A stretch of DNA of 63,973 nucleotides, filler included, from Basidioascus undulatus (Eukaryota): NCBI GenBank assembly GCA_000826855.1. It is 3 parts of 3 records of this genome, joined end to end, with 100 filler letters (N's around TTAATTAATTAA, not from the genome) between each part and the next. Parts side by side here need not be neighbours in the genome. Positions count along the whole stretch, not along the records: positions 1 to 21,939 come from JTLS01000309.1; positions 22,040 to 43,943 come from JTLS01000310.1; positions 44,044 to 63,973 come from JTLS01000386.1. One strand, written 5' to 3'. The position numbers and the translations under genes were made by a program. Below the pieces are notes generated by a model. It was given only the letters and a program-made list of their open reading frames with translations. It ran no database searches and was not told the DNA's origin. Below are positions 1 through 63,973 of this stretch, one piece after another. Within the stretch, counting starts at the first letter, position 1. Each line of letters opens with the position of its first letter.

Positions 1-133
1 GAGGAGGAGGAGGAGGGGGGAGGGGGGAGCGAGGCGGGGTGGGAAGAAGTCTGGATATAAGAAGGCTGCGATGAGGAAGAGACGGACAGATGATTTTGAA
101 GAGGGTAAGTACGCACAGCCTTAACTTCGACAT
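1..133 (-). CDS. 5' end of a hypothetical Pro-rich protein running off the window
   Basis: Minus-strand ATG at 133 (MSKLRL), GTGCGT donor, CAG acceptor near 51, then C-rich codons (LLPTPPRSPLP...). UTR-like sequence lies upstream. Confidence 0.35.
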   Translation of the reverse strand, partial: MSKLRLCVLTLFKIICPSLPHRSLLISRLLPTPPRSPLPPPPPP

Positions 134-719
134 TCGGGAGTTTGGGGGATCGGTCGCGAGGTGGACGCTGTCGCAATCGTTGTTTTATGCGCGAGTGCTG
201 CTCAGCGTGTTCCAGAAGAGTAGTGTTCCGGTGCGGTGGATGCGAGAGAGACGGCAGTGTTGTCGCTGTTCGTTTGTTGTGCAGTTCGTTTCGTGCGGAC
301 TGTTTGATGATAGTCGTGGATGGTGATCGTCGAGGTGATCGTCGTCTCCCCATCCTCGAGCTCGCTCTTGTTGTTGTTGTCCCTCCCCCTCCGGTGATGC
401 GCGTCCCGTCCCACCGTGATGTGTGGGACCATCGCGGAAGGTCTCGATTGTCGACGGCCCGCTGGATAAGCTCACATCCTCCCTCGCGCGCGCAGTCGCA
501 AAAACAGCAGGCGCGCCATCCTGTAATTGGTTCTAGGAGCTGCGGGGATGTGTGATGTGTGGATGTGCGGATGGGCTGATAGACAGACGGCTCCACTGCT
601 CCGGGAAGTGGGAGTAGTGTTTTTGACGCTCCCCACCCTCCTCCTGCCCTTCCTTCACCCTTCCCAGCCCTCCCAACTTCGCTCCTCCCCCTCCTCACCC
701 ATCAACTCACTCCACCCGT

Positions 720-1650
720 CTTTTCAGGTCTTGGACCTGCCCTCCTTCGGAAAGTACACTCTGCACACCTTACTAAACACACCCCGACTCCCCTCGTACT
801 TCCCCCTTGCTTACCACAGCATCTCCAGCCTCGCTTCTTCTGCCCTCCCCTCCCAGGCTCTGACCCTTCTCCCCCCCCCTCCTTCCCGCTCCCATAGGCA
901 CAAAAATTACTCTCTGGAACTCAGAGCTGCGTCGGGAACGGGTATGGGCTTTTTGGACAGGTTGGGTTGGACGTGGGAAACAAGCTGAGTGCGCATCTCT
1001 TGTTCCTCTTCCTCCTCCCCCTCCTCCATCCCCTTCCCTTGCCCCCAATTCCGCATCCGCCCCATGGATTGCCCCAATTATTTTCCCCTGCACTCCCCTT
1101 GTTCTCCTTTACACTTTCGTCCCCCCCTCGCCTCTACGCTCGTTCACTTTCCCCCGCTTTATCCCAGCCTATCCCTCACCATCTTCCCCCATTTCCTTCC
1201 TCTCCCCGCTCCTTCAGTCTCGAATCGGCCCCACCCTCGCCCGCACACATAGCGCACACCCTCCATAACACCTCCGACACCCACTGACCATCCCCCTCAT
1301 GTGCCACACCCTCCCCTGACCCGCTTCCTCTTCCCTGCGCTCCCCAGCCTCTGACCGCTCTCCCCTCCCCTCCCGCTCTCCCAGACACGTAAGTTGCTCT
1401 CTGTACTCGCAGCGCCGTCTGGGACGGGCATGGGCTATATGGGAGGGTTTGGATGGGCATGGGAGGCAAGGTGAGTCCGATCTTCTGCTCCCCCCCGCTT
1501 CTTCCTCCCCTTCTCCCCTTCCCCACGCGCATTTTCTAACCGCCGCATGAAAGTCACCCATTCTTTTTTTTCTTCTCCCTCACACCCCTTTCCATCCCCA
1601 ACCCCCCTCGCTCCTCCACTCGTTCTCTTTCCGCCACTTCACCTCGTTCT
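720..1650. repeat. Diverged ~486-bp tandem duplication, pyrimidine-rich on +, with a coding-like core
   Basis: Blocks 898-990 and 1385-1476 align. On + they read SGTGMGFLDRLGWTWETS* and SGTGMGYMGGFGWAWEAR*, with TGA at 986-988 and 1472-1474. The flanks also align (PLASTLVHFPPLY vs PLAPPLVLFPPLH). Confidence 0.7.
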
Positions 1651-3063
1651 CGATCTCCAGAACGGCTGCATGGAAATTGGTGATACTTTTTCCCTGACTT
1701 TCGCTATTCCTCTTTTCCCTTCCCATCCTTGCCCGGTCTGTTCACTTGTTCTGGATCCCTTGCTATACCCCGCGTCCTCATCTCCCGGTCTCCCCATCCA
1801 CCTCCTTCACCTTGCGCTTATTCCGATGCCCCACATTTTTCATATCCACCTCCCGTCTATCCCTTCATGTACTCACTTTCCCTTCTGTTTATTGATGTTC
1901 TCTGGCTCTCTGGCTACACCGCGTCGTTCCGGCCACGCTGTTGTGCATGAGCGTGATGTGCTTCAGCGTCAGAGCCGGCATGTAATGTGCATGTATATTT
2001 ATTTATATTCGCATTGTTAATGTATGAGGAGTGCGAACGCAGCGGAAACACGAGCTCAGCGGATAGGAAGGTCGATTTAATGTGGCGATACACAAGCAAG
2101 ATGGTCGACCAAGTCTTAAAAAGATGCGCGCATTGTTTATAACAGGCCCGTGAAGTGACAACCTTGCCGCAAAAAAGCGCGGCGGTTGCGACACAGCGGA
2201 AGGCGGATCGACCGCCGATCGGAAGACCGGCGCTTGCTGCACCGCTAGAATGTGCGCTTAGTCATTCCGCTTTGAGCGTTTTAGATTAGTTTTAGACATT
2301 GCGAAATTATAAGTGTCTGAACGTCAGTTCTTACAAGATGAGCGAGCGGCGCAGGATCAAGCTGGCCCGACGTGCAGGCTGCAAGCAGAACGCGTTCAAT
2401 TTCGACAGTTGCTGCACCCACTCTCGCCGGAAAATCCTCATGATTGACATACAGCGGATCGAATTTGGTAAAAAAAAAAATCTAGTTGCATCAAATATGT
2501 ATGTTGAACAAGAAGCGGGAAAAGTGCTCCGTGAGTGACGCCACAGACACCCTTGGCCAGATCTATTGGGACTGCCAGCACGACCATGTGTGGAACCTAC
2601 CTGCTGAGCTGTAGTGATAGTCATGGCACTTCACTCGGTGATGATGGACGCTGATTCCCAGGCTTGCCATGTTTTCCTCTCCGCCATAAGTACAGAGACG
2701 CTGAACCTAGAACCATCGCGAGTTGGGTGGTGATGAGACTGTGGTCAAAAGTAGCTCTCACACTGCTCAATAAAAATGAGCACCCTTACCTGAATATAAT
2801 TTCAGAAAAAGACCCCATACGCACTTATACAGCAAGTACGGCCACTCCGCCCCAGCTGCGCCCGGCCGTCCACAGCCCACCAAAGCCCGAAGAAAGGACC
2901 GAGGGAGGGAAACGGAGCCAGATGGAATCTTGAGGGTGGCTTACATAGGGGGAATACTCAACTGGGGCAGATAGAGAAGGGGAAGGCTCAACGCGGTGAG
3001 ATTATCAAGCCGGGTGGGCAAAGTCTGACAGCGAGATCGCTTCTGTGTGTCTTCGGGACCGCA

Positions 3064-3727
3064 TCATTCAGCTTTTTACACGAGAGCTGGTATATTTCGC
3101 AGTGCCGATGCGCTTGTAAAAGAGGCCTTCCATCTGGCGGGGGTAGAAGCCCGAGTACTCCAGTCTATAATTGCCCTTATCTTCAGGGTCTCGGGGTCCA
3201 CTATGACATTGTGCTGCGAGAGGTCACCGTGGCAGAAAACGTAGTCCTCACTCTCGCTATCGCGGTACCTGGGGGAAAGGGCGTCGCCAGGGGTCGGGCT
3301 ATTCTATACGGAAAGCAGCAGTCGCCCGCGAGGCCCCGCATCTTGCTGGACTTGAGGCTCCGCAGCGTCTCCAAGTGCCCTTCCACCTCCGCCATGACAG
3401 GAGGCCTCTGTTCCTCCGGTAGACGCGAAAGGGGGACACCCTCTACGAAGTCGGTAATGAGGTAGAAGGCCATGCGTCTTCGAAGGCGCACCTTACCACG
3501 GGCACCGGGATGTCCGTGTTCTCCTTGATGTACTGGATGGCCGCCGCCTCGTTACGCAGGCGCTGGACACAGATGTCAGGAACTATCACCCTCCCGGCTC
3601 GGTTGGAGAGCCATTCCTCTGGCCTTAGGGAGCGCTTGACGAAGGTCTTTACCTCGTAGTACTTTTTCTCGTGCGTGATGCCGATGCATCCCTGCTCGCG
3701 CGGTTGGCGTTCCGTTGGCCCAGACAT
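3064..3727 (-). pseudogene. Aminoglycoside/choline phosphotransferase (APH)-family kinase-like gene, intronless, three frameshifts
   Basis: Motifs spread over different frames: RLRNEAAAIQYIKENTDIPVPVV, YLITDFVEGVPL, YVFCHGDLSQHNVIVD, IIDW/EYSGFYP. Apparent 1-nt deletions near 3475, 3272 and 3160. Confidence 0.8.
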
Positions 3728-4205
3728 GGCGGGTGGTTGGCGTTCCTTCTCTACCGCTGTCTCGGGGCGGGTGCTGGGCGGCGTCTGCGGGTGGGTAACA
3801 GGTAGGGCCGGAGTGTACCTTCAACGCAGTACGCGAGTTTGTGTTCGACTGCAGTTAACTCCTCCTGCACGGGGTAGCAATCGGACATTTGAATCGAGTC
3901 GATGGTACTCCAAATCTGGCAGTGAGGTTCGAGGCTGTGATTTCTGGCTGCATAGCGTCTACAAGCTCTCACCCGGCTTCACACCGATCACAGTTCGGAC
4001 ACCCAGGACTGCAACATGCGAGATTGAGTCGCAAGAGTAGATTGAAGTCTCGGGTGAGTGCACCCCTCCTCGGACTGAAACCTGAAAGGCACATCAAGGT
4101 CTGGTTCCCTGGAACTCACCCTCCTTTCCTCTCCAACTTCATCTTCACCTCACTATTCTACCCATATCCACGCCCACCTGTTCATAAAGGCCGTCTTCGC
4201 TCGCC

Positions 4206-5015
4206 ATGCCGTCCGCTGCTGCTCCGTTCGCGACGTCGTACTCCGACGCTATCACGAAGCGTGCGATCCGGATGCTGCCGAACGCGCTCGCGATGGTCGC
4301 TCAGTCCAATGACCGGATGTTCATGCAAGGGGAGACGAACCCCAATACTACGCAGTGGCCTCTCTCCCAAATCAGGCTGTTCGATCCTGAAAAGACGAGG
4401 TGAGCGGGAAAGGGTTTTGAACGCTTTAGCGGGTGATGAGGTCTTCACCAATGCAGCGCGCGACTGATTACCAGATTGTATTCCGCAGGGTGTTCCTGAT
4501 CTACCCGAACGAAGTTCCAAGTGGATAGTTACCGACCTGGTCAACACCGAACCTTTGCCGGCGCCGCACTTCGAAGGCTGGTTCAACGACCTCGCGAGCG
4601 CAGTAGACAAGGCGAAGACTATCACCACGCTCGCGCGGATCCTTGACACCCACTCCGGGCAACCGCGCGTGAATGTCTTCCTCTACCTCGGACTTACCCG
4701 CCTGTCTGTCCCGAGCCCCTCGACTTCACAGGCTGCGCGCCAATTCGCGGTCGCGGGGGACAACCTGCAGCCGGTCGGATGCAGCCTCGTCCTCCATCCG
4801 CTGAGCCACTGCGGACGCTCGTTGACTTCCCGGTGCGTTCGCCCGTGGTCAACCTCATCAAAGCTTTTCTCGCCTTCACGCGCGAGGACATCAAGGCGGG
4901 CGCCGCGGGAAGCGGCGTCGGCGCGGCCGCCCTCGCCGCCGCATCGGCTGCTGGGGCAACCGCCGCTCCTGCTGCTGCGCTGACGGTGTTCTGCCACACC
5001 ATGTACGTGTATTAG
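4206..5015 (+). pseudogene. Hypothetical protein gene, frameshifted, with an Ala/Gly-rich hydrophobic C-terminus
   Basis: ATG at 4206 and a canonical intron ~4400-4488. The protein-like reading continues only across frameshifts near 4518 and ~4775. Confidence 0.45.
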
Positions 5016-5206
5016 GACTGCTAATTATTACCAGAGGAACTCAAATGAAGCAGCCTTGTTCTATGTTGTCCACGTAGGCCGCCGCTCCACGTGACTACCT
5101 CCCTGGCCCGCATCTCCTGCCCATACATCTCCCTCCCCGCCCGCCTCCTCTCCTCTCCTCGACCCCACGCCTCCTCCAACCCCGCGCCACGCCACGCCCG
5201 ACTCAC

Positions 5207-5384
5207 CATGCGTCCCCAGAATGACCACCTTCGCCTCGAGCTGGTCCAGCCCGCCCGGTGCGGCGCTGAGGTGGCTCTGTTGCTCCGACGCGCGGCGGGA
5301 CGCAGCCGCAGACGCGGATGCCGACGTCGACGCGGACGCGTCCCAGTTGTAGCACACGTAGGTGGGCGAGAAGGGGCGCGACAT
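5207..5384 (-). pseudogene. Orphan first exon of a Rab/Ras-family small GTPase
   Basis: MSRPF...DQLEAKVVILGTHG is followed by a GTGAGT donor. This is the beta1/G1 entry motif, but no downstream exon encoding VGK(T/S) was found. Confidence 0.55.
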
Positions 5385-6928
5385 TGGTGCGCGCAGGGTG
5401 GGCTGGAGGATGGAAGTGGGGGTAAGGGAAGGGGAAAGGGGCGAAGGGCGAAGGCGAAGATGAAGTGAAGGGAGGCGAGGTCGTCGTGGACGGTGACACG
5501 AAAGATGACGAGTGCCTTCTGTTGCACCACTAGACGTCCACAAGAGAAAATCAGAGCAGCAAAGTCAGTTCCGTGTAATTGAGCGCGCAGCACATGATTC
5601 TACGGAGCAAACACTATTCCGCAGCGGCGAGCCGTCAGACAAACATAGCTATCTCTACCGGATTTCGCCCGGACGTCCATACGGTATCACAACTCACCTG
5701 CTCAGGAGCTCCCAAGGGCGGGTAAGTCGCCTGAAGCTACAGCATAAACCACGGCATAGCTGAAGCTGAGCAACGCAGTGTCCGTATCGGGACGGCACAA
5801 TGACAATGAAGACACTAGCGGCACTCGGCCAGATCGGTCCGCGAAGAGGCAGTCTGCTTCTCAGGCTGTACACTGTCGCTACGACCCGACAACCCTCCTA
5901 CTTACGACCGTAACTTGGTCGCTCTTTTATCGAACTTGTAACCGGAGAAGACGCCGACAGGCGAGGTAGACCCTCGAAATACCTCTGCCCGCACTCCCAC
6001 ACCCCCCTGCCCCCACACCCCAGCACATATGGGTTGTCAGCCATCTGATCATGATCAATTTACACCAGTGAGTGACACTTGATTCGTCCCACCGATCCCC
6101 TGCCCTGGAGCCGCATGGGTTCGCCAGAGGACGCGGCAGAAGGGCTATTCGAAGGGGGAGGGAGACGAAATCCTGTGTCTTGGTACAACTGTGGTTCCTG
6201 GGGTGATCAGCAGATTGGGCAGGCAGTCTGTTGCAATGACTCGGTCCGTCACGAAAGCCAATGGAAGCGAAGAGACTACTGCTGGTTCCGGTTCAGAGCT
6301 TTTAGACAGACTAGCGATGTCCTCTATTCCACGGCAAGTGAATGTAAACCGAAAAAGCAGCAATACCAGATTATTGAAGGGAGATGAGCACAGGCGTCAC
6401 GTTGACGAAAATCTGAAACGCGACGCGCTCTGTTGCGCCTCCGTGTCGACTGCCTGGCGTTGTCCATACCGTCACGCCTTTGAGCCTCAACTTGAACAAC
6501 CTCATCAAGTCCTCGTCCTCGTCCTCGTCCTCCTCATCGGACCTGCCTTCCTTGTCGTTGTCACCGACGCTCACGCACACAGCAAATATATACGGTCAGA
6601 CGCTCGCGAGAAGATCGACGCTCCGTCGTTGGTCGCGTCCCATACGGTAGTACCGTACGCGCACGCACGCGCTCCCCCTGTTTAGACGCTTCATCAACCA
6701 CCTACCAACCTTTCCAACCGACCCAAACCACCCGCCCTTCCCCTCTCTCCACTCTTCTGTTATACATTCTTTCTGGGGTGGTTGTTGTTGCTGCTTACCT
6801 TCAATTGTCTGCCGCCGGACAGTGGACCTCCCCTACGCCTTCCACACGCTCTCTGCGAACAACCACCAAACCGTCAAAGAAAATGTCAAGTCCCTCAGCC
6901 TCCCAGTACACAAAGTTCCTGACCCTCC

Positions 6929-9900
6929 TCACACAAGCTCAACCAACCCAATCTCGACCAGATCGTCTACTGGAACCCCCCACGTCCTAGCTCGCGAGCC
7001 CGTAGCGTCGCGGACCGCCACAAAGAGCGCGAGCAATGCACGCGCGACGAAACCCGAGCGCGGGTCGGGCTGGAGGTTCTTCTTCCCTACGAGCCAAGTC
7101 GCCGTGCCGTGGTCCAGGGCCGCAACGACAGCGATGTCTGCGGGGACTGGCGGCGAGGGGATGAGCGCCCGCAGCTCGCGCGAGATCTCGGCTTTCGACA
7201 AGATCGCGGACGGCACGTCGTTGTAGCCCAGGTAAATGACGCAGTGGTAGATGTGCGGGCGGGCTCCAGAAGCACAAGAGATGGAGAAGCGCTCGGTTGG
7301 GTCGACCTGTGCTACGAGACTCTGAGCAGGGATAAGAGATTGAAAATGAGTCGGTACCATGTCACGTACGGTTGGACGTAACACCTCCTTGATATGCAGA
7401 AAGACAACGACTTCGTAACGCGCCTGAAAGCGGTGTACGAACTGTACCCAGACCGTCGGCACCCCCGTGCCCGACTCATTCATGAATATACCTAGCCCTG
7501 TGCGAGGTATCCTGTCCATTATGAGCCTCTTGCTCGGTGCGGTGAAGTAATGGAGAGCGCACCCGAAATGTCATTCAGCTGTGCCAAGTCTTCGGCATTG
7601 GGTGACTTTATCTTCCCTTCTGCACGGAGCCTCCCTTCCGCCGACCACTGGCGGACTTTGCCGAAGCGCCAGATGCCATGAGGGAAGCCAAGACAGCTGT
7701 CACGGCAAGGGTAAACCAAGCGCCTTTTGGGACCTAAGGGTGAGGGGGAAAATAGAGTTCCGTTAGCGAATGCTGCATGCAAGATACGTGCAGGTCCACG
7801 GCAGCAACTCTCACCTTCAGAAGAACAGCGGAAACGTAGAGCCCATCGAATGTCGCAAAGAGGAGCCAGATCGGCAGGACGACGAGAGGATGCAACCGCC
7901 AAACGAGCAAGCCGACTAAGGCAAGCAGATTGGTTGTGATGAACGAGACGAGAATGATGCAGAGACCGTAAGCGTTGCCGAGGCGGGTTGTCTTCAGAAC
8001 ATCGAAAGGCAGAAAATAAAGCTTCACTCTCTGAATATGCTATCCAGGGTACGAAGCGACACGTACGTTTGAGTACGCGGCTGTCACTGCAATAGTCATA
8101 ATCATGAGAGTCCAGTTGGCGATCGGCACGTAGAGCTGACCATGGAAGCGTTTTGAGGTATGGCGGATTGTAACGGGTGGGAGATAGTGCCTGCTGGCTA
8201 TGAATCCTACAATATTAGCTCTACCCTGACCCACGCAGGAGCGAAACGCTCACTGGCTTGTTTCTACGAGTGCGTGTGCGGCCTCTGTCAGTCTCGGTAT
8301 GATCGCTCGAGGCTGGAGGTGTAGCTCACGATGATATTGAAACAGCCAGTTATGAGCGCCTGCGATGCTACGATCGTGGCGAGCACGGCGACGATAAGTG
8401 ACGGCCAGAGCATGCCTTTGGGCACTGTGCTGAAGAACGGGCTGGACCACGCCGGGGGATCGACGCTGATCTTCGCGGCCTGGCCAATGTATGCTAAGAG
8501 CAGGCACGGAAGCGCGAAGCAGCACCACGACAGCTGGATAGACCTTGGGGGCACATGCATAGACCGATATTAGCTAGAGATGGGTGGCAGACATGCAGGG
8601 CGGTGAAAATTTGACGCATACCTCCGGTTGAAGGCACCGAGATCGGCGAACAGGGCTTCAACACCTTACAAACATAAGTGGCAGTTAGTCACCCAATAGC
8701 ATGCCCATGAATTTGCTCATTTAGTCCGGAGAACTCACCTGTGAAGCACAGAAGAATACCACCGAGACTGCGCCAGCCGTCGATGCCTTTCAAAGTGAAC
8801 CAGCGTCCGGCGTAGTAAGGCGAGAAAGCTTTGAGAACGGATCTTCTTAAAGCGATGTTCAGACCCATGCTCTTCGGAATGCACTGATACCAGCAATTTG
8901 GAATGCAGCGTACGCATCGTAGAGGATGAGGTTCTGTGGAGCATTACCCGTGAGCATGAGGACGGAAAGTTGCCCTCCGTTAAGGGATGCTCACATATAT
9001 GCCGAAAGCCGCATTGAAAATTAACCATACGATGACGATGGGCGAGAAGGCGAAGGTGAGGCGGGAGATGCCCAATGGCTGCACTGCGAAAAGAAGCGCG
9101 AGAACTGCGCAGCTGATGCCGACGGTCGTCCCGTCTGTCAAGTTGGGATTCACAATGCGACACCCTGGTATGACGGCGGTCAATGCGGAACCCTTGTACG
9201 AGCAGTACGGATAACTTCATAAGCGCTCGCCTTGGATCGACCCGAGCACCGACTGCGCGGGAGTGAGGATTCCATCTAATGAACCATATAGTATCGATGA
9301 AAGTGAAATACTCCAGTCATTCTTCGTGGCATGCGCACCAGAAAGAACTAGGCAGATCCCGATGATGGCGATGCCGCTGAGCAGCTTCTTCGACAGGCGG
9401 CGACGCTCGAGCCACGAGCGGAAGTTGCGGTTAAGCGGGGGAAGGTTGAGGGTTGCGAAGCGGACCAATTTGCGCTCTTCGTCTGGCTGGGTCCTCTCTT
9501 CCTCTGAAAGCTTGGCCTAAGGATCAAGGGATTCAGTAGACATAGAGGAACTTGATCCCCTCGCGGCGCTCTTGACAGTCCAAAGGCGACTTACGAAACG
9601 TGACAGGAGAGAGTACACCGCGAGCGTGCCCCCCTCGCCTTCGTCGTCTGCGAGCAGAACGATACATGCGTACTTGAGGGTGACCATGATGATGAGGGAC
9701 CATATGACCACAGAAAGTGCGCAGATGAGCTGTTCATGCGTCGGGTCGCTCGTAAAGGTCGAAGAGTAGACATCTCCCATGGAAGCGCCATCAGCTTGCT
9801 TCAAAGCGACGAAAGAAGCTTGGCAGGGAGTCCTGCTGACTTACAGAGGGGTGAAGTGCCGATGTCTCCATATATGGTGCCGACCGATTGATATGCAAGA

Positions 9901-10074
9901 ACAAGCAGCGAGCCGTGCTTCGCCTTTTGATGAAGAGTCTGAGTTGGGCTCGACAATCAGCCGCTGTTTGACTCTGGGCAGCAACGGTGGACGTGACTGT
10001 GCCTTATCCTTGGCCTGGAGGGCAAGTGCCTCGACGTCAGGCTCCTTGTTCTCGCTGGTGTTTCCAGTGTCCAT
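6929..10074 (-). CDS. HAK1: KUP/HAK/KT-family potassium transporter, multi-exon, with two apparent frameshifts (probable young pseudogene)
   Basis: Motifs [68 protein letters not shown]. The frame breaks near 7675 (ASLM/IWRFG) and near 7520-7580. Confidence 0.9.
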
Positions 10075-10642
10075 GTCGTGAGTGCGTCAGAGCCGAAGAA
10101 GCAGCAAGGGAGCAGAAGGGCGATCTGAGTGCGGTGCGTGGTAGGGGTACTATATTTTACTTGACTTTCTGCAGAGGCAGTTGTGCCTACGGTGCGCAGT
10201 GAAGTCACCGATAGCGGAAGATGCGCAGCGGGTTATGGCGAAAGGCTCGCTCGCAATGCTCACATCGCATTTTGCCGGACTTCCTGCTGAAGGAAGGCGC
10301 AGACTGGCAATTTCTGGGTCTTCAGAACAAAAACTTTTCAGCTCTTTCAGGAATGTGGAGACCATGGGCGACTCGGTGCTAGAAGACATCGACTTGCAAG
10401 ATGGCGAAGAAAATGAGTGCACTGCGAACTCGCGGACTCAGACCTTACGCTGCCACCCGCAACAGAAGGCTTCAAATATGCGAACATTGTCCAGCAGCCT
10501 TCGCAGAAAGTAGCCCACAGCATTCGGTAGAGACTATTGATGCCAGGTATACGGAAAATCTAGAAACCGTCCCACTTTGGCGAAGCGTCAAAATCAAATA
10601 CGAGAGGGACCGAGGTGTTTTGGAAGCACGTTGAGGCCAAAC

Positions 10643-10990
10643 CTAGCAGAGATGAAGACATTCAACACGTTCCACTTTAGCTTCTACGATGAGGAACACT
10701 AAGACAGGGGGCGTTAATATATTTACGTTGGCCAGACCCTCCCAGACCGTTCTCCTAGCGGCGACCTCCGTCGCGTCTTCAACCCATTGGTAAACCCGGG
10801 TCGCAAGAACCAAAACTTCGTTAGCGTAGACTTCGATAATTGAGTTGTCGACTGGGTGTAAAGAGCAGACAATGGTCAGCCCGCTTGTCAGCGCGGGGAG
10901 CGCCTCCGAGAAGTTTCAGAGTACTGCATGTAAGCGCGCACCATAGATAGTGAGGTTCAAAAGCTGATGCTTGTGCCGGTCGGCGATCGC
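10643..10990 (-). pseudogene. C-terminal fragment of a GH32 beta-fructofuranosidase/invertase
   Basis: Splicing out intron 10852-10941 (GTGCGC...GCTGAC...CAG) gives LLNLTIYVDNSIIEVYANEVLVLATRVYQW, resembling the GH32 beta-sandwich motif. An in-frame TGA lies just upstream and no catalytic domain is present. Confidence 0.65.
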
Positions 10991-11548
10991 CTTGTATCAA
11001 TCGATCATTTCTCGGACCCGGCCGGCAAGGTCGGGGGAGGGAACGGGATAGCGTTGAGTGTAGGACGGGGGATAGCGGCTGTGAGAGAAGGGCGGTTGCT
11101 GGTGGTCAAGGGCGAGGTGGATGTACTGGGGGTCGGAGGCCGTTCGAGCGGCTTGCAGTGCTCGCTGGGCTCGCTTGAGTTTATGGGCTAGTGAGAGATG
11201 GCGGCGCCAGAGCGGCGTGAGTCGGACGCCCCGGTCGGTATGATCGCGCTGTGGCTGCTCATGGCGTTTAGCGATCTGGATAAGGGAGAGTAAGAGGCGG
11301 AGAGCAAGAACAGAAGGCACAGGCGAGAGAGAAGACGCTGCCGCCAGCCGACGCCTAGGTACCGCGTTTGGTCCTTACGATTTTTTGTTTTCTCCTGGCC
11401 GCATGAAGTCCTTTTAGCGACCGAATCCTTCTGTCCCAAATGCCTTGCAATTCGGGTATGCAGGATTTCAAGCACTCCCGTGTCGCCGTGACGCTCTGAT
11501 GCAAAACAGCAGTCAAGCTCAATCAAATGCGCCGGCCCCCTCCCACCA

Positions 11549-13276
11549 TCAACCGAACAAGAACCTCGTCGTGCCCTCGTTCGCCTTCGCCGCGTCCAGC
11601 CCGGCCCCAACAACCTTGATGACCTCCTCACGAACCGGCTGTACGCCAGGCACCGCGCCGTCGCTGAGCCGCCGCTTGCGCTTCCCCAGCCCCGCGCCCG
11701 GGTCCGCCTTCCGCCGCCCCTCGGCCTCGCGCAGGCCGATCTTGAGCCGCGTCAGGTCGGCGCCGCCCGGTGGCGGGGAATTGTCCGCGAGGAAGAGGTC
11801 GAGGTACATGTGCACTGCGTCTGCGAGGCGGTCGCGCGGGAGTGAGATGGGGTGTGTTGGTGAGGGATGGATGGGATGGGGGGACGCACCTTCCACATCG
11901 TCAATCTCGGCTAGCCAGCGCTCTTCCCACACCCCACCGCTCTGCAGCATCGCAGCGAGATGGTCGCCCTCGGTTGGAGGCAAGCGCGCGCCGGGAGGGG
12001 AGGAGGAGAGGAGGGCGGCGAGGTACAGCGCCGCGAGGGCGAGGATGTGGGGCGGGTAGATGAGCGGGGCGAGTGTGCGATGGCTGTGCGGAAGGAGCGG
12101 GGTGGTGAATGGCGGCAAGGGGCGGGGCAGGCAGAGTCTCACCTGTCAATGGCGATCTTGAATGCGAGCTTCGAAAGTTGTTGTGAGGCTGTTAGGAGTA
12201 GGAAATGGTGAGACACCAGCGAGCGAAATGCACACGCAGAGTATCTTACCTCCCATTGCTCGCCCGAACTTGATCACCCACGTGAAAGGTTGGCGGACAT
12301 TGAAGCTGAACGATATGGTCTCGAGCACGAGGCGCTCGATCCCCAGCAGCCTTTTCCGCTCGCTCTCGAGCGTCTGTCATACATCCAGCTCCAGCAATTA
12401 GCGTGGATGTTCGCGAGAAGTGCATGGCGACTCGGAGGAGAGATTGGCGCACCGCATCGTCGACCGCAACCTCGCCCTTAGTCGTCTTCCCGACCAGCTC
12501 GGGATGGCGGATGGCGAAGGCGCCGATGAGGATCTCGCGCAGCTTCTTGAGCGTGTCGTGCATCTTGGAGGACACGAATAAGCACGCGGTCGCGACGTCC
12601 TGTACAGTTTGGGTGCTCTCTGTCAGTTCGTTCCTTCCGATGGGGTGCGAATAGGAACGGACGTAGAATGCGAAGTCCTTGAGAGGGTAGAACAGATGGA
12701 ACCGGTGATAGAGAACTTGCGCCGTAGCGATGGTCCTTCTCGGACTGCCCATCCCTCGCCGTCAGCTCCGGTCTCCCTCTGGCAGGAACGAGCGACTCAC
12801 AAGCCCAAGCTCCCGCCCAGCGACTCCAAGAACCCGCACGCCATCTTCCTCACGCCCTCCGCCTTGCGCTCCGCGATCTTCCCCCGCTGTCTCGCGCTCA
12901 GCTCCGCGACCTCCTGCGGCGTGAAGTACGCATGGAACCGCTTGGTCGTGATCGCCTCGTCCTCGGCGGGCGGCGGGAGCTGCTGCTCCTCCGGGACGAG
13001 TGGAGGTGCGGTTCGTTGCTCTGGGGGAGGCGGCGCAGGGACTGGGGTGGGGACGGGTGCTGGCACTGGTGTTGGTGTCGGTGTTGCTCCTGGTACGAAT
13101 ACTGGGGGTTGAGGCGGAGGCCGCGGAGGGAGGGCCGAGGTCGAGGGGGTTGGGCCCGGAGGAGGAGTAGGATAGGGCGGAGGGCGCGGAGGGAGAGGGA
13201 AGCCGGGGATGCCTTGTGGGTGCGGAGGTGTAGGGAAATTAGGCCGCATGGGCAGAAAGGGAGGGCGGGGATGCAT
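11549..13276 (-). CDS. CTK2: Cyclin K/Ctk2-type cyclin (RNA Pol II CTD kinase subunit)
   Basis: Pro-rich N-terminus, then a cyclin box: FPRRTIATAQVLYHRFHLFY, ATACLFVSSKMHDTLKK, ERLVLETISFSF, LIYPPHILALAALYLA. The exons splice in frame. Confidence 0.85.
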
Positions 13277-13701
13277 CGTTGGATGAGCCGAGAGGGTGAT
13301 GGACAGAGGTCAAGCTGAGGGAAGGTCGCGCGGAAGACGCGTCGCTTGAAACTTGGCTTCTCGCCATCATCTAATCTACACTCATGCTGCTCTCATTCAC
13401 CATGATAATCAGGCATACTGACCATGCCTTTACACTGTTCGACGTTTGGAACAGCTCGATGTGCAGAGTTTGAGCGGACATCCTCATCCGCGACGGCCCG
13501 TTGCTGTCGCTGTCCTCCCTCGATCGAGTTGAACCAGCGTCCAAGTGCTCCGCGTCTTCCACTTCGCAGTCCTCCTGGCACTCTCTCCGTGACCATTGAC
13601 TCCCCAATCACGCACCTGCCTTACGAGCACCCTCACGCCCATTCACGATCCACTCACGCCCACGCACGCCTGAACAAAATTCTCACATGCATGCTCGACG
13701 C

Positions 13702-15161
13702 ATGCGTTCCTTTACCGCCTTTCTCATCCTCTCACTGTCCGCTTCAGCAGCGGTGGCATGGCCGGGTTGTTCCACCTCTCAGTTCGCCTGGGTTCGTCAA
13801 GCCCCTCACGCTAAGGCTGGGTACCGCACGCTCGCTCACTATGCACGGGGATCAGTCACTGGTGAACAGCACGGACGTCTGCGATCAGGCTGGGCTGCTG
13901 TTGGAACGCTGCGACTTTAGTGATCGCTCACGGACTTCCTTCACTAGTCTCCATTGCTTCCGCTAATCCGCTGCTCTGCGGGACAGGTGCATCGATCGAT
14001 GCGTACTGGAACGCAAGCGCTGCGTCCTACGCACCTCCCTCGGGCGACGATGCAACGTCTTGTGCTTGCTCGGCCGTCGTTTACAACCTTATCTCAGGTG
14101 CGTTTCTCAAATGGATGGTACGCGCAAGGACGAGGTGACTACATGGGAGAGACTTTTAAACAGCTTGCGCTGCCTGCCAGGACGAGAAGACTTGTGGCGC
14201 TTGGCCAACGTGGTCTAGTACGTCCTCATTGATCCTGCCATGATTGGAAACTGGCTCACTCTCTCTAGAATGGATTGCCGCCTGCTCCACCTCTTCGCTA
14301 TCGTGCGTTTCAACTTCCACTGCCCGTCTACGCCCTCTCACGTCCGCGCCCGCCTTACAGCTTCCCGCACGTATACCCCGAGTCCTACACTCCTCCCGTC
14401 TGGGCATTCGTAAGCCCCAACAGTACCGGCGACGGCGCCTGGTCCTTCGGACTCTCGTACGCGCTCTCCGCGGGCCATCTCGCCCTGGGGTCCGATGGGC
14501 GCGTGAGCGTCATCAGCAAACGCTGTGACGACTGCGAGGGCGGCGCAGGCGGCACGCAGGACGACCTGGACGACTGCGAGCACGATCTTGGGATCTACTT
14601 CCCTTTGGCAATAGCGTTCATCATCCTCGCAGGGTCCGCATAGGCCGTCCATCTTCCTCTAGTCCTGCCCGCTGACGAGCAACTCGTACGACGGACAGCC
14701 TCCTTCTCGCGCTCTTGGCACTCCTCTTCCTCAGGGGAGGAGAACAAATAAACGAGACGTTCGTCTGGCCACCGGCGTTCGTCTCCTACCCACCAACGGC
14801 CGAAGCGTCCCGCTCGCCAACTCCGCCTCCGCCTCCGCCTCCTTGTCCCGCGCCTGCACCCGCACCTCCGTCTATTTGCCCCAGGCCTGCACCAGCGCCC
14901 GCACCTCCTCCTAAACCCACTCCGCCCCGTCCTCAACCCTCGCCCCCAGCATGCTACTCGTACTGCGCCCCTCTCCAGCCGCCCCGACCTCCCGTGTTCA
15001 AGCAACTCCCCACATACTTCCCGCCGCCGCAGGGCGCGGATAGATACCCGACATGCGATCCTCGGGGCTCGGTGGCGTGGCCGAAGTGGTGCGTTCGTTT
15101 TGAAGATTTTGTGCTCGAGCGGAGAAGCACATGGATGCTGATCTGGTGGGACTCTAGGTGA
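13702..15161 (+). CDS. Signal peptide + Cys-rich ectodomain + single TM helix + Pro-rich tail (basidiomycete type I membrane protein)
   Basis: Signal MRSFTAFLILSLSASAAVAW, Cys motif CACSAVVYNLISACAACQ, TM LGIYFPLAIAFIILAGLLLALLALLFL. The exons splice in frame. Confidence 0.7.
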
Positions 15162-16580
15162 AGGCACAGTATGAAAGGCTGTTTGAAAGGGGGGAAGACT
15201 ACATTTGCTATTGTTTTCGTTCGGGATGATCTGCAGTGCACATATGCGTTCTGTTTCGCACTAGACAGTCGGGCAATGCAAATTGGTAGCGCTTCCCATG
15301 GGACAGCGCTTGTTGAAACGTTTTGTATTTCACCAAAAAAAATCAAGTGAATCAAAGTATTATGCTGCACGTTGGCGTTGGGCGGCGCAGTCAGTAGCAA
15401 TGCCAGCAACTGGCGTCTCTAAATCGAGGTTCACAAATGTTCACGACACTTTCTCGAAGAATACAGACGCTGGTAGACTTAATGAAACTGTGTTGCTCGA
15501 CTTGAGAGATGGAATGTACCCAATTACTCCCGTTTCTTCCTCCCTCTTCTTGACAGCGAACCTGTCCTCTTCGGCGATGAAGCGGGAAGCCCGCGGAGCC
15601 ATGGTGCAGCACGTCTTCGCCAAGCTTGTATCTCAAATATTGAACGGTGATTTTGGTTGTTACAGTATCCATACCAGCTCAACAAGCTTTCCTCATGCGT
15701 CCCCTATGTCGCGCCATTGAACTGTTTGCCTCCCCGCCTTCTCCCGGTGCCTGAGAGATGGCGTGATGACCCTTACTTATCTTTCTCTGCAGTGCTGCTC
15801 GGTGCATAAATGCTTTTCTTGGAGATCGTTGCACAGCGTTCCGCCTCGGCTCGGAGCATAACCCACAAGATGTCTCTTTCTCGCCCTCCCCGCCTCGAGT
15901 CGAATGAAAAGCAGACGCCGCTGGACGTTAAGCGCCATGCGAGCGAGCTCGCGCTCGCGCAGACGCCTTACGTCGAAGCGAAGGACGCGGACCGCAGCTG
16001 AAAGCTCGTTACGGAGCACGGCGAACAGAGATGAGCGACGCACAGAGGTTTGCGTCCGCGAAAGACGATGAACCGGCTCACGTCGTACATGGCGAACATG
16101 CGCAAGGTCCACAATGCCTCTCATTTCAGGGAATATCAGTCGAGGCGTGCGTGGGCTTCGGACCGAGTGCCGCGAATCATCTTCTCGCCGATGTCGAGTA
16201 TTCGGTACGACTCTGCGGCGCCGCCTTTAATAAACTGCCAGACCTTCTCGGAAGACAAATTAGGGTATAGACTATACATGATGCTCGTGAACGTTTTCAA
16301 AATCAGTTGTGGGATCAACCCGTCGGGGTAAGTCCAGCAAAGAGTAGGTAACGACAAGCCTGTGCTCTGCGCAGCGCAACTTCGGCATTCTGCAAGTCGC
16401 CTGTGTAGCTTGGGACTCTTTGGCTCGATTTGCGAGGAGCATCAGAGCTCGGATGTCGACGCCCTCTCAAAAAACCAGGCGAGCGAGCCGCGCACTTCCC
16501 AAGCACCATGCCTGCACGTCGTCATCAGCGTATCCGCACCCTCACACGCACAGTCGACAGTTCCCCAGTAAACCGATGCA

Positions 16581-17700
16581 TCACGCCCCCGCCTGGGCTG
16601 CCTGGACCGCGCGGACCCCATCCGGCGCGCCCGGCAGCTCCCGCTCCTCGGTCCCCTCCAGCTTCGCCCACACCCTCTCCGCAATCGCCCTAAACACCGC
16701 CCAAGTCGGCGTCTCCTTATACCTCTCCAACACAGTCTCCTTCACCTCCCCACTCTCCCGCCCACTCTCCAGTTCCCTCTCCCTCTCCTCCCTCACATCA
16801 TCCAACATCCTCACCAACCGCGGGTCAATGGGCACGCGCCCCAGAAACGTCAAGCCCTCGCGCACTGCCAATGCTTCGCCTCCCCCTGAGGAGAAGACGT
16901 TTGTGCATTCCGCGCAGAAGGGGCACGCGTAGCCGGACATGTTCTCCACGAGGCCGAGGACGGGGAGTGAGATCGTGCGCGTGAAGGAGAGCTCCTTGAC
17001 CACGTCGGAGAGGGCGACGGCTTGAGGGGTCGTTACGAGCACGGAGGTCAGGCGGGAGTGCAGGGGCGCGAGGTGCTCGGTTAGGGCGATGTGCTCGTCG
17101 GAGGTGCCTGGCCGCGCGCGCTGTCAGAAACCAGGAAGGAGGGTGGAGGGAAGGTGCAACGCGACGGGGAAGGGGTGTGGAGGGGTGGAGGGGGTGGGTT
17201 AGAGGGCGCACCGGGAGGAGTATCGATTATGAGCACGTCGCAGTCCCACCGCACGTCGGCGAGGAACTGCCTAATCATCGCCGTCTTCTTCGGCCCGCGC
17301 CACACGACCGCGTCCTCCTTCCTCTTCAACAGAAACCCAATGCTCATGACCTCCAGCCGTCCTGTACTCTCACTCCTCCTCAGCCACCAGCTCGTACGAA
17401 AGAAGGAAGACCACGCGACGCACCTTCCCGATCCCCGAACACCGGCACCCACCCCTCCCCGCCCATGCCCATCCTTACGCTCTCCCCATCCAGCCCGAGC
17501 ATGCGCGGGATGCTCGGCCCCGTCAAATCGACGTCGAGGAGGCCGATCTTGGTCGACGCGGGGCAGAGCGCCAGGAGGGAGAGCGCCAGCTGCGTCGCGA
17601 CGGAGGACTTGCCGACGCCGCCCTTGCCGGAGAGGACGAGGATCACGTGCTTCACTTTGCAGAGCCGGCGCGAGACGGGGGTGGATGTAGATGCGGACAT
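16581..17700 (-). CDS. CFD1: Cytosolic Fe-S cluster assembly P-loop NTPase Cfd1/NUBP2
   Basis: Motifs [59 protein letters not shown]. It lacks the N-terminal ferredoxin Cys motif of Nbp35. Confidence 0.92.
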
Positions 17701-17975
17701 TATAGGCAGTGCCGATGTGACGGTGAGAGAAGGTGCGAGGGGAAGTGGGAGTTGGTGAGAGGGGAAGACGCGGTGCTTGATCAGCGGCAGGTGGGCGTGC
17801 GAATCTTACGTCAGTTGCCGGGCAAGAACCGCGGACATCCACGGAGGCGAGTGGGCAAGTGGGTATCAAGTGCGATTGCGATGCGAAATAGAGTACAAAG
17901 TAACAAAAACTCCCAAGTCCCGAGGAGAAACGAAACGAATACGAAGAGGAGAAGAGTGTGAGAATGCGAAAGGCG

Positions 17976-18885
17976 TCAGCCCCAAGCGATCGCCGTGCTG
18001 CGCGAGTGGGTAGGCGTGTCAGCTACGCTCGAACGCATGTGCCCAAGGAAGCATCGGACGCGCCTGTAGTTAACTATCAAATGCCCATCCGTCTGGAAAC
18101 ACTGCGTCCCAAACCCATCCTATCAGCCTCCGCCTTCCCGCCTCACTCCGCGCCCCCGCCCGTCCCTTTACGCACCTTGAACAGATTCGCGACCACGTCG
18201 TCTGGCGCGGGCGCGAAGCTGGCGTTGATATAACAGAACTGCTCTCCGCATGCCACCCCTGATCAGCTCCGAACTCCCCACCTCTCCATCTCCCCATCTC
18301 CCCAGCTTCCCGAAAGAAGGAGAAAGGGGGAAGGGAAGGAGGAAGACGCCAGCAACGCACCAGGCTCCCCGCCGACCCCGCCATGCCCAGCTCCTTCCGC
18401 AGGAAGGTGACGACAGCCTGGAACTTATGCGAGGACGTGATGCGGTACATGTTTTGCTTCATTATGGGGGCGCTGCCGATTGCTTTGAAGCGGATCACCA
18501 CTTCAGGGAGGGGGGTGGGCGTGTCAGCGCAACTCGGGGTGCTCGTGCTCTCGATCCGCTCAGCATATTCCTCATCCCAAGGCCCACGGCGCTCGACCCT
18601 TCATCCCGCTGCCCCGCTCTAACCCTCTCCAACCGCCGAAGACTCACCTTTCTGCCCACCCCCCTTCCGCTTCATGACCTCCACAACCTCCCGTCCCGCC
18701 GCTCCCACCCCCCGCGTCCTGACCATCTCGGCCGTATCTATCTCCGCCCCGTCCCCTGCTCCAGGGTTCTCGCTGTTCGGCGTCGGCGTGCTGAGGGGCG
18801 GGACCGGCGGGGGCGTGGGCGAGGGCGAGAGGAGGGACTCTGTTTGGGGGACGGGCGGCAGGAGGGGCGGGGAGAGGGTGCTCAT
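17976..18885 (-). CDS. ATG12: Ubiquitin-like autophagy protein Atg12
   Basis: Exons read [16 protein letters not shown]...[38 protein letters not shown], and a terminal STAIAWG*. Confidence 0.92.
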
Positions 18886-20104
18886 CGCTGGGTTCGCGTG
18901 CGGGAAGGTAATCGGGTGCGAATAGGTGAGGATGGGAAATGAAGAATGGAAGAATGGACGACAGCGAGAGGAAGACCAGGCGATGGACGCGTTTCGGAGG
19001 GTCGGAGCGCGGACCGCGAAGGCGAGCGTCGGGGGCGGAGGAGTCTGGCACAAGGAGCAGGGGCGCCAAAGAACGCTCATTCATTTTCGGGTGCCGTGTT
19101 CAAATGCTAACCCATTCTTATGGTGGAAAGTTAAGGATCTCACGAGAAGATCTCGAATAGCTAGGCGCACTCAAATGTTCCAGTTGCTCGTTCACTTCCA
19201 GTCAGCTGAGTGGAGAAACACTGGCAGTCTGCCGCTGACACCTGCAGCGTTAGTTCCAGGTTCACGTGAATATGGCATTCGCGAAATCAGTGTTTTGCAT
19301 GAAAAGCACTCAGTGTGAGAATTCCCATGTCCTGCAGGATGTCCTCATGCCTTGCAGGACAGTCCCCGTGTCCCCTGGGATGCCCTCATGTCCTATGGGA
19401 GACACATTGCCTTGTCCTCCGATATGTCCCCACTGAATTCTTTGTTTCAAACTATTCACCCACCTGGGTTGGTATGCAATCCAGCAGCGAAAAAGCAGCA
19501 GGGACGATGTTGAGTGCAGTGTGTGCCGTGTGGTCTTCTCATCTTTCAACCAAAAAAACCCTTGACATCAACACACCCCTTTCAGTGGGTGACTCACCCA
19601 GATAGCATAGCATTTTCGAACAAAACAAAAAGAAGAGTCAAGCGCTCCTTCGATGATTTCTCGAAGTTAGTCGGGGCGGCGTCAGTCGAAGCTGTTTGAG
19701 AAGGAGGGAAGAGGAGTCCCTTTCCCACCATACTTTCCATTTTTCTTTCCTAGGCCGACAAGGTACTTCCATATAAGCGTTAGTGTTTTGGACATGCTCC
19801 AGCACAACTCCCAGAACTGTAGCGGCGCTGTTCAATGTAGCTGCCCATCAAAGTAGGAATCGTCATAATTGTTTCTTATATCAGGAAGAGCCTCCTTGTT
19901 TTGTATGAGAAGAAATAGATTCTTCCATATTTGTGCACTGTGAACCAAATCTGCACCGCAACGCCCGCTACCAAGGCAAGCCAAGATCTGCCCCGCAGGC
20001 GCCTTGATCTCCTTGTCTCTCTACCATCATCATTGCCGCGCACTCACCTTCGCATATCCTCGTTCACGCTAAGCCGCTAATTTACACTCAATTATTTTCG
20101 ACTC

Positions 20105-21300
20105 ATGAGCCTATCAAGCTCACTCCTCCTCGATGACGAGTTAGACCTCCCTGATGGACCTTTGACCGCGAACCCTTGGGCTTCTGTACGGCTAACATCG
20201 CTTCCTACCTGCTCGATTTCTCGTTCTCATATAGTACCTTCACATCGAAACGCCAGACCTCGGCCGACGCTCCGCCTGCGCGTGAGCTGAGGGAGAGTGG
20301 TTAGGGGACCGAAGACGCGAGTGGGTTCTCCTCCTTCCCCTCGTCCAAAAGAGGCCACTAAGACGGTGTGTGTCGTTCGTCGGATATTCAGACGATTGAC
20401 CGCGCGATACGCTCGATAGCTCGAAATGGTCCACCGGCGCCGAGTTGGATAGGTCGCGCATGCTGCAGAAGGCGCAGCTGGGGGCGGTCAATAGCTGTGA
20501 GTCTAGGGGACGACAGGCTTGAGGCGGCCACAGTCTTCTCTTGGTCCATGCCAAGGAGGTTGGACCAACATTGCTGTCCAAACGCAAGTTCGAAGACCCG
20601 ACGCCTAGCCCTTCGGCTAGAATCGATGAGGCGCAAGGGACAGGCGAGCAGAGTCTCTTTGCTGCATAATTTTTTGGGAAGGAATCGCTTACGTTGTGAC
20701 GGTGGAACAGCGAAGAACTGGTCCAAGAATGGGGGCTTGACGGACTGGAGGGGTTGGGGAGAGGTACCGCGAGATCAAGCGGCTGAAGAAGAAGGAGAAG
20801 AAGGCACGCTTGAACTCGTGCGTTTCTCATTGGACTCCTTTATTGCCCGGTTCAACTGAAGACCTTTGCTTACGGAAGGACTGTTCCGCCTGCAGAAACC
20901 GGTCGCCTACCCGCCCGCGCACCAAGACCTGCACGACAGACTCGTGCAGCTTGAGAAAGAGCTTCGAGCGCAGAGATCGGCCGCGGCCGAGAAGGAACAG
21001 AAGATTGCCGCTTTCGCTAGAGTCTGAGGTAGAAAGGCGGAGAGCCGCGGAGAGGGAGCTGGAGCGTCGCGGCGGTCGCCCGGGGCAATTATTGCCTCCT
21101 TCCGCGCACCCTCACCTACCCCCGGCTCACCCTTCGCCACCTCGTCGCACATCGGCCGGATCCAGAGGCCCATTACATGGCGCGGATATGCGCTCGACGT
21201 ACTCGCATATTTTGCTGATGTGTAATCTTACAGAGCGTGCTGCCTGTCTTGGAGCGAGGATAGCGATCCTGCTAGCGAAACCGTCTTTAGTCGTGTAGCT
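20105..21300 (+). pseudogene. Degenerate hypothetical coiled-coil protein gene
   Basis: ATG at 20105 with intron-like signals. Fragments YREIKRLKKKEKKARLN and YPPAHQDLHDRLVQLEKELRAQR are interrupted by stops and frame changes. Confidence 0.4.
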
Positions 21301-21939
21301 CCTTGCTCCGCTCTCTCCTTCCCAAACAAACCTGATACTCATCCCGCACAGAATGAAGGTATAAGGTTGCAGTATCTTAAAATATACGTGCAAAGAAAAG
21401 GAGAGCAAGCGAACCGATACCGTCGAAGATGTAACGTCGAGCAGCGTGCAACAAGAAACATACACGCACCCAAGTTGCCCGTTTCTCCAGGCCCTCCGCT
21501 GGTGATGCTTGCTTTGATGGACTACACGCTGGTTTCCAGAGCACCCACCGTCATTCCACTCGCTCCAAACCCGAACTCCCCCAATGATCAGATGCGACTC
21601 TTTCGCACGACCGAGCAGCTGCCGCTCCAAGATCCAGGACCAGCATCACGTCCGAGCAGTTGCACGCAGCGCCCTGCACGCAGAGACACAGAAGAGGTCA
21701 AATGCGGCGTGTGAGGTTCTGGAAAGTGCAGGTGCGAAGAACTGAACAAGGAACAAGGAACGACGAGAAAATGGGCAATTCAATGCGGAGCGAGGGACGA
21801 CAAGACAAAAACGAACGAGCGTAGTAACGCGCAAGCCAAGTGGGCTCGCGGTCGAGAAGAGGGGCGACAACGAAGAACTGAAAGAAAGAATTAAGTAACG
21901 CTAGCACCCATCATCTCCACCTTCCTCTTCAACTCTCAA

Positions 21940-22039
21940 NNNNNNNNNNNNNNNNNNNNNNNNNNNNNNNNNNNNNNNNNNNNTTAATTAATTAANNNNN
22001 NNNNNNNNNNNNNNNNNNNNNNNNNNNNNNNNNNNNNNN
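21940..22039. other. Assembly gap / artificial contig linker
   Basis: 100 nt of N with a central TTAATTAATTAA, which gives stops in all six frames. Confidence 0.98.
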
Positions 22040-22493
22040 GCGTCTCTCCAGTCAGCCCTTCCACTACCTCTGGCACCATGACGCGAACCGACTCACCTCC
22101 CACTTGCGCTTCATCGCCTCCTTCTCCTCCGGCGGGACGTTCAGCGTCCGCGCGCTCCTGCGCGTGGGCTGCACGCGCTCCTTGACCACCGGCGCGGCGG
22201 GGGCGCGCTTCTTGGGCGCCGGCTTGGGACGCTTGTTCGACTTGGTCGAGGAGGCAGGCGATGAGGAGCGCTTGATGCCCAGGGAGGAAGAGGCATTCTG
22301 GAGGTCGAGTTCGTCAAGTAGAGCTTGGTTGGCGAGGCTGGAGAGAGATGGGCATCAGTTGCAAGAACAGTGGCTGGAGAGAAGGACGCGTCGACCCACA
22401 TGTTCTCCCGGCGCTGGCGCTCGCTGTTCAACTGCTGATCAGCATCGGCGCGGAACGTAAGTCATATCAGGCGTACTATTCCGTCTCGTCCAT
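22040..22493 (-). CDS. CMR1: 5' part of a CMR1/WDR76-like DNA damage-binding protein, truncated by the gap
   Basis: Spliced exons give MDETEYERQRRENILANQALLDELDL...QPTRRSARTL...AMKRKWE, matching the CMR1-type N-terminus. The WD40 domain is not in view. Confidence 0.6.
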
Positions 22494-22857
22494 GACAGGA
22501 AAAAATGACTAGCGAAAAGTGGCGATGGGTAAAACGGTGAGTGAGGTGCAAATGATGGAGCGGAAGGAAGACGCGTTCACGCGATCTGCGGGAAATGAGC
22601 TCGCTCGCGGGCGCGTCAAGGCGCGTCGGTCGGCCCTCTCGACCTCCGCCAGCAAGCTTGCTCTCAATATCTTTCGACAGACTTGTCCATATTCGAAGAG
22701 CCGCTTCTGATGCACGAACGTTGGCACCAAACAGTATGAGCAGATCTCCGTGATGATAGTCTGGTTTCAGGCAAAGAGTTGCGCTGTGTCCCTGCAAGCT
22801 CGCTCCTAGGCAAGCCCTACCGCACGCGAAAGCGCGTTCCATATCACCATACGTGCA

Positions 22858-25538
22858 TCATTCCCGTGCATCCTCCTCTACAACCCACGCCGGGAACCAA
22901 GGGTGCCACCGCGCCGTCCACTTGCCCTGCGACGCCACTTCCCTCCGCAACGTGTGCATGTTGTTCAGGCACGTATTCTTGAAAGCCGCGAGCGTCTGCG
23001 CGACCCGAGCGATAGTCAGAACCAGAACGAGGAGCTGTAAGAGCATAAGCAATAGCGCATACCTTCACTCTGTCCGAACCCGCAAGCTCCATCTTCCCAT
23101 CCCGCAGCGGCACCTCAAGAAGACGCTCGAGCTCGGTTCGGGCCGAGTTGTACAGCAGCGGCGCCGTCTCGTCGAGCATGGTCGACTTCACACAGAGCAA
23201 ATAAATGTCAGCTCCGCATGTTTCTAAGAGGAGCTGTACGGAATGGCGCACCTCACGCAGCCTCGACACGTCCGCCTGGAACGCGTCCCAGCGCGGCTCG
23301 AGCTCGCCGTGCGGCAGCCCGCGGATCGCCCACTTGAAGCGGCGCTCGAAACTCGCGCGTGCTTGGGCGAGAGAGCGCGCGACGGTATGAGGGACGGGCG
23401 ACGGCGGGTGGAGGATGAGAGCCTGGAACCTCACAGCACAGCCATCAGCGAACGTGGCTTTCTCTTCAAAGACGGTCGAACACACACCCTCAAAGTCGCA
23501 TCCGCCATCACCTCCACGACCCTAACCCAAGCAATCCGTTCCTCCAAGTACTTCCCCACGCCCTCATCCCTTACCCCAAGCGCGTGCAGCGCGTCCCGCT
23601 GCGCGACGAGCGCGGTGCCCCATACGCGCGCGACGCGCGCGGCGTGCCAGTAGATCGCGAGCCACTCCTCGGCAGGGTCGTACAGATCGAGCTCGAGCCC
23701 GGAGAGGAGGATCTCGAGGTAGAGCCCGAGCGCGAGGAGGCGCGGGACGGAGGGGAGGAGCGCGAGCGAAGGGAGCGGGACCCGCAGCTGGGAGGTGAAG
23801 AGGTCGTCAAGGGGAACGACGAGGTCGGCAGCCTGCGAGCGGAAGTCGTCAGAAATGAGGTAGGAGGACGAGGCAGTTTGGAGGACGCACCTCCTCGATA
23901 AGGTCCTCCCACTGCCGAATGGCCTTGCCGAGGTTCCGCTTCTGTCGCGGGCGATTATGACAGTAAACAGATAGGAGATTGACGTAGAACTGTACACCGG
24001 ATATCATCAGCATCACTCCAGCACCCGAAGCGCTCAAACAACGCACCCCCGTAAACCTTTGACACCAGACGTCTACCGCCCGCGCGAGCGTAACCTCGCC
24101 CTGGGGCTCCGCCGCGTCCGCCTCGATCGCGAGCGTGAGCGTGCCGCGCGGGATGCCGGTCATGGAGTGGACGACGGAGTCAACGAGCCATTGCTGCGGA
24201 TGCTTGTGGAGGAGAAGGTTGTCTTCGGAGAGGAGGAGGGACTGCAGAACTGAGGTAAGCAGACCGAGGAAACCAGGAGGAGCCGCAGCGCACCATTGTA
24301 AGGTTGCGGATGATTGCAGGCGGCGGAGGATTTGAAGGAGTGACGATAGAGCGATAGGATAGCCAGTTCTGTAAGGGACGCATTCGCGTCAGCAGCACAG
24401 GCACGGAGCAAAGCAGTGGGACGCACCAGCCATTCCGAAGGATCCTCGACCGTCCCGACCTCCCGCAACTTCTCTACGCCCTCTAGAAAGCCTCTCCACC
24501 CCATCCAAACCTCCTTTCCTTCGATGTCCACCTCGACGGGCGGAAGCGGCGCGTTGTTAGGCAGTTTGCCGGCGACGTACGGATCGAAGGCGGCTCGCGC
24601 TCGAGGCGTGGGCGCTGGCGCTGGGCCGAGCGAAGGGAGGAGGTCGAGAGCCGCCGCTGCGGAGGGTAGAGACGGAAGTGGGGGGTGGAGGAGATGGATT
24701 AGGTACGAGCGGAGGCGGAGGCGGGCGAGGAGAGCCGAGGTGGTTGGTGAGGGAGGGAGGGAGGAGAGCCAGTCGATCGCTGAAGAGAGCAGCGCGAGGA
24801 CATCGGGAAGAGAATATTGCTCGCCCAATGCCAGACCGGACTTGTCCGAATGGAAGTCCTCGGCCTGTTTCCCTCTCCTTGAGCCTGCCTGGTCCCCTGC
24901 TCGCAAGGGCAATTGAGACTCACGTCGTACACCGTCCCCTTCGCCATCTCCGCCCAAGCCGCCCCAACGCACACCAAGCACCCCATCAGCCCAGCTCTCA
25001 AGACCAGCCCAACCCACTCCCACGCGTATCCCTCCGCGCCCTCGGTCTCAGCCGAGGAAAGCGAGAGCGCCGCGAGCTTGAGGTTCTCGAGGGAGATGGA
25101 CTGCAGGCGGTGCAGGTAGAGCGAGGTGTAGAGCGACTGAGTGAGATGCGCGCCATCATGGAAGAGCAGCTCGAGCTGTGTCGTCACGTCGAGAATGTAC
25201 GTGATCTCGTGCGGGAGGAGCGGCGCGTTTGTAGAGAACGGCGGGAGGTCGGCTGGGCGCGGGACGTTGGGCAGGTACGAGTCCATGCGGGTGTCTCCGA
25301 TCTGATAGCGCTTTCAGCTATACCAATATGCTTTCAAGTTCCATGATATACGCACATGTATCGCGCACATGGCGTCCATGAGCGTCAGTCCAGGAGAATG
25401 CACGAGCTCGCCCAGCTGGAGGTCTTCGCTCCAGCTCGTTCAGCTTATGGCGTGAGACTCGCAGGTTTCCTGATTATGCTCACCCTTGGCGGCAGAGCGC
25501 AAAAGCTCAGTAACATCTCGGTATGTGTGTCCGCCCAT
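22858..25538 (-). CDS. MAK10: NatC auxiliary subunit Mak10/NAA35
   Basis: Motifs YRDVTELL, GELVHSPGLTLMDAMCAIHIGDTRMDS, FHDGAHLTQSLYTSLYLH, CHNRPRQKR, SGLELDLYDPAEEW, FERRFKW, and C-terminal WHPWFP. Confidence 0.88.
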
Positions 25539-25589
25539 TTTAGGCTGGTCTGGGCTATAAACAGCAGGTCTGCGTGGGTGGAAGGGACG

Positions 25590-26095
25590 CGGTGAGGAGC
25601 GAGAAGACGCGAGTGGAGCGAGCGAGGGCTGGGCTTGCCGACGCTTGGGTCTGCCTGAGTTGCAAGTGCGCCATTGCAGCGTCGAACAATCAACCTTTGC
25701 AGCCTGCCGGTCTTCGCCTTTGCTTTTTTCTTGCAGCACACCTCCCCGGCTGCAATTGCTCGACTCATGGAGCTTGTGCTTCACATTGCTTCACATTTAA
25801 TATTCTGCCAGCTTTCCATATTCCGGCTGTAGGTTGCCAACCTTCCGGTTCATAAGCGCCACAGACCTCGCGCTCTTGCTCTCGTGACCACAGATTGCAG
25901 CGCTTGAAATGCGCTACGGCCTACAAGGCAGGCTGCCAGACCCTGCTATACGGAAATTCGGTCCCTCCCTCCACCTACCAGGATCTGCATGACAGACTTT
26001 TTGAGCTACAAACTGGTCCTCGACGGAGCCGGAGACGGTGCATAGCCGAAGCTGGTGTGCAGAGGGGCTGGTGGCGCCAACTTCGGATGCTTTGA
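25590..26095 (+). pseudogene. Remnant paralogous to the 20105-21300 relic
   Basis: PPSTYQDLHDRLFELQ resembles PPAHQDLHDRLVQLE. The sequence gaagacgcgagtgg is shared at ~20311 and ~25603. Confidence 0.4.
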
Positions 26096-26217
26096 GGCTC
26101 GTCGCTCACCCTTAAAAGACGGACTGCGAGCGGGTCTTCTGCGTCGTTCACCTAAATCCACACTCATTTTACCCTCATACCCCGCTCTGTTACCTTACTG
26201 ATACCCCTGTCGACAAC

Positions 26218-27621
26218 ATGCGCCTCACGCTCGCCGCTACGACTGTTCCTCTCGCTGCCCTCGCGGCAGCTCTCCCCGTGGTCGAGCGCCAGTTCACCTC
26301 GCAGGACCCCGCTTTCACCCTCTCTGAGGACCAACTGGCCTCGTTCTTGGTCTGCCCCGGTGCAACCCCAGACACTGGTATGCCATTGATATTCTCCACG
26401 CCCGAACAGGCTCGGTGACTGATTGCCTGGTTGGTAGTCACCAACCCCATCCTCCTCGTTCCTGTAGGTGTTGCGTCTGAAGTATCTTTCCCTGTTCATC
26501 TCATTTATGCTTCCTATAGGGCACCGGCTCCACAGGCGAGGACTCGTTCGGTCAGGGCTACTCGAAGCTTGTCCCGGAGCTGGGCTTCCAGCCCTGCACG
26601 ACGTCCCCTCCCAATGACATGTAGGTTCGAATGCGCTTCTTCCTGCCTGTAACAAAACTGAATCCGCGTGTTACATTTACCAGGCTTGGGGACATCCAAG
26701 AGAACGCCGAATACGTCGCCTACGCCATCAACAGGCTGGCGTCCGCCGCGGGCAAGCCGATCAAATTGCTCGGTTGGAGTCAGGGGAACCTCGCCACGCA
26801 ATGGGCTCTCACCTTCTACCCCTCAACCCGCTCCAATGTAGACGGGTTCGTCTCACTGGCTGGCGACTTCGGTAAGCCTTGCCCAATCCACCTCCATGCA
26901 GATTAAGGCTGACAGTCCTGTGCCATAGCCGGCGTCGCCGTCGCGAACATCGGTCTCGGTGCTCCGGCGATCATCCAGCAGGGATCGGGCAGCAACTTCA
27001 TAGCTGCTCTGAAGGCTGGCGGAGGCGACAAGGTGTGGGTCCCGACTACTTCGATCCGCTCTCAGACGGACGAGGTCGTCCAGCCCACCTCGAGCAGCAT
27101 TCTTCCGGGCGCTGTTAACGTGCGGATCCAAGACTACTGCCCTGTGAGTCTTGACTTTCCTCTGTCTCGGTGTGAAGTGTGGTAAACTAGCTGACAATGT
27201 TGGGATTGAATAGCTCAAAATCGTTCTGCACGCCACTCAGCTGCACGATGGATTCGTCTACGGCGTCGCTAAGCAAGCGTACGTCTTCCTTTCAGGCTAA
27301 CCATGGCTTTCGCGGCTCATTGCACAGATCCCCCGCACAGCCTTCTTTCCCCTACCGGCCAAGCCGATCCCGCTCTGATTGAGCCGATCTGCGATGGCGA
27401 TGCGCCCGGCCTCACGCTTGCCGACACACTCAAGACCGAGACCGCGACGGAGGACGCCGTGCTCGCGATCGTGGGCAACCTGCTACTTACTCAGTTCCAG
27501 GTACACATTTCCGGACAGGTTTACATACAGGACTGTTACTGATCTCTCAATGTGATGCACTCAACAGGAGCCGCCCCTCCAGCCCTTTGCTGCGGCGGCG
27601 CTCGCTGCCTCGCTTGCATGA
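26218..27621 (+). CDS. Secreted lipase B (CalB-like alpha/beta hydrolase)
   Basis: Signal peptide, then NPILLVPGTG, LGDIQENAEYVAYAI, the GWSQG nucleophile, QWALTFYPS, TDEVVQP (Asp), VLHA (His) and EPPLQPFA. Eight exons splice in frame. Confidence 0.9.
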
Positions 27622-27861
27622 TTCGGACACTGATTTGGGCCTACTGTTGTATTTGTTTGAGTATACCTGAACCAAGTAAGCAGGATAATAGATAATAATC
27701 ACCTGGCTGTCTTGGACGCCTTGGCATCTCATGGGTGATGTGTCGGTCATGACAAGCCACGGGTATTGAGTCTAAACCGCTTGCAACGGCCTACTGCTGG
27801 CTTCGAAGCATCTTGCTTGGGAACTTGCCATCAAGTCCTTCGGTCATTGCTACTCGCCGTC

Positions 27862-29174
27862 ATGCTGCTTCTCATCCTGGTTCTAGCCCTGGTCGCGCAC
27901 TCGAAGCCCGCTGGCAGAACAAGATTGTCAGCGACCCGCCGTGGAGCTGGAAGTCCCCAGAAGCGATCTTTGAGAGATCCTTGACCTGCCCGGGTGTGTT
28001 TATACAAGACCGTGAGTATGAACCCCATCTCCATATCTCACACGATCGAAGAACACATAGTGGAACGCCTCAGTCGCAGAGCATATTCGCATTTGCCTGC
28101 AGTCAAGAACCCAGTGCTGCTCGTACCGGTAGGTGCGCTGGCGGATATATCGATTATATGTACTAAAAACCTTTCCAATCCTCAGGGAACTGGCTCAGAC
28201 GGCCAACGCAGCTTCGCACACGGCTGGGTCAAGATCCTGCGGGAAGTGGGTTATCAGCCTTGCCATGTTGCTCCTCAGCCTTACATGTGAGCTTTCTATC
28301 AGCTGTTGTTCCTCTGTGAATTCCAATGACCTTTTTTATGCTTTTTCTATAATGGAAAGGCTTGACGGTGTACAAGAAATGCTGAACACGTCGTTTACGC
28401 CATTCAGCGTCTGGCTGGCATCGCGAAGCACCCAATTGGAGTCATCGGCTGAAGTCAGGTCCGTTAGTAACCTGTACGCAGCGCAAATCTTTCGGGTACT
28501 CGAATGATGCCCGCCTTATCTACCCAGGGGAACCTCGGTAAGTATGATGCCGAGTGACCCAGAGCATCACCGTGCGCATCCATAATGCTGAAATCATCAT
28601 CACTGCAGCAACGCAATGGGTGCTCTCTTTCTACTCGAGTACACGCCATGCGGTCAGAAGCTTCGTCAGCTTGGCGGGCAAACTTCAGTGAGCCTCCGCT
28701 GCTCAACTGTGTTTCTCTCAAATGAACTTGTCAACTGACGTTGCTGCACAGAGGGGATCCCTCCCTGGTCTCTGGGTGGACTTACTGCTGCGGTCGTTCA
28801 ACAAGGGAGCAACTCGAGCTTCATCGCAGCTCTCAAAGCCAGCGGGGGCTGGAACGAGATCATTCAGACGACTTCCTTGGCGTCTAAGACTAACGGTGTT
28901 AGTGTCTCTGAACTTTCTATCGCTAAAGCAACGGCGCTGACAACAGATGTGCATTCAGGTTGTTCCGACGTACAGCAGCTATCTGGCAGGAGCATCGAAA
29001 ATTCTTATGCAGGATTATTGTCCGGTGTGTGTTCCAAACGTGTGTGCAGCCATAGGGTGCCTGAAAGCTGAGTCGATCGATGGGATCTACACCAGGGCAA
29101 GAATGTCGCGCACGGAGATTTTCTTTTCGGTGGTAACACCCTTATACACTGCCCTTGCTGCATCCCCTGTCTGA
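27862..29174 (+). pseudogene. Second CalB-like lipase, pseudogene
   Basis: Motifs KNPVLLVP and GTGSDGQRSF are present. There is a frameshift at QE/NAEHVVYAI (~28378), and the nucleophile motif reads G*SQ (TGA at 28450-28452). Confidence 0.85.
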
Positions 29175-29736
29175 TAGTCATTGCGCCTCGCAGGCTTCGT
29201 ATATTTGGTTGCGAAACACGCGTAAGACTGTATCTGAATGGTACTAATCTCGTGCGCACCAAGTCGTTACACTGAAAATGGAGATCATTGGACTTGGCTC
29301 TCCTACGGGAAAAGCCACATTGCAACGCCGCCATAATAATCAAGGGACCCAAGCCGCCAACTACTGCTCTGAATCTGTACCGCAGCTCAACGTCGAAGAT
29401 GTGGCGATACTGAGCACAGCGAAAAGTCTGGCTTGGAGAACGTTCGGGCGTACAAAATGCTCGAGTACCCCGTGGAGCCGCCGTTGTGGAAGTTTGCGAA
29501 GCACGCTCTGTACGAGAACGTCACTGGGAAGGGTCGTTGATTCCAAGATGTGCGAGTCCTTTCGGTATGTTGTCGAGGCAGACGGACATTCTTCGAAATG
29601 AAGCATGTTTTCGAAATCTGGTATGCTACAGAAGGTAGGAGTCTATGGTAAAGTACATTTTCCCGTCGCTCCGCATGGCACCGAATGACCAAATGAGGAG
29701 ACCAGCTCATTTTCTTTTGCAAATTTTGGGTAGACC

Positions 29737-30957
29737 TCAGTGGTGGTTCTTCGAGTCGTCCTCATCGTCCGACTTGTCCTTGTCGCATTTGTCCTCGCGT
29801 TCGGAGTGCGAGGACGGCGCTGGGGGACCCTGGGAGATGCCAAGGTCTGCAAGAGCCACGTCAGCACAAACCCAGACAACAGTTACATCCCAGAGTACCG
29901 TTGGAGGCTCACTCTCAAGGAGACCCGTCCGAAGGTCATAGACCATGCCGTGGACCCACAGCTCCGGCGTCGGCTCGCCCGAGTGTCCCTTGGCGCCAGT
30001 TGCAAAGTGGGACCATGCCTGTTCAAATCTTTATCAGATACGCAATGAATTTTGGGGCTTAATACGCACAATCACTCACCGACTGAACCACGCTGGACTC
30101 AACAACGCGGTGGACGTTCCGAGCGACGTTCTCGTGGACCATCGCCACGAAGGCCGGGTGGTCGAGGGTAAGCTGCGGCTTCTCCTGGCTGTCCCGGTAG
30201 GCGACGACGTCTTCGTGGGTGGAGTTGGCGAAGACCTCCCGAAGAGGGTCGAGGTAGTCGTGCAGCGCCGTCTCGCCCTCGTGGAGCTCCTCCGCGGGGC
30301 GCGGGGACATGGACGCGGCGATGCCGCCGCAGCCGATGTGGCCGGTGACGATGATCTAGTAGGATACTTGTGTGACAGAGGTGCGGGGGACAAGTGGTCA
30401 AAAATGACATACGTGCTTGACGTGAAGATGGTTCACACCGTACGCCAACGCCGACTCGGTGGTGAGGGCGGAGGCGTTGTACTGGTTGGCGATGTTCCGA
30501 ACGGTGAAAAGGGTGCCCGGGGGAGCGCTTGTAATCTGGTTCTCGGATACCCTGCAACCACCGTTTCAACCGAACCTCAAGAACCCTAAGAAGCAGAAAT
30601 ACGAACCTGGAATCGCTACATCCGATGAACAGCGCCTGTAGACAGGGCGAGACATTAGTAAGGACAGGGTGAGGTTAATTTGGGACGACGCACAGGAGGG
30701 CTTTGGCCGGCAAGCTGAGCATCCAGCTGCTCAGGGGAAAGGCCGGTGGCGAACCGCTCGTTGCCGTCCAGCAGTGCCTGAAGCTCGGGGAAGCGAGAAA
30801 GCTCGTCACGGCGCGCAATACGCTCCGGCGATGCGAGCTGGCGGCGGAGGAGGGCGGTGTCGTGCTCGAGCTCGAAGAGGTTGTGGATGGCGGGGTGGGG
30901 GTGCGCCAGGACGCTGGTGACAGCGAAGAAAGCGAAAGAAAGTGAGATGGCCAGCAT
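29737..30957 (-). CDS. Beta-class carbonic anhydrase with an N-terminal signal peptide
   Basis: Signal MLAISLSFAFFAVTSVLA, then LLDGNERF, GQSP, FIGCSDSRV, RNIANQ, GHIGCGGI (Zn ligands) and VHGMVYDLRTG. The exons are in frame. Confidence 0.9.
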
Positions 30958-31885
30958 GCCGAATGTGAATGTGTGTCAGCTGTGGGGTGAAAGCGACTTG
31001 AGCTAGGAAACAGAATGGCAGTTGTCGCCTTTATTTCTCCCCTGCTCCCAGCGTCTCTTGCCGCCAAGGAAGGAGCACAAGACGTCAAAGTCTCCCGAGG
31101 GAAGAGAAGATGTTTGATAACCATAGGTTGACACCCCGAAACAAGGGCTCGCGGTGCAGCGGGACCAGGGCAGGGCGAGCGGAGGAGTGCGGAAGGCGGC
31201 GGGAGTCTGGGCAGGCGCCGCAGAGGGTCATCACAAGCTGCGCTGGAAAGTTTCCGACGCCAGCAATGCCGCCGTTGCACACACGCTTGGGATCGCGAAG
31301 CTGGGGCTGAGGAAATCTTGTGATGGGGTGCTGGAACGTGGCACGAGGGGATGAGGATCCCCTTGGGCCGGCGTGTTTCCATGAAGCAAGGGGAAGAAGA
31401 GCGGTTACAGGTGTAACACTCTGGCGCTTGGCAACCTTCTCGCCTTGGAGATTCTTCTCTTCGAGCTTCCTTTCCTTGACAAATTGCCGCTGATCTTCCG
31501 CTTGTTTCAGAATGATTTGAAGTCTGACTTGTGTGTGCTTCGAAGTCTGACTCCGCCCCGGTAATGCCTGTCAGTGGCAGCGGCTTGCAGTCGTCGGCTT
31601 TTATATCCAGCGCATCGTTGCCTGCAGCGGCATTTATCGCAACGGCAACATTCCACAAACATCCCCATTAATATTCCCTTCCTAAAAAATGGCACCACGC
31701 TCCCTCGGTATTATCGCCCTCCGCACAGCTCCTCCTCCTACATAATTCCCACGGCGACCGATGATCGTCATCTTGGCGGCTCAGGCAACGTCTTCCCTCT
31801 CTTCTCCCTCCTCTTCCACGCTTAATAACTACACGACCCCTTCCCCTTTAAACTCAAAATAATCGCATCACACACACCCGTCGCG

Positions 31886-33223
31886 ATGTCCGCCCCGAAC
31901 AAGCGGACCCTAACTCTCGCGTTCTTGCAGTGCGACAAGCTGCCGGACCAGGCGATCGAGGTGTGCCGCGCCTCGTGCCCTGCCCTGCGTCCTGGAGCTG
32001 ATGCTTCCTTGCTCGCTTTGGTGGTTAACAGCGTCACGGTACGCGTTATTTGGCATTGACCTGCTCTTACCGTCGAAGGTAACTTACAATGCCCCACAGG
32101 AGAGTATCAGGACGTCCTGCGCAACACGGTGGAGCCTATCCTTTGTGAAGCACCGACTGCGAGGTTGATCTGCAGGTGCTCAAATACGGTGAATTTTTCA
32201 TCCATAATCGTGGGTGTAACCCTTGGGCTGAACACCGCATCTTGCAGATGCGATCAAGCGCGAGTACCCTTCGGAGGCCATATTGGAGCGCATCGACGCT
32301 GTCGTCGTGAGCGGGTCGTTTGCAGACGGCACGTTCCTTCCTTCCGCCTATCTTCACGCGGCTGTTCATCTTCATAACACTCCTTTCCTCCCTCCAGATG
32401 CCCACGCAGACGCGGCCTGGATCCTCCGCCTCGCGGGGTTCCTAATCCAAATCGCCGACTCGTACCCGCGCATCTGAATCATCGGCATCTGCTTAATACG
32501 TTCCACTTTACGGGCAGTGCTCTGCTTCCCGCTTAACATTGGAAACTGTGTGTGCAGGGCCTCCAAGTCATCGCGCGCGCGTTCGGCCCGGCGAAAATCG
32601 AACCCAACCCGCGCGGATGGGAGGTCGGCAGCACGGAGCTGCGGTTGACCAAGGTTGGGAGGGCGGTGCTCAACGTGCCGGATCTGGAGTGGAAGAGCCA
32701 TTGGTGCGTGGGTTCTCTATTCTGTCGAGGAGACTGTCTACTCACTTACCACAGTACCTCCAACAAATACACGCCGACATCGTCAGCTCCGTGCCGGAGG
32801 GGTTCCATCTCCTCGCCAGTTCGGAACTGAGTACGCCCTAGAGACTTACCAAGCGCGCGTAACTCTTTCCTGACCTTCTCGCGCACCCTCAGCTCCCATA
32901 CAGGGGCTCGTCAAGTTCTACCCCGAAGGGACCGAGCCGCCTCCTTTCACCCACACGCACGCGCTTCCCGAAGAGCCGTTCTGCAATGTTCGTCTCCCTG
33001 CCCCCTTTTAGCCTCCTGGGCGTCCATCCAATCTCCCCAAACTCCTCCAGATTCACATTATAGCCCTCCAAGGTCACCCGGAGTGGCACGAGGGATTTCA
33101 GGTTACGTCTAGAGCGGTATTTTCACGGAGGAGTTCGCGAAGGGTGCCAAGGAGCGGACGAAGTGCCATCACGATGGACAGCGCATTGGGAAGGCGCTGC
33201 TGCGTGTATTGGGCATTCACTAG
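31886..33223 (+). pseudogene. Class I glutamine amidotransferase-like (GMP-synthase-like) gene, disrupted
   Basis: Motifs DAVVVSGS, IIGIC.GLQVIARAFG, GWEVG, QIHADIV, LQGHPEW. An in-frame TGA lies at 32475-32477, and the donor after GICL reads ATACGT instead of GTACGT. Confidence 0.82.
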
Positions 33224-33314
33224 AATTTGCGAAGGGCACGAGGGAGCGGACGAAGGGGCATCACGATGGTCAGCGCATCGGAAAGGCATGTTTGCGTGTA
33301 TTGGGCATTCATCA
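33131..33314 (+). repeat. 92-bp diverged tandem duplication of the GATase C-terminal coding segment
   Basis: EFAKGAKERTKCHHDGQRIGKALLRVLGIH* is followed by EFAKGTRERTKGHHDGQRIGKACLRVLGIHQ. Confidence 0.9.
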
Positions 33315-33725
33315 GACTTGTAATTGATAGATGAATCACTTGCAAATGTAAGAAGAGCATGTCGAATGGGCAAGTCGCCGGTAGAATTTCGTTCAACTGG
33401 ACGCGTCTTCGAGCAAGACGCGGCCTCTCGCGTTCGCGAAACAACATATCGAGCTCATTGGACGCTTTGCCAATACGTGGATACAGTTGACCACTTTTCA
33501 CGGCACCCCAGAGACCAATTTTGCCATCCACTTGCAGACGGACTGGAAGAGCCTGAATCGCGCGACGCGTCTTCTGGCATTTGCGCTGACTAAGCGACGC
33601 GTCCCTTGCCCCTTCTCCCCCTTCTCCCTCCTCGCTTGCCCCTCCTTCCACCCCACCTCCCGCTTCCCCCGGCGCAGTCCGGCTTCTCTTCAACCTTTTC
33701 ACTCTGATAACCAATTGAGACGAGC

Positions 33726-36652
33726 ATGACGGCGCTCCCCACAGTCAACATCAATGTCTCGTACGCCGAGGAGCACAGTACGCGACCCCCGCACTTGAGC
33801 AGATGGAGAACGCGTCTTCTGATGGGCCCGTTAACCTACAGCCAAAATCCTCGACTTCTTGAACCGACACAAGTCGACTGAGGAGGAGCTGGCGACCGCG
33901 CAGGCGCAGGCGGACTTGGAGGCGATGGACTTGGACGAGGACGATGATCTCGACATGGACGCGATCGCGGCGCGGGCGCGGGCGAGGCCGCGAGGCTTGA
34001 AGTACCTGGATCACTTGGTGAGCCGCTCGAGAAAGTAGGAACCAAGGGCGGGCTGCGTGAGCTGACGCGAAGGCGAATGCAGCAACGGATCGCCAACCGT
34101 CAACAGAGCGAGCTCGTGATCGATTTGCAGGATATCGCTGATGTGCGCCTCCCCTCCTCGACCCACGCGTTTACGATAGCTGACCGCCTGTGTGCAGTTC
34201 GAGGATACGATCGGCGGCCTGGTCTCCCGCATACAAGGCAACACTCGCCGCTACACCGACCTCTTCTCCGCCGCCGTCGACGAGATCATGCCCCAGCCGA
34301 CCAAGGACATCAGCTCCGAGGACGATGTGCTCGACCTCATCGCGCACCAGCGGCGACAGAAGACTGCGGAGAACGCGGAGGAGGGCGAGGAGGGCTTCCC
34401 CGCCCAGATGATGCGTCGCTAGTGAGTCCAGGACACTTCTAAAGCGGTCGTACGAGGCGGGCGAAGGGACGTGATGCTGAGATTACGCCTGGGCGTTGCA
34501 GCACTCTCTGCTTCAAGCCCCTCGCCAACACGCCCGCCTTCGCCGTGCGCGATGTCCGCGGCGCGCACCTCGGTAAGCTCATCACCGTTCGCGGCATCGT
34601 CACGCGCGTGTCCGAGGTCAAGCCCTTCCTCCGCTGGGCGGCCTACACGTGCGACTCGTGCGGCCACGAGATCTTCCAGGAGATCAAGAGCCGGCAGTTC
34701 ACGCCCCTTACCGAGTGCGTCTCGACGATGTGCCAGATCAACAACGTCAAGGGCGCACTGCACCAGCAGACGCGCGCGAGTCGCTTCAGCTCGTTCCAGG
34801 AGGTCAAGATCCAGGAGATGGTGCGTTGCGTCAACCGGCCGTATTCAAGTGCGCGTCCTGCGCCACATGGGCTTACATTGGAGGGGCTGGGACAGGCGGA
34901 CCAAGTTCCGGTCGGGCACATCCCGCGCTCGATGACGGTCCACCTCTTCGGTACGGTGACGCGCTCGGTGAACCCGGGCGACGTCGTCCACATCGGAGGG
35001 ATTTTCCTCCCGATGCCGTACAAGGGCTTCCGGGCGCAGCGCACGCCACTCCTGCAGGATACGTTCCTTGAGGCGCAGCACGTGCAGCAGCTCAAGAAGC
35101 AGTACGCCGCGATGGAACTCACGCCCGAGATCCAGGACAAGATCGACGAGCTCAAGACGGACCCGGCGCTGTACTCCAAGCTCGCGTCGAGCATCGCGCC
35201 CGAGATCTACGGCCACGACGACGTCAAGAAGGCGCTGCTGCTGCTTCTCGTCGGCGGCGTCACGAAGAACATGGGCGACGGCATGAAGATCAGGGGCGAC
35301 ATCAACATCTGCCTCATGGGCGACCCCGGTGTCGCAAAGTCGCAGCTGCTCAAGTACATCTCCAAGGTCGCGCCGCGCGGCGTCTACACGACTGGTCGTG
35401 GTTCCTCCGGCGTCGGTCTCACAGCGGCCGTGATGCGCGACCCGGTGACGGACGAGTTTGTCCTTGGTGCGTCCTCAATCCGTTTGTTTGATGGCTGAGC
35501 GGCACTCGCTAACGACTGTTTGGGTTCCGCAGAGGGCGGTGCGCTCGTTCTCGCCGACAACGGCATATGCTGCATCGACGAGTTCGACAAGATGGAGGAG
35601 TCGGATCGCACGGCGATCCACGAGGTCATGGAGCAGCAGACGATCTCGATCTCCAAGGCGGGCATCACGACGACGCTCAACGCGCGCACGTCCATCCTCG
35701 CCGCCGCGAACCCGCTCTACGGCCGCTACAACCCCAAGATCTCTCCCGTCGACAACATTAACCTCCCCGCCGCCCTCCTCTCCCGCTTCGACATCCTCTT
35801 CCTCATCCTCGACTCGCCCACGCGTGACGACGACGAGCGCCTCGCACAGCACGTCACCTACGTCCACATGCACAACGCGCACCCCGAGCTTGAGCACGAG
35901 CCCGTCGACCCGCTCTTGATGCGGTGCGTCCTGCCACCATCCACTGCCCTTTTCCGATACGGCTTATTGACGCTTTATTACCCGCCCCGCAGCCACTACA
36001 TCGCGCTCGCACGGCAAAAACGTCCCGTCGTCCCGCGCGGCACCGCCGACTACATCACGGGCGCGTACGTCCAGCTGCGCAAGCAGCAAAAGGAGGACGA
36101 AGCGGAGAACAAGTTCTACACGTACACCTCGGCGCGCACGCTGCTCGGCGTGCTCCGTCTCGCGCAGGCGCTCGCGCGCCTCCGCTTCTCGGACACGGTC
36201 GACATCGCCGACGTCGACGAGGCGCTGCGCCTGGTCGACGTCTCCAAGGCGAGCCTGTACGAGCACGAGCGCGACGGCCCCGCCGACGGGGACCGCACGA
36301 ACGCGAGCAAGATCTGGCGCATCATCCGTGACCTCCGCGTGTCTGGCGGTGGTGGTGGGCGCCGCCGCACCCTCGGCCGCGGACCGGCGGACGTGAGGAT
36401 GGACGACGATGCCGACTATGAGGAGGACGAGGAGCAGGTCGAGCTCTCCATGCGCGACATTCGCGACCGCGTCATCGCCAAGGGCTTCACGGAGGACGCG
36501 CTGATGGACACGATCACTGAGGTGTGTCGCCGCCTTGTGAACAGCTACAGGGTTCGTGGACTGACTTCACCGCTCTTTTGCAGTACGAGCGCCTGGACAT
36601 CATCCAGCGCGTTGCCGGCGGGACTCGCCTCCGTTTCGTCGACACCGCCTAG
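33726..36652 (+). CDS. MCM7: DNA replication licensing factor Mcm7
   Basis: Motifs [13 protein letters not shown], Zn-finger [65 protein letters not shown]. Confidence 0.96.
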
Positions 36653-36850
36653 AGCATTCTTTCTCCCTCTATCTATTGCACATTTCACCCCTCGTCGGAC
36701 CCTGGTTGTTTTTGTCACCCGTGTAACTCTAGCTATACCCGTAAATCGAGCTCGCATCTACCAGAACCGTTCGCCTACGCACTGCACTTAACCGAATGCC
36801 GCATCATCTATCTGAGCCAATCTACCTCTGACCTCTTGCCATTCAACCTT

Positions 36851-37432
36851 TTAAAGATTCGCCTGCACCGGCGCAGCCTTTCCCGCATCCTTCCCCACCC
36901 TGCTCTTCGCCTCCTCAACTGCCTTGACGTCGTGCTCGTGGATCCACACCGGGTCCTCCCTCGTCCTCGAGCTCCCGAATGCGCTCGTCGCTCAGCACCT
37001 TCGCGCCGCCCCCGCGGGCCTTGGACGCCTCCGTCGCGCGGATGACACGTGTAACGTGCGCGAGGCGGGTCGCGTTGTAAAGCTCGAGCGCGAGCGCGGA
37101 GAAGAGGAGAACCCGTCGGGGCTAGGACGGGATAGGCGTGCTTGAGCGAGAGCGCGAAGGCGTAGACGTCGTCGATTGCAAGAGAACTGGGAAATGTAGT
37201 TTTAGGTCAGTAAGCTGAAAACTCAAGCGGTCTGAAGGAGTTGGAAGTGTTAGTAAACAGACGACGACATTCCCTCCAGCGGCGAAAGCTCCGCCGTGCG
37301 CGTGCGCAGCGTCGCCGATCAGCGCGACGCGGCGTTGAACACGATTCTGGACAGCGCAGCTCCGGACCGGTTCAGAAAGATGCGAATGGACGGCGTCGCG
37401 TCCACGACGGCTTTCAAAGTCGGGTGCCAGTC
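36851..37432 (-). pseudogene. 3' remnant of an FAD-dependent monooxygenase (salicylate hydroxylase-like)
   Basis: Motifs DWHPTLKAVVDATP, VALIGDAAHAHGGAFAAG, SLAIDDVYAFAL, PVWIHEHDV. Frameshifts are present and no N-terminal GxGxxG was found. Confidence 0.8.
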
Positions 37433-38394
37433 CTGGCACAGTGCAAGTGAAACGTTGTCAGACACGGTCGCTAGAATGGTTCGGCCGCTGGAAAATCTTG
37501 AATCCTGGGGAGAAGACGACTGTGATTCTGAACGAGTATAAAACACTTTGTATGGGAAAGGTCATGCCATTTGGCTCCCTGGCGTACAGATGTGAGACCG
37601 CCGCACATCAATGATGCCCAGTGAAGTGGAAGGACGGATGTCGTTGGCATTCCCATCTTTGCCCCCACCCTTAGTTTGTGCATGGGAGGGTTTTAAAAAC
37701 TTGCGCAAGCTCATCAAGGAAACGTGTAGTAACTTTCTGTGGTTATGTTGAAACTCGCTAGCCTTTTGAAACCATCACATCTCTGTCAGCTTCTTTTACT
37801 CTCATCCTACTCGGAAGTGCTTCAGACCCATCATAAGCCATTGTTTGATATATTACTCAGCCAGTGGGTTTCTCCGATACCCATATTGACTTCTACACAG
37901 TTTCCCGTATCGCGAACAACTGAAGTAACTGACGACCGCCAGCGGCTTTCTCACTCTTGAGTGCTCTTCGAGAGCACCATCTCCAAAAGCTGAAAATAGT
38001 TCTTGGATCTTATATTTTCCTTAATTCTTACAATTGTTGTCTTCAGGTAAGTCCGTTTACGGTGGGGAGTGCCGAAAGAAGAGTAAGGCCTCTCACCGAC
38101 CAGAGTGAGTCTTCGGACAATTATTAGAAAGTTCCTAGAACCTATGAATTGAATGGCTGTACCGCGTTGGTTGGTCTGTGCCTGTTTGAGGTTAAATGGT
38201 GCGAAGAGGGTACATTGTTTGTTTGTTGCAACGCCGCCACAATATTCCCGTTCAGCCGGTGTTCCGGTTGCCCACAGCACGCGTGGGTAGCGTTCCGCGT
38301 GCACCTCACAACCTCGCAACGCTCACTTCGCACCCTTTCCTTTATCCCACATCCTCAACCATCCTTGGTTTTCTAGTCCATCTCTGCACCAAGC

Positions 38395-39319
38395 ATGCCG
38401 CATGCCGCGCAACATCTAGCACCTATACGGCGACTCCCTCCCACTTACTCTCTACGAGGGTCAGCCTATCCTCGATTTCAGGGACTGTCACCCGATCTTC
38501 GCGTACTGCATCGGCTTAATCGACCCGTCCAAGCCCGGAGCTGGACTCGACATTGAAGTATCTCAAACGCGGGCCTCTCTGGTGATCATCTACTTTGGGG
38601 AAGCCATCATGGTCTTTCGCGCCCTGCGCAGGCTCGGCACTTTTAGACGAATTTGCATTGACCCTCGAGAAGCTTTTGAAAGACTCTTCGGCCGAAGTGG
38701 AGTTCGACGCCTTGTCTTCCGTTCAGTTGATGCACCCAGCTATGTTGTGACTTCCGCTCTTGAGACGCAGCCTTGCGCAAAAGGGCTATCGGCGCATTAC
38801 CTTTCGGGGCGTGCATGCCTGCTGTGGCTTACGGGACTGCACAATTCATCATCCCTCCAATGGTGACAGTCATGGTGATGCACAGAAGTAGCGTCTGGCT
38901 GCAGTAGGACCGTGATCACTAGTGGCAGCTGCCGGCGATTGATGACAACGCCCGGTTGCTCTTTGCTTCCTGGAGACGCCGAGAGCCCATCGAGGCCCGT
39001 GTAAAGATCGTGGAGGAAATCGACAATCGCTTCCGAGGCTCCACGGTTCCGACATACTCACCAGAGAGCCGAAAATCTATCAGCGCCAAATTTGAAGCCA
39101 GTCTGAAGGTTGTTGGCAAATCTGCGAGATTTGCGGGACGCTGGCTCCATCGATATGCCAATCGTGCTCGGGTGCAGCCTATTGTGGACCGGCACACCCG
39201 AAGGAGAACTGACTAAGCATAAGAAGGTGGGTCTTCTGCTCGCCAAGGACTCAGTTTCTTCACCCGAGCTGACTGTACTCCCTCCGCTCTGGCAGTGGTG
39301 CAAGGCGCATCGGGCTTGA
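38395..39319 (+). pseudogene. MYND zinc-finger protein pseudogene, copy A
   Basis: IDDNARLLFASWRRREPI is followed across a frameshift by CEICGTLAPSICQSCSGAAYCGPAH..KHKK, an intron, then WCKAHRA*. Confidence 0.78.
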
Positions 39320-40575
39320 GGAACGTACAGTACAGTCAGGCTGAAACAGATTAGGACAAAAAATTCATTCTTTATATCAAATTTCTGTTACATTTTCTTG
39401 CCTAAGGTTGGCGAAAGCCATACCATTGGGCACGGACGAGTGAGTGAACAATTGGACATGTGGCTGCATCCTTCCGGCTTCTGGCAGGAAAGATGGATGC
39501 AGCTCAGAAAACCTGTGCTGGAGCAAGAACGGGTAGGAAGGTCAAGGGATTCGTGGCCTTCGTTCTAAATGCGGCCTAAATGTGTTCCTCCTCGACTTTG
39601 GCATGGAACGAGGCAACAAGAGATGTAGACAGCCTGGCCGACTTCCTTCAATGCAGTCGGGCACAGGGTTCATAAGACAACGGGCCAATATTTATAGTGT
39701 CTGTACTTTTTATCAGGCAATTCTCCTTCTTTTAGAACTTTCGCGTGCTTTCTCGCGAAGTATGCGAGAGTGCAGATCTCATAGGCACATGCGACTATTG
39801 CGACTGCCTGCAATCACTTCCATCGGGGTTCAATCTCTTTGTCTTTCAGGTATTTGGGGTAAAAGTTATCCAGAAGGCGGTTATGGGCTTGCAATGCTTG
39901 GTTACATTGTCCAGTCTCCCAGAGTCTCAAATAGCCTCTGCGACTCGGTCTCGTCCCAGTATCCGACTTGGCTTTTCTCAGCCGGAACTAGCTTAGATAG
40001 AAATCTTCTATAGAGTAGAAGTCGGACTAAATAAGATAGGAAGATTACAATGCGAGGCACACAAGTACAGCGAACGCGAAAGAAGGTGCTGGTGCCACGG
40101 AAGCTGTGGTCCAAAAACTCAAGTAACCGTGCTCTGAACCGACAGCCACGTTGGCGAACGATCAAAGTCAGCAATGCGGCCGAGATTATCTGAAATACTC
40201 TGTACCTGTGAAAAAGCATCGATATTCCGCGAGTCACGAGGGTTGTGAAATGCCATTGCGCAATGAAAGCCTTTCGGCCGTCGAACTCCAAGAGCCTCCG
40301 AAAGGCCTGCCCCAGCTGGGGCCGGCCAGCTGGGGCCCAGTACCTCTGGTTCTTACCGTCGTCTCTCCTCACTTACCTTCAAGGTACTAACCAGCCTTTG
40401 GACCTTTCGATCGAACGCTATCACTTCAATGAGAAATCTGGGTTACTGACCTTAACATCGCGCCGCACCGCAGTCTCGATCCACGATCGCACTCGCTGTC
40501 TGGCGTTTTCATCGAGCCGACATCGTGAGATACCTGCTCTTCGCGTCCATGCCCTAAAGCCATCAATCGTCTAAT

Positions 40576-40583
40576 TATAAATA
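40576..40583 (+). promoter_or_regulatory. TATA-like element upstream of ALG2
   Basis: TATAAATA lies shortly before the ATG at 40619. Confidence 0.3.
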
Positions 40584-40618
40584 ACCTGCCCCCTCCTCAC
40601 AAACTTCTACAGTCTGCC

Positions 40619-42432
40619 ATGTCCGCTCCATCGACGCCTACCAAACCTCTGCGCGTCGCCATCATTCATCCAGATCTTGGCATCGGTCCGTCAATTTTTG
40701 ACCGGCTCAAACGCCATCTTCCAGGAGAGACTAATAACCCTCTCACGAAACCAGGCGGTGCTGAGCGCCTGATCGTCGACGCTGCAGTTGGGCTTCAAAA
40801 GATAGGGCATTTCGTCGACATCTTTACGTCGCATCACGACCCCTCGCACTGCTTCTCCGAGACTAGGGATGGTACGGCTGCGTTGGGTCTACCTTGGGCA
40901 AAAACTGTAGCTGATCCGGGATTATTAACAGGCACGCTGAATGTCCACGTTCTCGGCTCGACACTTCCACGCTCGCTCGGCGGTTCGCTGCACATCATCT
41001 TCGCGATTCTCCGCCAACTCCACCTCACCTTCCTTCTTCTTTTCTCGCTGTACCTCCCCCGCTTCAGCTCCCCACCTCCCTTTTTCCGCAAATGGTACCT
41101 CCCCGCGAAGGGCTACGACGTCGTGCTCGTAGACCAGCTCTCGTCGTGCATCCCGTTCGTGCGCTGGTTCGCACAGACGCGCGTCGTCTTCTACTGCCAT
41201 TTCCCGGACAAGCTCCTCAGTGGGGGGAAGGCGGCCGCGGTGGCGGAGGACGGGTCGAAGGTGCTGGATGGTGGGAGCCGTGGTGGGCTGTTGAAGGCTC
41301 TGTATCGTCTGCCGGTGGACATGTGGGAGGAGGTCACGACCGGTGCGCGTGTGCTGGTTCGCCCTCGGTTTGCCGGCGCGCTGACGATTCTATAGGCGAG
41401 TCGGACGTGATCGTTGCGAACTCCATCTTCACCTCGAATGTCTTCTCGCACTCCTTCAAGTCCATCAATAAACAAACGCAGGTCGTCTATCCCGGCATCG
41501 ACCTCGCTTCGTACCCGACCTCCACGCCTTCGTCCGACGACCCCGCTGTCGGCCTCATTCAGTCGTGAGTTACTTGTTCTCTGAGACAGTTTGGTATCAA
41601 GTCTAATGCACTTGAGCTACAGGGACCGTCCTACCTTCCTCTCCCTCAACCGGTTTGAGCCGAAGAAGAACGTTCAGCTCGCAGTCGAAGCCTTGGCTGA
41701 GCTAGTCGAGCGCGAGCCGAACAATGCCAACCTTCGCCTAGTCGTCGCTGGTACGCAGAAGTTTACAGACCCTACTTACAACCCGTGCTGAGCATAGTTG
41801 TTCTCTTCACAGGCGGCTACGACCCTCGATTGCCCTCGAACGTCGACAACCTCTCCCACCTCCAGTCCCTCTGTGACTCGCTCCACCTTTCGCACCACAC
41901 GCTCGCGTCCTCCACCTCGCCCGCGCCCACTCCAACCGCGCAAGTCGTCTTCCTCCTGAACTACACCACCCCGCAGCGCCAAGCGCTGCTCACCTCGCCG
42001 TCGACGCTCCTGCTCCTGTACACGCCGACGAACGAGCACTTCGGTATCGTCCCTGTCGAGGCGATGGCGTCCGGGCTGCCTGTGCTGGCGACGCGCTCGG
42101 GCGGGCCGTGCGAGAGCATCGCGGACGGGGAGACGGGTTACTTGCGCGAGTCGGACAGCCACGTCTGGGCGCAGGCGATGGGGCACGTCCTCCGCCTCGG
42201 CACGGATGAGCGGCGCGCGATGGGCGTCCAAGGGCGCAAGCGTGTCGACGAGAAGTTCACACTTGAAAAGACCACGGAGGGCCTGGAGCACGTGCTCCGC
42301 TTCGCGGTCGGGATGGGCAGTCCCGGGTTGGAGGACGGCCTGCTGAAGCTTGTGGGCGCGGTCGTGCTCGCTACGGCGATGGTTATCTCGATCAGCGGCG
42401 CGCTGTACCTTGCTCAGTTGAACAACCCTTGA
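40619..42432 (+). CDS. ALG2: Alpha-1,3/1,6-mannosyltransferase Alg2 (GT4)
   Basis: Motifs IIHPDLGIGGAERLIVDAA, FYCHFPDKLL, SLNRFEPKKN, GGYDPR, YTPTNEHFGIVPVEAM, plus a C-terminal TM. Confidence 0.95.
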
Positions 42433-42935
42433 ATAGCATCGGGTAGCTCATCTTCTTTGCGCACAAGGTATTAATAAAGCCTTTGAAACAACTTCCGCCA
42501 CCGTGTGATCGCCTGCCGGCTGCTTTCGACAGTGCCGCTCGGCCTTTCCTAGGCCACGCGTTTCCCTGTCCACCTGCGGTTGCCCAGCGTTACGGTACTT
42601 GGCCACCCGCCGCGCGTACACAGACCTGCTTTCCCAACTGCCTTACCAAGCCGCATTCTGCTCGTCCATCACGCGCCCACCCTTACGACTAGTATTCTGT
42701 TGATGCGGACAACTGAGCGTCACTTGAGCTACCGCAAAGCAAGCTGCATATGACCTGATCTGGGCTGCGTCCGAAGCCGATTCAATAGTCACACCAAGTT
42801 GTCGGGGAACCAGAAAATATGGAGTTGCAGTGCAAGCTGTTGAAGTGCTAGCCCAGTCGCAAAGCTTTCATTGGCGCATGCACGCATCTGCTCGACCCAG
42901 TCCCAACACGTTACAGCTCCCTTATCCTGCTCGGC

Positions 42936-43910
42936 TCAAACGCGATGCGCCTTGCACCACTGGAAGCGCGGAGGAGTAAAGTCAGCTGAAGTGAAGAAGA
43001 CTCGGCTTATTACCGAACAGGAAATGTACCTCCTTGTGTTTCGGCCAGTCCTTCCGGTGTTCTGGCCCACAGTACGCCGCACCCGCGCACGACTTGCACA
43101 TTGATCGAGCCAGCGTTCCGCAGACTTCGCACCGGTCTCCAACCTTGTCCAAAAATGTAGTCTGCTTAACTTTCGATTTGCGCTGGAGTTACGAGGAAGC
43201 CCGTGGGCTGCGGGCGCGGATCTCGTCGAGAAGTTTCATGCGTGCGCCCAGGGGCTCGCGGCGCCTCCATGAAGCGAACAGAAGGCGAGAAGTGTCATCA
43301 ATGGGGGGGACAGAAGTATAATGATCAATGTTGTATAGTAGCCAGCCGCTGAAGTGTCCTGTGCGCAGCATGGACACCGTGTGCAGCAGATGGTTCACAT
43401 CTCTTCCCTACGCGCAGCGCTCATCTGGGCGTCCTCGGAAGCATGGAAAGGCTGGAGCAGAGTCGGAATATCCATCAAAGTGATGAGACCCGCCGCGGAC
43501 ACGCTCAGCACGGTGCCCGGGTTGATCAGATAGAGCGAGTCACGAAAGGTAAAACGTGGTTTGCCGGGCAGCAACAATTCCCGTGAGCAAAGCCTGCGTA
43601 TCCAGCATGGTCAATAAGGTCTCGAGGCTGTGAAGGAACGAAAGAGAGGGCATCGATCCTGGTATCGATAGACGAGCCTCTCAAGGGAGCCTCTCAAGAG
43701 CGATTCCAGCGCCGCGACGATGTCAGGTCCAGCGATCGTACTCTCACCAGAGACAAGCACTGACAATCCGCACTGCACGATGGCAGCAGATACTCCAGCC
43801 TTGGCACACAGAGCGAGACCAGCCCCTGGAGTCGTCTGATCGATCGCGCCAAGCGAGATGTTAAGATGGTGCGATAAAGCGGACTTCACGCCTCGTCTGC
43901 AATGCGCCAT
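42936..43910 (-). pseudogene. MYND zinc-finger protein pseudogene, copy B (inverted relative to A)
   Basis: IDDTSRLLFASWRRREPL, an in-frame stop at 43189, then CEVCGTLARSMCKSCAGAAYCGPEHRKDWPKHKE, an intron, and WCKAHRV*. Confidence 0.78.
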
Positions 43911-43943
43911 GGCAGCCTAGCATTGCGTTTCACAGCAACCCAC

Positions 43944-44043
43944 NNNNNNNNNNNNNNNNNNNNNNNNNNNNNNNNNNNNNNNNNNNNTTAATTAATTAAN
44001 NNNNNNNNNNNNNNNNNNNNNNNNNNNNNNNNNNNNNNNNNNN
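43944..44043. other. Assembly gap / artificial contig linker
   Basis: 100 nt of N with a central TTAATTAATTAA. Confidence 0.98.
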
Positions 44044-44532
44044 CCTTCGCCACCACCGCCACCCGCTCCTCGGCGCCCACTACCTCCACCGGCATCACCT
44101 TGTTCTCCGCCCCTCCGGCCTTCCTTGACGAGGACAATGCCCTGTCGTGCAGCTCCGAGTCGTACCACCCGATCTTCCTCGGGCGGGTCTCCTCGCGGCT
44201 CGACTCCAACCGCTGGGTGAGCACGGACGAGACGGCGCTGTACCGGCGCGCGCAGAACAAGGCCTCCGCGCTCCCCCGGTCGTCGGGGTGTGGACGTCCA
44301 GCGCGAGATCGCCCAGTCGACCGTGCCCCTCCCCGAGCCCACCCTCACCACTCGCGTCCTCGCCCGCCTCGGGCTCGCCGCGCTGCCCACGCGCGCACAG
44401 CACGCGCTCCGCGACGCTGCGCCTCCGCCGAGGCCGCTGAAGGCGGGCGAGCGGAAGCCGCAGTTGGCCATGTGGATCACGAAGCGCGGCGCCGTCCTCG
44501 TTCCGTTTATAGCGACTCCTCGCTTTCTGTAG
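44044..44532 (+). CDS. 3' end of a hypothetical protein, truncated by the gap, with one apparent frameshift near 44275
   Basis: GC3-rich codons reading ...YHPIFLGRV...RWVSTDETALYRR... and then ...KPQLAMWITKRGAVLVPFIATPRFL*. Confidence 0.5.
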
Positions 44533-45049
44533 GGTTTTGCTTGATTGTCGCTGCGGGATAGTGGTCTGTGTGCTGGTAGTCTGTCTGCAGCTGTGGAACC
44601 TCTGTACTTTGCTAGATTGTTGTACAATTACATGCTAACTGGCAAGTATCGAGAGTCAAGCGTCTGGACTGCCACGTTTTCACAAAGTCAAGAGAGCACT
44701 GGATCGAGCGCACTGGAACGTCAACAGCCCAGAGATCTTGAATGAACTGCCCGGTACCTCCCGGTACCTCAGCTGTAAAATTCAGTCGGTACCTGTAAAG
44801 ACGTCCAGTGAAGAGCGACCAGTGAAGATCTCGACAAAGGCCGGCCACTGCCATGCATACCGACACAGCCCACTGTCACTCTAGGGCAGGATAACGCCAA
44901 ATTTGATTTTGAGAGGTCTTCCACTCAAAGACCTACGTTGTTCCATGCAGCGAGCAGCGAACAACCCAGAACAGTGGCTGCGGTGGCAGTGTTGAAGCTG
45001 CACAGCCTGACAGCATCACGCACGACTGCTGGTGCCTGGCAGCCTCTGG

Positions 45050-45057
45050 TATAAATA
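45050..45057 (+). promoter_or_regulatory. TATA box
   Basis: TATAAATA about 80 nt upstream of the ATG at 45135. Confidence 0.4.
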
Positions 45058-45134
45058 ACCCTCTGCCAGTTTCCTGATGCTCACATTCCCCTCATCCTAC
45101 CCCACACCTCCCACCAGCCAGACCACACACGGTA

Positions 45135-45896
45135 ATGTACACGATCCCCGACACCCCGCCAGTCCGGATCCTGCGCCTCTCCCTCTCCGCCTCCGACCCC
45201 AGCACAAGCGCAATCAAGGATGAGACGGGCATGCCGCTGTACACGACGCACACCACCCAAGAGCAGGTCGTCGTCCGAAGCGCGGAGGGCGCGGACCTGC
45301 TGCGCGTTGAGCGCGATGGGCGCGGGGAGGGCGCGCTGAGGGTCGAGGGAGTCGGGGAGGTGGAGGGCGGGACGAAGGGATGGTTGAGACTGAGCAGAGG
45401 GGGAAGGTGCCTAAGTGAGTGGTCTCGACTTGCAGGTTTCTGAGTGAGATGAGGCTGAATAGATTGTTGAGGGTCCGCAGAACCAAGCTATTCGAATATC
45501 AAGGGAAGGAATATGTCTGGCGCCTCGCCCCATCGATGCAAGAGCTGAATGTGGGCACCCTTAGCTCCTTTTCTCTCTTCACACCCTGATTCCCCTCCCC
45601 CTCAGCTATTCCGCCTGCCACTCGCGCACCCGTACCCCCCGCCGCTCGCGTCCTTTTTCTTCCCCTCCAGCAAAGCCCCGCACGCGCACGCGCCCCCCGC
45701 GTCGCTCTGCTTCTGGCAGTCCCCCGACGACATCCCCGACCTCGACACGCTCGTGATCTCGCTCACGATCATCAGCGCCCCGCGGAAGGGCGGCCTGCTC
45801 GCGGGGAAGAAGGTCAGCGGCCCGCGCTGGTCGGGCTCGCGGACAGACCCGTCGCGAGCAAGAACTGGCTGCACAATTTCTACATGGGGATGCTGA
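45135..45896 (+). CDS. Hypothetical protein, DUF6593-like basidiomycete family
   Basis: Segments DPSTSAIKDETGMPLYTTHT, KGWLR, FEYQGKEYVWR, PASLCF..DLDTLVISLTII. Two introns. Confidence 0.6.
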
Positions 45897-46433
45897 TGAG
45901 CGGGATCAGCAACTTGATAACTTGAAATTTTGAGGATGCGTTAGGTGAAAGCAGATGGGAGCGGGAGGACAGTCGTTTGTAGTATGTGCGGCGCTGGGGT
46001 CTTTCTGAGATTCGTCACGTTTTAGTCGGCTGTAACTCGTTGTACCACTGCTATTCCGCTGCTTTGTGCACAATTTTATGAAAGTTGAAGACATGCAATG
46101 AGTCTGAGTTCCGGTTCATCAGCGTGCAGACTGTGAGTATTGTTTGCGATTGTTTGCAGCTCTAGTCGGCAGCCGCAGTGCCCCCGCGCTGGGCGTGCCG
46201 TCGCGTCGGCATCGCCAGCTCGAGGTTGGCTTCCCACTTTCCCATTACTTTGATCTTTGGACGCCCATACGCGTCGGGTGTGCATTTAAGGCGTGAAGTA
46301 CATTCACCTGGTAAGCTAAAGCGTACGGAATCCCTCAGCTCCAACATCCTCGAGAGTTACGGCTGAGCCTCCATGGCCCCAGCACTGACGCTTGCACCGC
46401 CGTCTTCCCCCTTGCCATCGCCAGACTTCCACG

Positions 46434-49400
46434 ATGAGCGCGCCTTCCTCCCCACGCACATCCACGACTCTCCCTCCCCCCTCCTCGGACCTCCCGACGC
46501 TCCTCCCGCTTTCGCACGCCCACCCGCTCCTCTCGCCCGCGCTCAACCCGTCCTTCGACCCCTCGGAGTTCCTCCTCTCCCGCCCGCACGTCGGTTTGCA
46601 GGACCTCGAAGACGAGCTCGCGGGGTATGCAAAGACGCTCAAGGACGAGCTTGTGGGGGTGGTAGATGAGGACTACCAGGTGCGTGCGGGGGAGGTGTGG
46701 GAGGTGTGGCCAGGGAAGGAGCGCAGGTGCTGAAGAGATGGGAGATGGTGGACGACAGGACTTTATCAGCTTGAGCTTGAGCTTGAGGGATGAGGGGCCA
46801 AGGTTGGAGAGGATTGAGGAGCCTTTGGGAGGGATGCGGGATACGGTCGAGGTGCGTCGTGTGGCTCATTGGCCCCTGCTTCCCCACCGGGCAGCTCAAC
46901 CTTTCCTCCACACAGACCGCCCGATCCTCACTCGCGGATATCAGACGAGCAGTCCAGGAAAAGCTCGATGAGCGATCGAAGCTGAGAGAAGAGAAGGTGC
47001 CTTGGTCGCATCGCTCGCAGTCCTGAGCCTCGCGTTGATGCACACATCGCACCCTCAGGCCCTCCTCCGACTCCTAATGCAGATCTCCGACTCGCTCACG
47101 CGCCTCGAAGGGCTGCTGCATATCGGGCCATCACCCGCAGAGCCGAGCACGGCATCGTGAGTGCTTCAAGTCTATCTTAGCTTCACGAGGCAGCAGCTGA
47201 TCTGGTAAATCCTGTGCAGGACAAACACCCCCAAGCGCGTCGAGCGCATCGCTGCAGAGTACACGCACCTCCTCTACCTCATTTCCAAGGCGTCCGCTGC
47301 GGAGCTTCCATTTGTTTCCTCTGTCCAATGGGTCCGTCTATTACTCTCCATACTCTGCGTTTCTCCCTGGTATGCTTACGAGCCTTTCTCTCAGCGCATC
47401 GACCGCCTCACCAGCACCCTCCTCTCGACGCTCTCCACACTCCTCACATCCACCCTCCAGACTCTCATTCCTACACCCTCCTCATTCACCACCGCCCCTG
47501 CCTCCCTGCGCTCCGCCGCACTGCGCGACCTCTCCGATCTCCTGCGGACGTACGACTCGCTCTCGCGGCACAGCGAGGCAGCGTCCGTCCTGCGGTCCTC
47601 GACCATCGCGCCCTTCCTCTCCACCGTTATCCACTCCACCGCGCTCCAGCCGCTTCCGCCGCAGCCCGACTCCCTCCTCAGCCCCACGACGCCCAAGACG
47701 CCCTTCCTGCGCACCAGCGGCGACGAGCCGCCGAGCTACTTCGGGGCTGCGGCGACGGCGGCGGCGCTGGACGCGGACGTCCCCCAGCTCAACGAGGAGG
47801 ACGGCGAGAACCTCCTCGCGGCGCTGTACAACAAGATTCTCTCCTTCGTCGCGCACGATCTGCGGCCCATCCTCCAAGCCGCAGAGAAGGACGACTCGTC
47901 GTTCGACTTTTTCGCAGGCGTCCTCTGGGACGAGACCGCGCGGCGGCTGTCCGACACTTTGGGGGGCACGATCTTTGCCGTGGGGCGGACGACCGAGTTC
48001 CACGCGCGGTACACGACGACGCAAGCCTTCCTCTCGCACCTCGAGTCACTCGCGCCGACGCTGCCCACGCTGCACCGCCTCCGCGCGCACCCCCCGCTCG
48101 AGAGCTTCCTCAGGCGCTTCCAGCTCCCAGTGTACTTCCAGCTCCGCCTCAAGGAGGCCCTCGCCGTCGTCGAGGGTGCCCTCGCCGCGAAGCCGCAGGT
48201 CATTCCTGCTGGAGGAAAGAACGGTCAGTGGGGGATCAGGCAGAGCGAGAGGGTCAGCTGGGCCGTGGGCAGGAGCTGGAGCGACGAGGTCTGGGTGGAC
48301 GAGTTAGGGGGCAGATTCTGGAGGTTGACGCTGCAGGTGCGCTGAGAGTGAGATCAACGGCAACGGAGGGGAACACGGCGCTAATGGGGGTGTGGCTGTA
48401 GCTGTTGTCCAGGTACAAAGGGTGGCTGGAGAAGGCGCTTCCTGAGGCTCCTGCATCCGCATCAACCGACCGAGTGCGTGTGCCCCTTCTACCGATCCAT
48501 CCCTTCGTCCCCCTAACTGACCCCCTGCCCAGCTCAATCCCTCCTCCGCCGCATCCACCCGCGCCCCCTCCCCCAACCCCCTTTCAACCACCCAACCCGC
48601 CGGCGACGAGAGGGCGCTCGAAGATGCGTCGCTCAAGCTCCTTTCCCTCTTCCACTACGACCTCGACCTCTTCATCTCCACGACGCGCACGCTCTGGTCG
48701 ACCTCCATCTCCACGCGCATGCCCTCCGACCCAGCGCCGGCAGATGACATCCCCAGCCCACACGACGTCCTGATCGAGTCGCTCGACGCGCTCGCGGCGC
48801 TCAAGCCTCGCATCGAGGAGCGCGTGCTCGCCATCCTCTTTCGGCGGGCGGCCGAGCCGCTGCGGCTTCTCAAGTCGTCGCTGTACAGGACGCCGTCCGC
48901 CGCGGCGACGGGCGCGGCGGAGCCGAGTTACTTTATCGAGAACGTCATGCGGCCTGTGAAGGTGTTCTTTGGCGAGGGCGGGGCGGGTGAGGGCCTCAAG
49001 GAGAGCGTGCGGAGCGAGTGGAGCGCGAAGGTGTTTGAGGAGATCTGCGTCCGGTGCGTTCGGCTTTCCTGTTTTACGAGGCAGTGGCAAGGAATGGACG
49101 GGCGCTCATGTCAGCTGGGATGGGACAGATACGCCACCCAGCTGACAGCGATGAAGAAGACCGAGGAGTCTCTCCGACGCTACAAGATGGGCACGAAAGG
49201 CGCCGGCGGCGGCCTCTCATCGCTCTTCTCGCGCGGGAAGCAGGCGCAGGCGACGGCGCAGCCGGACGCGGGCGCGGGCGCGGGTGAGGAGGACAAGGTC
49301 GCGGAGCAGATGCAGGTAGATGTGCGTGCGCTCGGGGAGGACGCGCGCGCGCTGGGCGTCGATCTGGATGGCGTGGGCGAGCGGGAGGGGCTGAAGGGGT

Positions 49401-49471
49401 GGAAGGAGCTGAGGGAGGTTGTGGGTATGGGCCCGAAGAAGGAGGGCGAGGGGGGAGGGGAGAAGAGGTAG
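46434..49471 (+). CDS. COG2: Conserved oligomeric Golgi complex subunit 2
   Basis: Motifs FDPSEFLLSR..LQDLEDEL..LKDELVGVVDEDYQDFISLSLSL, IFAVGRTTEFHARY, RRFQLPVYFQLR, RFWRLTLQ, PSYFIENVMRP, KKTEESLRR. Confidence 0.88.
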
Positions 49472-49660
49472 TGGCGGGGGAGATCTTGCATTGCGTTGCA
49501 GGACTGTATGAGGCTCGCGGGCGAACTGACAGAGATGGCAATGCGCATGCTCGCTGCGCGCGATTCAAGGGGGGGCGCACGTTGTACGCATTCCCATTTC
49601 AATGCGCATGCTCCACAGACCGTATCAACGGATTAGTGTATAGGCTTGTAGCCGTCAGAA

Positions 49661-49785
49661 CAACAGTACCAAAACAAGAGTTCCAAAACAAAAGTACCGA
49701 AACAACAGTACCACAAAACATCACTACAAAATCAAAAGTCCCAAAACGAAAGTACCGAAACAGCAATACCAAAACAAAGTACGAC
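49661..49785. repeat. A-rich minisatellite, ~14-bp unit (CAAAAGTACCAAAA), about 9 degenerate copies
   Basis: caacagtaccaaaa caagagttccaaaa caaaagtaccgaaa caacagtaccacaaaa ... cgaaagtaccgaaa cagcaataccaaaa. Confidence 0.8.
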
Positions 49786-49814
49786 AGGCCATCCCAGTGT
49801 AAGATGCCAGAACC

Positions 49815-51196
49815 TCAACAATCGACCCGCAACAGCTTGCGCAGCCCCTCGTTCGTCTCCCGTATACTCCAGAAGAGAGTATTACACGCCGCCTGGCGGG
49901 CGGTTTCCTTGGCGCGCCTGTTCCTCGATTGCATGGCGCGCCTCAGCTTCGGCGCGGTCGCAGCGGGCTTGCAAGGCGACGCGCTCTGCCAAGTGTCAGG
50001 TGTGAAAGCGAGAATGTAAGGACGGCAAGTCCGCACCTGGATCGATCAGGGGCTCCGTCATGATACCAACCTCGGTGTACTGAAGAAGGTTGTCTGGTGG
50101 TGTTGTACTCACTCAATCGTGGTTTCGAGGATCTCAACCCAGCTTGCACCTTGTCCATCTTCTCGGATCCCTATCGATCCGCATTCCCCGGCAACGACCT
50201 CAGTATCCCCAGTAAACAGAAAGAAATCAAGATTTTACATATACGCACCTTATGGCTGCCCTCGTTACGGACACCTTCCTCTTCTTGCCCTTGACGTTCC
50301 CCAACTTCGCCTCCGGCGTGTCCGGCTGCCACGTCCCGCTCGACGTGCGGACACGAGCTTCTTCGCGAGGTTCCGCATCGCGCTGGGGGCGGAAGGAGCC
50401 TGTATGGCGTGGATAGGGATAATTAGAGGGAACTTCTAGGTAAGAAGCCCCCGAGAGACGTACCGATTTCTTGGCACAACTTTCGGGACCAGGCACAAGG
50501 GCGACGGGTCGAGGACCGCGCTGGGCTCCCGACTCTCCTACTACTGGCAGACGGAGGAACACTGTCAGCGGAAGCAGTCGTTATAGCTTAACGAAAAAAA
50601 CAGCCCACTCGAGCCTCCTGATAGCTTGCCGGTGACGCCGCTTTCGGATCGCCCGCCTGCGCCATTTTTCCTTCATAGAGATTAGAAACACTACGTCTCA
50701 CAGTCTCTCCCTCTCGGACCCCAAGCTACTCACCGTCTGCTCTTTCTCCGCAAGCCTCGGCTTTTTCCCAGCTGAGGGCTGACCCGCCGATCCCCTCGTC
50801 CCGCTCTCATCCCCGACAGGCGACCAGCTGTCCTCGCCTCCTGCCGCTGCGGTTTCTTCTCGGCATCCAGAGGACGCTTGAGACCGTTGTCGGACTCTGG
50901 TGATCGATATTGGGTGGAGATGGTGGCGACTCCGGAGAGTCGTTGGCGGGCTCTTGTCCGAGGGGAAGGCGACGCCGGACGAGAGGGGGGGCGGGGCTGT
51001 ATGGTCGTCGCTGGGTCGAGTGCTGAAAGCTGTCCGTAGGAGTGAGTGGTAAGCTAGAGTGTGGGTGGAAAGCTTCATTGAAGGTTTGACGTACTCGCTC
51101 GTTTCGAGGAGCCTCTACATGTCCAGGCGTTGGCTCAGGAGTAAGATGTGCGTTGCTATCTCCTTGCTGGGCGGTGTTGCCAGCGCGAGAAGACAT
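49815..51196 (-). pseudogene. Degenerate hypothetical low-complexity protein gene
   Basis: Successive overlapping minus-strand ORFs (50807-51196, 50698-51078, 50227-50562, 49815-50158) with intron-like signals and frame changes. Confidence 0.35.
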
Positions 51197-51386
51197 CGAG
51201 AGTTTGGTTCTAGCGATCCTCGAGATGGTAAGGAGGGCTATTAGGGAGAAGGCAAGAGACCAGGCCGTCCATCCGCTCAGAATGTGGCGTTCCTTTGCGT
51301 GTTCGGGCTGAGTCGTGCCCCCTGTCGAGTTGTTTCCCTGTCCCCTGCAGGTCGTTTCGTCGCGCGTCTCGTCAACCTCTTGCCCG

Positions 51387-52721
51387 CTAGGAACTCAGCA
51401 AAACAGCTCCCAATTTTTTCAGCTCCTTCTGTTCTCGTCGGACTGAAATAATCCCTCTGGTGAGTGGGTAAAGACGTATTCCGTCGGGCGGATTGCGCAG
51501 ATTGCGAAGTACTCGTCTATCCTTCAACGCGCCCAAAGAGCTTGCAAATGACCGCCTTTCCCTTTGAATGCTTCCCCCTGACGACATGCCACCCTATCGA
51601 ACAAAGTAGGTGACAGGCACAAACAGGGAATAAGATGCTCGGGGGCAACAAACAACAAACGTACAAGGGGATTCGGGTAAAATGAGAACTTGGACAATGA
51701 GAGCGGCGCCGATGAAAGCAAATTGCGTGTACATCGCAGGAAGATATTCCTTGGGTCGGCTAGAGTCGAGGACTTTGAGGACGATGGCGCCGAGGCGCTG
51801 ACCGACGCAGACCTATTTCAAGTGTTGTTGAAAGTGCCGCAGGTCAGACTTCTCGCGGCTCGCCCGGGGACAAACGGGATGAAAAAAGCACCAGAGAGAA
51901 TAGAACGACAACAACCCACCTCTGATGCTGACTGCGCTGGCCTGTATGAGAACTGTGAGGTTGCTGATCTCGGTCTCCAAGTGAAAGCCTGCAATGACGG
52001 GCCTGCATGATGCCAGTTCCCCACCCGCAAAAGAGCTTTCCTACAAGCCACGTCTGTCAAGATTTGGCTGTAGCCTCGCATACAACTCCCTGGAAATGGT
52101 CTTCAACAAGGTACGAACGTTTAACACACGACCGCAATAGGACTTACGACGGCCAGCATCAGCGTCATGAGCACCATGGAGGCTCTGCGCCCGAAACAAT
52201 CGGACAGGCTTCAATACGCTATAAGTTTAGAGTGTGGGTGCGGTACTCGTAAATGCAGTCGATGGAACGTACAAACCGCTAGAAGTCATGCCCACGATCT
52301 GGCCGGCACTCTGCACGCCACCCCATGCCGAAACGACAGTCGCTGCGAGACTCGTGTTGCCGCTGCTGTCCGTCTGAGTTGCGAAATTCTGGACGAAGCT
52401 GGAGTTGGCAATAACGGAGCTGTTAAGAGAGATTTGCTATCCGTCCGAACCGCGAGAAGCCCGCAGGCAGAGATGATAAGTGTCGCTTTCCAGAATACTT
52501 GTGGGTGAGGTCGGCGAAGGGCGAGCGAGAGGGGGCAGGATCGGTTGGGGCAGGGCAAGTTTGCAGCCCGAGGTGCTCGACAGAAGGCTTTTGAGTGGCT
52601 TCGGGCTGCGGAGCCATGTTGACCGCTGTGCGAGAAGCAGAGAGCAGCTCACTCCAGGGCTTCGAGAATGAGCTCCTTCCTTTATACTTCGATGCTCGCT
52701 AGGGAGCAAGGCTTGGGCCAT
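51387..52721 (-). pseudogene. MFS sugar porter (maltose/alpha-glucoside permease-like), N-terminal half only
   Basis: Motifs LSDCFGRRASM, AKS*QTWLVGKLFCGWGTGIMQ (TGA at 52057-52059), IRGGLLSFYSLW, VLILPESPWW. A frameshift follows PESP and the C-terminal half is absent. Confidence 0.8.
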
Positions 52722-53363
52722 GTGAGCACACTTGTCCTGGGCTGTTAGCCACCGCCCACAACAGAGTACTGGACTCCGGGGCTTGTAGTTGCGGGTTGCC
52801 GGTGTAAGATTGCACCGAACACCCAACCCAGTGTCGGGCCCTGTACGGAACCTGGCCCGCAGTTCCGATGAGGGTTATTGAATGTTGTCCAGAGAGTCTG
52901 CAGTGGTTTCCTTTGTGAGCGAGTAGATACGTTTATTGGATATGCCAAGGCTTTGAGAAGAGCCGACTCCACGGCGGGATCCTAAAGCAGTCAAGCAGTC
53001 CATGCGGTCACATCCGCGAGTCCATGCATGTAGATCCTGGAGTTGCCTGGAGCCGCGGATGCCGCGCCTCCGCTTGCTTGGTGTTCCCGAATATCCGCAT
53101 ACCGCCGCCGTCAGAGCCAGGCCCCAGCATTCATCGTCGGCGAAACTTCCCAACGGCGTTTGCCTTCGCTGTAGGACTGCGGGTCTTTCACCCGTCCCAA
53201 TTGCCATGTGGCTGGTTTGGGCTGATCTCCCGGCACAACTCTGCATTGAGATAGCACTTCTTCCGACGCGACATAGCCAACCCTGCAACATCTCAGGACG
53301 CTTGTTTGTTCAGAAGATCGGATTCCCCTGCATCCTCGTCTCTTCGCCCTTTGGCTTCTCTTC

Positions 53364-56135
53364 ATGTCTCTCGGACAACGCTCCGACATTCATCCCATTC
53401 GTGTTCATCAGCCCTTCGGACTCACTCGAAAGCTCGATGCTCTTGTGACTGGGCTCACCTTTGGACGCCCTCCCGCCGTTCTGGAGGGAGATGGAGCTGG
53501 GGTTCTTTGTGAGCAGGAGTTTCACTACGCGTGTCTGACGACCACTCTGCTGATTACTGGCTCGAAGACTACGGCGTGAACGTCGCCGGCATTCCTGTCT
53601 TCGAAATGGCTGCTGTTTCGGGAGAGGCGGTTACGTTCGAGGTTACGTGCTCCGAAGGATACGCCGCGCTGTGGCGGGACGGACTTGGGAGACGGGCCCA
53701 TGCCCTTCGCGAACACGATGGACGTAAGCAGCTGGTTGCCTCTCGTGGTACCCTCCGTCTCATGCTGAAATGATTTTTCCAGTTCTACCGCGTCAATCGC
53801 TATACGGTCTTGGCTCCGCAGACGGTCGTCTATCCTGCGATCACGGCGCGCAACGCTAGCAAAAAATCAAGCTCGTTACCCCGGGCGCTGTCGAGGTCCG
53901 CCGCATAGGCTTTCGAGCCACGGCGCCCAACGACAAGCTTGCCGGAGACTTCGAGTGCAGCAATCCCCACTGGAATCGTTTGTAGGAGAACGGCGCCAGG
54001 ACGGTTCAGGTGTGCGACATAGTTCACCTGTGCATCGCGATTTGCACGTCTGGCTGACCAAGACAGCCTGCTAGCTGTGCTGCCTGCCCGCCCGGTCAGT
54101 CCCACCCGCTTGGGATGTAACACCGCAATGCACTCGCGTTCGAGGCCGGCATGGCGGCCACGCTCTGGACGAGCGTTCGATTCACCAACTACAAGCTCGA
54201 ATTCGACGTCGCGATCGAGGAGGGCGGTGCCGGCTGGCTTGTTCTTGCAGACAGCCTCGGCGGAGGTCTCTTTGTTCATGTTCGAGTTTTTTACATGCGC
54301 TGTTGAATGAAGCTGAACTTAGCTCGATTCAAACAGTTGGATCTTGCTCGCATAGTAGCTCGGCCGGAGCATCTTCCCCTTCCCGACCTTTCTGATACGC
54401 TTATAGGCCTTTTCAGTGCTAAATTCCTGTCGGTTGGTGTGCAGGTGTGGGGCCGCGATGCTGCCGTGAGCCTTTCGGAGCTTTGCGGTATCATCGCCTT
54501 CTCTTATGCGCCGCACATCTGATATAGGCTCGACGGGGTAAACAGATTATGGGTCCGATCGTATTCTATATGGGTCCATGGAAGAGTACATAACAGGCAC
54601 GCTCGAGCCCCTCGCTTCCTGGCAGAGGCAAGAGGGCGCATTCGCGAGCATGGTTCCGCCGACGATGCACAAGGGCAACGGCTGTGCAGTCGATCCTCCT
54701 CCCAGTTTCTGTGAGTTTCGGTGCTCTCTCGTGAACTTATCTGGGATACACAAATTGGTGCTGAATATCTCACTTCATTTCCTCAGACAGCCTCGCGTAC
54801 GAGCTGTACGCTGTTAAGAGCTTCTACGACGCACATCTCTACGGTGCGCTATCGGACTCTGCGCTCGAGTCGTACTATCCGCAAATCCGGCGACAAGTCG
54901 AGCGTGGTCTGTCGTTCCTCGACGGAGAGGGCATCGCGCGCATCGACCCGAGTGACGCAGTCCTCGCCATGGACTTCAACTATTACGACGGCCCTCGCCT
55001 CGGGGCGAACACGAAGCTCATGGCGCAGCTTGTCGACGTCCTCTGCCTCGCTGCGGAGTTGGCATAGGCGGTAGGCGCGTCCGATGACCCGGCGCGCTAT
55101 CGCGAGCAGGCTCGGGCGTCGACGGACGCGATCAACAGCGTGTTGTGGAACGAACGGCTCGGCACGTACAAGATTACGGGCGACCTCGCCGACTGCGTTG
55201 CGCCGGACGTCGCGGCGTGGGCAGTGATTTCCGGAGTTGCACAGAACGCTGAACGGGCTGAGGTATGTGCTGATCTTTTCCTGAGGATTTGACTGTTGCA
55301 GGTTAGCCCATACAATTCTCGCCGCTGACTTGTTCAACTCCCGCTCCCTCAGGCTGTGTTGGAGAGCGCACGCTCCGACCTATCCGTCCCGGCCGGCCAG
55401 CTCGCTTTTAGTGCCAACACGGTTTCCCGCAAGAGCATCTGCCCTTTTATCTCAGGGTGGCACCTCGAATTCTTGCACAAGGAGCGCCCAGACGACGCAA
55501 AGTACATCTTGGACAGCGTCTTTGGGCGTATGGTGGATCCTCGGGACCCAAAACTACACGGCTGTGTTATCTTTCTGATTTCTGAGCTTTCTCTGATTGC
55601 AGGAACGATGTGGGCGCTCATGCTCGAGGATGGTTTTCTGGGCAAAGGAATACACCTTCCTCGGTCAGTCAGCTTGTTCTTAGTCCTGCTCTCCTCTCCT
55701 TTAGTTACTAATGACAGGAACCCCTCTTTACATGTCAAACAGCGCATGGCTGGTCCGCCTACCCCACTGCCGCGCTCAGCAAGTACGTTTTGGGCGGGTG
55801 TCCGACCTCTCCGGCCTTCCGCACCTGGCTTGTCGCGCCGCACACTCGGGCTGTCCTACGTGCGCGGGCGCGTACCCACGCCGCACGGTCCGCTCCGCCT
55901 CGCCTGGGAACGTCCCACGGACGGCACGGCATTCAAGATGGAGGTCAGCGTGCCGGCTGCTACGAGCGGAGTTGTCGTCCTGCCTAACGAGGTTAGCCCG
56001 GCCGATGAGGTGCGGATCGATGGAATCGCGCTTGGGCTGGAGAGGGAAATCGTCCAAGGACGGAGGATCCGGGTTGAGGTGAAGAGCGGGACGGAGACGG
56101 TGGTTATCGAAGCCAAGTTGTCTAAGGGAACTTGA
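53364..56135 (+). pseudogene. GH78 alpha-L-rhamnosidase-like gene, disrupted
   Basis: Motifs DYGVNVAGIPVF, GDFECSNPHWNRL*ENGARTV, AINSVLWNERLGTY, ICPFISGWHLE, AHGWSAYPT, RGRVPTPHG. Stops at 53983 and 55065 plus frameshifts. Confidence 0.82.
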
Positions 56136-56534
56136 ACAATCGTCGCATGATAACGAGAAAAAAAGATACACTGTTGTTCTTTGTTTTTTGTGTGCTTGAT
56201 GGCCTGTTTCTCCGTGCTTAAATATTCAGAGAGACAGGAAAGGACTCGATCATTAAGTGCGTGCCGCGTCCCATCTGAGCCTTCTCATTGCGTCTCACGC
56301 TTATTTCGTTTTGTTCCAAGCCGCCTCAGCATGCCAGACCTTACCACCGGAATAGTGAATGCAAAGTCTCCGTTCATACGTGCCAGTCTCTTTGTTGTTG
56401 ACGACTCGTGCCTGCAGCAAACCGGCCAGCAAACATGGAGACAGGTCAACATTGCTCATCACGAGGTCGAACGCAGCGATAACACCGCTCATAGGGTCCC
56501 AAGTCATATCAAATCTCGTCGCGCCGACCAGTCC

Positions 56535-59500
56535 TCATGCCTCGTTTGCCCAGACCGCGCATAGCTGCGGCGTCAAGCTCCGGCCCATGAGCAAGCTCTG
56601 CTTCACCCACGCCACGTCGACGACGCGCGCCCCATGCACGCCCGCGGGCACCTTGACGCCGTCCTCGAGAACAACATAATCATAGCTTGCGGGTGAGCGG
56701 CTAGCGTCCGAAAGCTTGTCGACGAGCTCGACCTGGCTAGCGCCCATTGCGCGGAGGATGAACTGGATCGCGTCGGCGGCCTGTGAAAAATAATGCGTCA
56801 GAGCTCGAAAAATGACAATTAGATAGAGAACTACGAGAAGGAGGCTCACGTCCTTGCCCTTCGCACCCCTCTGGTGCACGAAACTGATGCCCTTGAGCGG
56901 GCGCCGCAGTTCGCTTGTCGTCGGCAAGCTGCGCAGGACGTCGGTGCTCAAGGCCCATTGCGGGTGGACGACCTGCGAGGTAAAGCATTCGAGATACGCG
57001 GAGTGGCCCGCAGCAATGAGGTACGAGCGCCAGTCGCGGAGGCCGGCCTGCGCGTCCAATTGACGTTCAGCACAACTTCGTCCATGGACGGGCAACAAGG
57101 GGACCTACCTCGGTCACGGAGTCGTGCACCCACTTGGGAGAGATGCAGGGGATGCCGAGCGCGAGCGCCATATAGTACTTGCGCGTCTTGAGCGGGTGCG
57201 GCGCGAGGAGGAAGATGCCGCGGAGGTCGCGGTGCTTCTCATTGAAGGAGATGGCCGCCTCGCCGATGCGCCTGCTGGGGCGCGCAACGAGCGTCTCGTC
57301 GAGCGGGAAGAAGTCGGTGACCTCGGACGCGACCGTACCGCCATTGTCGAGAAGGCGCTGCGTCAGGCGCGCACGCTCGTCCATGTCGGTCGAGAAGCTG
57401 AGGACGAAGCCGTACTCGCGGAAGAGCGTGCTGTGACCGTTGCCCCTGAACAGCGGGGAGGCCGTCGCGGCAGGAACGCGACGCGAGGGTGTGGCGGACG
57501 TCCGGGCGGGCGGGGTGGTGGACTCTTGCTTAGCAGGCGCGGGCGAGAGGGAGGGAGCGCGCGGGAGAGGAGTAGGGTGAATCTGTGACGAGGAGAGGAT
57601 GCGGTCCTTGTACGTCGACAGCTGGGTCTTCGGGATGCGCAGCTCGTCGAGCCCGACCTCGACCGCCTGACCCTTCTTCTGCGCGACGACGACCTTGGAG
57701 CCCAAGGGCAGGCCGATGCCCTCCTCTGCGGCGGCTGGACCAACGACGCGCACGACCTCGAGCGTGCCCTTGAGCTCCGCGCGCCCTTTGTTATAGTACT
57801 GGACCTTGTCGCCCGGTTTGAGCTCGCACAGTCGGAGGTTCTCGACCGAGACGTTGCGCTCGTCGCCGTCGTCGAACTGGACGCAGTAGTCGCCGGCAGG
57901 GCGCTGCTCGATGATGGTCGCGGGGTAATACTGCTTGTCGCTGTACATCGCAAAGACGCGGCTGACACTCGTCGACGCCGAGAACTGCACCGAGGCGTCC
58001 GACACGCGGGGGCGCTTGCTCGTCGACGGCCCGGCGGCATTGTCGAGCGCGCTCGCGCGACGCTTCTGAGCCTTCCGCGCAGACGGCCCGCCAGTCGGCG
58101 TTGGATTCGGGTCCTCGTCGTCCTGGTCCACCTCCATCTCCTGGTCTGCAGCAGTGGCGTCGGGGGGAGGTGAGGCACGGTCGTCGTCGGGCGGTTCTTG
58201 AGGAGTAGCCTGCACGACTTCCTCGGCCTCGTGCGCTTTGCCCTTGCCTTTCGCTCGACCGCCTCTGCTACCGCCGCTGCTTGCAGCCGCGATGGGGAAC
58301 GTCGTGTTGAGCGCGGATTTCGGGGTCGCTTTCGATGTCTTTGCGAAGCGCGGAGGCGGAGGCGGGATCTCGTCGTAATTGGTGCTGGGCCGCCAGGTGT
58401 CGTCATCGGGATCCTCGGGCTCGGGCGACGACTCGCGCTCCTCCTCGTCGCCATCGTCAGCGGCTGGAGGCGCGACGCTGCGCCTAGAGGTGCGGGGCTG
58501 GACCGGAGCGACGGCCTCGGGCAGCAGCGGAGGAGGAGGCTTGCGCGACTTGCTGGGGCTCGCCGCGTTGCGCGAGCGGTTGAGGCGAGGGTCGGTGGGG
58601 GCAACGTCCTGAGCTTGCGCGGCCTGCTCTTCGTCGCCGCTGTATCTCCTAGTCCTTGACGACGCCCTCCTTCTCTTGCCCCTGCCCTGCTCCGCCTCCG
58701 CCTCGTCCCCACTCGCCGCCGCGCTCGTGCGGCCGCGACGCCCGCCCTTGATCGGACTGGATGCCTCCGCGCGCATCTGCGAGGGGGGCGAGCTCGTCCC
58801 CTTCACGCCCGAGGAGTTGAGGTTGGCACCGACGGAGTCAGGCACGACCTCGGCGTGCGAGCTCGACCTGGCCGGGGCGGAGGGCGTCTTGTTGGGCGAC
58901 GCAGTGCGCTTGCAGGGGATCTCGACAACCGGTACCTGGCGGCGTTTCGGAGGGCTGGGGCGGGCATGGACGAGCTGAGGCGCTTCGGGTGACGACTGCG
59001 ACGGCGAGTGGGACGGCTCGGGGTCGGGCGCGGCTTCCGGCTCGGGGGAAGGTGTCTTCTTCGCGCGGCGCTTGAGCTGCCGATGCGGAGGGACGGAGGA
59101 GCGGACGCTCGCGCTGGCATGCGCAGAGGTGGACGCGTCGCCATCGTCCGTCCCAGCGACGAAGCTGGTGTGCCCGCTGCCGCTCGCGCCCGGATCTGCC
59201 TCGGTCGGCGCCCAGCTGCCCTCTTGCCTCGGCGCAGTGACCTCTTCAGGCATCGTCTCCTCGAGCTCGAGCGCGGGCGGACCATAGGGCTGCGACGCCT
59301 CCACGATCTGCTCTTCGGCTGTGGAGGGTACGAGAACGTCCCGCGGGCGCGGCGGCGATGAGGCTGCGGCGTCGGCTTCGAGCTGAGTAGGGATGAGCAG
59401 CCCGGCAGCTGCGCGGCTTGGCGACTGACTCTCGTCGTCGTCCTCGTCATCTTGCTCGTCGTCGTCTTGCGTTCCGCCACGGACGCCGATGCGGTCGAGG

Positions 59501-60174
59501 TAGTCGCCGTCGCCGGGGGCGCGATACGCACGCGCGAAGTCGTCGGACGACTGCGAACGGTCTTGCTCCTGGACCGTTGCCTGGACAATGGACGAGTTGC
59601 GCCATGACCGGTAGCGGCCCTTCGGAGGCTGAGCCTGTCCCAGCGCGAGGGGCTTGGCCGAGGAGCGGGCACGGCTGGGGGGGGAAGAAGAAGATGGTAT
59701 GGGCGCGGAGAGGGGAGGAGGTGGTGGCGATTGCTGTGGAGGCGACGACGAGAGGCCGTCTGGCTGCGTCGGCTCGAGCACAGGGGGAGCGGGATCGCTA
59801 GGCGACGGGAGTTGATCCTCCTCTTCGTCCTCGCTTTCTCCTCCAGCCGTGGGTCCTGCAGCCGCGGAGGTGCCTCCGAGAGCGTCTGCGACGACGTTGG
59901 AGCTGCTCGGCACGAGGATCTCTCCCTGGCCCGCAAGTCCGGCGCGCGCTCCGGTGTCGGCCTGGGTGTCGACGCCGGCCTGGGTGTCGATCACGTCTGA
60001 CGGGGCATAAGCGAGCGAGAAGTTGCCCACTTCGCCTGCGCACGCAGTGGTGTCCTCGGCCGTGATGTTGCCTGCGGTGGTGTCTGCCGCCGTCGGAGCT
60101 GGACCGAGGGCGCGCTCCCCCTGCGGCTGCGACTGCGACTGCGACTGTGACTGGGTGCTCTCGACGGCGGACAT
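56535..60174 (-). CDS. crb2: Rad9/Crb2/53BP1-type DNA damage checkpoint mediator (Tudor + tandem BRCT)
   Basis: Long disordered SQ/TQ-rich N-terminus, Tudor VFAMYSDKQYYPATI..YCVQFDDG, BRCT KTRKYYMALALGIPCISPKWVHDS, and a second BRCT ending VVDVAWVKQSLLMG. Confidence 0.8.
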
Positions 60175-61399
60175 GAGCCAGTTGCGCCCGGACGGGGCGA
60201 GGGAGGATTGCGATTGCGATTCGGATGCAGTGCGACGGGCGAAGGCGGACGAAGGAAGAGTGGTGTCTATGGCGGGGTTGAGTAATCAGCACACGCGCAC
60301 AAGCGACAGCAATGGCCTGGCGGTCTCGTCGGCTTTGTGCATGCCCCATAAAGCCCCGTGCGCTTTACGCCGTGCCCGATCCCACTTCCAACGGAATAAT
60401 TGACTCGCCAGCGGTCGTGTCGAGGTCGGTCGGGGTGCCCTGGACGAGGACCTTGTTGGCCGCGCTCTCTGACGCGGAGCAGGCAAGGGTGGTGGTCATG
60501 CCAGGTGCAGCTGCTTTTGGGAGAAAAGTGCTAAGAATGATGAGCCAGAATAACACTGAACAAGGAAGGGCGTACGGAAGACCAGATAGAATGCCAGGGG
60601 AGACCGAGGGGGTTGGAAGGGAGGCCAAGAACGTTGACGGGCACGCGACGTGGACGCGAACCGACTGGACGTGCAAATCTCGCAAGTTGGCCTTTGAGAA
60701 CCATCAGCCAGATGTAAATGACGAAGGTGCATCAAGCGAATGTTTGCGATTGACTCACACTCAGCGCGTTCTCAAGCGCCGGTCTCTCAAGGCTGCTCGT
60801 TGCGGACCGAACGCGCTGCACAAGCTTCGAGGTCCGCAGCTCGCGGTCACAGAGCTCTGGCTGAACAGTCCAGCCATGTCAGGATTGCTGGGCGTCTCCA
60901 GAGGGGCATCACGCGCCCACCTGATATATTTTACGCGGTCCAGCCCTGGCGGCGAACGGCGAGGAGGACGATGAGGACAGAAGGAAGGAGGATCCGACGC
61001 GACGCGCAACTTACTTATCAATCGCCCCTGGATCCCGGGGTTGACCGCGGATTGGCAGCTGCTCAACTGGCCCAAACTGGCCAGGCTGGACTTCTTGGTT
61101 TTTACAACGGTCGGAATCAATATATAATCGTGTTCTAGGAAATATGTTAGTGGCTATGCTTGCTTGCAAATAGTCTGAACCGCAGCGGGATTCGCCCTTT
61201 CAACTGCGGCAACTCGGCCAGTGAGCTGAACTCGGCCGTGAGCGCGCTGACACTGGGCGCCTTCTCGTTGCGAGCGTCTCTTCACTTGGTCAACCTTCTC
61301 CTGTTTTTCCTCGACTCGTACCACCGTTCTCTCATTTTCCATCTTTTTCGCCTTCTATAGCCTCTCTGTAGGCGTATCTCCTGCGCCCACTCCCCCACG

Positions 61400-63900
61400 A
61401 TGGCGACCCAGAGCTTCCCTGGGCGGGAGGTCATCCGCTTCCGCAAGACCGACGACAGCAAGCCCGCTGCTCCCAAGAACCAATGGAGGCACCAGGGTCT
61501 TCTTCAGGATCAGATCAGGCGGTGCGTTTCGTCTCTTCTGTGGCTGTGGCGGAGAGGAGCTGGTTGCGAGGCACATCTACGAGGCACATCTACGCCTTCT
61601 GGTGGTTGAGTTGCTCATGAGACTGTCGCTCGCACAGGTCCGCCAAGGCCCCCTGGACACCGTCGCTCTCGATTGCATTCAGGATGCTCGTCCTCGTCCG
61701 CATGGCCGGTGCCATGTACTCGATCATCTCCGACTGCGATGAGAGTGCGTCAACACCGAACTAATGATCTTCGGGCCGGGAGTCCGCTCACAGCAACCCT
61801 GCCGCCCCGTCGCCGCTCGCTCACTGACACCCCTTTCCGCAGCCTTCAACTACTGGGAGCCCCTCCACTTCCTCACTCACGGCACCGGCTTCCAAACATG
61901 GGAGTACTCCCCGCTCTACGCCATTCGCTCCTACACCTACCTCCTCCTCCACTACCCGCTTCCCGCCCTCACCAAGGCCCTCCACTTCGACAAGCGCGCC
62001 GCCTTCTTCAGCGTCCGCATCGCCCTCGCTTTCATCAGCAGCTTCATCGAGGCAAAGTTCTACCGCACCGTCGTCGAGCGCGTGAACGACCGCGTCGGCC
62101 GCTACCTCCTCTTCGCCCTCCTCGGCAGCGCGGGAATGTGGATCTCGACCACCGGTGAGTCGCCCTTTTCCAAGCATCCCGTCTCCTCTGTAGCACTGAC
62201 ACATGTCACCATGGCAGCCTTCCTGCCCTCGACCTTCGCTATGCACCTCACCACCCTCGCACTCTCGTTCGCGTTCATCCCTGCCTCTCAGGCGGGCTCT
62301 CGACGCACTCTCCTCGCAACTGTCCTCTTCGCGGTCAACTTCTTCGTTGGCTGGCCGTTCGCGCTCGCGCTCGCGCTGCCTTTCGTCGTGGAGGAGCTTT
62401 TCGTGTATGCCGGGGACAAGGTCAAGAGGGAAGAGGTCGGGTGGTGGCAGCGGCAGCGGTGGAGCCGCTTCCTCACTGCAGTTGGTACTGCAGCGCTTGT
62501 CTTCGTGCGTTGCCCGTCTCTCTCAGCCCGCATTTTTCTAAATGAAACTGACGCCTCTCCACGCAGATCCCTGTCTTCCTCATCGACTCCCTCTTCTATG
62601 GCAAGCCAACCCTCGTCCCGTTCAACATCATCTCGTACAACCTCCTCTCCTCGACGACATCGGCGAACCTCTACGGAACGTCCCCGCCGCACTTCTACCT
62701 TCTCAACCTCACCCTCAACTTCAACGTCCTCCTCCCGCTCGCCATCGTCTCCCTCCCCGCTCTGGCCGTCACCTACCGCTACGACCGCAAGCGTCTCGGT
62801 GCGATCACGCCGGGGCCGGATCAGAGCAGCCCGTACACGCTCCTCGCGCTCCGTCTGGCGCCGCTCTACATCTGGCTCGGGATCATCAGCGCGCAGGCGC
62901 ACAAGGAGGAACGCTTTGCCTTCCCTGCCTACCCGCTTTTGTGCTTCAACGCCGCCGTCACGCTTTTCCTCGTTCGCGGTTGGATCGAGGTAATCTACAT
63001 CAAGCGCACGAGCTCGTCGTATCAGGTGAGCCTCCGCTGCATTGATCAATCCCATTCCACCCAACTTCACTCCCGCTCACATTCCATACGCTTCTGCAGG
63101 CCTCCAAAACCAGCCTGTTCAGGCTGTTCACGCTCTCTGTCGTGATGTTCTCCCTCGTTCTCTCGGCGCAGCGCATCCTCGCCCTCGGCAAGTACTACCA
63201 CGCGCCGCTCGACATACTCTTCTACTTCCAAAAGATCGAGCTCCCCGCGCTGCTCGAGCGCTCCGGCCTGCTCGTCGAGCCCGTCAGCGCGCCGTCGCCG
63301 CAGTCCGCGCACGACGACCAGCCGGCGGACGTGGACCTCTCCCCGCTCGTCGGGCGCGGCGTCCGTCTCTGCTACGGGAAAGAATGGCACCGCTTCCCCT
63401 CGAGCTATCTCGTCCCTGAGGGCGTCGACATTGCGTGGATCAAGTCCGAGTTCAACGGGATCTTGCCTGCGCACTGGGGCAAGGTGCAGGAGAGCGAGAG
63501 CCTGTGGAACAGGGAGGCGATCCGCACGCCACCGCCTGACATGAACGACGAGAACAGGGAGGAGCCCTCGCGCTACGTGAGTGCACTATTTCGTTTGCGC
63601 TCGACTTTCATATGAGACACACGGTGGTTGACACCCTCCGCCCCCTCGCAGGTTAACCCCTCGACGTGCACGTACCTCATCGACCTGCACTTCCCCGACG
63701 CGCCCACGCCTCTCCCGCCCCACGAGCCCGACTACGGCTCCCAGCCGGAGTGGGAGATCGTGCATGCGTATCCGTTCCTCGATGCCGCGCGCTCGAACGT
63801 CGCGACGCGGGCGCTGTGGGTGCCGGGCGAGACGTGGCAGCTGGGCAACAAGTGGGGCGAGTACCGGCTGCTGAGGAGAGTTGGGAAGGATAAGATCTGA
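61400..63900 (+). CDS. ALG9: Alpha-1,2-mannosyltransferase Alg9 (GT22)
   Basis: Motifs ISDCDE.FNYWEPLH, GFQTWEYSPLYAIRSY, AFLPSTFAM, QAHKEERF, CYGKEWHRFPSSY, MNDENREEPSRY. Confidence 0.95.
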
Positions 63901-63973
63901 GGGCGCGCGTGGGCGGGGAGTCAAGGAGAGCAAGGACGAGCAGCGAGCGCGGAAGGCCGCGCGGAGGGAGAAG

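Follow-up and report, generated by a model that had tools for sequence, protein, structure and literature searches.

The window, i.e. the whole stretch of 63,973 nucleotides of Basidioascus undulatus DNA that was analyzed, carries ten relics of genes, which occupy 16% of its length, and about 15 modelled intact genes. Pseudogenes at high density amid intact housekeeping genes were what the original prediction had called a gene graveyard, and this description held. The genome had also been supposed to be compact and yeast-like; it amounts to 32.1 Mb and belongs to a basidiomycete, which a quick MCM7 tree placed as sister to Wallemia. An excerpt of PMC6738226 gives the latter lineage a genome of 9.55 Mb (about 9.6 Mb) with about 4,200 genes. 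In Pfam screens of the window, no transposon domain or mating gene was found; in the genome, RVT_1 gave at least 21 matches.

Positions 1940-21939 were compared with three runs: X1 and X2, which are DNA runs from two studies, and X3, a run with spliced contigs that was taken as RNA solely from its spliced joints. Gaps in the cover of X3 were not counted as silence. Outside the two-copy segment described below, X1 and X2 agree with the assembly (0 differences) over their listed long contigs. As both runs were identical over the listed unique-sequence contigs, polymorphism could not be measured.

Among the core genes, which had been predicted to be intact, MCM7 is so (33726..36652, plus strand): 784 aa could be aligned to a homolog over 8 introns with 0 stops and 0 frameshifts. 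Three genes are spliced in X3: an intact cyclin gene (11549..13271, minus strand; five spliced joints, Cyclin_N match weak), a transcribed gene without Pfam family (13758..15161, ends approximate, plus strand; seven GT..AG joints, depth 62) and an intact CFD1/NBP35-type P-loop NTPase (16581..17700, minus strand; PF10609). The other core genes were assessed by parsing. Intact or apparently intact open frames were obtained for CalB-like lipase 1 (26218..27621, plus strand; 322 aa, 7 introns; no Pfam match, named from its GWSQG motif) and for a RAD9/Crb2-like gene (56535..60174, minus strand; 1072 aa, Tudor and BRCT domains). ATG12 (18143..18885, minus strand; PF04110), MAK10/NAA35 (22500..25379, ends approximate, minus strand; PF04112, PF25789), a beta carbonic anhydrase (29737..30957, minus strand; PF00484), ALG2 (40619..42432, plus strand; GT4 and GT1 domains, 503 aa), COG2 (46370..49471, plus strand; COG2_N, COG2_C) and ALG9 (61684..63900, plus strand; PF03901) appeared intact in the parse. 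Since the ab initio parser masked the known lesions of two pseudogenes, GATase and CalB-2, behind false introns, a lesion-free parse is weak as sole evidence of intactness.

The KUP/HAK potassium transporter gene (6932..10074, minus strand), announced as a relic with two frameshifts, is free of stops, contains 14 canonical introns and shows, against two fungal homologs, one frameshift, near 7677; 353 of 653 residues are identical to P0109. X2 and X3 have one more base near 7677, by which the frame is kept, and X1 does not; a spliced joint (8197-8330) was found in X3. The frameshift is contained in a segment (6015..7795) where, judging from read depth (36 vs 17-20 in X1; 95 vs 47-51 in X2), two near-identical copies are collapsed in the assembly. 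The listed differences, at 6058, 6182, 6945 and 7675, fall within it. The end of contig C414 is an exact 89-nt copy of 7707-7795; upstream on C414, the search for older KUP remains gave no credible alignment, and homologs were at first searched for with the C-terminal part of KUP, without a match. This locus is the only PF02705 locus in the genome. The gene is probably intact and its apparent pseudogene state an assembly product, which serves as a warning.

Out of thirteen relics named originally, ten were confirmed as broken or fragmentary; KUP was not, and among 600 window segments no Pfam match was found to the coiled-coil relics, which had been named without coordinates. On the first contig, an orphan exon 1 of a Rab GTPase (5197..5384, minus strand) retains its donor site and shares 86% DNA identity with the full gene on C2577, where Ras-family matches follow exon 1; no later Rab exons were found in the window. 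This pair gave dN 0.085, dS 0.45 and dN/dS 0.19. A GH32 C-terminal remnant (10578..10852, minus strand; PF08244, E 3.7e-4) has 65% identity over 31 aa to the end of a GH32 gene on C2481. An empty PF00251 search had suggested that GH32 was a unitary loss, an idea overturned by this match and by the full-length appearance of the C2481 gene.

The CalB-like lipase 2 pseudogene (27862..29222, plus strand) has 110 of 201 residues identical to CalB-1, against which it shows a -1 near 28376, a TGA at 28450 and a +1 near 28680. The TGA falls in the GWSQG motif. A pseudogene without Pfam match (31886..33320, plus strand), presumably of the glutamine-amidotransferase (GATase) type, is identical to an intact paralog on C2242 at 103 of 236 residues. 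It has frameshifts near 32150 and 33114, and a TGA at 32475; its nucleophile motif is lost, and at the 3' end 92 bp are duplicated in tandem. The weakest of the ten is the FAD monooxygenase C-terminal remnant (36880..37470, minus strand; PF01494, E 0.006), with three frame changes read by eye; its family has 18 matches elsewhere in the genome, and no close paralog was found among 12 loci by tblastx. MYND-finger pseudogene 1 (38400..39330, plus strand) carries two -1 frameshifts, near 39118 and near 39210, relative to the open exon of C2708, and MYND-finger pseudogene 2 (42920..43900, minus strand; PF01753, E 1e-6) has a TAA at 43191.

On the third contig, a sugar-porter (MFS) pseudogene (51520..52500, minus strand) comprises the N-terminal half only, the search for the C-terminal half being negative. 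It is identical to P0241 (PF00083) at 94 of 217 residues and has a TAG at 52439 and a TGA at 52059 against all three references. The GH78 alpha-L-rhamnosidase pseudogene (53490..56135, plus strand; PF17389, PF17390) has a TAG at 55065 inside the Pfam-aligned stretch and one frameshift, near 55841. The range of decay that had been proposed is borne out by these relics, whereas KUP is not supported as its mildest member. Six in-exon stops were counted. Frameshifts had been described as mostly single-base deletions: where a direction could be assigned, 8 of 10 belong to the -1 class and two to the +1 class, but only the three of the APH relic described below were sized at the DNA level, -1 being elsewhere indistinguishable from +2. 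Depletion of CpG was not seen in the relics (observed/expected 0.94-1.19 vs 0.92-1.36). The CalB-2, GATase and porter relics retain GT-AG introns and are not retrocopies.

The APH/choline-kinase-like relic (3104..3742, minus strand) is intronless, carries three single-base deletions and shows 81% DNA identity to C2820:9184-9840, with dN 0.11, dS 0.82 and dN/dS 0.14. C2820 is a 13-kb, intronless, high-copy, virus-like contig with a GC content of 0.59, encoding a family-B DNA polymerase (PF00136) and an RNA-polymerase-like gene; a scan of IMG/VR returned no relative of its polymerase. Its first 10 kb have 44 matches, of 58-868 nt, on other contigs, and stops or frameshifts were present in four of six inspected pieces. 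One piece of 854 nt reached a depth of 505 vs about 18 in X1, was transcribed in X3 and was absent from the X2 listing. An APH paralog located on C155 is interrupted by 3 stops and 5 frameshifts. From these similarities, the APH relic appears to be a fragment of a C2820-type element, inserted in the manner of NUPAVs, the donor being putatively extrachromosomal.

The proposed search for copies of the relics elsewhere in the genome returned family copies for eight of the ten. A close or adjacent copy exists for Rab, CalB-2, GH32, GATase, both MYND genes and APH, and the copies of the monooxygenase are at family level only. For GH78 and one porter subfamily no surviving functional copy was found, in an assembly that may be incomplete. 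Among the 97 zf-MYND matches of the genome, 10 have a stop inside the domain. When four more copies (two on C2843, one each on C2215 and C2822) were aligned to the exon of C2708, all four proved to be broken; among the best 30 MYND loci, one aligned well enough for a strict count, and 11 were flagged with a lesion, about 6 convincingly. When 450 segments, drawn from 100 kb on four other contigs, were screened against Pfam, none stood out clearly as a relic, and five genes viewed by eye looked intact. The filter used would have let through only 2 of the 10 window relics; the window may be richer in relics than average.

Taken together, the relics are rather probably genuine pseudogenes of mixed origin, produced by birth-and-death turnover and by capture of element DNA, and cleared slowly. 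Duplicates would remain for long under purifying selection, in keeping with dN/dS values below 0.2 for APH and Rab, before one copy dies; this would apply to Rab, GH32, CalB-2, GATase, both MYND genes and probably the monooxygenase. For APH, a piece of the resident virus-like element would have been captured in the chromosome, perhaps during break repair, and would then have decayed. A minority (GH78, one sugar-porter subfamily) would represent true loss of a dispensable function. Once selection is off, nonsense substitutions, deletion-leaning small indels and larger truncations would pile up, while single-copy housekeeping genes remain intact. As most relics are leftover copies or element scraps, they would point to unusually heavy gene turnover and not to loss of self-feeding. 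Nevertheless, the paralogs are often old (43-55% identity) and may not be functionally redundant, so that the death of such a gene could still be a functional loss.

The original prediction favoured ongoing reductive evolution of nutrient-scavenging functions. On such a view, the lineage would be shedding carbohydrate and scavenging functions after a niche shift, in a slower version of the process that yielded the gene-poor Wallemia, with the corpses not yet deleted; for host dependence, one of the causes suggested with it, no evidence was seen in the window. The idea gains from the broken GH78, which is the sole PF17389 match in the genome, and from the porter relic, the genome's best match to P0241 with no closer intact copy; these two true losses fit a mild form of it. 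The lean of the relic families to accessory metabolism, the predominance of deletion-class lesions and the gene-poor sister lineage (excerpt of PMC6738226) are also in its favour. As the main process, it is nonetheless unlikely: for most relics the family has other copies, a GH32 gene persists on C2481, KUP shows splicing and an open frame, the genome is large, and nutrient functions do not include those of Rab, MYND and APH. Furthermore, 8 of 12 other sugar-porter loci are without lesion (two with a lesion, one doubtful, one uninformative), and a GH3 and two ADH genes in the control sample look intact.

Weak selection across the genome, due to a small population, selfing or clonality, or else a mutator, would make the window a sample of a general state. 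In its favour, dead copies occur in several unrelated families across many contigs, and of three pairs compared for GC3, the relic exon lies below the paralog for CalB (0.59 vs 0.75) and GATase (0.75 vs 0.82) and above it for APH (0.74 vs 0.71). Against this, core genes hold a strong codon bias (GC3 of 0.90 in MCM7). Loss of mismatch repair was rejected as a cause, as its families are present by family matches (six MutS loci, MLH1, two MutL_C loci). We regard this explanation as improbable, although it and the mixed turnover and capture proposed above are not mutually exclusive.

An origin of the frameshifts in faulty sequencing or assembly, through homopolymer slips or collapsed repeats, is most likely the case for KUP; in addition, several indels lie within 2-4-nt runs, and X1 and X2 may each be the source of the assembled DNA. 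As a general account it is very unlikely. When the APH lesions were checked in the reads, contigs of both X1 and X2 showed the three deletions, again with 0 differences; as the two runs come from two studies, errors of assembly are excluded here. Other points argue in the same direction: the long contigs agree with the assembly except in the two-copy segment, six nonsense codons and entire absent exons are not of homopolymer type, and the neighbouring GC-rich core genes are devoid of such lesions. Equally unlikely is fractionation after hybridization or genome doubling, or decay in a non-recombining, mating-type-like block: the Rab exon and the KUP 3' segment are indeed duplicates, but MCM2-7 are each single (six MCM loci for six genes), depth is flat and single, the paralogs differ in age (between 43% identity in protein and 86% in DNA), the relics and their paralogs' contigs have no neighbours in common, neither paired core genes nor syntenic blocks were seen, most of 25 other contigs have a share of low GC at least as high as the 0.34 of the window, and broken copies are dispersed on many contigs (not ordered on chromosomes) instead of being confined to a linked block.

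Turnover with element capture and slow clearance may also have contributed to the genome's size, which is threefold that of Wallemia. That the whole difference comes from thousands of kept dead genes and from fragments of the undescribed element, and not from transposons, is a tentative and somewhat doubtful extension. If true, the genome would preserve, as a fossil record, the genes that were cut down to the minimal set of Wallemia, and in this fungus host and element could be studied together, the donor still being live and the insertions forming a series that can be dated. With dead genes between most live ones, neutral coding DNA would be at hand for measuring mutation and indel spectra, and the ancestral genes could be read in a basidiomycete subphylum of which few members have been sampled and of which the other branch ranks with the most compact genomes known. 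A search for close relatives by which to date the losses was negative: of 80 MCM7 loci in metagenomes, 0 share neighbouring genes. Searches of the openly accessible literature turned up no description of the pattern for the clade, nor any paper mentioning both Geminibasidiales and pseudogenes.

Most of the relics would be duplicated (non-processed) pseudogenes, with disabling lesions in ten of the thirteen named, copies for eight of these ten and introns retained in CalB-2, GATase and the porter; only two of the ten look like unitary pseudogenes, with no functional copy left. Non-recombining mating-type regions of fungi, e.g. Microbotryum, likewise hold pseudogenes amid retained essential genes, but the window's Pfam screens gave no transposon domain or mating gene and the dead copies are dispersed. 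The birth-and-death evolution of multigene families is a known concept, to which the large MYND family with its many dead members and the tandem lipase pair with one dead copy conform; here, in contrast, many unrelated small families are hit side by side. In hemiascomycete yeasts, according to an excerpt of Lafontaine and Dujon 2010 (PMC2876123), pseudogenes are rare, make up 0.7-3.6% of coding sequences, cluster in subtelomeres and derive mostly from duplicates, with a bias to adaptive or environment-related and unknown functions. The present relics resemble them in their mostly duplicate origin, in ranging from full size to heavily truncated and in this functional bias; they differ in their share of the window, in being interleaved with housekeeping genes and in belonging to an intron-rich basidiomycete. 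Finally, NUPAV and NUMT insertions were reported by Frank and Wolfe 2009 (via an excerpt of PMC5499181), and the matches to C2820 are similarly short and random pieces that nuclear contigs hold of an extrachromosomal-type DNA resembling a plasmid or virus, many of them decayed. Unlike the AT-rich virus-like elements of yeasts (excerpt of PMC4431711), the donor is GC-rich and, unlike in the NUPAV cases, it is still at high depth in one run, with at least 44 pieces. C2820 may be a more novel lead than the pseudogenes of the window.

A Pfam search of 600 stop-free segments (at least 50 aa) from the non-core regions of the window recovered the APH, K_trans, GH32C, zf-MYND and Bac_rhamnosid_C families. 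Relics were also aligned with their homologs by a purpose-written, spliced and frameshift-aware aligner. By homolog alignment or Pfam, 10 of the 13 relics named in the original prediction were shown to be broken or fragmentary and interleaved with intact genes; these ten total 10,064 nt (16% of the window), alongside about 15 modelled intact genes.

Relative to its intact neighbouring gene, CalB-2 carries a -1 frameshift near 28376, a TGA in the catalytic GWSQG motif and a +1 frameshift near 28680. GATase, compared with the intact paralog on contig C2242, has two frameshifts, one TGA, a lost nucleophile motif and a tandemly duplicated 3' end; CalB and GATase are names that we assume from motifs, without a library match. 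Each of these two relics also contains a 3-codon exon (near 28530 and 32035, respectively), resembling the 10-nt micro-exon of KUP. MYND-1 shows two -1 frameshifts and MYND-2 one TAA. The sugar porter bears a TAG and a TGA against all three references, its C-terminal half not being found, and GH78 has a TAG within the Pfam-aligned stretch and one more frameshift. Three single-base deletions were observed in APH against a copy of 81% identity, and the FAD monooxygenase is a remnant with weak Pfam support, whose frame changes were judged by eye. Six nonsense codons were counted in the relics. The predicted dominance of single-base deletions was upheld as to class (-1 in eight of ten directional frameshifts), but the single-base size was read from DNA for APH only. 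Similarly, the proposed gradient of decay stands at its far end, where Rab is reduced to exon 1 and GH32 to its last exons, but not at its mild end, which had been assigned to a KUP with two frameshifts.

Family copies were found elsewhere in the genome for 8 of the 10 relics: Rab on C2577, GH32 on C2481, CalB-2 in the adjoining CalB-1, GATase on C2242, and a related APH on C2820. MYND belongs to a large family (97 zf-MYND matches genome-wide, many partial) and 18 FAD_binding_3 matches correspond to the FAD monooxygenase. The Rab exon differs from its paralog by dN 0.085 and dS 0.45, and APH from the C2820 copy by dN 0.11 and dS 0.82; from these values, both appear to have diverged under purifying selection and to have broken later. 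An alcohol-dehydrogenase region is also duplicated (L025 5413-8223 and G000:C2381:6451-9397, 73-76% identical over about 3 kb). GH78 is the sole PF17389 match in the assembly and the porter relic has no closer copy there, so that only these two look like true losses. Among 12 other porter loci, eight lack lesions, two have one, one is doubtful and one uninformative, the top-scoring loci favouring intact genes. Reductive loss of nutrient scavenging following a niche shift thus explains two relics well but the other eight, with their family copies, poorly, and we regard it as improbable.

C2820 is a virus- or plasmid-like contig (13,076 nt, GC 0.59) with long open frames that encode a kinase, a P-loop ATPase, an Rpb1-like RNA polymerase, a family-B DNA polymerase and two APH proteins. 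The nearest Atlas clusters of the RNA polymerase are viral (0.89), which is a lead only; the best solved relatives of the DNA polymerase gave an E value of 5.8e-24, and no relative was found when IMG/VR was scanned with the C2820 polymerase. A piece of this contig reached a depth of 505 against about 18 (about 28-fold) in the 2014 DNA run (X1), was transcribed in X3 and was not among the X2 contigs listed. On other contigs (L224-L229 and others), 44 fragments of 58-868 nt match its first 10 kb with 67-100% identity, many of them at contig ends; they would represent repeated capture over time. Four of six inspected fragments are broken. The APH relic is one such fragment and resembles the yeast NUPAVs, as described in the available part of PMC5499181. 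Directly upstream of it lies a dispersed repeat of about 80 nt (3754-3830), also present on C2890 and C1901 (88-89%).

The best explanation, which we hold to be probable, is that duplicates and captured element DNA die, decay and are slowly cleared. Duplicate genes and element DNA would die, and the dead copies would gain stops, small indels and truncations; their clearance would be slow, while single-copy housekeeping genes would remain under selection. Weak selection across the genome, which may underlie either this turnover or reductive loss, is a distinctly remote explanation in itself. Mismatch-repair families are present in the assembly, no CpG loss was seen in the relics, and RVT_1 gave at least 21 matches.

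Assembly error would explain KUP only. Contigs of three runs were compared over 1940-21939; X1 and X2 may each be a source of this DNA, and X3 is RNA, since its contigs are spliced. The APH region is identical in X1 and X2 (2025, a different study), and therefore its frameshifts belong to the DNA. At 27-56 kb, beyond the span of this comparison, error is unlikely because relics have nonsense codons or have lost exons and because the long unique contigs within the compared span show no differences. For KUP, homolog alignment revealed a gene with 14 canonical introns that contains no stop and has a single frameshift instead of two, at a site where X2 and X3, but not X1, carry an extra base. The segment 6015-7795 shows doubled depth in both DNA runs and includes the listed run differences at 6058, 6182, 6945 and 7675, and its edge recurs without a mismatch at the end of C414 (G000:C414:8484-8572). 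The 3' part of KUP was recently duplicated (6015-7795 and the C414 end), the duplication beginning within an intron. X3 contains an open KUP frame and a KUP spliced joint upstream of this segment; the micro-exon (8253-8263) is spliced in X3. Most simply, these data would mean that KUP is intact and expressed and that there is also a 5'-truncated duplicate, to which we infer that the short allele belongs. An X3 contig of depth 27 spans 15793-16155, where no long frame is evident; this stretch is perhaps one of the predicted coiled-coil relics or a non-coding transcript.

Post-hybridisation or duplication fractionation and a local non-recombining block have little support, given six MCM loci for six genes, flat depth and no neighbours in common between the window and the paralog contigs, and given broken copies of APH on C155 and of MYND on C2843 (two), C2215 and C2822. 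The MCM7 query returned one locus for each MCM2-7 gene and depth was even across unique sequence at 1940-21939; in these two respects, nothing thus pointed to hybridisation or genome doubling.

As predicted for conserved genes, MCM7 is intact: it aligned over 784 aa with 8 introns and no lesion, its best fungal matches being 75-78% identical. A quick phylogeny built from 43 proteins grouped it with Wallemia (SH-aLRT 100), beside which the order Geminibasidiales is the other described branch. A compact yeast-like genome was not borne out by this grouping and by an assembly of 32.1 Mb (2,992 contigs); the accessible text of PMC6738226 gives Wallemia ichthyophaga a mean of 9.55 Mb and 4,188 genes. 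The window consists of contigs C2226, C2228 and C2310 joined over two N gaps, each with a 12-nt spacer bearing stops in all frames (21984-21995 and 43988-43999). These spacers are an assembly linker, and the adjacency of the three contigs is therefore unverified. Other features include an A-rich tandem array (14-nt unit, about 9 copies, 49659-49782), two small spliced-looking genes without a Pfam family (4206-5015 and 45135-45925) and a multi-intron, cysteine-rich gene, likewise without one (13758-15161; X3 depth 62, among the deeper X3 contigs).

Ten of the 97 zf-MYND matches have a stop within the short domain, and of the best 30 MYND loci, 11 have a flagged lesion, about six of them convincingly; only one locus passed the strict threshold. 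A 100-kb screen of four other contigs (450 segments) gave no clear relic, with a filter that catches only 2 of the 10 window relics; the density in the window may exceed the genome average.

In the literature library searched, no paper mentions "Geminibasidiales" together with "pseudogenes". In eight yeasts, according to the portion available of PMC2876123, pseudogenes make up 0.7-3.6% of coding sequences, are mostly duplicate-derived and are skewed to adaptive functions and subtelomeres. The window would gain in significance if its relic density and the resident element proved to extend across the genome. Relics of the same kind occur here, but their local density exceeds that in those yeasts more than tenfold and, as far as that portion describes the yeasts, their position between core genes is a further difference. 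The window is thus a real, dense cluster of ordinary pseudogene kinds in an unusual lineage.
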